Assembly: GCA_025594325.1 (NCBI GenBank)
Contig: JANHCV010000008.1
Location: 310,001 to 374,000 of the forward strand
Direction: 5' to 3'
Length of the DNA: 64,000 nt
Origin: Blastocladiella emersonii ATCC 22665
Lineage: Eukaryota; Fungi; Blastocladiomycota
Every line of letters begins with the position of its first letter. Position 1 is the stretch's first letter. A program made the position numbers and the translations under genes. The notes below the pieces were generated by a model. The model was not told where the DNA came from. It was given only the letters and a program-made list of their open reading frames with translations, and ran no database searches. This document shows, one piece after another, positions 1 to 64,000 of the stretch.

Positions 1-14
1 CGGGGCACGGCGCG

Positions 15-1160
15 ATGGCGGGCGGCAGTGCGGCGGGTGGGGGTGCGACGCTCGTCCTGGTCTCGGCGTGTGGGTTCCTCGCGGAAAAGCCCGCGGCAAG
101 AGCGCGTTTCGCGCGGATGGTCGCGTCGCTCGCCCGGTCGCCGAGTAAGCGTGTCAAGCAGGACTCGGCGGCGGTCGCGGAAGACGACGAGCCGTTGGTG
201 GATGATGACGACGACGATCTCGCGTCAACCGTTTCTTCGGCCGCCCCGGCGTGGACGACCAACCCGCTCTCGCCCGGCCTGTGCCGCGTCACCGCTTTGT
301 CCACGGCGCACCACGAACCCGCTCCCGCAAAACGCACCCGCCCCGCGGCGTCCGTCATGTCGTCGCACGCGCTCCCGGGCCCCGTGCTGCTGCGGTTCGC
401 GCACCTCGAGGACGCGCACGTGTTCGCCGACATTCTAACGGGCCGGTGCGCGCGCGACGACGACGAGCTCGTGTCGGTCGCGTCGCCCGAGGCCCCGCCG
501 CCGCGCGAGGTGCTGTCGCCCGAGGACGCGGCGGTCGCGCGGTACCTGACGATCGACGAGGCCGACGCGGTGCCGCCCGTCCCGCCGCTCCCCGCGTCGC
601 CGTGCTTCACAGAGTACACGTCCGCGAGCTCGTCGTCGTCGTCGAGTTCGGCGTCCTCGGTCTCAGGCTTCGGCGCTCCGCTCGCGGGTAACCGCAACAC
701 GATCCTGTTCCCGCCGCGCAGCCACTCGCGCCGCCCGTCGGCCCCCGCGTTCGCCAACCCGCTCCCGACCAAGCAACACCCGCACCCGATGCCGTGGCCG
801 TTCGCCGAACACGGTCTCGCGAGCCCTCCCCCAACCCCGCCCGCGTGGCGCACGCAGCACGGGCACGGCGACCCGCCGCACCGCCCGCAGTCGGCCCCGC
901 TCCTCCGCGGGTCCCTCGACGCGGACCCCGGCGCGCGGCTCGAGATGCGCCGCATGCACGAGGCGCTGCGCGGGATCCAGGAGAACCAGCGCCGCGTGAA
1001 TGCGCGGCGCGGGTCGGCCGCGTCGTCGGTTGCGGCCGCGGCGGCGTGCGCGGTGGCGGTCGAAGGCGGGGTCGGGGCGCTGGCGCCCGTCGACGAGGAG
1101 GAGGCCGTGATGGACGCGTACGACGAGGAGGCTGTGATTGACGCGTACCTCGCCGCCTGA
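15..1160 (+). CDS. Hypothetical low-complexity (Ala/Pro/Ser-rich) protein, possibly 5'-incomplete
   Basis: 381 aa ORF with host-like GC3-rich codons; stop at 1160 followed by an AT-richer 43 bp gap before the convergent gene's stop. No recognisable domain. Confidence 0.45.
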   Translation: MAGGSAAGGGATLVLVSACGFLAEKPAARARFARMVASLARSPSKRVKQDSAAVAEDDEPLVDDDDDDLASTVSSAAPAWTTNPLSPGLCRVTALSTAHHEPAPAKRTRPAASVMSSHALPGPVLLRFAHLEDAHVFADILTGRCARDDDELVSVASPEAPPPREVLSPEDAAVARYLTIDEADAVPPVPPLPASPCFTEYTSASSSSSSSSASSVSGFGAPLAGNRNTILFPPRSHSRRPSAPAFANPLPTKQHPHPMPWPFAEHGLASPPPTPPAWRTQHGHGDPPHRPQSAPLLRGSLDADPGARLEMRRMHEALRGIQENQRRVNARRGSAASSVAAAAACAVAVEGGVGALAPVDEEEAVMDAYDEEAVIDAYLAA

Positions 1161-1202
1161 TTGTATATACATAAAAAGTCTCCATTTTATACCACCCCAC
1201 CG

Positions 1203-4004
1203 TCAGCTCTTCATGTAATCCGCAAGCACCGCCGCATCGTCGTCCCCATCGATCCCGAGCTGCGTCGCGCGCACCTGCGTCCGGTACTCGATGGCGTCGA
1301 GGTTGAGCGACGACCCGCGGGACTCGGGCTTCTGGCCGCCGAGCATCCGCGTCGAGCTGAGCTGCGGCGTCAGGCCGTCCGGGAACCGGTGCCGCGGAGG
1401 TTGTAGTTGTTGGTCTTGCGCGGGGTTGCGGAGCCACGTCGCGCGCGCGGTCACGGCGGGGGAGACTTGGTAGTGCGAGCTACACGCACACGGACACGCA
1501 GGGTCAGTTCGTGGCCATGGTCGTCGTTCACGGTCGAAACCGTACCTCGTCGGCCGCTGCGGCGGCCCGCCGCCGCCGCCCGGGACAAAGTGCGACGCGG
1601 CGCCCGGCAACGCCCCGCCGCCCATCACGCTCCGCCGCCCGCCCTGCATCTCGCTCTCGAGCCGCGCCTGCTCCTGCTGCACCGCGCGCTGCGTCTCGCG
1701 GAGAAGCACGTCGAGCGCCGCCTGCGCCGCGGGGGCCGTGAGGCCCGCGCTAGCGCCCGCGGGTGATGGGACAAGCGACGACCGACGACGACGACGACTG
1801 ACGGAAGGCGCGCGCGCGACGCCTTGCTCGATCACCGTGATGGGCGCGCCCGCGGCGGTGGCGGACGCGAGTTGTTCTTGTTCTTGACGCCGCGCGACAG
1901 CCGGGAGCGGCAGCGACGCGGAGCCCGCGGGCGGCGGCGACACGGTGGTGGTGGTGGCCGTGGTGGGTGCGGCGTCGGGAGGGACGGTGCCGCCGTTGGC
2001 CGCGAGCCGCTTGGCGACGGCCGGGAGCGGCGGCGAGGCCGCGCGGGGCGGGCCCGCAGGCGGTGCGGCTGCATGGTCGGTCGGCGGCGGTGTTGTCCGA
2101 TCGGCCTACACCCACAAGCTCGAAAGTCAGTACACAAGAGCGACAAACCGTGTCGGTACCAAACGTACCCGCTGGACATGCCGATTCTTCCTCCGCCTCG
2201 CCTTCTCCTCGGCCTCGGCGCGCAACTTCTCCTCGGCCGAATCCCCTCCACCCCCGCCCTCCGCCGCCAGCCTTCTCCTCTTCTCCTCGGCCTCGATCTT
2301 CGCCTTCTCCTCGGCCTCCTTCTTCCGCTTCGCCTCCTCCTCGCGCTCGCGCGCGTGCCGCGCCTCGAGCTCCTGCATCTCGGCCGCGAGCCGCGCCGCC
2401 TCGCGCGCATCGGCCTCGCGCTCGCGCGCCGCTTCCTCGGCTTTCGCGCGCTCCTTCGCCTCCATCTGCGCGCGCAGGTCGGCTTGCAGGGTTAGGGTGG
2501 CGGCCTGCTTCTTGGCGGCCTCCTCGCGCTGCCAGGCCGGGACGGTCGACGGGTCGATGTGCCCGCGCAGGTGTGAGGTTTTGGGCGAGGTCAGGGCGGC
2601 GGGGGCGGGGGTTGAGGTGGAAGGGGGTGGGCCGAAGCCGAGGGCCGATAGCGGGTTGGCGGCGACGGGCGCGGCGGCGGGAGGCGCGAGGACGAGGCCC
2701 GCGAGCCCCGCGCGCACGAGGGCCTCGTTAGCGAGCGCCATGGCGCGCGCGATCGTCGCTGGGTCCTCGCCCCCACCCACACCCGCACCCACCCCGCCTT
2801 GCTGTGCCGCCGCCGCGACCGCCCCCCTCGTCCCCACGACCGACCCATCGGCATTCCTTACGGGCGCCCCCGCTCCCGCGCGCCCGTACGGGTTATACCC
2901 GTCCGCTTCCGCCATCCCCTTGGCATCGGCCGCGTGCCGCGCGGCGCGCTCGGCCTCGTCGCGCCGCTTCTTGTCCTGGACCTGCGCCTCGAGGTCGCGC
3001 TGGTACGCGAGCTGGCGCGCGCGGTCGCGGTCGCGCGCGTGCGGGTCGGACGCGCCGATCGCGGTGACGGAGACGGAGGTTGGTGGAGAGGTTTGGGAAG
3101 GGGAGTGCAGCATGCGGCGGGCGGTGTGCAGCGGCTCGCGCGCGGGTGGTGGGTTGTAGGGTTGAGGTGGCGGGGCGTACTGCTGCTGCGCGGGTGGTGG
3201 TGGTGCGTACTGCTGCTGCTGCGGCGGTTGTTGGTATTGTTGAGGTGGCGGAGCGTAGTACGCGTGCTGCGGCGCGGGATACCCGACGGGCGGCGCGGGG
3301 TACCCGTAGATGGCGCCGGGCGGCCCTTGCTGCGGGTACCCATACCCGTACGGCATCGGCGGGGGTGGTGGCGGCATCGCGTAGCCCGGGTGGTAGTACC
3401 CGGCCATGCGCGGGTCGGTGGTGGGGCCGGGCCACCCGCCGCCGCCGCCATACGCGGGTTGCTGCTGGATCGGCGGGAGCCGGTACCGCGGATCGAGCTC
3501 GCCCCCGCCGCCACCGCCGTCGTCCTCAGCATCCTGGAACCGGACCGAGCTGCTACTCCTCGCCCCCGGCTGCGGCGGGGGTTGGTCCCACTGCGACCTC
3601 CCACCCCCACCCGCCTCAGCGCGCCGCCCAAACGTCGGCCCGTTCCCGCCGATACTCGTGGTACTCGGCGCCGACCGAATCCCGACCGCCGCGCCCGCGG
3701 CGTTCACGTCTCGTCGGACCGCGGGCGACGATCCGGGCCTCGCCACCCCGACACCCTCGTCATCGACGCGCGATCGCCGCGTGGTGCGTGGCGCGCGCGC
3801 CTGCGCCTCGAGGAACCGGCGCAGGTCTTCCTTCTCCTGCTCGCGGCGCGCGCGGGCGCGGTCCTCGGCGGGGTCGCGCCGCGAGCCGAACATCCATTCG
3901 TCGGTTCCAGCGGAGCGGCGGGAGGAGGTGGAGGAGGTGGGGCGGGGGCCGGTGAGCGAGGGGAGGGACGGGATGGAGCTGTTGGAGAGGCCCGGGAGTG
4001 CCAT
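1203..4004 (-). CDS. CSPP1/CCDC66-like coiled-coil centrosomal/ciliary protein (spliced)
   Basis: ORFs 2127-4004 and 1203-1943 join in frame through intron 2106-2168 (GTACGT..TGTAG); probable in-frame intron 1480-1545. The motif LAYQRDLEAQVQDKKRR...YNPYGRAGAGAPVRNADG resembles the CSPP1 YNPWGKGGGGAP motif, followed by an E/R-rich coiled coil. Confidence 0.65.
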
Positions 4005-4078
4005 TGTAGTTGCATGGGATGGTTTGAGGTTAGACGGAGAGGGGAGGAAGAGGGAGGAAGCGGAGCGACGGCGAGCGA

Positions 4079-4125
4079 GAGACGCGTCGCGCGATGGTCA
4101 GGGGCGCGTGGAGCGTCAGGTGATG
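4079..4125 (+). promoter_or_regulatory. Bipartite promoter motif GAGACGCGTC(T)GCGCGAT..GCGTCAGGTGATG
   Basis: Near-identical module at 8644-8681; both lie about 100-120 bp upstream of a + strand ATG in head-to-head intergenic regions. Confidence 0.5.
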
Positions 4126-4225
4126 ATGCACTCTGAAAGTGGCGGCGGCCGCCGATCGCTCGCCTTCGCCTCTTTCGTCTCTCCTCTCCCTTCCCTACTC
4201 TAGCCTTCAACCGACGACACCCGCC

Positions 4226-5254
4226 ATGAACTCTGATCCACCGCCCGCGCTCCCCACGTCCGCGAACCCGTCGCTCCCGCCGCTCGCAACCTCCCGATCC
4301 ACCGAGCTCGCCGCGCTGTGGGCCGGGTACGGCGCGCTGCACCGCGTCTCGGCGCCCGTCGTGCGCGGCGGCCCGTTGGTCCCGCTGGTCCTCAAGCAGA
4401 TCGACCTTTCGGGGGGAGCCGACGACACGTCCCTGTCGCACCGGCGCAAGGTCGCGAGCTACGCCGTCGAGACCACCTTCTACCTCCACTACGCCCCCTC
4501 GCTCCCCGCGTCCGTCCCCGTCGCGCAGGCGTACGCGTCGCGCACCGCGGTCGCGAAGACGGGCAGCGTGATCGAGGGCGTCGGCGACGGCGGCCGCTAC
4601 CCGGCGTACTCCAGCCTGACGCTCGCGCTCGCAGACCTGTCGCCGTCGTTCCCCGTCGACGGCGATTCCCAAAGCCCGCTCAACCGCGCGGCCGCAGGAG
4701 TCGTGCTGACGTGGCTCGCGCGGTTCCACGCGCACTTTTGGGGTTTCACGGGATCCGGCGTCTGGCGGCGCGGCGGGTACTGGTACCTCGCGACGCGCCC
4801 CGCCGAGCACGCGCGCGCGCTACGGTCGCCGGTGCACGCGTGGCTCGCGGCCAAGGCGGACAAGTGGGACAAGTATTTGGAGGAGACGAGTGTGGCGCTG
4901 GTCCACGGCGACGCCAAGTGCGCCAACGTGCTGTTTTCGTCCAGCGTCAGCGAGTGCGCGTTCGTCGACTTCCAGTACGTCGGCCGGGGCAACCCGATGA
5001 GCGACGTGGCCAAGCTGCTCGCGACGTCGGTCGAGGTCGAGGGCACGCAGCTCGAAGGGTGGGTGCGCGACGTGTACTACCCGGCGCTCGTCGCGGCAAA
5101 ACCCGACGTGGGCGTGACCGCCGACATGGTGTGCGAGTGGGCCGAGGTCGCGATGCTCGACTGGGCGCGGTTCGCGGCCGGGTGGGGGTGGTGGGGTAAC
5201 GTCAAGTGGGTGCACGCCGTGGTCGCGGGGCTAAGGGCGAAGTGGGACACGTAG
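4226..5254 (+). CDS. Ecdysteroid kinase-like / choline kinase / APH-family phosphotransferase
   Basis: Brenner motif HGDAKCANVLF, metal-binding VDFQYVG, SDVAKLL and GGYWYLATRP; likely ATG at 4226. Confidence 0.8.
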   Translation: MNSDPPPALPTSANPSLPPLATSRSTELAALWAGYGALHRVSAPVVRGGPLVPLVLKQIDLSGGADDTSLSHRRKVASYAVETTFYLHYAPSLPASVPVAQAYASRTAVAKTGSVIEGVGDGGRYPAYSSLTLALADLSPSFPVDGDSQSPLNRAAAGVVLTWLARFHAHFWGFTGSGVWRRGGYWYLATRPAEHARALRSPVHAWLAAKADKWDKYLEETSVALVHGDAKCANVLFSSSVSECAFVDFQYVGRGNPMSDVAKLLATSVEVEGTQLEGWVRDVYYPALVAAKPDVGVTADMVCEWAEVAMLDWARFAAGWGWWGNVKWVHAVVAGLRAKWDT

Positions 5255-5300
5255 CGGAGTTGTATGTCACAATTAGATAGATGGTGTGGTGTTGAATGAA

Positions 5301-5621
5301 CTAGTCGGACGAGCGCGGCGATGGTGGGAGCACGCGGACACGGACACTCGCCGCGGGCGTGAACGGCCACGGGCACTTCCCCGAACTCGCGAGGCACGCC
5401 GCGACGCCGCGCTTCGGCTCACTATCCTCGTCCTTGGTCCGCATCATCGACTCTGGGTCCTCGTCGCCCAGGATCGTGCCCTTGGACGCGCCGGCGACGG
5501 GGCACGGTAGCAGCGTCGGCGCGGCGACCGTCAGCACCGCCGTCAGCGCCGTCACCCACACGAGCGACGACGACAGGCTGCGCCGCTGCGCGTACGACAG
5601 CGACATGGACCGGTAGAACAT
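5301..5621 (-). CDS. COA2-like small mitochondrial membrane protein (cytochrome c oxidase assembly factor)
   Basis: Basic N-terminus, one hydrophobic helix (LVWVTALTAVLTVAAPTL) ending in LPCP, as in fungal Coa2. Confidence 0.45.
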   Translation of the reverse strand: MFYRSMSLSYAQRRSLSSSLVWVTALTAVLTVAAPTLLPCPVAGASKGTILGDEDPESMMRTKDEDSEPKRGVAACLASSGKCPWPFTPAASVRVRVLPPSPRSSD

Positions 5622-6154
5622 GGCGTGGTGCTTGGTGGCGGGGGTTCCTCGTTCCGGGTGCAGTTACTGGTGCAGTTGGCGGATCGCGAGCGGCCGGACA
5701 GACGGTCAGGTAGTGCTTGATGCGTTGCAGAAGGTCGTGTGGGTGGCCCTGGTCTAGCGGTGGGCGCAAGGGGGAAGGGCAAGCGACAAGGTCGGTGAGC
5801 GACTTTTTGGCGTAGTGGCGCTGCTGCAGGAACATGATGGCAAGAGGCTGCGATCCACACGTGTTGCCAGCCGATGGGTATTGCGATGCCTCGCGTTTCC
5901 CCTGCTCAATCGGCGTACCTCGAAAAGGAGCGTAATGGTATGTGAGAGTATACGCGGGCTTTCCTAGTCGTATCAACTACATTTCATGAGTGGGGAGGCG
6001 AGAACGAGCGACCTGGCGACGGCCCGTGTGACGTCGCGTGAGCCGCGACGCCGCATCACTTCACTTCTCTTCGCTTCGCCATCAACTTTCGCCGCCACAC
6101 CAGCCGGCGCTCTCCTCGCCCAACCGCAGAACCTGCTACGCATCGACCACGACC

Positions 6155-7051
6155 ATGACCGGCAAGAAGAAGTCGGCCCCGCGCAGACCCACGCCCAAGC
6201 ACAAGACGTCGAAGCCCGCCGCCACCACCATGACCACCGCCGCCCCCGCTGCTGCCCCCGCCCCCGCCCCCACCCGCCGCCGCCCGCCCGCCGCGACCTT
6301 CGCCCCCGTCCCCATCGACGGCGCCGAACCCCTGCAAATCGCGCGCGACTGTCCCGCGTGCGGGATCAAGACGTCCGCGGTGGCGATCCTCGTCCGCCTG
6401 CCGCACTGGGACCGCGAAGTCGCCGCGACGCGCCACTCGTGCCACGAGTGCCGGCACGTGTCGACCAAGTACACGGTGGGCGTGATGCCGACGGCCGCGC
6501 GCGGCGTCCGCCACACGCTGCACGTGCGGCACCCGCGCGACCTCGACCGCGAGATGCTCAAGTCCGAGTACGCGGTGCTGTCCGTCCCGAAACTCGGGCT
6601 GCAGTTGACGGAGGAGGCGATGGCGGGGACGCTGTGCACGGGGCGCGAGCTGCTGGGTTTCATCCGGAACGATGTGGCCGGGAACTACGCGCGCGCGATG
6701 GCTGAGGGCAAGGTCGAGGAGGGGGATGACCAGATCACGGCGCTGCGCCAGTTCCTCGAGCAGCTGTCGGCGCTCCTTGCGCTCGACGTCGATGGCGACG
6801 AGGAGGTGGAGGACCATCTCGTGGCGGCGGGCCTCGCGACGGCCGACGCGCCGTTCGTCATCGAGATCGAGGACCCCGCGGGCAACTCGTACATCCAGCC
6901 GCTCGGCGAGCACGACAACGCGCTGACGGTGGCCGAGTTTGACCGGACCCCCGAGCACGAGGCCAAGTGGGCCGAGCACGAGGAGTCGGCGTTTGCGGCG
7001 CCCGAGGCCGACGCGGCGGTGGCGGAGACCGAGGCCAAGGCCGACGAGTAG
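6155..7051 (+). CDS. ZPR1: ZPR1 zinc-finger family protein with a single ZnF + A/B module
   Basis: CPACG...SCHECRH zinc finger, RDLDREMLKSEYAVLSVPKL, GTLCTG, PFVIEIEDPAGNSYIQ; ATG 6155 with a Lys-rich N-terminus. Confidence 0.85.
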   Translation: MTGKKKSAPRRPTPKHKTSKPAATTMTTAAPAAAPAPAPTRRRPPAATFAPVPIDGAEPLQIARDCPACGIKTSAVAILVRLPHWDREVAATRHSCHECRHVSTKYTVGVMPTAARGVRHTLHVRHPRDLDREMLKSEYAVLSVPKLGLQLTEEAMAGTLCTGRELLGFIRNDVAGNYARAMAEGKVEEGDDQITALRQFLEQLSALLALDVDGDEEVEDHLVAAGLATADAPFVIEIEDPAGNSYIQPLGEHDNALTVAEFDRTPEHEAKWAEHEESAFAAPEADAAVAETEAKADE

Positions 7052-7093
7052 TGTGAAGTCGACTGTATTGCTAGTATCCCATAAACCCCCGAT

Positions 7094-8235
7094 TTACTCC
7101 AACCCAAACACCTTATACACGCCCTGCACCGCCAAAAAGATCATGGGCTGGAACACGACCATGTACCGCAGCAGGTCGACGAGCTGCAGGTAGTAGGCCT
7201 GGGCGCGGTCCCACGGGTGGGTCTGGAACGGCGCCAGGTCGACGCGCTCGCCGCAGTACGGGCACGACGCCTTCTTCCCGATGATGGTCCACCCGCGCAG
7301 GCACTGCGAGTGGAACTTGTGCCGGCAGTTGAGCATGTACGTCGGGTTCGGGTCGTCGCCGTCCTCGGGGGAGGTGTCGGGGGTCGGAAGACCGGTGGCG
7401 GGGCGGCCGACGTGGTCGCCGCATACCGCGCACACGTTTTCGCGCAACTATTCCAAGAAAACAATGTCAGTGCGTGAGAGCGGGGTCACGGGCGAAGGTG
7501 ACGACGTACGTATTTCTGCGGCAGCCCCTCCTTGGAATAGTACCCGATGCCGCTCGCCATGTGGTCGGACAGCACCTCGACGAGGTCGCGGCTCAGCACG
7601 CCGAAATACAGGCCGTAGAAAAGCAGCAGCATCGAGAACCCGAACACGTCGGGCCCGTTGAAGAAGAGGTTGGTGATGCCGAGGACCGTCAGGACGAGAA
7701 GCGTGTAGCCGACTAGAATCCCCCCAAAATAGTCAGCGCGAGTTCATGGAGGTAGGAACACGAAGGTAGTACCAATGCCGAGCGCATAGCACACCTGATA
7801 CACCGCCGAGAACCACCGGTACACGGCGCGCGGCGTGCCCGCCGAGATGGGCCGGCGGCTCGCGCGGTAGACGACCCACGAGTTGGCGACCGCAAACAGC
7901 CCATAAATCGTGACAAACCGCGTGAACCCGGCATTCACGGCCAGCACCAGCGGGACGACCGCCAGCCCCGCGAGCGACGCGTACGTGTACGACTTGGGCC
8001 GCCGCCGCCGCCACTCGATTAGCAGCACCTGCATCCCGACCAGCGACGCCAGCAGGATCAGCACCATGGCGAGGTGCGTGCCCTCGTGCCCCGCGTGCTT
8101 GCGCATGAACTCGCGCTCTTCGTCCGAGAGGGGTGGGTTGACGAGCGGGGCTTGCAGGATGTCGCCGCCGGGCGGGTAGTCGGCCGCGGCAGTCGCACCC
8201 GAGTTCGCGGCGCCCGCGAGGGTGGTTGATGACAT
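7094..8235 (-). CDS. RNF121: RNF121/RNF175-like membrane RING E3 ligase (3 exons)
   Basis: HAGHEGTHLAMVLIL, several TM helices, LYFGVLSRD exon and C-terminal RING-H2 CAVCG...CRHKFHSQCLRGWTIIGKKASCPYC; introns about 7714-7769 and 7446-7510. Confidence 0.85.
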
Positions 8236-8799
8236 TGCAGCGAGTGTATGTAGTTGATGCGTGGGTGTGCTAGTGTGAGGGAGGAGAGGAGTGGCGGGTG
8301 GCGAGGGGAGCGCTTCGCCACACGGCCTGCCGCCGCCGCCGACCACGGCCCACGCCGACGCGTGCACTCAAACCCTATTCCCCGTGCTCATTGTATTTAC
8401 AGCTCCACAACGCGGAATAGGTCCTAATACTCGGACGATGGGGCTTCGTAGCGGGCAACTGGCTCAAGTCAAGGGCAGACTATTCTGGCGAGAATCTGGC
8501 GAGAATCTGCCAAGAACGGCGCGGTTGAGGCCCGTCCCGCCTCTCGACTGCCGCCGAGAACCACACTACACCCTCGAGCGCATACTCCAGCGTATCGCCG
8601 TGCCACCCCTTCGCGGAGGGCACCCCCGCGCCCCGGAAACCGCGAGACGCGTCTGCGCGATCAGCTGGGCGTCAGGTGATGCCGTCTCCACCCGTCGTTT
8701 TCCCTTCGTGTCGCTCATCCCAGCGCTCCTCCGCCCTCTCTCTCTCTTCGAGGACCCCCCGTGGTCAACGTCGACGGATTCGCATGCACCACCACGGCC

Positions 8800-10863
8800 A
8801 TGGCCGACTTTGACGACCTTGACGACTTTTTGTACGGCGGCGCCGACGAGCCGAGCGTCGCCCCCGCCAGCGCGCCTGCGTCAGCGGCCGCGGCGGCGGC
8901 AACGGTAGCTTCCGATGTTCCGGCCGAGCCCTCCAAGGCGGCGGTCGAGAGCATGGACGTGGACACCTCGTCGACGACGGAAGACGCGCCGCCGAACCAG
9001 CAGCCCGACGAGCCCATGTTCATGGACGGGATCTCGGACGGCGAGGACGAAGAGAGCAGCGGCGACGATGTACGTTTGATCGGGCGGAGTGCGTGTGGGC
9101 GTTGATCTAACCCGTGGGAGCGTGTAGGATATCGATATCGTGCTCGACGCGGCCGACACGCCGGCTTCTGCCGACGGAAAGCCGGGCGCAGAGTACGTTG
9201 CTCGCCGCCAGCTGGTGGCGATCGCGAAGTGCTAACGGCTCGTGTGTGTGTAGAGCGTCGCTCGTCACGCTCAAGCCCGGGCAGCCTGGATCCTCGGGTA
9301 CGCTCCGCGCCCGCCCCCCGCCCGACCACCTGCGCGTCTAACCCTCTCCCTCCTTAAGCCTCGGCCAACGCCGCCGCCCAGTCCTCGACCGCGGCCGCGA
9401 CCGCCGCCGCCGTGGCCGCAGCGTCCGTCGACTTTGTGGACCTCGACGCGCCCGCCCTGTACGAGGGCAAACCCATCACCGAGGTGCCCGTCGAGTCGTT
9501 TGACGACAAGCCGTGGCGCCGCCCCGGCGAGGACATCACCGACTACTTCAACTACGGGTTCAACGAGGACACGTGGCGCATGTACTGCGACCGCCAGCGC
9601 GTGCTGCGCGAGGAGCAGACGACGCGGCGGCGCATGGGGGTACGTTTTTCAGTCTTCGCTTTTCGGGTCTCTGTGTGCTCACTTCTTGGTTGTAGCTCCA
9701 CACTCTGCCCTCGAGTACCAGCACCGCCGGCGCGGGGCACGCGTCGCTCCCGCCGATCCCGCGCGGCCACGGCCTGCCCGCGGTCCCGCCGCCGCTCCCT
9801 CTCCCGCCTCCGCCGAACAACAACAACAACAACAACGGCCTGCCGCACGCGCCGTCGTCAGTCCCCACGCCCGCGACCGCGACCGCGACGCCCGTCCCGC
9901 CCGGCGGCCTGCCCGCGGGCATGCGCGTCCGCGTCGCCGCGCCCGCGCCCGGCGCGCTGCCCGCCGGCATGTCGATCGCGGGGCGCGCTGGCGCGGGGCT
10001 GCCGCGCCCGCCTGCCGCGGGGCCGGGTGAGATGGGGATGATGAATGGGGGTGGTGGAGGGCGGCCGGGTGGGATGCCGCCTGGCATGCACCAGCAGATC
10101 CAGCAGCACGTGGGGATGGGAACGGGGATGGGGCAGCGGCCCGGGTCGGCGGGGATGAACCGGTACGCTTAGCTCAGTTTTCGACTCTCTCGCGACGAGA
10201 AGCTAACCAGAACGAACCCTGTCTAGCCCGCGCTCGCCGCAACGCACGCCCAGCGCCTCCTCCTCCGCGCCCGGCGCTACCACCACAACGGCGACGGGCG
10301 CCACCGTGTCGCCCGCGCTCTCGGCCGCGCCCGCGTCCCCCGCCATGTCGTCGGCATCGGCTGCCGACCGCCGCCGCGCGGGTGGCGGGAGCAGCTCGAA
10401 CCTGTCGGGCCGCGAGCGGGAGCGGGATCGCGATCGCGAACGTGAACGGGAGCGTGACCGTGACCGTGACCGGGATCGGGACCGCGACCGTGAACGTGAA
10501 CGGGACCGCGATCGCGATCGCGACTCCCGCCGTCGTGGAAGCGACCGGGATCGTGACCGTAGCGACCGCGACCGCAGCGACCGCGACCGTGACCGTGACC
10601 GCAGCGACCGCGAAAGCCGCCGCGATCGCGACACCCGCCGCAGCGACCGTGACCGCGACCGGTCGGACCGCGAGCGCGAGCGCGGCGACCGTAGCGAGCG
10701 CAGCAGCAAGCCCGGGTCGCGCAGCCGCGACCGCACGCCCGTGTCGACGTCCCGCGCGAGCGCGAGCGGTGGCGGTGGCGGGGTGGGACGTGCGGCGAGC
10801 AGTTCGCGGTCCCGCTCGCGCAGCCGCAGTTTGAGTCCGCCGCCGCGCGCTGGGCGGCGTTGA
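8800..10863 (+). CDS. FIP1: Pre-mRNA 3'-end processing factor FIP1 (6 exons) with C-terminal RD/RS repeat tail
   Basis: Fip1 motif [28 protein letters not shown]; acidic N-terminus; introns about 9070-9127, 9193-9253, 9298-9357, 9640-9694 and 10163-10227; (RD)n region 10420-10690. Confidence 0.9.
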
Positions 10864-10922
10864 GGAGACGGGTGATGGTGGAATGAACACTGATGTTGCT
10901 CTGGATTGTATTGCGAGAAGAT

Positions 10923-11710
10923 TTAGGCAGACGAGCGCTTGTCGGCCTCGGCGGCGAGCGCGCGCTTGAACAGGTTGAGCACGTTGACGGCGTCGCCGCC
11001 CGCGAGCCCGCGCTTGGCGGCGTGCGCGTCGACGGCGGCGCGGATGTCGGTCCAGAAGGCGGGGTCCTTGGCGAGGCCGGCGAGGGAGGTGTCGGTCTCC
11101 TTCTTCTCAACCTCCTCGTCGCCCGTCTTGACCTCCTTGGCCACGGTCTCCTCGCCCGCCCCCTGCTTAGCCGCCGCCTCGGCCTCCTCGGCCGCAACGA
11201 CCGCGGCCGCGTCCTCGGGCGACAGCTCGGACAGCATGACGGTGAGGGCGACGCCGTCGGCGACCGCCGGGTACTCGCGGACGTACTTCTGGTCGTCGGC
11301 GAGCACCTTGCCCTTGACGAGGACGCGCGCCGCGTGCGTGCGGTGCGACACGCCCAGGGCGGCGAGCACCGCGCGCTTCAGGTCGCGCACGGGGGTGTCG
11401 GGCGAGATGTCCGACAGCGTGGCCGTCGCGTTCGTCTTCATCACCTTCAGATGGAGAGTCATGGCGGCGGGGGCGGCGAGGGACGCGTCTGTGGGCGGGT
11501 GCAGGAGTGAGCATAGATCGGTGTGGGTAGAAGAGCAAACGTACTGAAGGCCAGCGGCTTCTTGACGTTGGGCGGGCGCACCGCCGGCTTGTGGGCGAGG
11601 TGGTGGTCCGGGTAGACCAGGGGAAGCTGCGCCAGCTGCGACAGGAACTGCGCGATCATGGCCGACTCGCCGCCGACGACGTTGCTGCTAGTGGTGGTGG
11701 CCGTGGACAT
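10923..11710 (-). CDS. GET5: GET5/MDY2 (UBL4A-like) ubiquitin-like protein of the GET pathway
   Basis: N-terminal Get4-binding-like segment (ESAMIAQFLSQLAQLPLVYPDHH), central ubiquitin-like domain (RVLVKGKVLADD), C-terminal dimerisation-like motif (PAFWTDIRAAV...VLNLFK); intron 11489-11544. Confidence 0.8.
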
Positions 11711-11917
11711 GTTGTTTGCGTGATACGTTGAGTGAGGGGAGAGAGAGCGGGGGCGGTGGCGCACCGAAGTGAAGAGGCGAAGGCCACGCCCACGTGCGCG
11801 CCCACCCGCCGCTGGACGGCGCGTTCTTGACGTGCCCGACGCGCGCGGCCGGGCTCCGCTCCCCTTTGACCATGTATCGCGCGCCGTAAATCTTGCCACT
11901 TGTCGCATTCCGCCTGG

Positions 11918-11990
11918 CTCTGCGCTGCGTGCACTGGGCCGCGTTGGCCACTTCTCGTCGGACCGGTCGGTCGCCGAGTACGCGCGCCGC
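11918..11990 (+). pseudogene. Isolated fragment of a glycogen phosphorylase C-terminus
   Basis: Translates as SALRALGRVGHFSSDRSVAEYARR, matching the conserved phosphorylase terminal motif (A-R-x-G-x-FSSDR-x-I/V-x-EYA); no other phosphorylase sequence nearby. Confidence 0.6.
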
Positions 11991-12420
11991 AGCCACCGTG
12001 GTCCGTGCCGAAGATAAGTGAGACCACGCTGATCCCGCCGGCCTGAAAGCGCTACTGTACGCATCTTCCATTGAACGGCAGCACTCGAGTCCGTGGACTC
12101 ACCCCTGGCGGTCCAGGCTCGGCTCTCGATCTGAAGGCGACATTGGCACGCGCGCTAGATTGTGCACGATCGATTCAACTGTTTTCGGCTCCGAACACGC
12201 GCTTCAAATCGCCGAGCAGCTACGCTGTGCTGGCGCGCGTGTTGCGCTCCATGAAGTCGATTTGGCCGCGCGACATGGGAGCACGCATGACGTATGACTT
12301 CAGCCTCGAAGGGTTTTACAGGTAGCCGCCGAGGCATGAGACTCCTCCTCCCCCACTCGCTATCTGCACCTTCACTACCGCGTTCGCGAATCGGGCCGCA
12401 CTGGTTCCCGATCTCGGCCC

Positions 12421-12614
12421 CGGTCCGTGATCGCGCGCACGCGTCGGCACCCACCCGCCACCGCTGCTCCGCCGTTCCCGACGCGCTCGTTCCCCGCCCG
12501 CTATGCGCGACTTGCCCTGATAACCCGGGCGGGAGCGGCGAGAACGCGTCGCGGAGGTCGCGCGGCGGGTGAGTGGGCCGCCATCGGACGCGTGCGCGCG
12601 GTCGCGGATCGCGC
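12421..12614 (+). repeat. Fold-back (palindromic) element, copy 1
   Basis: Left end CGGTCCGTGATCGCGCGCACGCGTC is an imperfect inverse of right end GACGCGTGCGCGCGGTCGCGGATC; inner stem CCCGCCCG/CGGGCGGG; apex TGCCCTGATAACCC at 12513-12526. Confidence 0.85.
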
Positions 12615-13379
12615 TGGGGTTTGGGGTCCATGGTCTGCGGCCGGTGCCAGCGATTGGCGTGAATATATCCTTGCTTGCGAATCCTCCCGCCGACTGGACA
12701 CGTTTGTAAGTCTTGATCACGGCTTGGGCTCTTGGGCGAACGAACGGAAACCAACGAGTCGCAGCGCGAAGAAGATGAGTCCCACGTGCAGCCACGCACG
12801 CCTGTTCGCGTCGCCTCGAGCGCGGCGCGAGCGCGCCCCGCTCCTCGTCTCCGCTCCCCTCGAACATGGATCTTTCGCTCTCGCGGCTCTAGACTTCTTG
12901 CATTTGGTTTCCGGCGCTGCTCGTGCACGGTCGGCGGTCTCAGTCGTCGCTCCGCGCGAGGACTCGTTCTTGTCACTGCACTCCGACACAAGCGCAGTCA
13001 AGGGCGGTCGCGTGCAACTGAATCCCGACAAGCTTTGACATGCGGTTGAACCCGGTACTGCGGTCAGTTGAACACAGCATGCGCGGCCAATCGTTGGCAT
13101 CTTGCCGAGTGGCTGTGCTAGAACACACGGCTGATATTTCGAGCAACTCAAGGCCGCCGCACAACTCGTCGCAGAATCTCGTCGAACTTAATGTTCACCT
13201 GGTCTACGCGCTTGGGTGCACGGTCGGCAAGTCCCGCGCGACATTCGGCGTTGGGCTTGTTTTCCGCCGTCAATTCGCCTTCACACTTCAACGTGTCTAC
13301 CACCAGCACGTTCAACTAAAGGCTCTCCCGCGACGCTTTCCAGCTCCATCAGCACATCGCCACTCTCCGTTCTCCGTCT

Positions 13380-13601
13380 CGGTCCGTGACCGCGCGCACG
13401 CGTCGGCGCCGCTGTACTCCGCCGCCGCGCTCCCGCGCTCGTCCGCGCGTCACTCGTCGTTCCCGGCCGCTATGCGCACGAAACGTGCCCTGATAACCCG
13501 GGCGGGAGCGACAGCCGCCGCGAGCGCAAGAGCGCGTGCGAGGCCGGCGGTCGCGAGTCTGCTGACGCCATCGGGCGCGTGCGCGCGGTCGTGGATCGCG
13601 C
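13380..13601 (+). repeat. Fold-back element, copy 2
   Basis: Same terminal motifs (CGGTCCGTGACCGCGCGCACGCGTC / GGCGCGTGCGCGCGGTCGTGGATCGCGC); apex CTATGCGC..TGCCCTGATAACCC at 13486-13499. Confidence 0.85.
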
Positions 13602-13898
13602 ACGTCTCGAGGTCGGCTATGGGCTTGGTGACATGGGAAGTGGATACACGGAATAGCTTTTATTGCATTGAGGTAGAGGCAGGCTTCTCCGTTGCAGCGC
13701 AGCGAGCGACGATTGCGTGTTTGCACTGAGATCTCACGACGAGACGGCTCGCTTCGGACTGTCAATACAGCTTGTGCACCGCCACGGAGCTGAACATGAA
13801 GTCGCCGCAAGGCGCAGCGCACCGAGGACGGTCGAGCTTTGCCGCTTCAAGCTGCATTCGGCGAACTGCTCAGAGCCGTCGGGTCGACCGTGCGACAC

Positions 13899-13913
13899 GA
13901 CGCGTTGCGCCAC
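13899..13913 (+). promoter_or_regulatory. Recurrent upstream motif GACGCGTTGCGCCAC
   Basis: Also at 16666-16680, and as the reverse complement at 19363-19377, 30563-30575 (13 bp core) and 39857-39870 (14 bp core); mostly upstream of accessory genes. Confidence 0.4.
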
Positions 13914-14196
13914 ATGATTGGTGTGACAGGTCAACGCGCCGCGTCCCCCGTGATGCCTGATTTACGATTTTTGAGATGGATCGCAGCGATCACCATGCTT
14001 CACTCAACGTGGCACGAGAGCCCAAAGTCGAGGCGCGCGACGAACTGGCGATGGACCGCTGCTGATCGAAATCGGTTTCGCTCGTGCGACACGTCTCCCA
14101 CAGCATCACGAGCTCTAGGCATCGGGTTTCCCTCCGATCGAACACGCTCGATGCGGTGGATATCTTTCCTCCTATGAGCCAACATGTAAAGCAATC

Positions 14197-15456
14197 ATGA
14201 AGCTTAGCGACTTTCTGCAACGGCCTCCGTTCGGCGACTGGGCTGCGACGGCGCATGATTACGATGATGCGACGGCAGCCATCGTCCAAGGGATTCACCT
14301 AGCCGGGCTTGCCGCTGCCGTCTTGACTCTCCCGTTCGCGGCTTACGTGGCCTACCACCACTTTGTTCGCCAGCGGCGCCGATTGTTCGCGCCTCGGACT
14401 TCGGACTCGGCTCGCATCAAGCCGATGCCAAACGAGTGCTTCACGGTCGGTTTCCTCGCATCGAATCCGATCTTCATGACCTGGCAACTGCTACTCCTTT
14501 TTGATGTGGGCTCGCCACTCCTGCGCCACTTTCTGCAAAACCTGCGCTGGGTCATTGCCGAAATCGGCGCGATCCTCTACATCATCGGGATCATGTCCAG
14601 CATCCCCACCGGCGCGGCCACGATCGCCAGCGGTATTGCTCAGGAGCAGCTCCCGCGCTGGAAGCAGCTCGTGCTTGCGATCCCGGTACCGAAGCCCAAG
14701 GCCATGAACATCATCATGCTCTACTTTCTCGTCATCCATGTGATCATGATCAACATTATTGCTGTCGGCCTTGGACTTGCTTCAACGTGGGCCGAGGCCC
14801 GTATCTGGCGAGCTGCGCAGTGGACCGGGTGGATGATCTTCACCTTGTTCATCACCGTGTTCCTCGGCCTCTTTGGGCTGCAGCTGCTCGTGATCGTCGA
14901 TGCCAACGAGCGGCACCGTATGGCGACCGTGGTTCCGTCTCAGCCGGAAAGCTTCATGTCGACCAAGTGGGATAGCAAAGCGGTGCACTGCGCGCCTTCG
15001 AACCCGCAAACCATTAAGTCGGCCCAGCTCTCGAGCTCAACAAGCGTGGCGCCACCTTCGAATTCCCGCAGCTCGCGCTCTGGCCCAAGTCATTCGGCCA
15101 GCCAGGCCTCACAGAGTAGCACAAGCAGCGCCGGCCGAACAAGAGCAATCAGCCTCGCGTACCTTCGCGCGCTAGTGATTTCAGTCACGGGCGCGGGAAG
15201 CTCTCACTTGGTCGGTGACGTGCTGACACTTCTTTCGTTCGAGCTCATCTCCAACAACGCGCCAACTTTGACTACGCTGACCAGCGACTGGATGTTCATC
15301 CTCGTCCTGGTCAACCAGATTCTTGTTCCTTCGTTTTTGATGCTCACCTACTTTGTCGGCCTTGCGTACGTCATCAACGTCTCGAATCGGGCGGCGGCCC
15401 TCGCCAGCGTTCCCTCTATGCGGTCGCGCGAGGGGTCGTTCAACTCTCAGCGCTAG
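14197..15456 (+). CDS. Orphan 7-TM GPCR-like membrane protein, paralog 1 (intact, 419 aa)
   Basis: Seven hydrophobic segments, with a long Ser-rich loop between TM5 and TM6; conserved with paralogs at 15670 and 19515 (PFGDWAATAH, KPMPNEC, LRHxLQNLR, ANERHR, DWMF). Confidence 0.75.
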   Translation: MKLSDFLQRPPFGDWAATAHDYDDATAAIVQGIHLAGLAAAVLTLPFAAYVAYHHFVRQRRRLFAPRTSDSARIKPMPNECFTVGFLASNPIFMTWQLLLLFDVGSPLLRHFLQNLRWVIAEIGAILYIIGIMSSIPTGAATIASGIAQEQLPRWKQLVLAIPVPKPKAMNIIMLYFLVIHVIMINIIAVGLGLASTWAEARIWRAAQWTGWMIFTLFITVFLGLFGLQLLVIVDANERHRMATVVPSQPESFMSTKWDSKAVHCAPSNPQTIKSAQLSSSTSVAPPSNSRSSRSGPSHSASQASQSSTSSAGRTRAISLAYLRALVISVTGAGSSHLVGDVLTLLSFELISNNAPTLTTLTSDWMFILVLVNQILVPSFLMLTYFVGLAYVINVSNRAAALASVPSMRSREGSFNSQR

Positions 15457-15669
15457 CCTGTTGCATGTGGCCCTCATTTGTGAATAGAAGCCATGTGAGC
15501 GTACACTCACCGGCACTCTGACGGTGTGCTGCGGCTCGAAGCCGCGTGTTTCATAACACGTGATGTCTCGCATCAAGCTGGGGTGAACAACGCGTCTCCC
15601 GCTCGCTCGCTACACGTTGAAGCACGCGCAAACAGCCTCGCATGTTCCTCGGTTTGCCCCAGACGCAAA

Positions 15670-16601
15670 ATGAAGCTAAATGACTATATGCAACAATCTC
15701 CGTTCGGCGACTGGGCCGCGACGGCGCATGGATTCGATGAGGCGACGGTCGTCATGATCCAGCGGTTCCATTTGGCGGGGTTTGCCGCCGCCGGTTTGGC
15801 ACTACCGTTCGCAGCGTACACGGCTTACCACTACTTTGTTGTTCAGCGTCGCCGACTCTTTGCGCCGCGGGTGTCGAGCTCGGCTCGCTTGAAGCCGATG
15901 CCCAACGAATGCTTTCTTGCGGGGTTTGTCGGAGCCGTACCCATCCTCATGATCTGGCAGCTGCTCGTCTATTTCGACGTTGGCCCGCTCGTTCTGCGCC
16001 ACTGGCTTCAGAACCTTCGTTACGTGATCGCTGCTATGGGCGCGGTGGTTTACATCATTGGAATCCTCTCAAGCATCCCTTCCAGTGCTGCGACCCTTGC
16101 CAGAGGCTTCGCCCAGGAGCAGCTGCCACCTTGGAAGAGGCTCATCTTAGCCGTGCCCGTGCCGAAGCCCAAGGTCATGAACATCATCATGCTCTATTTC
16201 TTGGTCATCCATGCGGTCCTTACCAACGGGATCACGATTGGCTTGGGCCTGGCTACGACATTCGATCTGCCAGTCGGTCGCGGTCGGTCAGTTTGAAATA
16301 CCTTCGCGGCGTGATTCTCGCCGTCAGTGGGTTCAGCGCGGTCCACTTGGTTGGTGACATAATGACGCTGCTCTCGTTCGAGCTCATTCACACGAGTGCT
16401 TCTGAACAAGCGACGTTGACTGGCGACTGGATGTTCGTCCTCATCGCGGTCAATCACATTGTCGTGTCCCCGGCTGCCGCTCTCGCCTACGTTATCGGAG
16501 CCACGGTGCTCGTCGTGGCCTCAAAGTCAAATTCGACTACTCTGTCGTTTCCTCGTTCAAATGCGAAGCAGCCGCCTGTGCCATCGAACCAGGTGTGTTG
16601 A
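15670..16601 (+). pseudogene. 7-TM paralog 2 with internal deletion (TM5 + loop lost) and frameshift
   Basis: MKLNDYMQQSPFGDWAATAH start; after GLGLATT (about 16260) the sequence jumps out of frame to RSVSLKYLRGVILAV (TM6-TM7), which lies in ORF 15909-16601. Confidence 0.75.
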
Positions 16602-17368
16602 AGCCCCCTCGAATTGATAAATAGTTTGTCCAATCACTCGAAAACTTATCTCTGTTCGATCTGAGGACGCGTTGCGCCACACGATGGAAGTGACGGGCAA
16701 GGCGGGTGAGCACTTCCGCCGGTCAAGCCCACTAGAGCTCGAATGCTCCGACGCCCCTTCCTCGCTCCCTTGCCACTCGATGCCACTCAAACCATGTAAC
16801 CTCGGCTCGAATAACTTTGTGCAAACTTATCCTGTGTTTGTGCAATGCACCCTTCCTGGCCGCCGTACCTCGACTGGGCGCTCCGTGCGGTGGTGTCCCT
16901 GACACAGCCCGACTCTTGCTTTGTCTCGCTTCATGGCTGAAATGGAGCATCGGTGCTCAAGTGCAGAGATGCTAATGAGATCCAACAGTTCAACCAGTCT
17001 CGCCGACACATGGACCAATTCCTCATCATTTCGTGCCGGGATGGCAATTCATTTGGTGGGAGGCAAGGCTCCGCCAAGCCCCCTGACCCATCTACTATGT
17101 GAACAAACAGGCCAATGAGCTACATGACTGAATCGAGAATGCCGCGTGCGCCTCTGAACGAGCTCCACCGTCCGTCCACTCATATTCCTCGCACACCCTG
17201 CCTTGTTTGCTTCGTATCGACTTTTACTCGCTTATCAACGCCTCGCGAGGGCATTCGGCGCGAATTTACCGACGGTACGGGTCGGTTTGGACTTGAACCG
17301 CATCGTGTGCCACAAGCTAACCGATTCTGTCCCACCCGCCACTTGGTAGTCGCCGGACTTGCCTGGCT

Positions 17369-17535
17369 CGGTCCATGATCGCGTGCATGCTTCGGCGCAA
17401 CGACCTGCCGCCAGCTTCGCTTCGTGGCGTTCACTCAACGGCTCTCATACGCACTCTATGCTCACACTCGACTTCCCCGTCTGCAATGCGCACGCAACGT
17501 TCCCTGATAACCCGGATGGGCGAGCCGGGCTGCTC
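17369..17535 (+). repeat. Fold-back element, copy 3 (right arm truncated by Helitron sequence)
   Basis: CGGTCCATGATCGCGTGCATGCTTCGG left end; CAATGCGC..TTCCCTGATAACCC apex at 17500-17513; stem CCCGTCTG/CGGATGGG; no right terminal motif. Confidence 0.7.
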
Positions 17536-17559
17536 TCGAGGGTCTGTCTGTGATGGAGC

Positions 17560-18949
17560 CACGGCGCGAAACGGCGGGTTGATCTCGTGCAGGAACGCGT
17601 CGCTCTTGTGGGACTCCTGGGCGATGTCGACGGTCGTGATCTCGCCGTCACACTCGTCATCGTTACCCATGCCAGTAACGCCGGCATGTCGAAGGTGGAC
17701 CTGCTCAGGCGTCACGCTGTTGTCAGCCTCGGAATGCTGCGCGTAGTTCGTCGCGGCCTTGGTGGGCTCTAAGCGACAGCACTGGACAAAGTCGTAGAGC
17801 GAAAGCGACTCGAGCTCGTTGGGTCGGAGCATGTAGTGGTCGGCGATCGTGTCCTTGTCGGTGATCGGGCGGTTCGAGAACGTGATGCGCTCGTCGTCGT
17901 TCTCGTCGTCCTCCTGCTCGAGCTCGCACTCATCGTCGACTGCCCCGGCGCCGTCCTCGACGACGCGCTGCGCGTCAGTCATGTTGCTCGCCGCGTCCGA
18001 GCCCGCCGCGTTCATTACCATGCGCAGGAACTGGTACAGGGGGACGTGGGCGAAGCTGTACGTCGTGTAGACCCACGTTTTCTCGCCCTTGCGGATCAGG
18101 TCGAGCGCAATCTGCTGACCACTGATCCTGCTCGACGTCGTTGAGCGGTTGACGAGGCCGCGCAGAATGGAGCCGACCGATAGCGGGAGCGGCACCGTTG
18201 AGTTGAGCTCGCGCTTGCGCTCGGGCAGCTTCTTGGCGTGCTCGAGGCGGGCGTACGTGTTGTACGAGGACGGCGACAACTTGGCGATGTATATGGTGAT
18301 GTAGTAGATGACGTTGGCGGGGGTGTCAGGCCGTCATGAAGAGGTTCTTGATGTCCACGCTCGAGGCCAGGAGCGAGGCCGGAGCGCGACGATGGTCGGT
18401 GTACCTTGAGGTCGCCCGTTTCGGGATCTGGCACGATCTTGCTGCGCGCGACCACGCTGAGGAGCTTGTTGTTCTCGAGTGCAGTGTCTCAGTTGAAGCC
18501 ATGAGGTTTGTATTGAGTTGAGCTGCAATCACGGCGAAAACGAGAAGCGGAGAACAGGATCTCATGATCCCTTCAGAACTCTGTGAAACGCGAGAGAACT
18601 GACGCGGGAACGACTCAAAAGGAAGGCAATCTAAACAGATAAACAGTCAAAGAAGTGAATTTGCGATCGTGATGAACGCGAGGGCAGGGAGGAGGGCGAA
18701 AGGGAGAAGTAGACCAAATCGGTCGGGACTCCACAGGATGATGCTCTATCTATGGTGCTTGCCTTGTTGCATAGAGTAACAGGGTAGATTATATTAGAGG
18801 ATTTAGAGAAAATTGAGGAGACAATAATTCGAGCGCGACCGAGACGCGTCGCGACGCGTCGTGATTGAAGTGGCAGGAGGTCAGGCGCCCAAAAAACCCC
18901 AGCTTGAGCGCGAATTCAGCTCGACAGAAACTCAGCCTACTGCTGAGAA
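17560..18949 (-). mobile_element. Helitron2/Helentron derivative A: 5' terminus plus Rep C-terminal fragment, 3' end missing
   Basis: Helitron Rep-region motifs PDPETGDLKVHR, VDIKNL, NVIYYITIYIAK, DHYMLRPNELESLSLYDF; 18765-18949 is the reverse complement of the 5' end of the element at 32234 (TTCTCAGCAGTAGGCTGAG...). Confidence 0.75.
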
Positions 18950-19164
18950 CCAATACACCCGCGCCAACGACGCTATCCACTGATTTCATGTTCGTGCTCA
19001 CTGCGGTCCATCATGTTGCGATGACCCCGCTTGCCGTGCTCGCCTACTTTGTTGGTCTCACGATCGTGGTCGCAGCCTCCAATCCTCCGCCAACGTCGGC
19101 TCCAGCGCTCTCTCGTGCCACATCAGGGCGGTCGCGGACGAATTCCATTCACTCTAACGGCTGA
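18950..19164 (+). pseudogene. 7-TM paralog 3, 3' remnant (TM7) cut by the Helitron 5' end
   Basis: TNTPAPTTLSTDFMFVLTAVHHVAMTPLAVLAYFVGLTIVV aligns with TM7 of paralogs 1, 2 and 4 and starts exactly at the Helitron terminus. Confidence 0.7.
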
Positions 19165-19514
19165 TCTTCAACAAATAGCTCGGCTCGGATGTGTATCTTC
19201 CGATTTCTCGGGCAGAAATGGAATCTTTTTGAATGCACATCGTCGTTTTGTCCGGAAGAGTTATTCACACGTGAGCGCTCATGAGGGCGCCAAGTGCTCG
19301 GAAGCAGAAGTGGCCGCGCGATCGTCGCAGCCGCGTGTCTCGCAACACGTGATGTTTCACGCGTGGCGCAACGCGTCCACCTGAAAATGCGCCACGCGGC
19401 TTGATCACACCCTGTCTCCCACGGCGCCGCGCATCGCGCTGCAACAGTTGACCACCCGAAATATGCATCGAGTGAACTCACTGACATGGAACCATACGAT
19501 CATATGCCACTACC

Positions 19515-20759
19515 ATGCAACTATATGACTTGCTGCAAATTGCTCCCTACGGCGACTGGGCCGCGACCGCACATGCACTGGATCGGGAGTCTTCGGAGCT
19601 GCTACGGCAGTTCCATCTCGTCGGGTTCGCCGCGTGCATGCTCGCCCTCCCGTTTGTGAGCTTCACGGCGTTTCATCAATTCTACGTGCAGCGCCGCGGA
19701 ATCCTCGCGCCGCGAAGCGCGGGATCGGTGCCGTTCAAGCCGATGCCGACCGAGTGCTTCACAGCGGGATGTCTCGCTTCTATGCCGCTGTTCATCGCTT
19801 GGCACCTGTTGCTGTACCTTGATGTCGGCCCGATACTCCTGCGTCATTGCCTTCAGAATCTGCGTTATGTGGCCGTCGGATCCGGCGGGGTGCTGTACGT
19901 CGTCGGGATCCTCCTGAGCATCCCGTCCGGCGCAGCGACCATCGCCAGCGGGCTCGCGCAGGACAAGCTGCCACGATGGAAGCGGCTCATCCTTGCCGTC
20001 CCGGTTCCGAGCCCCGATTTCATCAGCCTCGGCACGGTCGTCTTTCTCTCAATTCACATTCTCGCGTCTTGCGCAATCATGATCGGCCTCGGTCTCGCAT
20101 CAACCTGGGCCGAGGCCCGCATCTGGCGAGCCGCGCTGTGGACCGGGTGGATCATTGTCACCCTGCTTCTCGCTCTCCCGCTGGGACTCTTTGGCGTGCA
20201 GCTGCTCGTGATCATCGACGCGAACGAGCGGCACCGTATCGCGACCGTTGTACCGACAAGGCCGGAGAGCTTCATGGTGATCAAGGAAGAGAGCGCACCC
20301 ACACAGATCGGGAATGAAACGGCAAATATCAAACGGTCGGCCTACACGCTGGGCGCACAAAACGCGGTTGCGATTGCGAGCTCGAGCTCGCAGATTGTTC
20401 GACCCTCAACTGACCAGCTGGGCGTTGGGTCCAGGCAGAGCAACAACACGGACATCAACACGGCCTCGCGCCGGGTTCGCTCCATTGGGCTCCAGCACTT
20501 GCGCTTCGTGATCGCGGCCGTCGTTAATTTCTCGTTTGTTCATGCCTTCGTGGACACGATCACCATGGCATCGCTCGAAAACATGCACGCCGGCGCATTG
20601 CAAGCGGATGTGGTCGCCCGCGACTGGATGTTTATTATCTGCGCCGTGAACCATATTGTGGTGGGCCCGGTCGCGCTGTTGGGCTTCTTTGCCATGTTCA
20701 CGCGCGTCATCATGATCTCGACGCGGTCCCGAGTCATGTCTAGTTTGTCGCTGACGTGA
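19515..20759 (+). CDS. Orphan 7-TM GPCR-like protein, paralog 4 (intact, 414 aa)
   Basis: MQLYDLLQIAPYGDWAATAH start, the same motif set and topology as paralog 1. Confidence 0.75.
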   Translation: MQLYDLLQIAPYGDWAATAHALDRESSELLRQFHLVGFAACMLALPFVSFTAFHQFYVQRRGILAPRSAGSVPFKPMPTECFTAGCLASMPLFIAWHLLLYLDVGPILLRHCLQNLRYVAVGSGGVLYVVGILLSIPSGAATIASGLAQDKLPRWKRLILAVPVPSPDFISLGTVVFLSIHILASCAIMIGLGLASTWAEARIWRAALWTGWIIVTLLLALPLGLFGVQLLVIIDANERHRIATVVPTRPESFMVIKEESAPTQIGNETANIKRSAYTLGAQNAVAIASSSSQIVRPSTDQLGVGSRQSNNTDINTASRRVRSIGLQHLRFVIAAVVNFSFVHAFVDTITMASLENMHAGALQADVVARDWMFIICAVNHIVVGPVALLGFFAMFTRVIMISTRSRVMSSLSLT

Positions 20760-21122
20760 ATATAGTGCGTTAAACATTACAGGCTTGCGTGCGGATTCTT
20801 AACAGTTAGCTCGATGCAAGGGCGTGTTCGCCGTTGCGGGGGACTACCGCTTCTCACTGCACTCGAGCGCGAAGGATGGTCAGCGAATGAGTTTGACCTA
20901 CGCGAAACGAAAATGACCTTCTTGGGCTCGGAAAACGTTTGCGTGTGACCGAACAGCGAACAGGCAACGTTTGCAGCCGCGTCGAAGTGCACTGAAGCGG
21001 GCGCTTTGGCGAGCGCGCCATCCATCTCCGCGTGACTCACGCGACCGTCAGTCTCAGAGTTTAGCGCACGGATCGACTTGCTCTCGCCCCTTCGCTCCTT
21101 CTCACCCCACTCGCATGAAAAC

Positions 21123-22284
21123 ATGGAACAACTTGATGCAAAGAATGTACAACCGCCGTCTTTCAAGGATATGCTTGTCGCCGGGTGCCACTGCGCCGGA
21201 AAGTGTTCCCCGCTCGCTCGCCACTTCCAGCAGCTCGCTGTCTCAGGCGACCAATCGGACATAACCATCTCGGTGCACGGCATCAAATATGCGCTGCATC
21301 GTGCCGTGCTCGTTCGGAGCCCGTACTTTGCTGCGCTCCTCAACGACGCGTAGCACGTACCAGTCGACGGCGCGGCGCTCCAGCTCGACTTTTTGCTTGC
21401 AGATGCGGAACCGGAAGTTCACGACCACAACGATCGAGACGAAACTTGTGACAACGCTCGCAGTGTCGTGGCTTCCGACGAAGGCGACGATGAGTGTGTT
21501 CGACACTCAGCTTACCCAGGCGTTCGCGTCCCCTTTTGCAACTCAAAACCCGGCGTTCCTTGCCAGCGTTCGCGCAGCTGCGTTTGACGTGTTTGCGTTA
21601 CGGTCGGCCGTGCTTGCGGCTGACGAGGACGACGAGTGTTTGATGGAATCCGGTTATCCTCGGCCGCTCGAAACGCCCGAAGTTGTGGTTGATTGCGGCG
21701 CATTTGCTGTGTCCAAGGCTTTGGGCCAGATCGCTGGCGAGTGCAACAGTAGCAACACAGTGGATGCGCCGGCCTCTGGCCGACGCTACCGCCTGCGGGT
21801 TCCGTTCAAACTTTCCTTTGCCATTGGGACGAACCCAGACTATGCATTCCCTTCCATCTTCTTTGGCGGACGGGCGTGGTCGGTCAGGGTCACTGCTGCT
21901 GGCGAAATCCACTTGCACGTTTCTTTCGTTTCAACAAGCCGATTCGCTGAAATGCTGACTAATTGATCCGGGCAACGTAGCGGCTCCGTGAGCACCGAAT
22001 CACCGCCTGACCCAGTAAATGCCGCCGTGGCACCGTATGAAGATCCCCGCATTACTGTGCTGTAACGTGTGTGCTTCATCGCGTACCCGCTTACTAGCGT
22101 CGCGCAAATTCTGTACCCGGCTGAGATCGGCGCCTCTAACATGGCTGAGGCGGACGAATTTACCTGGGACGAGCCATCCGCACTCGCCAATGACGCACAC
22201 TGGACCCACAGGATTCATCGCAACCTGCCGCTCGAGGAAGGGAAAGTGGTGTTGCGCGGAATGGTCCTGCCCGAGCTGCTGTGA
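21123..22284 (+). pseudogene. BTB/POZ (germ cell-less-like) protein, copy 1, disrupted
   Basis: SDITISVHGIKYALHRAVLVRSPYFAALL BTB motif; premature TAG at 21351-21353 where copy 2 has TGG; internal deletion; ends VVLRGMVLPELL like copy 2. Confidence 0.7.
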
Positions 22285-22639
22285 TGCATCGTGTGACGAT
22301 ACATATCATTGGGTTTGACGCGCTGTGACTCCATTTCTATCTCTTTGTGTGCACGAGTTGATCTGCAGCACCCTTGAGCGAGACCGCCAAGACGCGTGCT
22401 CTGAGGGGCTCAAGCGTTGAACAGCAATCCGTAATATGACAGGCATCGAAAATCTGGACAGATCGGACTCACATTGCGTGCACGCTGATCGGAGCGTCCA
22501 AAGTCACCGAACAGACGCGCTGGTCACTTGCGCGTGATCAGCGTACCTGGTCTGTCGGGCGGTCGCCGCGCCGCCTTCGTCCTCCCTCCCTCTCCACCCC
22601 GTTGAAAACCTTGACTCGACTCAAGACTCTATGCATCGT

Positions 22640-23100
22640 ATCATGTAAACCCGCCGCAATGCGGGTCCAAGTCGCATCATGCCGAATTCCGCTGCCGCCT
22701 GGGCCTCGACCGCCGTCGCGAGCAGCGGGCTGCATGCCGTTCTTTTTCGACACGTACCGCACGTCAGTTCGCGGATTCGGCGACGATCTGAAGCGCCTGT
22801 GCTGGAAGGCGGATCTTGTCATCCCTGACCCGCCCGTTGCCGCTCTCGGGTTCGTCGAGCTTGCTGATACGAGCGGGAGCCTACACGGTTGCTTCAATAT
22901 TTGCCGGGTCGATGCAGTAGGTTCCCTTGAACCTCCCGGTCATCCAATACTGGGAACAGCTTCCGGCCCTCAAGCTCGTCGCTAACACGTGCGGCGCCCG
23001 CGCTGTTTGTGCTCGCGTTAGGAGTCGGGGCACTCGAATTCATCCAGCTCGTCCTTGCCGTCATGTCCGTCTCGTCGCAGGGCCATTGGAAGTATCTCAA
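22640..23100 (+). pseudogene. Degenerate ankyrin-like repeat gene remnant
   Basis: Fragments such as NLPVIQYWEQLPALK resemble the xGxVxxLxWW-type repeats seen in the 28.6 kb relic; many stops. Confidence 0.3.
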
Positions 23101-23576
23101 AAACGCGCGGACGGCGCCGTGCAGCCCGTGACGTCGCCCACGGCCACGAACGACGAGCTCCCAAACCTCGACACAGCGCCCTCGCAGCCTGTCGCTCTGC
23201 TGCGCCTCAGATACAGTTCCCTCGCTCTCTGATCACCACGGGCCGCGCAGGCGCGCCGATATCCCTGACCCGTAACGCGCTCTGCCTGCTCGCGCCGATT
23301 TGTAGCTTCGCCTTCCACTGCACTTTTCTCGCGCTCGCGATATTGGCGCGCTTGCCGTCAAGGTTGCCCCGGCTCAGATTGCCCTGCGCGTCGGCGAGCT
23401 TGTGCGGACGGAGCGCGTTCCCGCGCAGCAGCGGGAGGGAGCCCGGCCCTGCGTGCAGTTGGCAGGGAAGGAAGTGGGGCGGCTGGCGCCAGGTCAGCCG
23501 ACGCGCCAACGTCGCGCCAACGTCGCGCCGCACAAACGCCCGCTCTCTCTCTCCTACGTCCCACTCACATGCAAAC

Positions 23577-25470
23577 ATGGAACAACTTGATGCAACGGAT
23601 GAAAAAAAACACCGTCCTTTAAGGACACGCTTGCCGCCGAGTGCGAATGTGTCGCAAAGTGCCCGCCGCTCGTCCGCCACTTTCAGACGCTTGCCGTCTC
23701 CGGCGACCAATCGGACATAACCATCTTGCTACATGGCCACACCTATGAGCTGCATCGCTCCGTGCTCGTGCAGAGCCCCTTCTTCGCCGCTTTGCTGAAC
23801 GGCGCGTGGCGTGAGCCGATCGACGACGGCGCGTTCGTGCTTGACTTTACGGTGCCGAGCGAGGAAGCCGACGATCGCGGCAAAGTGGCCGAATCTACGA
23901 ATCTTAGCGAAACAGAAACCGATGCCCTCAACGCCGTCGCGAGCTCGGACTCGAGCTCGGTCGGCGCTGACCAAACGGCGAGTGTAGACGTGGACACGAC
24001 CACGCCTGGGAATGATTTCAATGACGTCGAGGATGCGAACCCGGGCTTGAGCGCGGGCGAGCGCAAGAGAAACGCTTGCTGCTACACCCGAACTGCTCGC
24101 TCGCTGCGCGCTTGGGAGTCGGCACTCGTTTCGCTTTACGGCGGCTGTACCAAGCTCTTGGGGTCGCGCATCACTCCCGCCAATTTGCCCGACACGATCC
24201 ACGCGGCCGCCTACTTCGGTTCGTGAAATCTGCCCCGTTCCACGGTCTGTTCCGTTCCGCTCGCCCAACTTTCATTCTTTGTTAGACGTAAAATACCTTG
24301 CTGCCGTGGGCCATGATTATTACGCCGCCCGACTGGCGGCCAGCGTCGCGATTGTGGACCCCGAAAACGACTCGTTTCCGGTGCTTACTGCTTGTCTCAT
24401 GACAGCTTGCCTCAAGAGAAATTTCCCCGAGCCGATTTCCTCGCTTCTCTCGGTCACAATCGCTCACCTCCAGTTTCTCGGACCGCACCCGATCGCCAAA
24501 GCGATACTCAAGCGTTGCCCGCGAAATCTTGTGCGCCGCGTTACCGTCGCCCCACAGTTTTGGGCGCCTTCCGAAATCTCGCGCTTTGAATTCCTTGCCG
24601 AACTTGGTGTAGCGCCCGCGGACATTCTCCGCTCGGTTTACTTCAACACAATGTCCGAATCGGAACTCGCCAAAGTCTTTGCTTCCGATCTCGCAGTTCG
24701 CGACCCACTCTTTCTGGCTGGTGTCAGACTGGCTGCTTACCAGGCCATATCCCTCCGCTCGGCTGTGCTTTCGGCCAACGTTGGCGAGGAGCAACTCAAA
24801 GCGGTTGGGTATCCCGAGCCTCCTATTGGACCCGAGCCTGTGGATACTTTTGGCGTCTCCGATACGAGCGCAGATCGCTCGGAACCTTTGATCGAGCACG
24901 CGGACGGTTCAACCAAGGCAACTATTGATGCTTTGACTGCTGTCCGTCGCCACGGCTTGCGCGTCCCATTTGAGTTTCTCGTGGAGGGTGATGCGTATCC
25001 CAAAACTGCAAAAGATCTTGTGTACTTTGGCGGGCGAGCCTGGTTGGTCCGCCTGAACTTCGTTCTTGAGGACGGGGAAAAGGTGCGAAGGGTTTCCTTG
25101 TACGTTCACAACCCTGCCCCGCGAATCACTTCTAGTTTTGACCGTGACATGGACCTCTAGCTGCTCGGTGGATCACGGATCGTGGAATAGCTCCTCGAAT
25201 TCGATTTCTCCGTACCTCGATCCTCGGTCCAAAGTCCTTCAGCATGTCTACTGGGTTAATTGTTTGCAATCAGCAGTCCCCGCGCAACTCTCTCACTGCT
25301 CTCCCACACCAAATACCTTAGGCTTGGCCAAAATGGTTTCTTCGGATACGTGGCACAAGGGACACGCATGTGGGAACGGTTACTGTTGGTCTTATTACTA
25401 TCGCGACACATTGGCAACGCGTGGCGGCACACATGTACTGCGCGGGATGGTGTGCCTCGAGTTGCTGTGA
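23577..25470 (+). pseudogene. BTB/POZ (germ cell-less-like BTB-BACK + C-terminal domain) protein, copy 2, frameshifted
   Basis: SDITILLHGHTYELHRSVLVQSPFFAALL; intron about 24222-24286; WAPSEISRFEF BACK-like segment; YFGGRAWLV; PYLDPRSKV. Two extra A in an A8 run at 23602-23609 break the frame, with a second shift near 25150. Confidence 0.7.
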
Positions 25471-25575
25471 TCGTTTTGTTTAAACAAGTTCATTTTCTTT
25501 CAATGAGACCTGGTGCTCGCTAAGGAACCGAGTTTTTTGGTTGTATACACATCAGGATAACTTCTCATTTCCCGC

Positions 25576-27336
25576 TCACTTGCGCACCGCGAACACGAGC
25601 GGCACCTCGGCCGCCTTGGCCGTGACCGTGAACACGATCTGCGGCACGAACTCGGGGTCCGCCAGCCGCCACGAGTAGCGCGACACGAGCCGCGCCGTGA
25701 ACAGCTTGACCTCCATGATCGCGAACGCGCGCCCGATGCATGCGCGCGCGCCGCCGAGGAACGGCATGAAGCCGTACGGCGGGATCAGACGCGACTTGCC
25801 CGCTGGAATGGACTCGGTCGGCATCGTTGCGTGGTGCACCTCGTTCGACCACCGCTCGGGGCGGAACGTGGCCGCGTCGGCGCCCCACAGCTGCGGGTTG
25901 GTGTGGATCGCTTGCTACTCGCGTGTCAGGCAGAGTGTTAGCTTCTCGATCTTGAGAGTGAATCACGGGTGAAGGAAACGCACGATAGGGTAGTAGATGA
26001 CGAGGCCCTTGGGCAGGTGCAGCGTCCCACCAGACGTGAGCGGGACCGCGAGATCCTCGGTCGCCACCCGCGACGTCGCGTACGCGGGCGAGTGCAGGCG
26101 CAGCGCCTCGTTGACGACGTCGGCGAGGTACGTGCTGTCGGCGCCGTGCGCGTCAACCTCGGCCGCGAGCTTATCCTGGACCTCGGGGTGCTTGGCGAGG
26201 TAGTACCCGATCATGCCAAACAAGTTGGCCGACGTCTCGTGGCCCGCCGCGAGGAACGTGAGCAGCTCGTCGCGCAGCTCGCGCATCGTCAGCTTGCTGT
26301 CGCCGCCCTGCGCCGCGGCCATGAGCGTCGCGACGAGCGACGGCATGCCGCCGTTCACGGCACGGCCCGCCGCCAGGTCGGCCTGCGTCTCGAGCAGGAT
26401 CCCGTCGACGCTCGACCCCACGAGCTTGCGCGCGGCGTGCATCTCGCGGTTGCGGCGGATCGGCAGTCGCATGAGCGACGGGAACGCGTCGCACAGCACG
26501 TTCCACGCGGTGATCCCGGACACGCGCATCACGACCTCGTACGCCGACGTCAGCGGCGACGGCTTGCCCGGGCGCAGCGCGTCAAAGTCGGTCGCGAGCG
26601 CCGCGCGCCCGATCACGTTGAGGGTCACCGACGTGGCCAGGTCCTGGAAGTCGACGACCGCGCCAGCGGCCGCCGACTGGTCGAGCAGCGACTCGAGCTC
26701 GTCGAACGCGGCCTCCATGACGGGCACAAGCTGCTTCATGGTCTTGAGGTTGAACACGGGGTTGATGAGCTTGCGGTGCGCCTTGTGCGCGTCGCCCTCG
26801 AGCACCAGCATGCCCTGGTCGCCCGTGATGAACGTGAACTGGCGCGCGGCCTCGGGCGGCTTAACGGTCGAATATGCGCGCGTCGTGCACAGGTAGTAGA
26901 GCGCGCGCGGGTCAGCGACCACAATGGCGGGCGCGCCGCCCAGATCGCGGTGCATGTGCACCGGCCCGAGCTTGGCCAGCTGGCGCTCGTTGTATACGAC
27001 GAAGTTGGGCGTCGCCAGAACCGCCGGAATGTCGCCCGTCAGGTACCGCTCGACGAACCCGGCGCCCTCGAAGCCAGGAACTGGGCGGCGCGCGCCGTCG
27101 CGCGACGTGATGTACAGCCCGCGACGCGCGGCCGACTTGGCGCGGACCACGCGGACCAGGAACGACGTGAGCGCGTGGGACACGGGGAGCCCGATGAGCG
27201 CCGCCGCGGCAGCGAGCGCGAGGACCGGGCGCGGCGTCGACACGAGGCGGTCGGTCAGGTCGTGTGCGAGCGGCATCGCCATGGCCAGGACGTCTTGGAC
27301 GGCGTCGTGAAGGTAGGTGGTCGAGATGACGGGCAT
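25576..27336 (-). CDS. Cytochrome P450 monooxygenase
   Basis: I-helix FLAAGHETS, K-helix EALR, PERW, heme motif PFLGGARACIG; intron 25915-25983; N-terminal hydrophobic anchor. Confidence 0.95.
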
Positions 27337-27817
27337 GATGTAGAGCTTCGTTGGGTGAGAAACGAGAGATGTGAGTACCGAGGGCCGGCTGGCGCTATAT
27401 ACTTGTTGCTCCATTCCGCGGCTCGGCGAGCGGGGCAAATCGCCTGGTCGAGTTACTCCGCAGGCTTGGCGGCGAACGGTGTGAATCACCGGTCCCTCGA
27501 TTGCGGCGGCGCGACGCGTCCTTCAGCGGGCGGAGGACAGGCGCAGCCGCGGAAAATCTCCAGCCCGCGGCCGCGGCAAAGCAAGCCGTCAACGTTTCGG
27601 AAAATCTTGCGCGCCGACAGCGCGGAAAATCAACGGCGATATGTCGTGTCCGTGAGACTCAGCCTCCGAGCCGGCGCTTGTCGTGAGAAGCCGCTTTTTT
27701 CCATGTGCTGGCCTTGGCGCAGGGTATCGAGACGCGTCGATCAAACACGTGACTGCTGCGAGACATTTGCCAATACCGTGCCCACGCTTCAGTCTCGGTT
27801 CCTCAGCACGTTCATAG

Positions 27818-28799
27818 TCATCGCAGGGTCGGCCACGTCTCCCATGCGCATCTCGGTATCCCGCAGATAAGATCGTGTATGCAATCGTTACGCGTCGAAA
27901 GTCCACCAATGAAGCTATCCGACACCGTAAGCGACTGCAGCGGCAATGGCAAATGGTGCAACGGCCAGGCTTCCCCGACAATCTTGACGTCCCAAAGTTC
28001 GAGATGGGTGATCGTATCAGGAAGCCACGGGCCCTTTTCCACTTTGTTTGTTCGATACAGGAGACATCCAATGAGCTCAAGCGATGATGCGCTCGGTGGG
28101 AATGCGAGATGAGCAGCGGCAGGGAGAGCCACGCAGCAACAATAAAAGCTGATTTCAGTCAGCACACGGCCATCGACAAAGTCCTTGGAGAGCATTCTTG
28201 CACTCTCCTCCACGATGCGAAAGTAGGTGTACGACATGGCGTGATCATCAGGCTCTTCAGAGCCACGGGTAGTTCCGACAAAAAGTTGTTTACGACGGGG
28301 GCCGCGTCCTGTATATCAGAAAGGTCAGGTTGATGCCAAATGAGAGGAAAATAGCAAAATCGCGAGCACACCTTATCCATGAGAGCTCGATACAAAGTAC
28401 GCATATCAGCGGGCTCGATTTGCGCGGGCAAGCCAGCGTCACGCCAACCATTGAGGAACTCGATTTGGTCGAGTTCAAGAGCTTCCTTGAGAATGCTCGA
28501 CAAGTTCAAAGGAAACTTTCGGCCAGCCGAGTGCCACAGTCGCAGCGCCGTGAGATTTCCTTCGAGGATGGTCTCGCGCAAGTCAAGCTTATCAAGGGCA
28601 CGTTCGGCAATCACACTGATGAGGCGAGGTGCGTCACGGCGCGGCATGACTCGGGCATAAGGTGCAAGAAATGCAGGGCTCTCGCCAGCGGGATGTAGTC
28701 GACGGCATGAACGAGGATCAACTCGAAGACCTTTGGCAAATTGAGCGTAAAGGAGGCCCTCGGGCTGTCTTCAGTCCGTTGCATTAAGTGTTGTTCCAT
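27818..28799 (-). pseudogene. Lineage-expanded F-box-like/ankyrin-like/LRR-like gene, frameshifted
   Basis: LPKVFELILVHAVDYIPLARALHFL N-terminus, GNLTALRLW / IEFLNGWRDAGLP repeats, then LRR-like LPLPLQSLTV / LPDTITHLEL; split across three frames. Confidence 0.45.
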
Positions 28800-29215
28800 T
28801 TGGGTGTTGCGTGAGTCGTGGGTACGAGGGGGGAGCGAGAGAGCGCAGTCATCGCGGGCGGTGGGAACGTGCAGGCCGTCGCGTGCCGCGTGTCTCACGC
28901 CACGTGATAGCTCAACGCGTCGCCCTTGCCTCAAGTCTTGAGTCCGCGGAGACACTATGCACGACGCACCTGCTCGATACGTTTGCTCAATACTTGGGCG
29001 CATATCCAGCCGAGCTGGTCCAAGACTGCGTCTTGCACAGCGTCCCGCGCCGCGTCTCACCACTCTGCCTACGAATAAGCGATTCCTTAGGAGTTCGAGG
29101 TCAGCAGACATCAACTCACGACTGCTGCGGTCCGGATCGATTGTACTCGGCGACCCCGACAAAATCGCGCGCGTCGATCGCGCCGCCGCAGCTAGAGGCA
29201 AGAAACATTGATTAA

Positions 29216-30454
29216 CTACAAGGCTGGAGACTCATACAGGCAGTCCCAAAGCGGCGGCAGCTGGCTCTCGTTGATGATAACACCAGTTTGCAAAAGCATC
29301 TCAGTGGCGCGCTTGCGAGGCTGCGACGAGTTGAAGGCGATGCGCACGGCCGCGTCCTGCAGCGGATGGGAATGCTTCTCGCGGCACAGCTCGAACGACT
29401 CGCGGTCAAACGTTGTGAAGAGCGCAAAAAAGAGGTCATGCGAGTCCTTAACGGTAGTGCACACAAGCCGTTGAGGGTTCTGCGTGCGCGGGTCTTTGGG
29501 GTCCCAGCCGTGGTTGACGAGCCAAGCGTGGATGTTCCGAACCGAGGCCGCGCCAGCGTCGCCCTGGCGCAGCTCGACCAGCCGTGAGGTGAGCGGATAC
29601 GGGCGTTCGGACGCGAGAAGACTTTGGACAACACGTGTACCGACGACGCCGTACTTGGGCGCCGCGAGAAGGGCAAGTGCATCGTAGTTCCAGGTCGAGA
29701 TCGCAGTAGTTGCTGCCAAGTCGACCAATGAGGCGGGCGGTAGCGCGGGGGCCCGCCTGCCCCAGCTCGTTCTGGGTAGACCGCAATTGTGAGTGAACAT
29801 CTCGAGTTTGACCCAAGTTTCGGCAGGAATGGGCGTTGTGAGAAGCTCGGGAAAGTGCTCGAGAAGTTGATCGATAAGCAGGCGGAGCAGCGTCAGGTCG
29901 TTGACGGCGGTAAGGACGAAGCAAAGCATGAACACGATGATGATTGGCGTCCGCATCGCTGGCTGGGCGGGAAGCGGGTTTCCCAGGTGTATCGACTTTG
30001 TGTTGTTCACGGGATACGTGTAGAGAATGGCCTCGAGATGACTCGTGAGCGCGGCAGACGTGAGCGAGCGGGAGAGCATGCGGGCTGCGCGGTGGACAAC
30101 AGCGACCACGAACGCGGGCGAAATTTGGTGGCGGTCGACCGAGTACGAAAAGTTGTGTTCATCGAAAGCCCTGATGCAATTCTCGAGATCGGCAGCAAAG
30201 TCGCCCGCGACGCGGTCCAACATGTCGAACAGGTTTGTGGGGCGGTAGCCAGGCATAAACTGCTTGACCGGAAGAGGTCGTGTCATGATGGCACGAATGT
30301 TCCAGGGCAAAATAGCCGGGGCATCGCAAGCTGCCACATAAAGTGCACGCGACGCGGCGAGAACCATGGCGCGGGGTGTCGCGAGCTGCAGGACCTTGGC
30401 ACCTGCTGGCGTGTGTAGCAGCGGATCGAGACTATATTGCGCAGAGTCGTTCAT
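29216..30454 (-). CDS. Hypothetical protein (about 412 aa) with a nearby decayed paralog
   Basis: Long open frame from MNDSAQ; motifs PKYGVVGTRVVQSL and NIHAWLVNHG recur at 30.9-31.2 kb. Confidence 0.55.
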   Translation of the reverse strand: MNDSAQYSLDPLLHTPAGAKVLQLATPRAMVLAASRALYVAACDAPAILPWNIRAIMTRPLPVKQFMPGYRPTNLFDMLDRVAGDFAADLENCIRAFDEHNFSYSVDRHQISPAFVVAVVHRAARMLSRSLTSAALTSHLEAILYTYPVNNTKSIHLGNPLPAQPAMRTPIIIVFMLCFVLTAVNDLTLLRLLIDQLLEHFPELLTTPIPAETWVKLEMFTHNCGLPRTSWGRRAPALPPASLVDLAATTAISTWNYDALALLAAPKYGVVGTRVVQSLLASERPYPLTSRLVELRQGDAGAASVRNIHAWLVNHGWDPKDPRTQNPQRLVCTTVKDSHDLFFALFTTFDRESFELCREKHSHPLQDAAVRIAFNSSQPRKRATEMLLQTGVIINESQLPPLWDCLYESPAL

Positions 30455-30849
30455 TGGTTTACGTTGCGTTTGATGGTGAACGTCGAGATAGGAACGGCGG
30501 CGATCGCGAGACGGCCGGCCGGCGCAGAGCATCGCTTGGGAACGGTCGCGTGACACGTTGCTGTGGCGCAACGCGCTCTTCACTCGTCGTCCTGGTCTTC
30601 GCCGCTGTCAGGCAAGGCGAGGTCTTTCCGTTGACCTGACATAGTTTCAAATACTCCCATGCTGCTAAACCGCATCCATCGCACGCGCGAATTGTATCAC
30701 AAAGGACGCGGAGCTGCACGATAAACATGGCGGCAGCGACATACGGTACGATTCCATTGTGATCTCGGCACTTTATCGAAAGCAAGGTTTGGAATCTGCT
30801 CGTCGGTCTCAAAGCTGCCGGCGCCGCAGAGCAGCTCTCAACAATCCGC

Positions 30850-31450
30850 TCACGCGACAAGCCCGACTTTTTCGCGAGATTGACTGCCCGGTTTTGGATG
30901 TTCCGCATGTGCTTGTCGTGCTGCTTCTCGAAGTTTACGCGATCGAATGTTGCGAGAGGGCGAGAAACAGGTCAAGCAAGTGTTGGGCGGTGGTGCACAG
31001 GAGCCGGTCGCGCTGTGCGCGCGAATCGTAGTCCCGGCCATGGTCGACGAGCCAAGCATAAATGTTCGCAACGACCGATGCCGCCGAATCGCGGTGGAAT
31101 ACATCTAGGCGCAGTGCCTCGCCGTTGGATGCTTTGTACGGTGAGAACAGCGATTGGACAACCCGGGACCCGGTCATACCGTACTTGGGCGTCGCCAGTA
31201 CGACCTAGGACGCCGCGGTTGCGAAGGCCGAGGAGGACAGGTGCGCAGTGGCGATGGTCGCTGGGTTGCTGACGCGCGCCTTGAGGATCAGAAGCGGTGC
31301 GCCGCGGTGGGCAGGAAGGTTGTTGAGAAATTGGATCATCTGGACAACACCGTGATGTGCCGCAGTGCATGAACTGGATGTCGCCGGCCTTCAGATTGAA
31401 CGTGTGCACATCGCGGCAGAGCTCCTTGACCGTCCTTTTTGCACTGCGCG
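30850..31450 (-). pseudogene. Decayed paralog of the 29216-30454 gene
   Basis: PKYGMTGSRVVQSLF and NIYAWLVDHG...RLLCTT match the intact copy; frameshifts and stops. Confidence 0.6.
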
Positions 31451-32233
31451 CCGCTCAAAGACGGCCGTGGCTTCCCTCCGTGGCTGGACCAAGAGAGTTG
31501 GGGTCGGGGACCAGAACTACAGACAAAGCTGGGTTTACGTGAAGGTTGATATCTCTGATAGGTTCAAATTGCTCAAACAGAAACTCAGCTTCGCTAAAGT
31601 AGTATCCTCGAGTACTGCCGAATCAGTCTCGTCGGGACGCGTGATTGGAGCTTCATTGTGATCTGAGTCGCCAAACGGCGGGCCGTCGTACACTCGGGTA
31701 AGCCCTGGGTCCTGCGGCTCATTGACCCCCTGCTCCGCATGATTCGCAGAAAGGTCCTTGAGTTTAGAGATCTCAAGTCGAGGCCGAAGCGCGCTTCTGA
31801 TGCAGCTGATCCGGGCTTCCAGCAGGCGAAACACGTCATTGTACAACATCTCTCGCTGCTCGGCACGCGTCGGCGGGATCGCGGGAACCACTTTCGTCAG
31901 GTCGACAGTTTTAGTCCGACCGAGTAAGCGAGGGCCGTCGTGGGTCATATTGCAGCAAGTTTGACGTTCATCTGATTCATGGAGTGTGCACAGCTGGAGG
32001 GTGAGTTTCCGTCGCTTCAAGATGGGACAGTGTAGTGTGACTGCCTGCCACTCCAATCGCGACGCGTCGCGACGCGTACTTGCCGTGCTAGCAAGGGAAC
32101 TTGACGCTAGAAAGTTTCTCCCCGCAAATTGCTTTAAGTGGCCAGGAGCAGTTGCGCTCGTTCGGGGAGCGGGAGCGCAAATCAGTGGCCTCGCGGCAGA
32201 CCTGGGACTGAGCAGCCTCTCCAACCTTTCTCA

Positions 32234-33549
32234 TTCTCAGCAGTAGGCTGAGTTTCTGTGGAGCTGAATTCGCGCTCAAGCTGGGCCATTTGGCACGCCT
32301 GACTTTTCTGCCACTCCCATCAACACGCGTCGCGACGCGTCTCGGTCGAGCTCGAATTATCTTCTCCTCAATTTTCTCCAAGTCCTCTTAATATATCTAC
32401 CCTCTAACTCTATGCAACTCAACTAAAATCGTCTGGGGCACAGTTCGACGTCGGAATACTCTCCGTGTACCTGACCTCTCACTCTTCCCGCTCCTCCCGC
32501 GGCCACTGTGCATATCCTCTACATTTCCTCCGTCCTTCATCACGGCGCAGAACTCGGTGCGCGACGCGTGGAACTCGATGGCCGCCGCGAAACACGCGCG
32601 TCGCCTCGGTCTCCAACCCGACGAAATCTTTGACCTCGAGTGCGTCGATCTCGTCCGCAGGCCCTCCACAACCGGACCACTCCTTTGGCGGCAGCTCGTC
32701 ATTGAGAGCAGCGGTCAGAGCGAGAGCGACCAGCGCATGCTCAACTTCGCAAAACTGCTTCCCTCGAGCAAGACGGACCACATCCCGTCTACCCTCAAGC
32801 TGTTTGCTGGCGCGCGTGTCATCGTGACGCGGAACATCAACACGCCGTACGTCTCCGCGTCATATTCGCCGGCCATTAGGCGCGTGGACTCACCAGCGCT
32901 TCCTCGCTTCGCATTGTGTAGTCGCGGCATCGTCAACGGCGTCATTGGCCGTGTTGAAGGCTTTGCCACCGACGCGAACAACGACATTGATGCAGTCATC
33001 ATCCGGCCCAACAAGGACCTGGGTCGCATGCCCAAGCTACCCGGGATCCCCGACGGCTGCTTCCCGCTGCGCCGCGAGATCGCCTCGTTCCGCCTCAAGA
33101 ACAAGGTGGCCGGCACATCCAAGACGATCCATCGAGCCCAGTTCCCGCTCGAGCTCGCGTACGCGCTGACGGCGCACAAGGCCCTAGGGATGACCCTCGA
33201 AAAGGTCATCGTTGATCTCGCCGACATGACGCGTGGATCGTTACCGTCGCGCTTCCTGTACATGATCCTATCGCGTGTACGGCGCGGTGACGACATCCTG
33301 ATCCTGCGTGATCCAGGTATCCAAGGCCTGAATCAAACGCAGGATCAACATTTACTTGCCGAGTACGCTCGACTGCAAAGTCTGGCGGAGGCAACCACTA
33401 CCTAGTCCTTAGCTCATTAATACATAGCGATTTTGACACGTCATTCACTACTCGCCTTTCAACGCGGACGGAACTTGACGTCCAGCATATTTTCAAGTCA
33501 GCCTAGTCGCCTACTGCTGAGACAGAGTGTGCAAAGCACACACCCCTAG
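32234..33549 (+). mobile_element. Complete non-autonomous Helitron2/Helentron (about 1.3 kb) with both termini
   Basis: 5' TTCTCAGCAGTAGGCTGAG (hairpin CTCAGC/GCTGAG); 3' subterminal inverse GCCTACTGCTGAGA at 33509-33522; stem-loop GTGTGC-AAA-GCACAC 33527-33541; CTAG at 33546-33549; internal PIF1 helicase fragment. Confidence 0.85.
32557..33405 (+). CDS. PIF1-family helicase C-terminal fragment carried by the mini-Helentron
   Basis: LKLFAGARVIVTRNI, GIVNGVIGRV, RAQFPLELAYALTAHKALGMTL, YMILSRVR; in-frame 75 nt GTACGT..TGTAG intron about 32847-32921. Confidence 0.8.
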   Translation: MRDAWNSMAAAKHARRLGLQPDEIFDLECVDLVRRPSTTGPLLWRQLVIESSGQSESDQRMLNFAKLLPSSKTDHIPSTLKLFAGARVIVTRNINTPYVSASYSPAIRRVDSPALPRFALCSRGIVNGVIGRVEGFATDANNDIDAVIIRPNKDLGRMPKLPGIPDGCFPLRREIASFRLKNKVAGTSKTIHRAQFPLELAYALTAHKALGMTLEKVIVDLADMTRGSLPSRFLYMILSRVRRGDDILILRDPGIQGLNQTQDQHLLAEYARLQSLAEATTT

Positions 33550-33598
33550 TCGAATGCAAGGAGGAACTAAAGCTAGTTATGTTTGTGAGGTAAGAATA

Positions 33599-35347
33599 TC
33601 AAAATCCGTAATGCGTCCGCCGCGCGGCCTTCGCAACGCGCATCCAGATCTGCCCCGTCGCTTTGGCGTACATCCACTTGGGGAACTCGGCCAGCCCCGC
33701 GAGCGGCAGTGCGCCTCGCTTGATGGCCTTCTGATCGCCCGTCGTCTTGGCGAGCGTCCGACCGTCCTCGAGGTAGCCCTTCCACTCGGCCGCGAGCAGC
33801 GCGAGATCTTCGGGCACGTTGCTCTGCAGGCTCGAGACCGGCGGGAATGAGCCGTACGCGCGGAACGCAGCGATCAGCTCGTCGGCAATGAGATCGACCT
33901 TGGTCGCGGGCTTGCATTTGCGCAGCGGGTGGTTGCGAGAGAAGCGAAGCAGGTGAGGGAAGCGTATGCAGTAGACACACGGGCGCCAGTCGACGCGGGT
34001 CTTCTTCTTCTTCTTCTTCTTCTTCGATTTGGTACCCGTGGTCGAGTCCCGCTTCCGCTTGCGCTCGATGGCGCGGCGTTCGGCGGACTGAAGGACCAGA
34101 AAGTCGAGCCGATGCTTGATTCCGACGTGTGAGTGCTTTGGGTTCTGCACGAGGCCGAGCACGGACGGGTCGCACGCCTCGGGAAGCAGCGCGAGCTTGT
34201 CCAGGTAAACGGACTTCATGGGAGCGCAGCGCGAGACGCGGCGCGCGAAACCGGACTGCTGCAGGAGGTAGCAGAACTCGGTGTGGAAGTCGTTGAGGTC
34301 CGTGCCGGGCTTCCACTTGAGCGCAATCCACTTGATGAGCCACTGCGTGCGAAGCGGCGCTGAGACAGCGAGCATGAAGTCGCGCTCGGCGAGCGCGTCG
34401 GTCTTGTCGGGAAACATAAACGGCGCCACGGCGCAGAAGTCGTCGGCAGGCATGTTGTAGCGCGAAGCCATGAGCGCGGAGGCGAGCGAGCCTGCGGGAG
34501 CAAAGAGCCGTAGCGCGGCTATGAAGTCTCTTGCGTCCGTTGGACACGCACGATCGGGCTGTTGCGGAAGTCGGAAAAGCGGGCCGATGCGATAGATCAA
34601 GTCGGGGAGCGTCCAGTTGGCAGAGGTCGAATAAGCAGGAAAAAGTGGAGGTGATTCCAAGTCGGCGCGCAGCGGCAAGTCCGAGACACCAGTAATCACG
34701 CCACCGAAGTCAGAAGAAGTAGGCTCGTAGATTTCCGCGAAGAGACTGTCTTCGTAATCCGCAACGTGGGGACCCGCAACGTTGGACGACTCGTCACTGG
34801 TCATGCGGACAAGGTCCGATTCATGCAAAACTTCGGCATCGTTCTCGCTGTCGCTTACCTCGACGACCTCGGGCACAGTTGACCGCGGAGCGAAAGGTTT
34901 CGAGTCAAGCACGACAAGGCATGATTCAGAATCCGATTCGTTCCCACACGCTCGATCGAGTTCCCCGTCGTCCGGTGTGGAATCGATGGAAGAAGGTTTG
35001 CGCAGCGCCTGGGAGCGCGTTTCCAGCTCTGCCGTCAAGGACATTGGCGTTGGGCGGTTCGGTGCAAGGTGCTCGCGCTCAAATGGTTGAAGACGCTGCA
35101 GAAGCACACCGCGGATGCAAGGGATTCGAGCTTGCAGGAGACCAAACGGGTTCATTTCCATGGGTTCGGGCTGCGCACCCGTGGTCGGCGCGAACGGAGC
35201 TGCCAGCTCGTTTGGTCCTGCTGAACCGTCGCTGGAGCGCAAGCAAGGAAGCGAGGAGTCGAGAGACATAGTGCAGCAAGTTGGTCTATCGTTTGATTCA
35301 TGGAAGCTGCCATCGGCGAGGTTCACGGGGAGGGAGGGCTCTGCCAC
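33599..35347 (-). CDS. Hypothetical 582 aa protein with a possible gag-like helical domain, poly-Lys tract and Cys/His cluster
   Basis: Uninterrupted ORF; acidic N-half; WIALKWKPGTDLNDFHTEFCYLL...YLDKL resembles retrotransposon capsid patterns; KKKKKKKK then CVYC...H..RKC. Confidence 0.5.
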   Translation of the reverse strand: MAEPSLPVNLADGSFHESNDRPTCCTMSLDSSLPCLRSSDGSAGPNELAAPFAPTTGAQPEPMEMNPFGLLQARIPCIRGVLLQRLQPFEREHLAPNRPTPMSLTAELETRSQALRKPSSIDSTPDDGELDRACGNESDSESCLVVLDSKPFAPRSTVPEVVEVSDSENDAEVLHESDLVRMTSDESSNVAGPHVADYEDSLFAEIYEPTSSDFGGVITGVSDLPLRADLESPPLFPAYSTSANWTLPDLIYRIGPLFRLPQQPDRACPTDARDFIAALRLFAPAGSLASALMASRYNMPADDFCAVAPFMFPDKTDALAERDFMLAVSAPLRTQWLIKWIALKWKPGTDLNDFHTEFCYLLQQSGFARRVSRCAPMKSVYLDKLALLPEACDPSVLGLVQNPKHSHVGIKHRLDFLVLQSAERRAIERKRKRDSTTGTKSKKKKKKKKTRVDWRPCVYCIRFPHLLRFSRNHPLRKCKPATKVDLIADELIAAFRAYGSFPPVSSLQSNVPEDLALLAAEWKGYLEDGRTLAKTTGDQKAIKRGALPLAGLAEFPKWMYAKATGQIWMRVAKAARRTHYGF

Positions 35348-35495
35348 AAGCGCGAAGGACGTTCCTCGTTAAAATGTGGCGCCGCCGCCGTGTGATGGCG
35401 TTCGGCCTGCGCCCCCTCATCGCCGAGCGAGTCACTGGCCGGTTCCTTGTCCCGCATTACCATGGAGAGCGGCGTCGATGCCCGTATGTAACCTG

Positions 35496-38400
35496 ATGCA
35501 ACACGTCGAGGAGTGTGACAAGCAACTCATGCCGTTGCTTTATGCCCGCCAGCAGCACCCCCGCCCGACGCCGTAGCCGGCCTGGCGCGCTGCCGCGCCC
35601 TGCTCGCCCGGCTAGCCGAGCACTGCGGCTCCCCGCCCGGCGAGGACATGATCTTCCCCGTCGGCGACGGCCGCTTCGTCACGCTCGAGAGCGTGCTCCG
35701 CATCGCGAGCGACACCCTTCACGTCACGCATTTCTCGAGCGCCATCATCCACCTGCTGCTGCGCGACGCCAAGAACCGCTGCGGGAGGGAGCTGAGCAAG
35801 TTTCTCTTCGCCCCGCTCCGGACCGTGCGCGACGCGTTCGGCAGCGCGCCATGGGACGGCACGATCGCGCGCGCCGCGGGCAAGGTGCTGCGGGCGTGGC
35901 TCGCCGACAACCTCGTCGACACCAACGAGTTCGTGATCCTGCCGTGCGACGCGGAGACCGCGCCTTTGTCCTGCTCGTCGTGTACCACATCGACGGCGGC
36001 ACGCGGTACTCGGCCATCCGGTTCGGCGGCACCTCGCCGCGCGCTTCGGCGTTCCTCGACTGTGCCATCCTGGCCATCGCCGACGACCAGCCGCCGCACG
36101 CCGCGCGCGTGTCGCTGCGTGTGTTCCCGGCCATCGGCGAGCACTCGGGCGTGTGCGACTACGTCGAGAACGGCGGCGCCGAGTTCTTCTACTCGCTCCC
36201 CAAGATCATCGCCAAGGCCGAGGCCATCCACAACGTGCTCCATCCCCGGCGGGAAGGCCAGACCAACCTCGCGTACCTCGGCCTCGCGCCGCTCTGCAAG
36301 GACGGCGCGCACGCGCCGCTGCCGCCATCGTTTCGGCTCGAGCTCGTCCTGCGGTTGCTGCCCTTTCTCGCCAGGTCGGCCCGCGATAAGATTACCGTTT
36401 CGTCCGCCCTCGAACTCGATATCAATAGCCTGCTCGGCCTCGCCAGCTTCCCCAACAAGCGGTGGCGCCGCATGCAGATGGACGGCGGGTGGGCCGCCGA
36501 CAAACTCGCCCCGATCTTTACCTCGGCGCAGGAGAAGCCGCCCAGCTCCCAGAAGCGCACGTTTGACCCTCGCCCATACTTTCATTTAGTTTGTCCACTC
36601 ACGCTCGCCCATCTGTGTAGGCCCTGCCGACGAACCGCTCGAGCGCCCACCCGAGAAGCGGTCGAAACCCTCGCAGCGGCCTATCGAGTACATCAGCCTC
36701 GTGTCGTCGGACGACGACGACGAGCCGCCCGCCATCAAATTCCAACCCGAACCCGAACCAGAACCAGAACCAGATCCTGTCCCTGAACCCGAACCCGTGG
36801 TCGTGCCCGCGATCCAGGAGCTCAACCACGGCACGTGCATCGAGCTCGTCGTCCCGCCCGCTGCGAACGGGACCATCGCCGCGCCGCCGCCCGACAACCT
36901 GCTGCTCGTGCACCACCTCATCGCGTCGTGCCACTCGAACGCGGACCTTGGCTCCGCGCGCGCGTGGCGCAACCCCGACCACGAGTCCGTCTTCGTCTAC
37001 CACCAGACGCCGGCAAGGCAGACGCACCTCCTGCGCGTCATGCCGCTCGAGGGCGACGTGCCGTGGGAAGACGCGGTCGCCATGATGCAGGTCGTCCAGG
37101 CTGCGCGGCCTTCGGTTCGTTTGGACCCATTCTGTACGATCGCGCGATCACTGACGCGAGTCTCGCCGCTATGTAGACTGCCAAGTCGGCGCCGCCAAGG
37201 CGGAGTCATTCGAGCCGCGACGCGCAGGCGACGCCCGCGCCAGCGGGCGGCAGCTCGCAGCTCGCGCTGCCGCCAACACCCGCGTCGCCTGTGCCCGCTT
37301 CGGTTGCCGATATTCGCGGTGGGAACCTCGACCCGGTCGTCAAGCCGATGCTACCCGATATCATCCGACTGCTGGGCCTCGACACGTTCGGCGAGCAGGC
37401 GTCGAGCTCGCTCACCGTGTCGATGGCGCTGAACCTCGCAGTCCTGCGCGCGGCCGAGTCGATGCTCGCGTCCGACGACGCCGTACGGGACCTCAAGCGG
37501 TTCCTCGCGCGGCTCGCCGACTCGGCCAACGTCGACGTGTCACGCGCGCTCTGCCGCCCGTGCACGATCGACGAGTACAAGTCCATGTGGGCGAGCGCGA
37601 GCGCCGCGCCGGGCCCGAACCTGACGCATCCGCTGTCGTCGACCATACGCGTGTTCCGCTCGATCTCGCAGGCGCAACGGCTCATTGTCGTGGTTGCGTG
37701 CATCGTCGACAACCTCGCGGCCGCGCTCGGCACCGCGCACATCGACGTGCCCGCCAACGCGGACCGCCTGCACCTCATGATCGCCGTCGACCGGCTCGCC
37801 AAGGACGACTGGGAGTGGTGCCTCGAGTGGTTCGCGCGCACCGTTGCGCCCACGGCGGACCTGCGCGAGCTCGGCCTGGGTATCGCTCCTGTCAAGAAAG
37901 GGGTTCGAAAGCTCCGCGCGGCGCTCGAGGCGCACCCGCTCGACCCTTTCATCCAGCTGCTCGCGCCGGTCTCCCTCGCCGCCGCGTACCCATCGCTCGC
38001 TCCGCACTCGGTCAACACGCGTGCCCGCCATGAATCAAGCCGCGCCGCGACCGTGATCGCGCTCACCGACCCCGCGTTCCGCGACCCGGTGATCGCCCGC
38101 GTCCAGGAAATCGCAAACGCCGACGGCCTCGTCCCGACCGTCCGCGCGTACCTCGTGTTCGCCGCCGCGTGCGTCACGTCGCCCGCGGTCCTCGTCCCGT
38201 CGCCCACCAGGTTTGACGGGCGGCCCGCGTACGCGCTCGCCCATGCCGATTCGCCCGTCGGGATCACGGTACCCGCGTACCGCGCGCCGCTGGCTTCACC
38301 CGCGTCCGCGGGTCACGCGCAGTGGCGCGTCGCGGACGCAGAACGCGCGCAGCCGCGCGGCGTCTGGCGCAGGACGCAGATCGGCAAGATTCTGTGGAAG

Positions 38401-38502
38401 CGCGAGGACGCGCAGGCGCCTGCCGCGCTGGTCGGGTGGGACGAGTTCAAGCGCACGCACAAGGCCGCGCTCGATGTGCTCGCGCGCGCAGCGAAGAGAT
38501 GA
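35496..38502 (+). pseudogene. Large frameshifted gene: N-terminal Ulp1/C48-like fold + C-terminal unknown 'A' domain
   Basis: HFSSAIIHLLL...KFLF...VLRAWL...EFVILPC..AFVLLVVY follows the Ulp1 pattern but lacks the catalytic HW; shifts near 35560 and 35950; probable introns about 36560-36620 and 37114-37156; (EP)n linker 36744-36800. Confidence 0.5.
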
Positions 38503-38599
38503 TGATGGAACGCATGATGTTTTTGATGATCCTCCGCCGACGCGACCTGATGTTGCCCTTGAAGTCGCTGCACGATGCTCGTGGTTGGTCCGCAAGCAG

Positions 38600-38980
38600 T
38601 AACTACGCGAGTGGGTGAGTTTTGGCTCGGTTGTACTTCTCGGACATAAAGTCGCGGTACTTCAGGTTGCTATCGTCCATGCACTTGCACGGCGCCGCCG
38701 CCGAGAAGAGGCTCAACCTGAAGCGCGTCAATGAATAGGTGTTACTCGCGGAGGATAAACGTGTCGCCTAGCTTGACCACAGTCCCAACGTTGCAACGAA
38801 GTCGCCGCTGTCGAACCTAAAAGAGCAGCGTGAGTTCATCTCGACAACGCGCTGCTTGCGCTCGTCGGCCGCCAGTGAGACCGGACAGAGCAGGTCCACG
38901 GCCTGTCTGTGTTCAGTGTGCACGGAAAGCAATGCACGTGATATGACCAACGCGCTCGTCGCTGGCCGGAGGAACCGCAA
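38600..38980 (-). pseudogene. Cassette gene D, copy 0 (3' remnant)
   Basis: AVDLLCPVSLAADERKQRVVEMNSRCSFRFDSGDF aligns with AMDRVCSFSLTFDERQKRLKEIHDFCLLKFDRDDF (40.3 kb) and LKQLLPSSLTPEERELREMAIHMMCKFKFDRHSVF (42.55 kb). Confidence 0.55.
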
Positions 38981-39049
38981 GAGAGTATGTGATCCGTCGG
39001 GATCTACTCGCTCGATCGTTCATTGAGGCTTTCACGGTTACCGATATGG

Positions 39050-39759
39050 CATTTCAGCGAAGTACATGCGCGAGCTCAGGCTTGATGCCAACGAGTTGCA
39101 ACACGTCTACCGTCGGTTCCGCGCGGCGCTTAAAGACCACCCGCTCGACCAGCTTGTGCAGCTGCCGACCGACCGCAGTGGCCGTCGCCGAATTCCCGCC
39201 GCTTGCGCCGCACCTCTTCGACTTGCGCGTGCGCAGCCTCGTGAGCCGCGCCGCGACCGGCCTTGCGCTCGCCGATCCCGCGTACCGCCACCGCGCCCTT
39301 GGCCGCGTCCAGGAGATCACGCGCGCCGACGGCCTGCTCGCCGCGGCCAACATCGACTCGCCCGCACACCTTGTCCTGTCGCACAAGTTCGGCACCTGGT
39401 CCGCGTACGCGCTCGCCCACGCGTGGTCGGCGAGCGAGCAGGTCGGGATCTCGGTGCCCGGATTCTGCCCGGTGCAGGACCCACCGCCACCGCTCCAGCT
39501 ACCGTCAACTGCGCTGCCGCCGCCGCCCCAGCCCGCGTACACGGCTCACGTCTACTGGCGCCTTTCGAACGCAGAGCGCGCGCAGCCGCTCGGCGAGTAC
39601 CGCAGGTCGCGCATCGTCCAGAGCCTCGGGTATTGCGCGCCGCCCGAGCCCGCTGCTGTCGCGACCACGCTCAACGGGTGGGACGAGTTCAAGCGCGTGC
39701 ACGCGGCGGAACTCGACGCGATTGCGCGCGGCGGGTATAGGCCGCAGAAGGCGAGTTGA
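39050..39759 (+). pseudogene. Cassette gene A, copy 2 (5'-truncated, frameshifted)
   Basis: MRELRL...RAALKDHPLD, RVQEITRADGL, WRLSNAERAQP, GWDEFKRVH match the A domain at 37.8-38.5 kb. Confidence 0.7.
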
Positions 39760-40072
39760 ACGCAGACGCGGCATAGTTGTATTTTGATTCTTTGAGCTCG
39801 TGAGAAGCGAAGGTTCGTGGTCCAGTGAACGGGATGTTCGGCTGAACGATCCAGATGTGGCGCAACGCGTTAGCGCGACCTTCAACTCAAATCTTCCGTG
39901 TGGTTACTCGCAGGTCGGCTTGACTTGCTTGCACGCGCGGTGAAGGCAAAGATGGAGAATGTAGAGTTGCACAGTATATTCTTCGCTCAATCAATGCACG
40001 GCCGTGGCTGCGGGCAGTGTGAGGCGCGCGGTTGGCGCGCGAGATGGGCTTTGGCGAGTAAACCCGGCGTCG

Positions 40073-41184
40073 CTAGTGAAGTTTCTGGCCCAGCACGACC
40101 AAGAATTTGCGAAGTTTGGGGTTCTTGGTGTGGCGGGCTGGCATCCAAGCGTTGTTGCCCGACAGGAGCGTCTTGATCTCAAGCGCATTGGCAAACGCAT
40201 GGAAATCGCGGATGGTGGCCTGGTCGCCACGCTTGGTCTTGTCGAGCTTGAGCGATTTAAGGAAGTCGTCGCGGTCAAACTTGAGCAAGCAGAAGTCGTG
40301 AATCTCTTTCAAGCGTTTCTGGCGCTCGTCGAACGTCAGCGAGAACGAGCACACGCGATCCATGGCCTCCGGCAGCGACAGCGTCAACTCGGGATTCGAG
40401 GCCTTTTCCATCATGATCACGAGCGTCGCGATGCGGATGCAGCTGGTGCGGAGATACTGGGCGGGAGTAGGCTCGGGCCCGTCGATCGTATCAAAGTAGA
40501 TGCAGCGCACAAGCAGCTTGGTAGGCAGAGTCCACGCGAGGCTCTTGTGCAAAGCACCTGGCTTGCGCGTGTCGGGGTCCGACATGAGCAACTACAGTAC
40601 CGGGGGGAAACAGTGAGTTTTGACTACAATCAGTTGCAGCAGGCAGCGCGCACCTCAACAAGGTCGTTCATGTACTGTACACCTTGCTCAAACAAGGCGT
40701 CATTGGTCATAGTCCGGTACATTGACTTGGACATTCGAGGACCCAATTCCCGGAAGAGGACCTCGTAGTCAATCTCGGAAGTATGCGTGGCGTTGGAGAA
40801 CGCTCGGTCATCCTCGTCTGAGAGCGTCCAACCGCCCGTGCGACTCTCCTGCAAGCGCAAGTCTTATCAGCCAGCTACTCTCCAAGGATAAGATCCAACC
40901 ACAACGGAAAGGAAACGCACCAAATCCGCGCTCTCAGCAGCCTTCGACCGCGCCGCCTTCCAGTTTGCGTGCTGCACGACGTTGGCGCGGTGGATGACCG
41001 ACTTTTTGTGATGACGAATCGCTTCGGCGCGGAAGTGCACACCGCACGACTCGCACCAGTCGTAACCGTTGCCCGACTCGAAAGCGGGCGGAAGGTCGGC
41101 GGGCGGCTTCGTCGGCGGATTCACTCGGCGAGCACGCGAGTCGAGCCACTCGAGGTCATGTTCATTGGAATTCGGTGCATTCAT
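40073..41184 (-). CDS. Cassette gene D/E, copy 1: U1C/matrin-type zinc finger + unknown helical domain (3 exons)
   Basis: Exon 1 MNAPN...WCESCGVHFRAEAIRHHKKSVIHRANV (C-x2-C...H-x5-H); GTGCGT..CAG intron; exon 2 about 40650-40850; intron; exon 3 ORF 40073-40591. Confidence 0.6.
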
Positions 41185-41339
41185 TGCATGAAGTTCATTC
41201 GTTGCATCGACGGGAATCGTAGAGACTGGAAGGACCGAGGCGAAGAGGCGCCGTGGCGGCGAGCGACCCGTGGGAATGGGGCGCACGTGCATATGAACGG
41301 CGCGTCCAGGGGCCGCGGGAGCACCCTTGACTTAAGTCA

Positions 41340-42200
41340 AGACTTTACGTCTGAGCTCACCTCGCGTAAATTGCCAAAAACCTCGTGGCCGCGCTCGGCA
41401 CTGCGTACATCAACGTGGAGCCAAACGCGGACTGCCTGCACCTCATGGTCGCCGTCGACTGGCTCGCCAAGGAAGATTTGGAGCGGTGCCTCGAGTGGTT
41501 CGCGCACACCGTCGCGCCCGCCGGCGCGGACCTGCGCGAACTCGGGCTCGGGAACCAGAGCGAGATCAAGCAGTGCCTCCGAAAACTCCGCGCCGCACTC
41601 GAGGCGCACGCGCTCGACCCGTTCATTCAGCTGCTCGCGCTGACGGGCACCGCGGCCGCGTTCCCGGCGCTCGCGCCACACACGATCAACCCGCGCGCGC
41701 GGTACGAGGCGAGCCGCATCGCGACCGTCATCGCGCTCACCGACCCTCGTACCGCGACTGCGTCATGGCGCGCGTCCAGGAGATCGCGCAAGCCGACGGC
41801 CTCGTCCCCGCCGTTCGCGCGTAGCTCGTGTTTGCCGCTGCGTGTGTCATGTTGCCTGCAGTCCTCGTCCCGTCGCGAACCAAGCTCAACGGGCGGCCCA
41901 CGTTCGCACTCGCCCACACAACAGTGGGGGATTCGCCGCTCGGGATCGTGGTGCCCGGGTACCGCACGCCCTGCCCGACGATTAAGCTGTTCCAGCGCAG
42001 CTGGCATTTCTGAGCGACGCGCAGTGGCGCATCGCGAACGTGAAACGCACGCAGCCGGTCGGCGGCTGCCGCAGGACGTGGATCAGCAAGATTCTGTGGG
42101 AGCGCGAGAACAAAGGCGCCCGCGGCGCTGGTCGAGTGGGACGAGCATAAGCGCGCCCAGCAGGCGGTGACTGGCGTCCTGGCTTGTGCAGCGAAGCGAC
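41340..42200 (+). pseudogene. Cassette gene A, copy 3 (5'-truncated, frameshifted)
   Basis: High nucleotide similarity to 37700-38500 (AALGTAYINVEPNADCLHLMVAVD...RELGL...RAALEAHALDPFIQLL). Confidence 0.75.
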
Positions 42201-42299
42201 GATGTATATACGATGTATTCGAGGGTTTGTGTTTAGAGTTGACAACAGACACGGGTTGGGGCTGCAAGCGGCGCACTGGATGTAAATTGCGTGCCGCGG

Positions 42300-43313
42300 T
42301 CAAAGCAACAGGTCTCGTAGATGGTCGGCGAATTTCCTGAACAGGACGATGCCGAACTTCAGGAACTTCTTGTCGCCCCTAGCCATCCACGCCATGTTGT
42401 CGGCCTTGATCGACTCAATCTGAAGAGCGTCGGCCCACTCGTGATAGTCGCGAATGAAGGCCTGGTCGCTCGGCTTGTTCGCATCCAACAGCAAGGCGAG
42501 GAACACGGAGTGCCGGTCGAACTTGAATTTACACATCATGTGGATCGCCATCTCGCGCAGCTCGCGCTCCTCGGGTGTAAGCGAGGACGGGAGGAGCTGC
42601 TTCAGCACGCTGGAAGTGTCCACGGTGGACGCAGGATTTGACGTCTTCTCCATCATGGCCAGGAGCAACGCGATGCGAAGACAGCTGATAAAGTGAGAAC
42701 TGGTGTCATCAGGCCCAGACCATTTCGTCTGGGCTGCTGCAAAAACTCTGTGCTCAAGCTCCTCGGTTGTCAGGGTCCACGCGGCACACGTGTGAAGAGT
42801 ACCCGGCGTTCCCGTCACTGGGTCGGCCACGAGGACTTTCTCGGCAGCGGTCAAGCAAATATCGAGCGCGAAAGGCGTGGCGACCTCCGATGCTGCCCGC
42901 TCATTGGCAGCCGCAGAAATGGAGTTGCTAGTCGATCCAGTCTATGCGGGCACATCATTAAGGAGCGGTTTCATGAGTTCTGGAAAGCGACGTACAGTTT
43001 CCTGAGCTTGGCGTAAACCGCTTTGCGTGACGGCGCTTCCAGTAGCCGTGGACCGCGCGGCCTTCCACTGCGCGTACCGCACGACGTTGGCGCGGTGCAC
43101 AACCGACTTCTTGTGCCGGCGAAGGCGCTCGGTACGGAAGTGCACGCCGCACGGACCACACCACTCGTAACCGTTGCCCGACTCGAAAGCGGGCGGGAGG
43201 TCAGTGGGTGGCTTCGCGGGCGGGTTGACACGGCGCGCGGGCGAGTCGAGCCACTCGCGGTAGTGTTCTTTGGGGTTCGGTGCATCCATTGCAGGGAGTT
43301 GAGTAAGATCCAT
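42300..43313 (-). CDS. Cassette gene D/E, copy 2 (zinc finger exon + helical-domain exon)
   Basis: MDLTQLPAMDAPNP...WCGPCGVHFRTERLRRHKKSVVHRANV, then GTACGT intron to exon ORF 42300-42854 (CLRIALLLAMMEKTSNP; compare CIRIATLVIMMEKASNP). Confidence 0.6.
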
Positions 43314-43701
43314 GGATTGCGCTTGGCGGCAACTCGGGGAGAAAAGTGACCAAGCGTGAGCAGCAATGAAGCGCTCTGCCGGAACTGACAGGCGCCTGAG
43401 CCTCATAAGTGAGGCATGCGCCACACGAGGCATGCGCCACACGTGAAGTGAGCGCCGCGTCACACGCGGCAAGACGGGGCCACCTAGTGCTCCGTCGTAG
43501 ACAAAAGTTTCCTTCTGAAGGTTTAACAACCCCGTTCGATACTTTCCGAGGGAATGAATGCGTTTTGAGCCAACTTTGGGTGCAGCAGCTTGAAAACAAC
43601 CCGTGAGCCTGCAAGCTTGCTGGCGTGTGCAGCTCATTCCTGTACTAATCGGACTCCTCCCGCGGGTTCTCCCACTTCTTACTAATGCATCCGTCCGAGG
43701 T

Positions 43702-46700
43702 TTATTCTTCGGTAGAACTTTCAAGATAAGTAGGAAACAAGGGAAGCAGGAGCCCACGCTTGAGCTCGCCCCTCAGAACGGCAAATGCCGCGACGCTGGC
43801 CGCGGCCTCCGCTTCGGCCTTCGGGCCGATAAACGGGAACTTGTTAATGTCCGGCAGCGATCGATCGACCATGACTGCGTGGCTGTAGCTGAGGTACTCG
43901 CCGACGGACTCCGCGTGAGGGCCAAGTCCAGCACGGAATGAAATCGTCCGCCCACATGCGTGAAGGTACACGGCCTCGGCGATAACAACGACTTTTCAAA
44001 GCTTCTGTACGGCAGCACGCGCAGCGGGCGACTCCGACTTGGGCGGGAGAGGCGGGACATAGACGTAGCTGATGTCAAGAGAAAGCGAAAGTCCAGCGGA
44101 TTTGCCTTGCGGCGGTAGCACAACAGGCCGGTTGAAGAAAATGACGGCCACCACGCCTCGTGAGCCGCCGCCTTCGAGCTTGAGCACGCATGCATTCTCG
44201 TGCTTAAAAACGAAGTTAAGCAAGTGAAAGTAAACGAACTTGAGCCCCGTTGCGTGCCACGCCCCGGCTTTGCCTGGAGGTGGTGGGCCCTCTGGAATTG
44301 GGCAGCGACTTGTCACAAGGGGCCATTCCTCGCGCGTAAACATAGCTCCAAAGGCCGAAAACGCGGCTGTGAGAATGAAGACCGATTCGGGGCAGACCCG
44401 ATCAGGGATAGGGAACGCTGCAAATCGAGGAATCGGCGGACTGAGGCCAAGGACGGGTACGACAACGAACGGTGCCTTGCGCACGGACACAGCAATGCGA
44501 CGCAGTTTGGCATCGACCTTGGCGCTCGTCGCGATACCTGGGCATGGTAGCTGGTAGGTACAGACTTTCCCGTCAACGAGGAGCGTGAGGCGCCGCGGTA
44601 TTGCGCGAGGTCGCGTTCCGGCACAAGTTTGACCACGGAATTGCTGCGACTGCGGGGCAAATCGAGAATAAGCTCAAGCTGCTTCCCGTTCAGATCGAGA
44701 ACGCTGGAGACCGTGAGACGCGTTGGAGAAGCACGAGCGGAAAGGTTTGCAGTCGCTGCATACGACATAATACCGCGAAGTGCGGCCTGCATGTCCTCGA
44801 TGGAGACTGGCGTCACAAGCAAACATTTGGAGTCTTCGCCGCCGCTGAGAGAAAACAATACCTCGTTACTGATGCAGATCCACTCGGCCTCGTTATCAAA
44901 AGCTTCCCGTTGATCAAGAGCAGGTCGAGCTCAGAGCGAGAAGCGAAAGTTGGCCTTGGGCTCAACATCGCGCTGGTTCATGTACCATACAACACTGACG
45001 GTACCGTTGATTTCGTCAAGCGCGTGTCGAACCGCGTGAAACAGAGTGCGATCGAGACCATTGGTACAGCCAATGCGGGTGACTGAAGTTGGATGGATAT
45101 TAGGAAGCAGCGAAAAGGTCGCGCAGAGCTGCAAGATGGGCGGAGCAGCTTGATTGTCAAAATCGAAAGCAAAGCCGTGGGCCCGAGCGTACAGGCCACG
45201 CTCCGAGTTAGAACTGTTGATGAAGCCAATCTCGCTCAAATCCCGATCAAGCAGCTCGATGTCGCCGCACGGCCAGGGAAGCAAAGTGTACGGATCTGCC
45301 GCAGACCACACAAGTCGCCAAGAAGCGAAAGCGTACGCGAGAAGCTTTGGCGCAAACGTCGCGGTCGTGAAGGTTCCGCCTATGTTTCTGGATGTTAGTA
45401 CGGCGCTTGTTTTGTCTAATGTGCCAACGTACCAAGTGTAAACCGGTCGACATCGCGCTGTTGATCCAAAGTAAGGATAAAGCGGACAATCATCTTCCAC
45501 AAGTAGTCAGATCCGGGACCCAGCAACGCGATCGGCGCGTCGGCTGCACTCACCTTGCAAAAAGTGCTCCTGCGGTGAAGCAAGGTTCCACGGGATTTGA
45601 TCCTATTCAAAGAAACGGGCCGGGCGTGGGCCGTCCAATGTTCGTGATCAAGCGGCCGGTTCTCCCAGAGCGTTACGCCAAAAAGTGTGAGCAACGCGGG
45701 GAGAGGGAGATTGTATCGGACGTTTAAGGACTCGGCGATCGAGGGAGCTACAGTACTGGCTGTTACCGTTTCGATCATGAGAAGCAGAGACCGGTCAAGC
45801 GCCAACGAGTTGTTGTACTTGAGGAGCGCAGACCCGTGCAAAAGAAGATTTAGATCGCCGCAACGGTCGGCCAGCGTGGAAGTGTCGACCACATCGAAGC
45901 GCTGACCGGGGTCTGCGGCAAGCTGCTCCATGACCAGGACCGCGTCGCCAAGAGCGAAAGTTATGCGAGCTCGAGTGCCGTTGGCTCCATCCGGGACGGG
46001 CCGCAAAGTGTCCGTCAGCGCCTGCACCCACTCCTTGACCTGACGCAACATCGACCTGTCGATGGGCTCCCGTGTCACGTCCACGTAGAATCCAGTTGAG
46101 GCCGGCGCGATGATCTTGATTTCTCGCGAGGTCGCACCGTAAAAGGTCAGGTTGGGAAAGCGGTCCATTTGCGTGCACCGAAAGTACTCGTTTGACTCGA
46201 TCGTGCGGTCGATCCAACAAAGCCGACGCGCCTTAACCGCAGACCCAACCTTGTATTCCGAGTCAAAGAAGACAGCTGAGGTGGTACGGCCGACCAAGAC
46301 CTCGCGCACGGTGCGCCGACAATGGGCGCAGTCAACGTCTGTGCAGTCCAAGTGCGGCTTCTCGACGCTCGTAATTTGGGGGTGCTCGAGCGCAAGCGAG
46401 TCGAGCAGCCGCGCGCGGGCGGTCGCTTGCTCTGCCAATGTAGGAAGGGAGTCACCACGCTCGAGCCAGCGAATCCAGCACTCTCGAACAGCATACAGAG
46501 TCGCATTGTCAAGGACACGGACCGGCGACGTGGGAGAGAGCCAGTCAAAGTCGATGCACTTGCGCAGCTGTTCCAGTAAGAAGACGTGACAGGGCAGTTC
46601 AATCTGTTCCGAAAGCCAGAGTTGGGCGACCATGAAGTAAAAGAAGGTCACGCTGTGGCTCCGGACAAAGCATAACCGCGTGCAAGATGAGAAGCGAGCG

Positions 46701-46994
46701 AGCCATCGGCTCTGGGCGTAAGTCGTTGAGGGTAAAGGACATGGCGGCGCGCGAGCCTTTGCGCTTCGCCTCGATGAGCGCGTGCGCGACCGAGCGCAAG
46801 TCGTGAAAGCCGCACAGCAGAGCATCAAGTTTGCGACCGTCGTTGCTCTCGTTGTGGTAGAGGAAGACGTCGGCGGCGCACGAGTCGCGGAATGGATCGA
46901 AGTGCTCGGCTGGGTCGGTGAGCAAAATCGACGCGCTCGTCTGCGCAGGCATAAATTCGAGCTCCGCTAAGTCCATTGCAGTAAGTTGCTTCAT
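43702..46994 (-). pseudogene. DUF4470 (fungal MYND-associated family)-like gene broken by frameshifts and stops
   Basis: ALLCGFHDLRSV...FTLNDLRPEPMARSLLIL and RFDVVDTSTLADRCGDLNLL match remembered motifs of fungal DUF4470 proteins; spread over ORFs 46599-46994, 45416-46828, 44931-45500, 44313-44858, 43996-44490 and 43702-43971. Confidence 0.65.
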
Positions 46995-47173
46995 CAGCTT
47001 TGCATGGAGTTAAGTGGTGAGGGGAGGAGGGATGGAGGCAAGGGAGGCGCTGCGTTTGGCGACCGCGCAAGCGGCCCGCGCGATAAGCAACACGTGTTTT
47101 CGGAACGCGTCTCACGACTCTTCATGCCCGCTGCGCCGCCCGAGCCTGAGCATCGATGGCCTCCAGAGTGCAC

Positions 47174-48770
47174 TCAGAATAAGGCTCAGTAAATTTTACT
47201 TGAACCACCTAGACGCTTCGCGTCTGGTCTTCAATCGAGGGCTAAAGCCTTCCGCCACGTTGGAGCTTCGGCTCACACGGGATACCTTTGTCCGCTGAAA
47301 GTCCTGCGAGAGTTTCGAGGCTCGTCTTGGCTCGATCGTTCCCTGCTCCTTCATCATCAGCTGTAAACGAGTGTTCGTACGCGAATCGAGCGGGCGGCGC
47401 AGCTCGTTGTACGCCAGCGGTTAATCGTAGAATGAGTCTCGCGCGGCTTCGTGTAACACGGGTAGCTAGAAGTGCAGCCTGTCGTTCACTTGTGGTACCT
47501 GAAAATGGTCGCCGACGAAAGTTACGATGCAGCCGCCGACCAGCTCGTCGCACCGCCGTAGCGCCCGAAGACTCGCGTCAACACGCCAGATCGTGCAGTA
47601 CGTGTTGAGCCATCAACTGATCAATTCATGCTGCAAAACAAACGTACCCAGCGGCGAGGTCGACGACGTGGACGGACGGACGTCAGGTGTTGCGCTGGCC
47701 AAGTTCGTGGTCGCGTCGTCGTCAACATCCGTGGCGTTGGAGGACGTACTTATTTACTTGCGACGCGGCGCCCGTCTCGGGCGCGATGAGCGACGATTAC
47801 GCGGCCATGGTGGCAGCGCAGACGGCCATGACCATGGTGGCGGTGCAGACGGCCGTGACCATGGTGGCGGTGCAGACGGCTGGCGGTATGTCAGCCTTAC
47901 TGCGCTGGCGGTACTTGCCCAGGATCTCGACGGCCACGAGGTGGTGCGATACGAACTTCTCGTGCCACTGGGTACGGCCGCACGTAAAATGTGCATGACC
48001 CTGGTCTAATGGCGCGAAACATAGCGAGAGGACCACCTCGTCGGTCAGACAGGAGCTTCACTGTGCCGTCGTGCGAAGGAGCCCGACGAGTCACAGCAGC
48101 TCGTGCGCGTGCAGAGTATGCCGCGCCTGCCCCTCCTCGGCAATGAATAGGCGCGCGCGTCGCCGAAAACGCCAGGCTTGTCTGACGCGGCGCCTTAGTC
48201 GAACAGCCGGCCGAACAGGTACTTGACGATGAGCCCGCGGTTGTGCAAGCGCCGCGCGGCCTGCAAGGTCGGTTTTGTGCTCGCGACTATGACGGAGTTC
48301 GAGTGCGTCGCCAGCTGCTCGCACGACATGTTGAGCGCGGCGATCATGCTCGCATCGCGGTACTGCCGGTCGCCACCGTCTACAGGACACGCCACAAGTT
48401 CCGCCGGGTCGCCGCCGCACCAGAAGTTTAGCGCCAGTGAGTTGTTCGGGTTCGGCGTCAACGTAAAACAGACGTGGGGGAGGCCGAACCGCCGCACTAT
48501 GGCCGTGACGCGCTGGCCAAGGTCGTGTCGCTCGCCTTTGCTGCCCCAGAAGTTGGTCGACGACGTAGAGAGTTCGCTCAGCGTACCGAGAGCCGCGATT
48601 GGCCGTTGCCTGAGTTCTGATCCGGGAACGCCGCGATGTGCGCTCCCTCGAAATACCGTATGCCAGGCCAACGCCGACTGCAAGTTTTCTGTCGCGAGGT
48701 CGGCGGCCGTGGTCGCCAAGTTGGGGCTGAGCGCGCAAAGTCTACCGCGCTCCCATGATTGATGCACTTC
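47174..48770 (-). mobile_element. Helitron derivative C: Rep HUH domain and helicase remnants, with a candidate 3' subterminal repeat
   Basis: VRRFGLPHVCFTLTPN (Helitron_like_N), GVFG, EEGQARHTLHAHELL* (HUH motif at 48103-48111); RVDASLR...GGCIVTFVGDHFQVPQV (PIF1 motif III, 47482-47600); GIPCEPKLQRGGR; GCCTTATTCTGAG at 47186-47174 resembles the 3' subTIR. Confidence 0.75.
47805..47880 (+). repeat. 27 bp tandem repeat, about 2.8 copies
   Basis: CCATGGTGGCGGTGCAGACGGCCRTGA units directly adjacent, with no spacers. Confidence 0.8.
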
Positions 48771-49667
48771 AAGCTTTGCGGGCCGTGCGGGACGTAGGGC
48801 TACGCGCGGACAGCAACCAAGGCCTGTCCGAGTTTCTAGGCAAAGGAGCAGAGACGGGTGTTTAGAGAACCCAATGTCGGTCGGAGGTGCGTTGCTTCAA
48901 GCTCTTAACTGTTGGGCACGGGTGTGAGCACAGCCAAATGGTGGTCGGGGGGGGGGAGGAAAGAATAGGAGCGAGGGCGAGGGACGGTGCGTGGCCGAGT
49001 ACGGGACCAGCCACCGCATCGAGCGCGCTGTCCGTTACTGTTCGTTAACGTGGTGTTACCGTTGCCCGTACTGTTCGGACAAGTGGCAAGGCTACATGAA
49101 CGCGCACAGCCCGCACTGATCATCGGCCTGTTGCGCGTCCGTCCCTTCTCGATCTTCTTCATGTGTGGGTGGTCAAGCCCTCACCCGGAATCGCTCAAGA
49201 CTGTCATCACGCTCGCGAGCTCCACAACAACACGCGCGAACGATGAACGAAGCTTCACGCTCGCTCGAACATGATCGAGCGTCGCGAGCCTCCGCCACTC
49301 ACGCTCGTATGAGGGCCTCGAGTTGAATGACGCGGTTCGTTCGCGACCAACGCGACGGGTGCGCCACGCACCGCAAACGCCGAAGCGCAAAACCAGCCGA
49401 AGCGTCTGCGGTGAACAGTAGAACCGGCGCACGTGACGAAAACCAGCGGTGCAAAACCGCGCGCCCAGCCACCCACGCGCGCCGCGGCGCCACGGCAGCA
49501 GGCAAGGACCAGGGCAAGGACAGCAAGCGCTCGCTCCGCCCTCAAAACCGCCCGCTCGCCCCGCCCGCCCCCGCGTCTGCTCGCCCGGCATGTAGAGTCC
49601 GTGCAACTCAACTCGCGCATTGCTCCGACCCGATACCCGATACCCCTCGCACTGCACGCGCTACGCC

Positions 49668-49916
49668 ATGGCCCATGGAGACCAGTCCGCCGCCTCCTCG
49701 TCTACCGCGCCGGCCGCGGACCCGCTCAACAACCTTCCTGCGTTCGGCGACATCGCGCCCGCAACGCACGGCGACGGCGACCTCAACGACGTGCACGAGG
49801 GCGAGGGTCTGTTCCACCTGATCGGCGAGTCGACGGACGGCTGGAGCCTCGCCGAGCTGCCCGAGTCGGCCCACTCGTGGTTGTGGTCCGACTACGACTC
49901 GTCGCAAGACGCCTAG
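49668..49916 (+). CDS. Small acidic hypothetical protein (82 aa)
   Basis: Host-like codon usage, CGCCATGG start context; no domain recognised. Confidence 0.3.
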   Translation: MAHGDQSAASSSTAPAADPLNNLPAFGDIAPATHGDGDLNDVHEGEGLFHLIGESTDGWSLAELPESAHSWLWSDYDSSQDA

Positions 49917-51027
49917 GCCAAGCGCAGGCGCCGATTAAGAACCTGCGCGCCGGCCCGCTCGCCATCATGCGTGCCCGCGCCCGGCTCTGCGCCGCGCCGC
50001 GCCCATCTGCGCGACCGCGCGCGGCGTCCGTGCTCATCCGGCGCTCAACAAGTCCACGCTCGTCTCGCGCTCGTCCCGCCGACTCGTTGCAAGTTCTTCT
50101 CCATCAAGTCCTAACCGCCGTCGAACACATAGTCGGCGGCGGTTCGGCGTAGTCACCCGTTCGTCTCCGTTTCTGTACATTTTGCACACATAAACCAGTT
50201 TCTTGACCAACGGACGGACCGAAGGCAGCGCTTGAATAGCACTGCAGCGCGTTGCGTGCACAAGAAGGTCGGTGAGTAATCCGAGGGGAACGCCGACTTG
50301 CTCGCCGTAGTAGCGTTCTTCGTTCGAAGCGTTCGGCTTCCGCCGATCGGCAACGTGATGGTGACTTGGGTCTGCGGGGAAAGAAGGCCAAACACGCGCG
50401 GACCGTCCTCGCTTCCTTGAACCGACGCCGCTTCCATGTATCTTGACCGCGCCGCACTTGCTACTTGTTGCAAACCGTTGCCTTGAACACGTTGACACTC
50501 TTGCCGGCGGCTGCGGGCGCCGCGCTGAGTTTGAGTGCCACTCGTAGATGCGGCGCCCTGCTGTTTCGGCGCTACTGCAGGCGCGGGCGCGGGCGCGTGG
50601 AGAGGAGTACATGATCCCGTCACCCACAGCGCGTGCCGATCGCGCTTCGCAGTCATCTTGTCGAAGTGCGAGCTGAGCGCGCCCACACGCGGCTCGTCGC
50701 GCCGTGCTTATTCGCGCCGCGGACGACGAGTGCTTCGAGCCCGCTACGCGCGTGCATGCAGCCCGTTACTCGAGACAGTTCCTCGCGTGCTTGACTTCAT
50801 CCTGTTTAAGATTCAGTGCCAATGCGTTGATGGCGTCGTCCTCGTCCTCGCCATCGCCCTTTTTCTCGTCTGGAAGGATCAGGCGGACCGTGTGCAGCAA
50901 GTGAACGCAAACTCGATCTAGTGTTCCAGCGCTTGCACAACACGTTCTCACTGCCATGCCCCGCCTGCTACGCTCACGCTAACCATCGAATCGAAACCGA
51001 TTGGCCGCCGAGCCCGCAATCAGAGCA

Positions 51028-51266
51028 GTCCGCGACCGCGTGCACGAGTCCTTTGGCGTAGCTGCTTATCTGCACGCCCTCCCCGCGATAGCAACATCGT
51101 CGACGACCACGCGTTGCGCCCATCTCTCGCGCCTGGGTTATCAGGGCACATATTGCACGCGTAGCATGCGCGAGAGACGAGCGCGCGGTGGTTGCAACGA
51201 CGAAACTGGGCGAGGAGAAGCGTAGATAGCAGGTGCGTCGACGCGTGCACGCGGTCGCGGGCCGGG
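51028..51266 (-). repeat. Fold-back element, copy 4 (inverted orientation)
   Basis: GTCCGCGACCGCGTGCACGAGTC ... GACGCGTGCACGCGGTCGCGGGCC; inner stem TCTCTCGCGC/GCGCGAGAGA; apex GGGTTATCAGGGCA at 51135-51148. Confidence 0.85.
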
Positions 51267-52942
51267 TCTAAAAACTGGCTTGGCTTGTGGGTCGATTTCG
51301 ACGAGGTGAGCGTCGCAACCGGGTGAATGTCGAAGAGCTGGTCTCGTAGTATTGTTCGTACACTGCGGGAGACGCAGCTATCACGAGAAGAGTCGAGTCT
51401 TGGCCAATTGGTCGCCTACGCAACCCAAATGTCCGTCAGTTATGTGTCTTGACATGCAACGAGCCTGTGTAGTACCATGCATTTCTTGGTGTTGTTAGGC
51501 TCAGAAGTGATCAGGGAGATTGAGGAATGTGCGGTCATTGTGACACGGGCGAGCGGACGCAGGACGTGCGAGCAGTTGATGACTAGCGAAACACGAGCAG
51601 ATTAGTCCAGTCAGGCATAGGAAAAGCGAAGCATCAGCTATGCATCAGGCTGGATCGTGTACCTGGCTCGGAAGCAGTCGTTGAACGAAGTGAGATCGCG
51701 CGGCGGTTGACAGACCACAACTCTTGCTCATTGAGCAACTAACAACGGTCCGTTACGGAATGCCAGCCATGGAGCCGAACCGCGAACAAGCGCCGTTGTC
51801 AGATGGACCTGCGTGTTGTGTCGTGAAATCGCGGCGACGCGGGGACCAAGTATTCCGACTGCAACCGCGGGAGCTAACGGAAAGCTCCATCTCAAACGCG
51901 ATGCGGGTGCTTAAAACAAGTGATGCTCCATTTAACTGTGATAACGATGAGGGAGACGCGCCTGAAAGAGCCCGCTTGAGATGGTGGAGAGGCGCGCGCG
52001 CAGCGCCGCAGGGGTAAGCAGCGACGATCAGCTGATCCGCCACATGATTTCGCGACGCGTCCCACAGTCCGCCCGCGTTGCTCACCAAGCCTCTTGCGCG
52101 GGTCATGAGCGCCTTACACGGCTCAGCTGTGGTGCTGCGTTCAAGCGCTCGATGGGAATGCTGTCCCGGTCCCGCGGAGTCGACGCGATGCGCCACGCGG
52201 CGGCGGCGCCACGCCACTTCAGTTCCGCCGCCTCGGGCCCACCAATATCGGCCGCTCCTCACCGCTGCGCGACCCTTTACCGCGGAATTCATGCGTTCAC
52301 CAAGTGCGCCGACGACGTGGCAGTCGGCCATTGGCATGGGGCACCCTAGCCGCGGTCACTCGGTCGCGCGATTCGAGTTTGGCCGGCCATGGACCCGCAC
52401 ACGCCTTCGCGGCCGTCGTCGCCTTCGGCGAGCACGCGCTTGCTTTCACGTCCACAACGGCGATGAGGACCGACGCGGCGGAGGAATCCTGCGTCGACGA
52501 TTGTCCGCCCTGCCGTTCGGCCGGCTCGCGCGATGTGGCGCAGCCGCGAATGAAAACCGCCGCCTATTTCCGACTCCCTTCTCCTCGCTCGCTCACTCCG
52601 CGCTTCGCATTGGCCAGCGACAGCGACCCCAACGCGTATTTCGAGCACCTGGGTCGCGGACGTGCACGTTGAAAATTTCACGCTACGCCCCACGGCAAGC
52701 CCCAGCGCCCATCTCGCTGCACCACCTTGCTCGTCAAGTGGAGGGGGATAATCGGCGCGCGCAGCGGCAACGAGGATTCCTCCGCTCGTGCGTCCGTCCC
52801 CGCCGCTTGCGTTGCTGACACGCTGACCATGGCCATCACGGCGGTGCGCGAGCGAGCGAGGCCTACAAGTAGAGCTCGTCTCCCACCTCTCTCGCACGAC
52901 CACTAACAACCTCTCGCCGAGACCAAGCTCACCGCCATCACC

Positions 52943-53671
52943 ATGACCTCCGTCAACACGCCGCCCGAGTCGTCGGCCAAGTTCCCGTGGGCGCCGCCCG
53001 TCCTGTACCGCGTACACAACAAGCTGGCGCCGCCGACCAACTTCACCGACGACCGCTGGTTCAAGGGCCTGCGCTACGGGCTCATGGGCTACTGCCTGCT
53101 GGCCGCGGGCTTTTTCGTGTTGACGGGCCTCAACCTCGTGCTCCGGTTCATCCCGCGCAGCAGCGACTCGCCGACCGTGTGGGAGGTGCTGCCCGAGCAG
53201 TACTACTTCATGAACCGACTCGTCCACGAGTGGATGTACGTGGCCGCGGCGCTGTCGGCTCTGGGTTTCATCATGAACGTGTTCGGGATCGCCGCCGTGT
53301 ACCTGCGCAACATCCGGCTCGTCTTCGTGTACCTGCTGTGGTCGGTGGGGCACGTGCTCATGTACGCGGCGGTCATGGGCGTGACGCTGATCCTCATCAC
53401 CAAGAACGCGAGCGAGCGCACGTTTCCCGGCACGCGCGTCGAGGACAAGACGTTTGGCGACCATATCGCGAGCTGGGTCATGCTGCTCACGTTCCTGCTG
53501 CCCGACTTTGCGCTGTGGAGCCTGACCCGTGCGGCCGCGTGCTTTGTGACGTGGCTCTTTTACACGGAGCTGCGCAACTACAAGCTCGAGCTCGCCCGCC
53601 ACGCGCGCGAGACCGCGCCGCAGCCCGATGGCCAGGGCAAGGACGGGCCCGAGTTTGTGATGGCTGCTTGA
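52943..53671 (+). CDS. Four-TM membrane protein of unknown function
   Basis: 242 aa intronless ORF, GC3-rich codons, four hydrophobic helices. Confidence 0.75.
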   Translation: MTSVNTPPESSAKFPWAPPVLYRVHNKLAPPTNFTDDRWFKGLRYGLMGYCLLAAGFFVLTGLNLVLRFIPRSSDSPTVWEVLPEQYYFMNRLVHEWMYVAAALSALGFIMNVFGIAAVYLRNIRLVFVYLLWSVGHVLMYAAVMGVTLILITKNASERTFPGTRVEDKTFGDHIASWVMLLTFLLPDFALWSLTRAAACFVTWLFYTELRNYKLELARHARETAPQPDGQGKDGPEFVMAA

Positions 53672-54511
53672 GTTCGGTCCTGTGATAGAGTAGACGGATA
53701 CCCTTCGCGACCACGACCTCGTCATGGAGTGCAGTGAGGGACATGCTAGAAGCGGTCGCGAGTTGATGGCTATGGTCACGAAGCTGGACACCTGCCTCAG
53801 CGTCCGTGTTCGCGATCACGCACGCAAAGAGTCAATAGCCGCGCTACAGCATGGATTCAAGTAGTTGCTCGAGCTCGGCGACGGCCCAACATTGACCTTG
53901 ATGGCACCGTCGACGTCGATGGCCATCGTGAGTCCCGTATTCCCGCCAAGTCCACTCACGGACTGCTCCTTCACGTCCGAAAACGCGTCGCCGACGCGCG
54001 CGTCAAGACCGCATGCTGCTTCCGAGTTCTCGGAAAGCCCATGGATTCCCGCTCGAAGCTGGCGGCGAGACGACGGCCGACTTGGTGAGGCAGGACGACC
54101 AGGCAAAGCAGCGTGGCCCAGGTCTGCTGCTCTCAAGTTACCTCACTCATCGTAGCCGCGGCAATCGTGCACAGACACTGCGAGGCAAGTCGCTTGCTTA
54201 CTGGCGCTCCATCAACGTCGATCGTGGCGACGGGACGCTGCGACCAGCTCATTGCACTGAGTGCGACTGCACATATTCATATCCCACTTGAATATGGGGT
54301 CTGAAAGGTGAGGCGATTCGAACCTTCGCGCGACGCGTCTCGAAAGCAATTGCGCAGCGGTCACGCGCGTCACGTTCCGCGCGCTTGACGCGTCGCGACA
54401 CGCGTCGCGCGTGTCTCGCACCTCGCCTTCACAGTGTTCCCACAAGCTTCCCGCGGCCCCGTCCCGCTCTCTCTCTCCTTTCAACCAGTAACTACTAGAG
54501 CCAGCCAAACC

Positions 54512-57301
54512 ATGTTACCCGTCTTACCGCGCGCATCGCGGCGGCGCATCCATGAGATCGACACGCCGCCGCCCATCTACTCGCGGCGACCGAGCCAGGG
54601 CCAGAGCGGCGGCGGCATGATGGTCGCGGCGCGGTCCGACCGCAACCTGCCGCACGCCACGAGCTTCGTCGACGACCCGATGCGGCGCGTCGACGATCTG
54701 TTCTTTGCGGCGTGTAACCGCGACTGGGAGCTCTACGCCGTCGGTACGACACTACATGCCCCATTCTCTCCGAAAGAGTGGTGTTAACATGTCACTCGTG
54801 TGTAGGTGCGAGCCTGGCGCGCTTCCGCGAGTCAAAAAAGGACCGCGAGGACTGGGCGCTGCTCGGGCGGCGCGACCAGTTCAAGCGCATCCTCGCCAAG
54901 GGTGAGCCCATGTCGCGCACCCAGCTGTTCCGTGGTCTCGCGCTGCCGTACGACCCGTGCGACGCGCTCGTCGGCATGGCGTGCCAGTCGGGCCGGTCCT
55001 TTTCCGTTGGTACATCTCGAATCGCGCTCACTCACACCAACCCGACTTGTCCCTGACCCTTAACGCATCGTAGACGCCAAGCTGCACAAGACCGACTTCT
55101 TCGGCTTTCGTCGCCCGACGTACGCCGTCGTCGACTCGGACCCATCGCCGTGGGTGTTCTCGCGCGTCGAGGCCGCGCAGATCTTCAGCGTGTACGCGGG
55201 CCCGGACCTCGACCAGGCCCTGCCCGCGCAGTTCCCCGGCAACCTCGTGATCTCGCTGTCCCGCACCGCCGCACAGGGGCTCGACCTCGACCCGGGCCAC
55301 CTGTTCTCGACCGACGACCTCGCGCTCACGCTCACGTGGGTCGACACGGACCACATCACGGGTGCCGATGACGCAGGTGAGGTTTGCGACTCGCCCGCGC
55401 TCGCGCACGCCAAGAAGACGCCGCTGTACCGGTGGGCCACGTACGCGGCGCACGACGCGGACGAGGAAGAGTCGGCGCGCGAGTCGGACGCGGAACTTTC
55501 CTCTTCATCGTCGTCGTCTCGCAGCAAGAAACGCGGCGGCGGGCGGCACCGGCGCAACCGGTCCCAGTCCATCGACTCGCAGACCTACTACTCCTCCGAC
55601 ACCCCGCCGACGCGCGATCAGTCAACGCGCGCCGCCGAATACCTGCGTGCGATCACGGCACCGCGCGCGCGGCTTCACCTTCCCGTGGCGCACGTAGCGA
55701 AAGTGACGGTCGTCAAGGAGCGCGTGGGCCGCGCGGTCATGGTGCTCGAGCTGACGCAGCCCGCGGTCGCGACGCGCGCGTGGCCGAACGCCGACCGGTG
55801 GCTGGCGAGCCCGCGCGTGTTCGTGTTCGGGTACTTTGAGGAGCTGTACTCGATGCTGCGCCGGCTCGTGTTCCTCGCGCCCGCCGTCGAGGGCATGCTG
55901 TACCGCGGCAACGTCGAGGCGTTCCGCGAGATCGGGTACGCGACAGCGTTCCCGCGCGGGTGGAGCGGCGCGGGGGAGGGCGAGGGGTTGCGGCCTGCGT
56001 CGGGTGCGGCGGCGGCGGGGCCGATGCCCGCGACGCTCGAGGAGCTCGAGGTGCTCCCCGTCCAGACGCTGTGGGAGTACGCCGAGCGCGCGGGCATCCG
56101 CCACCTCGTGCCGGCCGCCGCCGACGCGTTCACGATCGCCGAGCACCTCCTCGTCTACTGCCCGAAACCGTCGCCGCCGCCGCCTCCCGAGCTGGAACCC
56201 GAGCCCGCGCGGTCCGTGACGCCACCGAGCCCGGCGCGCTGTCCGTCGCCGCCATCGCTCAGCGAGCACCTGCCCGCGCCACGCTCCGTCGACGTCGCGC
56301 CCGTGCCGCTGCCCGTCGCGACCGCGTCTGCGTCGTCGCCCACTGAGGCGCTTCCCTCGCCGTCGCCCACCGAGGCCCCGCTCGCCTCGCCCGCGGACGT
56401 CCAGGCCGCGATCGTGGCTCGGAGCCCGAGTTCCACAGCGCTTTGGGCCCCGACCGCGAGCAAGCCGCCCGTCGAAGCCCCTGCAGTCATTGACGACGAC
56501 ATGGTCAAGGACCCGATGAAGGAGTACGAGGAGGAGACGGTCGGCGAGGCGCTGTTCGCGTTCGGTCCCGTGGACCTGAGCGACGCCAAGTTTGCGGCGG
56601 CCATGGACTCGATCCGCCGCGGCACGAGCTTCGAGCGCATCGGCCCATCCGGCATGGCCGTTCTGAGCGCCACCGTGAGCGACGCCGACGACGACGGGAG
56701 CGACGTGTCGACGCTGTCTTCCTCGCGCGGCTCGCGCAGCTCGCTCGCCGCCGAGGATACCGGGATCCAGCAGCCGCGCGCGCCGACCCCCACACCCGCG
56801 CCCAAGTCGGTCATCACGCTCGCCGCGCCGCCGCTCGGCGACGCCGCGGCGCAGCAGCAGCAGCAGGCGAGCCCCAACTCGCGGTTCCCGATCCTGTACA
56901 CGACGGCGCTGCGCGACGTCCCCGACGCCAAGCCCGTCGCGCGCCCGCTCACGCCGTTCGCGCGCGAGGCGCAGTCCGAGTCGGACGACGAGGACGAGGA
57001 CACGTCCGAGAGCGAGGATGGCAGCGCGGCCTCGGACGACGTCGCGGTGCCTGTCGTCGCAACGACGGTCCCTGTTGTCGCGGCTCCTGCCGTTGCGAAA
57101 CGGCTCGCGGCGAAACCGCTCATCGCGAAACCTGTCGTCGCGGTTCCCGATCTCGATCTCGCGGAACAGTTCATCCGCAAGTCGGCGCAGGCCGAGGGCG
57201 AGACCGCGCGCGCGCTGCTGGTGCAGGCGGCCGTGATACTGCTGTGCGGCGGGTACCTGACGGTGCAGTTCATGCGGTACCTGCTGACGGCCGACTGGTG
57301 A
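54512..57301 (+). CDS. Hypothetical protein with disordered C-half and C-terminal TM helix (tail-anchored), 2 probable introns
   Basis: ATG 54512; introns about 54743-54806 and 55009-55072 lead into ORF 55154-57301; ends LLVQAAVILLCGGYLTVQFMRYLLTADW. Confidence 0.7.
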
Positions 57302-57352
57302 TTGACGATGATGATACTATTCTCGCACATACACGAATCCATTGCATAGCAC

Positions 57353-59143
57353 TCACCCGTGCATGGCGTACTCGTCGCGCAGCGTGGGCGCGTCCTTGAT
57401 CTCCCCCGCGGCGCGCTTCTGCTGGTCCTGGAGCGATTTGAGCGCGGCCGCGGTGGACGCACCACCACCAGGCACGAGCAGCTGCTTGGACTGGGCAATC
57501 ACGTCAGCGACCTTACGCAGCGGCTCGCCCGAGTGGTGCGCGACGTGGTCGGCGATCTTCTCCCACCGCTGCTGGGTGCCGCCGGGGATCTTGTTGACGC
57601 CCGAGACGAGCGCGTGGAGCTCCTTGGCGGACCAGGGGCGCGCGCCCGTTTTCGCCGAGGTCGCGTTGGCCGCACGCAGCGCCGCGTTCTGGTGCTTGAG
57701 CGCGGCGTCAGCGGCCTCGCGCGCGTGGCGGGCGACCTCGGCGTCGAACACGGCCTTGACGGCGGCGAGCCCCGAAGGCGCGGCGGACTCGAGTTTTGCG
57801 CGGATGTCACCCAGCTCGGTCGCGTCGTCCTTGCACGTCTCGAGCAGTGACTCGAGCGCGACCAGCGTCGACTCCATCTGCTGCGACGTCGGCGGGGTGG
57901 CGGACAGGTACGTGAAATCCTTGGTGATCAGCGTCTTGATGGTCTTTTTCTCCTTCTTGACCAGGGCCTTGCGGTCGCGCTCGGCCTGCTTGGCGAGCAG
58001 GTCCTGCGCCTCGGCAAGCTTGGCGGCGGACTCGGCGCTCGGCGTGGCGGCGGTGGGGGCGGGCTGCTTGGTCGCTGCAGCGGCGGCAGCGGTACCGGGA
58101 CGCGCCGCCTTGGCCGCAGTAGCGGCGGGCGTCGACTTGGCGGTGGCAGCAGCCGCGGCAGCGGGCGCGGGCGACGGCGCGGACCCGGGCCGCCCGCCCT
58201 TCTGCTGCTGCTGCTTCGCCTTCTTAGCGAGCTTCTCGTCCTCCTTGAACTTCTTGAGGCGCGGGTCGACGGCGAGCGCGCGGTCGATGAAGATGCGGAT
58301 GCGCATGTTGTCCTCGGTCTTCTTACGCGTGCGCTCGGCCTTGTTCTTGTTCTCCATGTAGCGCTTGTGGTCGCGGTTGGACGAGGCGTCGACGTCGTCC
58401 TTGTCCTCGTACTCAAAGGAGCGCCACGACTTGGCGCCGAAGCTGTACCAGTAGTCGTAGAAGGTGTCGACGACGCGGCGCGGGCTGTCGGCGTCGCCGA
58501 ACGGGGCGGCCTTGGCGGGGTTGGGCGCGAAGCGGGCTTCGCGGTCGCACACGCGCTGCACCTCGGCGTAGAATTTGGTGGGGGATTCGGCGTACAGCGC
58601 GCGCAGCGCCGACTCGAGCGGGATCCGGTCGTCCACGCCCTTGTCGACCGAGTCGAACTGGCGCCGCTTGGCCGGGTCCGACAGCGTGTCCCAGGCCTTC
58701 TGGATGCACTTGAACACGGCGTCGTTGTCCTTGCCGCCCAGCTGCGCCGCCAGCTTGTCCGGGTGGTGCTTGAGCACGCGCGCGCGGTGCGCCGCCTTGA
58801 TCTCGTCGGGCGTCGCGCGGTACCGCTTGTCGGCGAGGCCCAGCACGCGGTAGTGGTCCTGCTGCTTCCACGCCACCGGGTCCAGCGTCAGCAGGTACTC
58901 GAGGTCCGCGTCGTCGGCGTCGTCGGCGTCGGACTCGGCGGGGAACTCGTCGACGGTGCGCGCGCCGAACAGGGCGGCGATCGCGGTCTCGTCGGTCGGG
59001 TCCGAGCGGGAGAAGAAGCGCGGCGACGCCAGGTCGAGCGGCAGCGTCCGCGGCGCCGTCAGCGACCCGACGGCGCGCGTCTTGGCCTTGAGCAGCGACG
59101 CGGGCGCGGGCGGCAGCGACACGGCGAGCGTCAGGATCGTCAT
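57353..59143 (-). CDS. ZUO1: Zuotin / DNAJC2 (MPP11) ribosome-associated J-protein with one SANT domain
   Basis: WKQQDHYRVLGL...HHPDK J-domain, SWRSFEY..RDHKRYMENKNK zuotin homology domain, 4-helix bundle, PWSAKELHALVSGVNKIPGGTQQRWEKIADHV SANT. Confidence 0.93.
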   Translation of the reverse strand: MTILTLAVSLPPAPASLLKAKTRAVGSLTAPRTLPLDLASPRFFSRSDPTDETAIAALFGARTVDEFPAESDADDADDADLEYLLTLDPVAWKQQDHYRVLGLADKRYRATPDEIKAAHRARVLKHHPDKLAAQLGGKDNDAVFKCIQKAWDTLSDPAKRRQFDSVDKGVDDRIPLESALRALYAESPTKFYAEVQRVCDREARFAPNPAKAAPFGDADSPRRVVDTFYDYWYSFGAKSWRSFEYEDKDDVDASSNRDHKRYMENKNKAERTRKKTEDNMRIRIFIDRALAVDPRLKKFKEDEKLAKKAKQQQQKGGRPGSAPSPAPAAAAAATAKSTPAATAAKAARPGTAAAAAATKQPAPTAATPSAESAAKLAEAQDLLAKQAERDRKALVKKEKKTIKTLITKDFTYLSATPPTSQQMESTLVALESLLETCKDDATELGDIRAKLESAAPSGLAAVKAVFDAEVARHAREAADAALKHQNAALRAANATSAKTGARPWSAKELHALVSGVNKIPGGTQQRWEKIADHVAHHSGEPLRKVADVIAQSKQLLVPGGGASTAAALKSLQDQQKRAAGEIKDAPTLRDEYAMHG

Positions 59144-59323
59144 GTTGCACGGGGTTCCGGTGCGTGTTGATGCGTTGCAGATGCGTCGTTGTCTCGGAGG
59201 GCGGAGGGAGCGGCGGCGTGAGTCACGCCAATCAACGAGCGAGCGACCAACGCGTCGACGCCGACGGCATCGCCCTCCCTCCCCTACCCACCGCGCACGC
59301 CGTGCCCAGGGAACTGAAAGCAA

Positions 59324-61660
59324 ATGGAAGACCTGAACGAGTGGAGCCCCGAGACCGTGGCGGGCGGCGCCGTTGGGCCCGACGACGGCGACTGGGCCGG
59401 CCCCGTCAGCTCGCGCGACGCCCTGCTCGTCGTCATCGACTGCAACGCGACCATGTTCGAGCCGCTCGTCCCGAAACCGCGCCGCGGGGCTTCAGGGGAT
59501 GTCGGCGGCGAGGATAGTCCGACCGACGACTCGGCGACGGTCGACGGCGAGGAAGAAGAGGAGGAAGAGGACGAGGCCGCGGCGCTCGACCCGAACAGCC
59601 CCAAGGCCGCGGCCGCGCGGCTCCGCAAGATCCCCTTCTTCATGGTCGTCCAGGCCCTCCTGCGCGTCCTCCAGGACCTCGCCGTCGAGTCGCCCGGCGA
59701 CCGCGTCAGCGTGTACCTCTACAACACGGTGCGTCTGCTGCTGGGCGCAGTGGGCGAGTTTCGCGAGTGCTGAATCGAGTGTGTGTAGGGCAAGAGCAAC
59801 ACGGACGTGCCGCACCTGTTCGAGTTCCAGAAGCTCGACGAGCCGGGACCCGCGTTTATTCTCAACATGTACGAGCTCGGCCAGAGTACGTCGCACCTCG
59901 CACTGCGATCGCAGTTGCCGCCGCCGACTCACTCGAGTGAGTGTTGTAGACAACATCGATCTCGCCTCGACGCTCGGCCTCGTCGACCCGAAAACCGAGG
60001 CCACCGCCAACATCACCAACGTGCTTGTCCAGTGCCTGCGCGCCTTCCGCGACAAGTACGCTCGCCCCACACTCCGCCCCTCACCCGCCTAACCCTCCCC
60101 TCCCCATCGTGTAGCAAGGCCGTCATGGGCGTGAAGCGCGTGCTGTGGGTCACCAACCAGGACACGCCGATCCCCGCGACCGACCTGGACGCGCGCCACG
60201 CCGTGCGCACGCGCATCGCCGACCTGCGCGCCTCCAACATCCGCCTCTCGCCCTACTTTGTCTCGCAGTCGTCGCGCCCCTTTGACGTGCACGCCTTCTG
60301 GACCGAGGCTCTCGGGTCCAACGACGACGACGAGGAGCAGAACTCGGCGCTCGGCAGCAGTTCAGCAGCGGCCACCTCGCAGTCCGCGTCCTCGCAAATG
60401 GACCCTGTCCTCGCCACCGAGTCCAACTACAGCATCGCGCAGGGCTACGTGCACCTGGTCCACTCGATGCAGCGGCGCGAGGCGAAACCGCGCATCGCGT
60501 TCCGCGTCCCGCTGTTCCTCACCGACACCGTGACGCTCGGCGTGCAGGGCGTGCTGCAGTACAAGAAGGCGACGAAACCGCCCGCGGTGCCCGTCGTCGC
60601 CGAGACCAACGAGCGGCTCGGCCGCGTGTCGCAGCTCCTGTGCACGGCGACCACACAGGTCCTGCAACCGACCCAGGTGCGCCGCGTGTGGGAGGTCGCG
60701 AAACACCCGGTCGCGCTGTCGGCCGACGAGCACCGCGCCCTGACCAACTTCGGCCCGCCGCACATCGCCGTGCTCGGGTTCAAGTCGCGCGACCGGCTCA
60801 AGCGCACCCACAACGTGACCCACGCCACGCTCCTGCTCCCCGACGAGACCCAGTACACGGGGTCCGTGTGCGCGTTCGCCGCACTCGTCGAGCAGCTGCA
60901 CGCGCAGAACAAGGTCGCGATTGCCCGGTACTACCCGCGGCGCGGCGGCGTGCCTCGGCTCGCGGCGCTCCTCCCGCAGTGGGAGCAGTGGGACAAGTAC
61001 GGCATGGTCCACCCGACGGGGCTCCAGGTCATCCCGCTGCCGTTCAAGGACGAGCTGCGCGCGATGCAGTGGCCCGCGCGGTCCGAGTTCCCAGAGGGAA
61101 CCGTCATCGCGGACCCAGAGACCGCTGAGCTGATCACGGACCCCGACGCGATCTGGGCGCACCAGGTCGACGCCGCGGCCGCCGCCTTCACCCCGATCTT
61201 ACGCAAGTGGCGCGTCAGCGCCTTCAACCCGCGCGACTTTGACACCCCCTCGCTCGTCCACTTCCACCACCTCCTCCACGCCAAGGCCCTCGACTGCGAG
61301 CTGCACGAGCGCCCGCTCGACGCCGTCGGCGAGACTGGGCTCGAGCCCGACTACGACACGTGGCAGACGCGGTGCGGCCGGCTCGTTCCCGACGTCAAGG
61401 AGAAGCTCAACGCCGTCGAGCCCTTGGGGTCCCGCCCGACCCCGCGCGTGCCTGGCGCGGCGAAAGCGAGCAAGGTCGTCGCCCCCGAGGGCGGGATCGA
61501 CGAGCCGTTCATGCGGTCGGTCCAGAAAAGCGGGACCATGGCCAAGTGTACCGTCGCGCAGCTCAAGGAGTTTTGTCGCGCCGCGGGGTTGCCGGTTTCC
61601 GGCGCCAAGGGGGTCCTGGTTGAGCGGATCGAGGCGTATCTCGCGGAGCGGCCCGAGTAG
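59324..61660 (+). CDS. KU70: Ku70 DNA end-binding protein (4 exons)
   Basis: RDALLVVIDCNATMF vWA start, beta-barrel (VLGFKSR..., ARYYPRRGGVPRLAALLPQ, GLQVIPLPFKDELR), C-terminal SAP (TVAQLKEFCRAAGLPVSGAKGVLVERI); introns about 59729-59788, 59887-59948 and 60056-60114. Confidence 0.93.
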
Positions 61661-62217
61661 TGATTGCGAATAGAGACGCGTTTTGATATCAGCTGTCTCG
61701 CGTCGCGCACGTGAGCTGTTCGTCGCGTCTCGCACCCAACGCGGGACGGCGGTCGGTCCTCGCGTCGCGCATCATTCACGTCGGCGGTCGATCCATCGAC
61801 ACGCGTCTCGCACTCGATCCCAGCGCGCGCCTGTTGTCCGCGGACACAGCCTTGGCATTCGTGGGCGGGAGATGCGGCGCCGTACAAAACGCGCTCGCGT
61901 CCCTCAGTTCGAGCTAAGCTCGCACCCTCGAGTTCTCACAAAACATGCGTTCTCGCGACAACCTTGCTATCGGCTCGACCTGCTCTCAGTGCACGCAATT
62001 GATGAAATAATGCGCTCACGCTCACGCTCGCTCGAGTGTAGTCGCGTTCCACGCCAGCGTCGCTCCGCCCAGCCTAACAAAATCTGCGACCGCCTCGACC
62101 AACTTGGGATAGGCTATTTGGCAACAATGTCTCGCAGCGACCGTGCGGGATTATCGACGAGCTCGCGAATCGAGCGTGGGGTCCACTCGAGCGCCGATTC
62201 AACTTTGTCAAACTTTG

Positions 62218-62583
62218 TCAAGAAAGAGTTTTTTTGATTTGGCGCTCCCGTTCATGATCAGGCGTGAAGATTGCGACGGTGGCGATGAGCGCGCAGAATG
62301 CGCCGTAAAACGGCGCAACGTCAACTCGGGACGCGAGCGCAAGGCGGAGCCACGACCTGACCCACGAGTCTCTCCAATTCAGGAGCACTGCACGGGTGTA
62401 AGCGTCCTCGGCGAGTGTATCAGGCATAGATTCGCGATGGACAGCAGGGATAGCGACAGCCGGCAAGACCCGCACGTACTGCATCAGCCCGGCCAGGTCG
62501 CTCGGGTTTTTGTGCATTTCGACCGCGAAAACAAGCACGCGCTCAATGACATGATGCAGTGTGAGTTGCGAAAAGTTATTCAT
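62218..62583 (-). pseudogene. Short remnant of the same lineage-expanded family as the 28.8 kb gene
   Basis: TLHHVIERVLVFAVEM...LMQYVRVLPAV resembles LPKVFELILVHAVD...LHFLHLMPES. Confidence 0.35.
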
Positions 62584-63223
62584 GGGCTCCGTTGTGACCT
62601 GGGGTTATGGGGAGAGACGAGAAAGCGCCGAGCTGCCCGGCGAAGACTCAAACGAATGCGTATCACGGCCCACGTGATGACATAAACGAAACGTGCGTCT
62701 CGCGCGAGACGCATCCTGCACATTTCCACCGTCAGCCTAGCAGGCAAAACCAGCGCCAACCCCGAGGTCTGACACGAAGGGCTGAAAGCGGACTTGTAGC
62801 TGCCGGGCGGAGAGACACTTCGGAGGCACTTCGGAGACGCGTCGCGAAATCACGTGTGCGGTGCGAGACGCGTTTCGCTCGCCCTCGAGGCCGCGAGTCG
62901 GCGGCACCGCCGTTGTCTCTACCGTCGAAAGATAGCTTTTTGCGAGCGCGAACTCGTTACTTGAGTGGTGCGAAGGCCAAAATTGCACTGGATCGAACTG
63001 CAGGCCTACTGCCTCGCTTCCCCGCGGCTTGTCCGAGTACACAGGTCAGTTCGCTCGACTTGCCGGCCAGCAAGTCACTGTGCGCGCTTGCACACGCACT
63101 CCACTGCACCGAAATGTCTCGGGACCTTGCACGACGACGCAGCTCAATGACATTAAACGTTTTTTGTTTACTCAATAGTTTTGCTGGAAATGGTCAGTTT
63201 CTTACGCAATAATGTAAATTGGT

Positions 63224-64000
63224 TCAAAAGTAAACAGTAAGACCGTCCTTGGGCATGAAATCAAAGGTTCCGAGTCGAACCCGCTCCATCGTGTCGCCGG
63301 CTGTGCAAAACTCGAGCCAAAGCTTGCGCATCGAAGACGGAAGTTGAAGGACAAGCGCCGTCATAGCCACCTGCGTCATATAAGCATGTCCCAAGTCGAG
63401 GAGCGCCAAATTCGGCGGGACGTGGTCCATGAGAGCAAGCACACCGGCCTCGCGCAGACCGACGCATGCAAGTCGAAGCCCAGTCAGCGTGCGAGGCAGC
63501 AAAGGCGCGAGTTGTGCGACCCCGCTGTCCATCAGTCGGTTCGAGGAGAAATCCAGTACTTGAAGCTGTGCCGGTAGGCTAGGCATAAATGGACCAAGAA
63601 TCTCTTTCGTAAGCCCATTCTCTGCGAGCCCAAGCGCCTGGAGTTTACGCGGCAGCAGCGGGACGAGTGCGGCGAATCCGCTTGCGCCAAGGTGGCATCC
63701 GCTCAGGGTGAGCTCCTGCAGATGACTTGTCAAGTTCCGACCAAGGGCTTCGACCGCGGTAGCGTCCAGAAGCGTTCCAGTGAGATCGAGACGCTCGAGC
63801 AAAGGAGGGAAGAGCCGAAAGATCGCGTTCGGTGACAGACCGCCAAGTTGGACGCTACGAAGCGACAGCGAGCGCAATCCGGACGGGAGCGGGGAAGGGT
63901 GGTGCGCGTCGGCCTCGTTTTCGGCGGCTGGCGCGCCCTCGCACACCCAGTTGCTGTCGAGCGTGAGCGAGGTGACGGTTTCGGGAAGGCCAAGGGCACA
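63224..64000 (-). CDS. RNI-like leucine-rich repeat protein, 5' end outside the window
   Basis: Repeats LPSGLRSLSLRSVQLG, LERLDLTGTLL, LQELTLSGCHLG, LQALGLAENGL, LQVLDFSSNRL. Confidence 0.85.
   Translation of the reverse strand, partial: CALGLPETVTSLTLDSNWVCEGAPAAENEADAHHPSPLPSGLRSLSLRSVQLGGLSPNAIFRLFPPLLERLDLTGTLLDATAVEALGRNLTSHLQELTLSGCHLGASGFAALVPLLPRKLQALGLAENGLTKEILGPFMPSLPAQLQVLDFSSNRLMDSGVAQLAPLLPRTLTGLRLACVGLREAGVLALMDHVPPNLALLDLGHAYMTQVAMTALVLQLPSSMRKLWLEFCTAGDTMERVRLGTFDFMPKDGLTVYF

Follow-up and report, generated by a model that had tools for sequence, protein, structure and literature searches.

The four fold-back elements previously described in a 64,000-nucleotide stretch of the Blastocladiella emersonii ATCC 22665 genome (JANHCV010000008.1, positions 310,001-374,000; hereafter the window, whose numbering is used throughout) are members of a genome-wide family of about fifty copies. 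In the main subfamily, base pairing of the terminal and apical helices is maintained on one particular strand, the GATAAC strand, and this pairing constraint holds also in copies that have been resident since old segmental duplications. With a confidence just short of an even chance, we read this pattern as that of a hairpin RNA family derived from a transposon and under constraint on one strand.

A dispersed family of intergenic hairpins

All four elements of the sequence-only reading are present in the window, with copies 1, 2 and 4 at full length (Table 1). Copy 3, which had been called truncated, keeps the left end and the apex, and its right end is absent. The model R1 scores copy 1 at 138 bits on the plus strand versus 41 on the minus strand, and copy 4 at 83.9 bits on the minus strand versus 37 on the plus strand; on copy 3 it gives a weak match (17418-17573, 38 bits). 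The full-length copies are palindromic as claimed, but the ends first assigned to them were too short. Copy 1 carries an inverted repeat (I1) with 44-nt arms and extends further outward, and in copy 4 the inverted repeats I1, I2 and I3, the outer one of 18 nt, lie on one common axis, the whole palindrome probably spanning the wider interval given in the table.

Table 1. Hairpin copies in the window and their conserved parts
Feature	Position	Strand	Basis or remark
Copy 1, full fold-back element	core 12421-12611; weaker outer inverted repeat to 12402-12630	+	sequence, fold, model R1
Copy 1 terminal helix, 5' half (CGGTCCGTGATCGCGCGCACGCGTC)	12421-12445	+	26-pair helix across copies
Copy 1 terminal helix, 3' half	12587-12611	+	26-pair helix across copies
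Copy 1 apical stem-loop	12492-12535	+	stem 12492-12500 with 12526-12535; asymmetric loop 12501-12525
Copy 1 apex motif TGCCCTGATAACCC	12513-12526	+	final base inside the apical stem
Copy 2, full element	13380-13598	+	sequence, fold, inverted repeat, model R1 (97.6 bits)
Copy 2 apex motif	13486-13499	+	
Copy 3, truncated	17369-17535	+	left arm present; right arm and right helix half missing
Copy 3 left helix half	17369-17393	+	
Copy 3 apex TTCCCTGATAACCC	17500-17513	+	
Copy 4, inverted	core 51026-51264; palindrome probably 50960-51323	-	
Copy 4 apex motif	51135-51148	-	

The family census is based on pattern searches of the 32.65 Mb genome, in which the end and apex motifs are far commoner than their reversed controls and thus above chance. 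The apex 14-mer, with at most one mismatch, has 22 matches versus 1 for its control; the left-end 27-mer, with at most three mismatches, has 29 versus 0; and the right-end pattern has 109 versus 7. Forty-seven copies were verified by model or by eye. BLAST started from a single copy recovers only about a dozen. As the copies were collected through their conserved motifs, the conservation figures that follow are partly ascertainment bias. The copies measure 165-345 bp, are all intergenic, and are scattered over at least 14 contigs, concentrated in lower-GC, repeat-rich islands. Several coincide exactly with the edges of segmental or inverted duplications, or stand within tandem arrays, one of which lies on chromosome 11 at 1,262-1,265 kb.

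The main subfamily, with centres similar to CCTGATAAC, comprises 33 of the 46 checked copies, and the other 13 combine the same ends with unrelated centres. The apex had been regarded as the invariant feature of the family; it is instead confined to the main subfamily, and it is the ends that are common to all subfamilies. Similarly, the outer motif and the loop are indeed common features, but they are not the only ones, as the apical helix and some adjoining arm homology are found between copies too. A cluster on chromosome 5, together with one chromosome 1 copy, forms a single subfamily with symmetric, near-perfect ends.

The surroundings of the hairpins follow no general scheme. No rule of orientation or distance was found with respect to neighbouring coding ORFs, and blastn and tblastx comparisons of all flanks returned only adjacent hairpins and segmental duplicates, with no shared neighbour gene or common 1-kb upstream unit. 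The 7-TM gene family of the window was not found in the flanks of other copies, and a promoter-like module, considered as a general companion, lies near only 6 copies. Beyond this genome, exact-pattern scans gave no match to the end motif in metagenome contigs and none to the apex motif in viral contigs; the 21 apex matches in metagenomes, none of which has hairpin ends close by, are chance hits to unrelated sequence. A literature search for Blastocladiella hairpins, MITEs or small RNAs found nothing. The family is lineage-specific, and the proposal that it is an undescribed repeat family is supported.

Two helices kept as pairs of one strand

The strongest feature common to the copies is the terminal helix, GC-rich and 25-26 bp long. 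Over its 26 pairs, 94.6% of cells are paired, and 13 pairs show compensatory change among copies; position 13 alone occurs as G-C, U-A, G-U, U-G, A-U and C-G. The apical helix counts 8 pairs in the model, 5 of them with compensatory change; the consensus extends it to as many as about 17, and the adjoining arm shows some homology. In the main subfamily this helix closes a loop, conserved and asymmetric, that measures about 25-35 nt (CTAYGCGC ... GCCCTGATAACC). Across the 33 rows of the model-based alignment, 92.4% of cells are paired versus 87.8% in shuffles, and both-sided changes occur in 21 of 42 pairs versus 10.4 (none of 500 shuffles reaches either value) or, counted by cell, 77 times versus 24.3; these shuffles take no account of relatedness among copies. 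Slid controls of the alignment pair in only 26-48% of cells. The same two helices are returned by RNAalifold on a plain MAFFT alignment, where 17 of 35 pairs are compensatory.

The arms that join the two helices behave differently from what had been claimed. Each arm interior was said to stay self-complementary, but the pairing is barely above that of shuffled sequence: the RNA-energy z against shuffles averages about -1.6, and is -0.5, -2.8 and -7.3 in the full-length window copies, the last value being that of copy 4. For the whole elements, the DNA-fold z of copies 1, 2 and 4 is -3.1, -2.5 and -4.6. These values replace a first measure of arm complementarity, in which free end gaps made the measure non-discriminating. 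The arms are rich in indels, variable in length and loosely paired, and arm-wide likeness between copies is confined to segmental duplications, which leaves no burst subfamilies. Outward of the ends, long extensions of the palindrome in most copies looked convincing in global alignments, but by local alignment they are mostly GC-rich noise; a true extension covers only some 20 bp in most copies, and more in loci L020 and L036 and in window copy 4. Conservation falls sharply immediately outside CGG, and the most conserved block may therefore be subterminal.

The two strands of the element are not equivalent. The GATAAC strand is the better RNA folder in 19 of 21 main-subfamily copies (Wilcoxon p 2e-5), and the mismatches of this subfamily are mostly of the kind that a single strand tolerates as wobble pairs. 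From arm to arm, G:T outnumbers A:C by 220 to 86, within the arm interiors by 98 to 44, and in the helices, read on the GATAAC strand, by 141 to 31. The helix excess stays at 74 versus 27 without three near-fixed wobbles, and by column it is 24 versus 7 (p 0.003). Since the symmetric chromosome 5 subfamily shows no G:T excess (20 versus 20), the asymmetry may be partly inherited from one founder.

Old duplicates show the same constraint in place. Among 7 old duplicate pairs, identity is 88.5% in the terminal helix and 78% in the apex, versus about 60% in the arms and 67-79% in alignable flank blocks. Pairs detected through the apex alone give the same pattern, with 5 compensatory double changes and with 23 single changes that keep a pair versus 20 that break one.

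A composition bias accompanies the pairing. The GATAAC strand has more T than A, in the 30-nt flanks of the element as well, and this excess fades out within about 100 bp. The 30 nt past the element are T- and G-rich on the same strand, with T runs of at least 3 in 21 of 38 copies versus A runs of at least 3 in 3 of 38, an observation in favour of the RNA reading. The excess of T over A is one argument for taking the hairpins as functionless palindromes, which would owe their similarity to gene conversion or arm-to-arm copying and their G:T excess to a local one-strand C-to-T bias, and whose sole importance would be that, as fragile sites, they give rise to rearrangements; the copies at duplication borders and in tandem arrays also fit. 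However, blocks of 25 bp are poor conversion substrates between dispersed copies, arm-to-arm copying should homogenise the weakly paired arm interiors as well, and the T excess fades within a short distance. We regard this explanation as quite improbable.

Transposons, single-stranded DNA and regulatory sites

The main rival to an RNA is a non-autonomous, fold-back DNA transposon (MITE) of ancient date, in which the 25-28 bp ends would be transposase sites, the subfamilies would have arisen by internal change, and the copies would now be immobile and decaying. Several observations speak for it. The dispersal of about fifty copies in repeat-rich islands, the variation in length, the existence of a truncated copy, the near-perfect symmetric ends of one subfamily, and the 25-26 bp terminal inverted repeats present in all copies would all be natural for a MITE. 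In particular, common ends around unrelated centres are what MITEs mobilised by one transposase classically show, which counts against the RNA reading, as does the weak pairing of the arm interiors.

Evidence of transposition itself was sought in several ways. The absence of a target-site duplication, first noted by eye, holds at all fixed offsets of 0-40 bp: for lengths of 2-10 bp, neither exact matches nor mean identity rose above mismatched-flank controls, and none was seen by eye in the best-preserved copies, within what the old age and uncertain true ends of the copies allow. Matches to the end motifs, with at most three mismatches allowed, either have a partner no more than about 350 bp away or are solitary, and none bounds a longer element; a more diverged autonomous partner would escape at this sensitivity. 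A genome search with one locus and its flanks (one locus, one strain) found filled paralogues only, and the family is without sign of recent mobility. Against a MITE stand the absence of a duplication, of a longer element between such ends, and of burst subfamilies. Additionally, a terminal helix that is 88% identical in old in-place duplicates, despite drifted arms and flanks, is unexpected for dead insertions; a conserved block that may be subterminal does not suit a transposon end; and a duplex binding site leaves the strand-specific G:T excess unexplained. That the copies are ancient MITEs appears somewhat unlikely, and the suggestion that the element acts as a single-stranded hairpin, of RNA or ssDNA, agrees with the pattern of conservation (covariation, G:T excess, in-place conservation and no target-site duplication) better than an ordinary MITE does.

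If the single strand were DNA, an HUH enzyme, for instance the Rep of a nearby Helitron, could bind or nick the apex of the hairpin, or the hairpin could belong to another single-strand transposition system. One-strand pairing is compatible with this, G:T being also the best-tolerated DNA mismatch, and so are the missing target-site duplication and the conserved asymmetric loop of the main subfamily. In these respects the family is like Helitron and Helentron ends and HUH hairpins (IS200/IS605 ends, rolling-circle origins), although HUH-recognised hairpins measure about 15-40 nt and those of this family 200-300. Recognition by the Helitron Rep, as first suggested, has found no backing in sequence or in locus. 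Among 65 hairpin loci (210 kb of flanks, about 45 copies), the only one with a match to the window's Helitron and Helentron pieces is that of the window itself, and no resemblance was seen between Helentron ends and hairpin ends; unlike Helitron ends, the hairpins have no sequence in common with the window Helitrons and do not co-occur with them elsewhere. Moreover, 13 of the 46 end-bearing copies, or about a quarter, lack the apex motif and its loop, the family shows no recent mobility, and conservation in place after duplication is unexpected for a sequence needed only in transposition. Altogether, we consider such a DNA hairpin highly improbable.

A function of the double strand has also been weighed, namely a regulatory module in which ACGCGT-type boxes at the ends and a TGATAA (GATA-type) centre are selected transcription-factor sites. 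ACGCGT does occur in both ends, within words similar to GACGCGTC that resemble the promoter-like module near several loci, TGATAA does occur in the apex, and the blocks are conserved in place in copies of which every one is intergenic. But duplex sites predict neither end-to-end compensatory changes nor a strand-specific G:T excess, and the neighbouring genes lie at no fixed distance or orientation, which makes this reading improbable.

A candidate hairpin RNA family

The simplest candidate for the molecule under constraint would be an RNA hairpin, made by transcription in the GATAAC sense. The family probably originated from a fold-back transposon, whose terminal helix and apical stem-loop may now be recognised at the RNA level, for instance by a dsRNA-binding or an RNase III/Dicer-type protein, with the arms serving as a loose spacer only. 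The genome contains four Piwi/Argonaute loci (298-308 bits) but only one weak match to an RNase III domain (31 bits), in an exon-by-exon search that an intron-split Dicer gene could escape. Against Rfam 15, the window from 12000 to 18000, which covers copies 1-3, yielded no match with E up to 1. Elsewhere in the genome the conserved 25-mer has no targets, and a miRNA-like guide role is disfavoured for that reason. In its strongest form, the proposal would be that the copies are about fifty transposon-derived hairpin RNA genes of a new build, kept by purifying selection, with a sequence-specific 25-bp terminal duplex and a conserved apical loop as their functional parts, and acting as substrates of RNAi or RNase III or as protein-binding RNAs. 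We consider this form unlikely.

Known systems offer partial parallels. Fold-back MITEs are non-autonomous DNA transposons that consist almost wholly of inverted repeats, and they are known sources of hairpin RNA. Like those of the Mutator-derived and Tourist/Stowaway types, the hairpins are short, non-coding, palindromic and dispersed in repeat-rich regions, with ends common to subfamilies of different interiors. Unlike them, the family has yielded no target-site duplication, autonomous partner or near-identical burst subfamilies, and its ends are conserved in old in-place duplicates and pair on one strand. It resembles hpRNA and miRNA-like loci (plant MITE-derived MIRNA, animal hpRNAs, fungal milRNA precursors) in that the hairpin is long and imperfect, that one or two duplex segments are conserved and the rest varies, that paralogues are found in tandem clusters, and that the genome has Argonaute genes. 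It differs from these loci in a 25-mer without another genomic target, a very GC-rich stem and a conserved asymmetric loop of 25-35 nt. Bacterial palindromic repeats (REP/BIME, Correia/NEMIS, RUP, ERIC) act at the RNA level, and their origin from mobile elements is debated. The family is similarly intergenic, dispersed and palindromic with conserved ends, but its host is a eukaryote and its elements are much longer. We know of no processing enzyme or transposase for this hairpin family.

Should the hairpins prove to be old MITEs only, the result would be an ordinary one, and the copies at duplication borders in gene-family islands would still be a useful point. If they are made as RNA and selected, they would represent a rare multi-copy family of structured non-coding RNA from the deep branches of the fungi, and an example of a transposon turned into RNA genes. 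In fact, as strand, helix and loop are all defined, the hairpin family is amenable to a clear experiment.

A dispersed hairpin family

Four fold-back elements lie in the window where the sequence-only reading had placed them. Copies 1, 2 and 4 are complete, as had been described; copy 3 keeps the left end, left arm and apex, and has no right end. GC varies along the window between about 57 and 74%; every one of the four falls within its lower-GC, repeat-rich portion, and hairpin copies are intergenic both here and in the ~210 kb surrounding other copies. In the 32.65 Mb eukaryotic genome, scanned in 21 contigs, the apex 14-mer has 22 matches with at most one mismatch (1 in the reversed control), the left-end 27-mer 29 with at most three (0 in the control), and the right-end pattern, which also picks up the left end on the opposite strand, 109 with at most three (7 in the control). 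Inspection covered 65 fetched loci. A covariance-type model built from nine short copies (R1; 193 positions, 42 pairs) verified, in a first locus set, 32 complete copies together with truncated copy 3 and, in a second, 13 further copies; one more was recognised by eye. The checked copies number about 47, a lower bound, as the census was built on pattern searches, and the pattern matches suggest a whole family of some fifty or more copies on at least 14 contigs. Exact-pattern searches of public metagenome and viral contigs did not return the family, Rfam gave no match for window 12000-18000 with copies 1-3, and no literature on it was found.

The terminal helix, 25-26 bp long with CGGTCCGYGAYCNCGCGCACGCGTC as its 5' half, is the defining conserved part of the family. 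Conservation falls sharply outside its CGG, and a weaker inverted repeat extends ~6-20 bp beyond it, longer in a few copies. Two indel-rich arms of ~30-130 nt each follow, alignable between copies only close to the apex. In the main subfamily, an apical helix (8 pairs in the model, as many as ~17 in the consensus) is capped by a conserved loop of ~25-35 nt, asymmetric in build, in which variable sequence separates CTAYGCGC from GCCCTGATAACC. The apex, once thought invariant, is the mark of this one subfamily: 33 of 46 checked copies have a CCTGATAAC-like centre (variants include ...AACGC, ...TTAAC and ...AAAGC), and 13 carry the family ends with different centres. Among these, the palindromic-centre subfamily keeps the family ends and replaces the GATAAC loop with a small palindrome, approximately CGAGAGTCGCGTCTCTCG. 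The symmetric-end subfamily, with CGATCC at both ends and the apex variant CCCTGATAACGCGGGCT, may come nearest to what the family's ancestor looked like. The arms are loosely paired spacer. Their interiors reach a mean RNA-energy z of -1.6 against shuffles (23 copies; set p 2e-4), with -0.5, -2.8 and -7.3 in the full window copies, and an alignment-based measure of self-complementarity gave about the same outcome. Because this is little better than shuffled sequence, the claim that each copy stays self-complementary holds for a few copies and is weak for most; the original observation is real but partly over-read.

Coordinates of hairpin copies and neighbouring features (plain numbers count within the window, G000:C20:310001-374000; L, fetched locus; C, contig or chromosome of assembly G000)
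Feature	Location	Strand
Copy 1	12421-12611	+
Copy 2	13380-13598	+
Copy 3 (truncated)	17369-17535	+
Copy 4	51026-51264	-
Helitron piece	17560-19164	
Mini-Helentron	32234-33549	
Promoter-like module	~52026-52060	-
Symmetric-end subfamily, four copies	C5:858-867 kb (L059, G000:C5:857500-867499)	
Symmetric-end subfamily, one copy	C1:790.7 kb (L060, G000:C1:789500-792000)	
Palindromic-centre subfamily	L061:1207-1402; L061:2353-2611; L071:1012-1270; L072:812-1052; L075:1072-1342	
Hairpin locus L036	C11:1,262-1,265 kb	
Inverted segmental duplication (L013/L014, L078-L081)	G000:C6:946.7-949.5 kb and 1028.9-1031.6 kb	
341-aa ORF	L014:250-1275	
Nested inverted pair L032/L033	C6, 975.1 and 996.6 kb	
Inverted identical stretches L072 and L073	G000:C6:362800-364900 and G000:C6:392300-394400	
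Piwi/Argonaute-domain loci	G000:C17:1404132; C17:1586553; C11:2504843; C20:476549	
RNase III domain match	G000:C1:2959876	

Pairing, strand asymmetry and constraint

Three kinds of evidence speak for a structure formed by a single strand. In the model-based alignment, standard pairs fill 92.4% of pair cells against 87.8% in shuffles. Changes on both sides affect 21 pairs (10.4 in shuffles) and 77 cells (24.3 in shuffles). None of 500 shuffles attains any of these observed values, in a control that treats the copies as unrelated and ignores their kinship. When the partner is shifted by 1-3 columns, pairing drops to 26-48%. RNAalifold, run on a plain MAFFT alignment, recovers the same two helices unaided, with 17 of 35 pairs compensatory. 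In an ungapped read-out of the ends, position 13 of the terminal helix shows G-C (9 copies), T-A (8) and G-T or T-G (7), with A-T and C-G also present, and positions 4, 7, 8, 10, 17 and 24 likewise alternate among standard pairs.

The pairing also favours one strand. With orientation set by the GATAAC motif, independently of folding, the strand reading that motif is the better RNA fold in 19 of 21 copies, averaging -133 kcal/mol against -124 for the other strand (Wilcoxon p 2e-5). At L036, too, the pairing reads as kept on one strand. Arm-to-arm mismatches are G:T in 220 cases and A:C in 86. The variable arm interiors give 98 against 44; base composition alone predicts 59%. The two helices give 141 against 31, or 74 against 27 once three near-fixed wobbles are removed; with each column counted once, the figures are 24 and 7 (p 0.003). 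The symmetric-end subfamily has no such excess (20 vs 20), so part of the asymmetry may have been inherited from a single founder.

Several copies sit in old segmental or tandem duplications, whose alignable flank blocks are 67-79% identical. Across seven old duplicate pairs, identity is 88.5% in the terminal helix, 78% in the apex block, 60% in the arms and 52% in globally aligned flanks. The copies were gathered via their conserved motifs, so conservation in general partly reflects their collection. Terminal-helix identity is equally high in pairs found via the apex alone, and the helix value is therefore not a collection bias. At paired positions, these duplicates differ by 5 double changes that are compensatory; of the single changes, 23 preserve the pair and 20 break it.

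Origin and genomic setting

The chief alternative, an old MITE that no longer moves, is in our judgement less likely than a selected hairpin. Had a single transposase moved different MITEs, common ends around unrelated centres would be the expected outcome. However, target-site duplications of 2-10 bp are missing at every fixed offset pair (0-40 bp), whether scored as exact matches or as mean identity, with flanks paired from different copies as controls; inspection by eye of the best-preserved copies agrees with this and with the first impression from sequence. Moreover, the end patterns bound no long element genome-wide (at most three mismatches), and arm-wide resemblance between copies is found only where the flanks are duplicated too. 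A single search for an unoccupied paralogous site returned filled paralogues only.

A link to the HUH Rep of Helitrons, proposed earlier, is very improbable. The ends of the mini-Helentron show no visible resemblance to hairpin ends, and neither it nor the Helitron piece matches anything in the other hairpin loci (~45 copies, 210 kb); the nearness of copy 3 to a Helitron is thus an accident of its island.

The flanks hold no common gene or unit, and there is no orientation rule relative to neighbouring ORFs. Coding-like ORFs lie, where seen, ~670-1,800 bp upstream (mostly 670-1,140 bp) and 74 to ~2,000 bp downstream. The copies thus have a non-coding gap ahead of them, with no upstream sequence in common. 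The 300 nt preceding the element are C-rich, and the 30 nt past it are T- and G-rich on the GATAAC strand, with runs of at least three T in 21 of 38 copies; four-T runs occur in only 2 copies, which rules out a polymerase III terminator. Separate from the hairpin, a promoter-like module combines an ACGCGT box with a CACGTG-like box (GAGACGCGTCGA and AATCATGTGA, 2-3 bases apart). It occurs near several loci, ~900 bp upstream in L005/L031 and 180-240 bp downstream in L024 and L001, and has the look of a promoter motif in general use in the genome.

Tandem hairpin arrays occur on chromosomes 11, 20 and 5, and several copies coincide with duplication borders. On chromosome 6, the L013/L014 hairpins lie at the outer ends of a large inverted duplication, 74-77% identical, with a 341-aa ORF inside, and the nested pair L032/L033 has inward flanks alone in common. 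L072 and L073, each with one hairpin copy, share 2064 bp at 100% identity, inverted and ~29.5 kb apart, the product of a very recent inverted duplication or else an artefact of assembly. Elsewhere, the genome has four strong Piwi/Argonaute-domain loci, two of which, having identical scores, may be a recent duplicate; the RNase III domain gives one weak match only.

The best-supported mechanism, which we hold tentatively from comparison of the copies, is that selection has kept a hairpin of one strand, most simply RNA, in a family that probably descended from a fold-back transposon.
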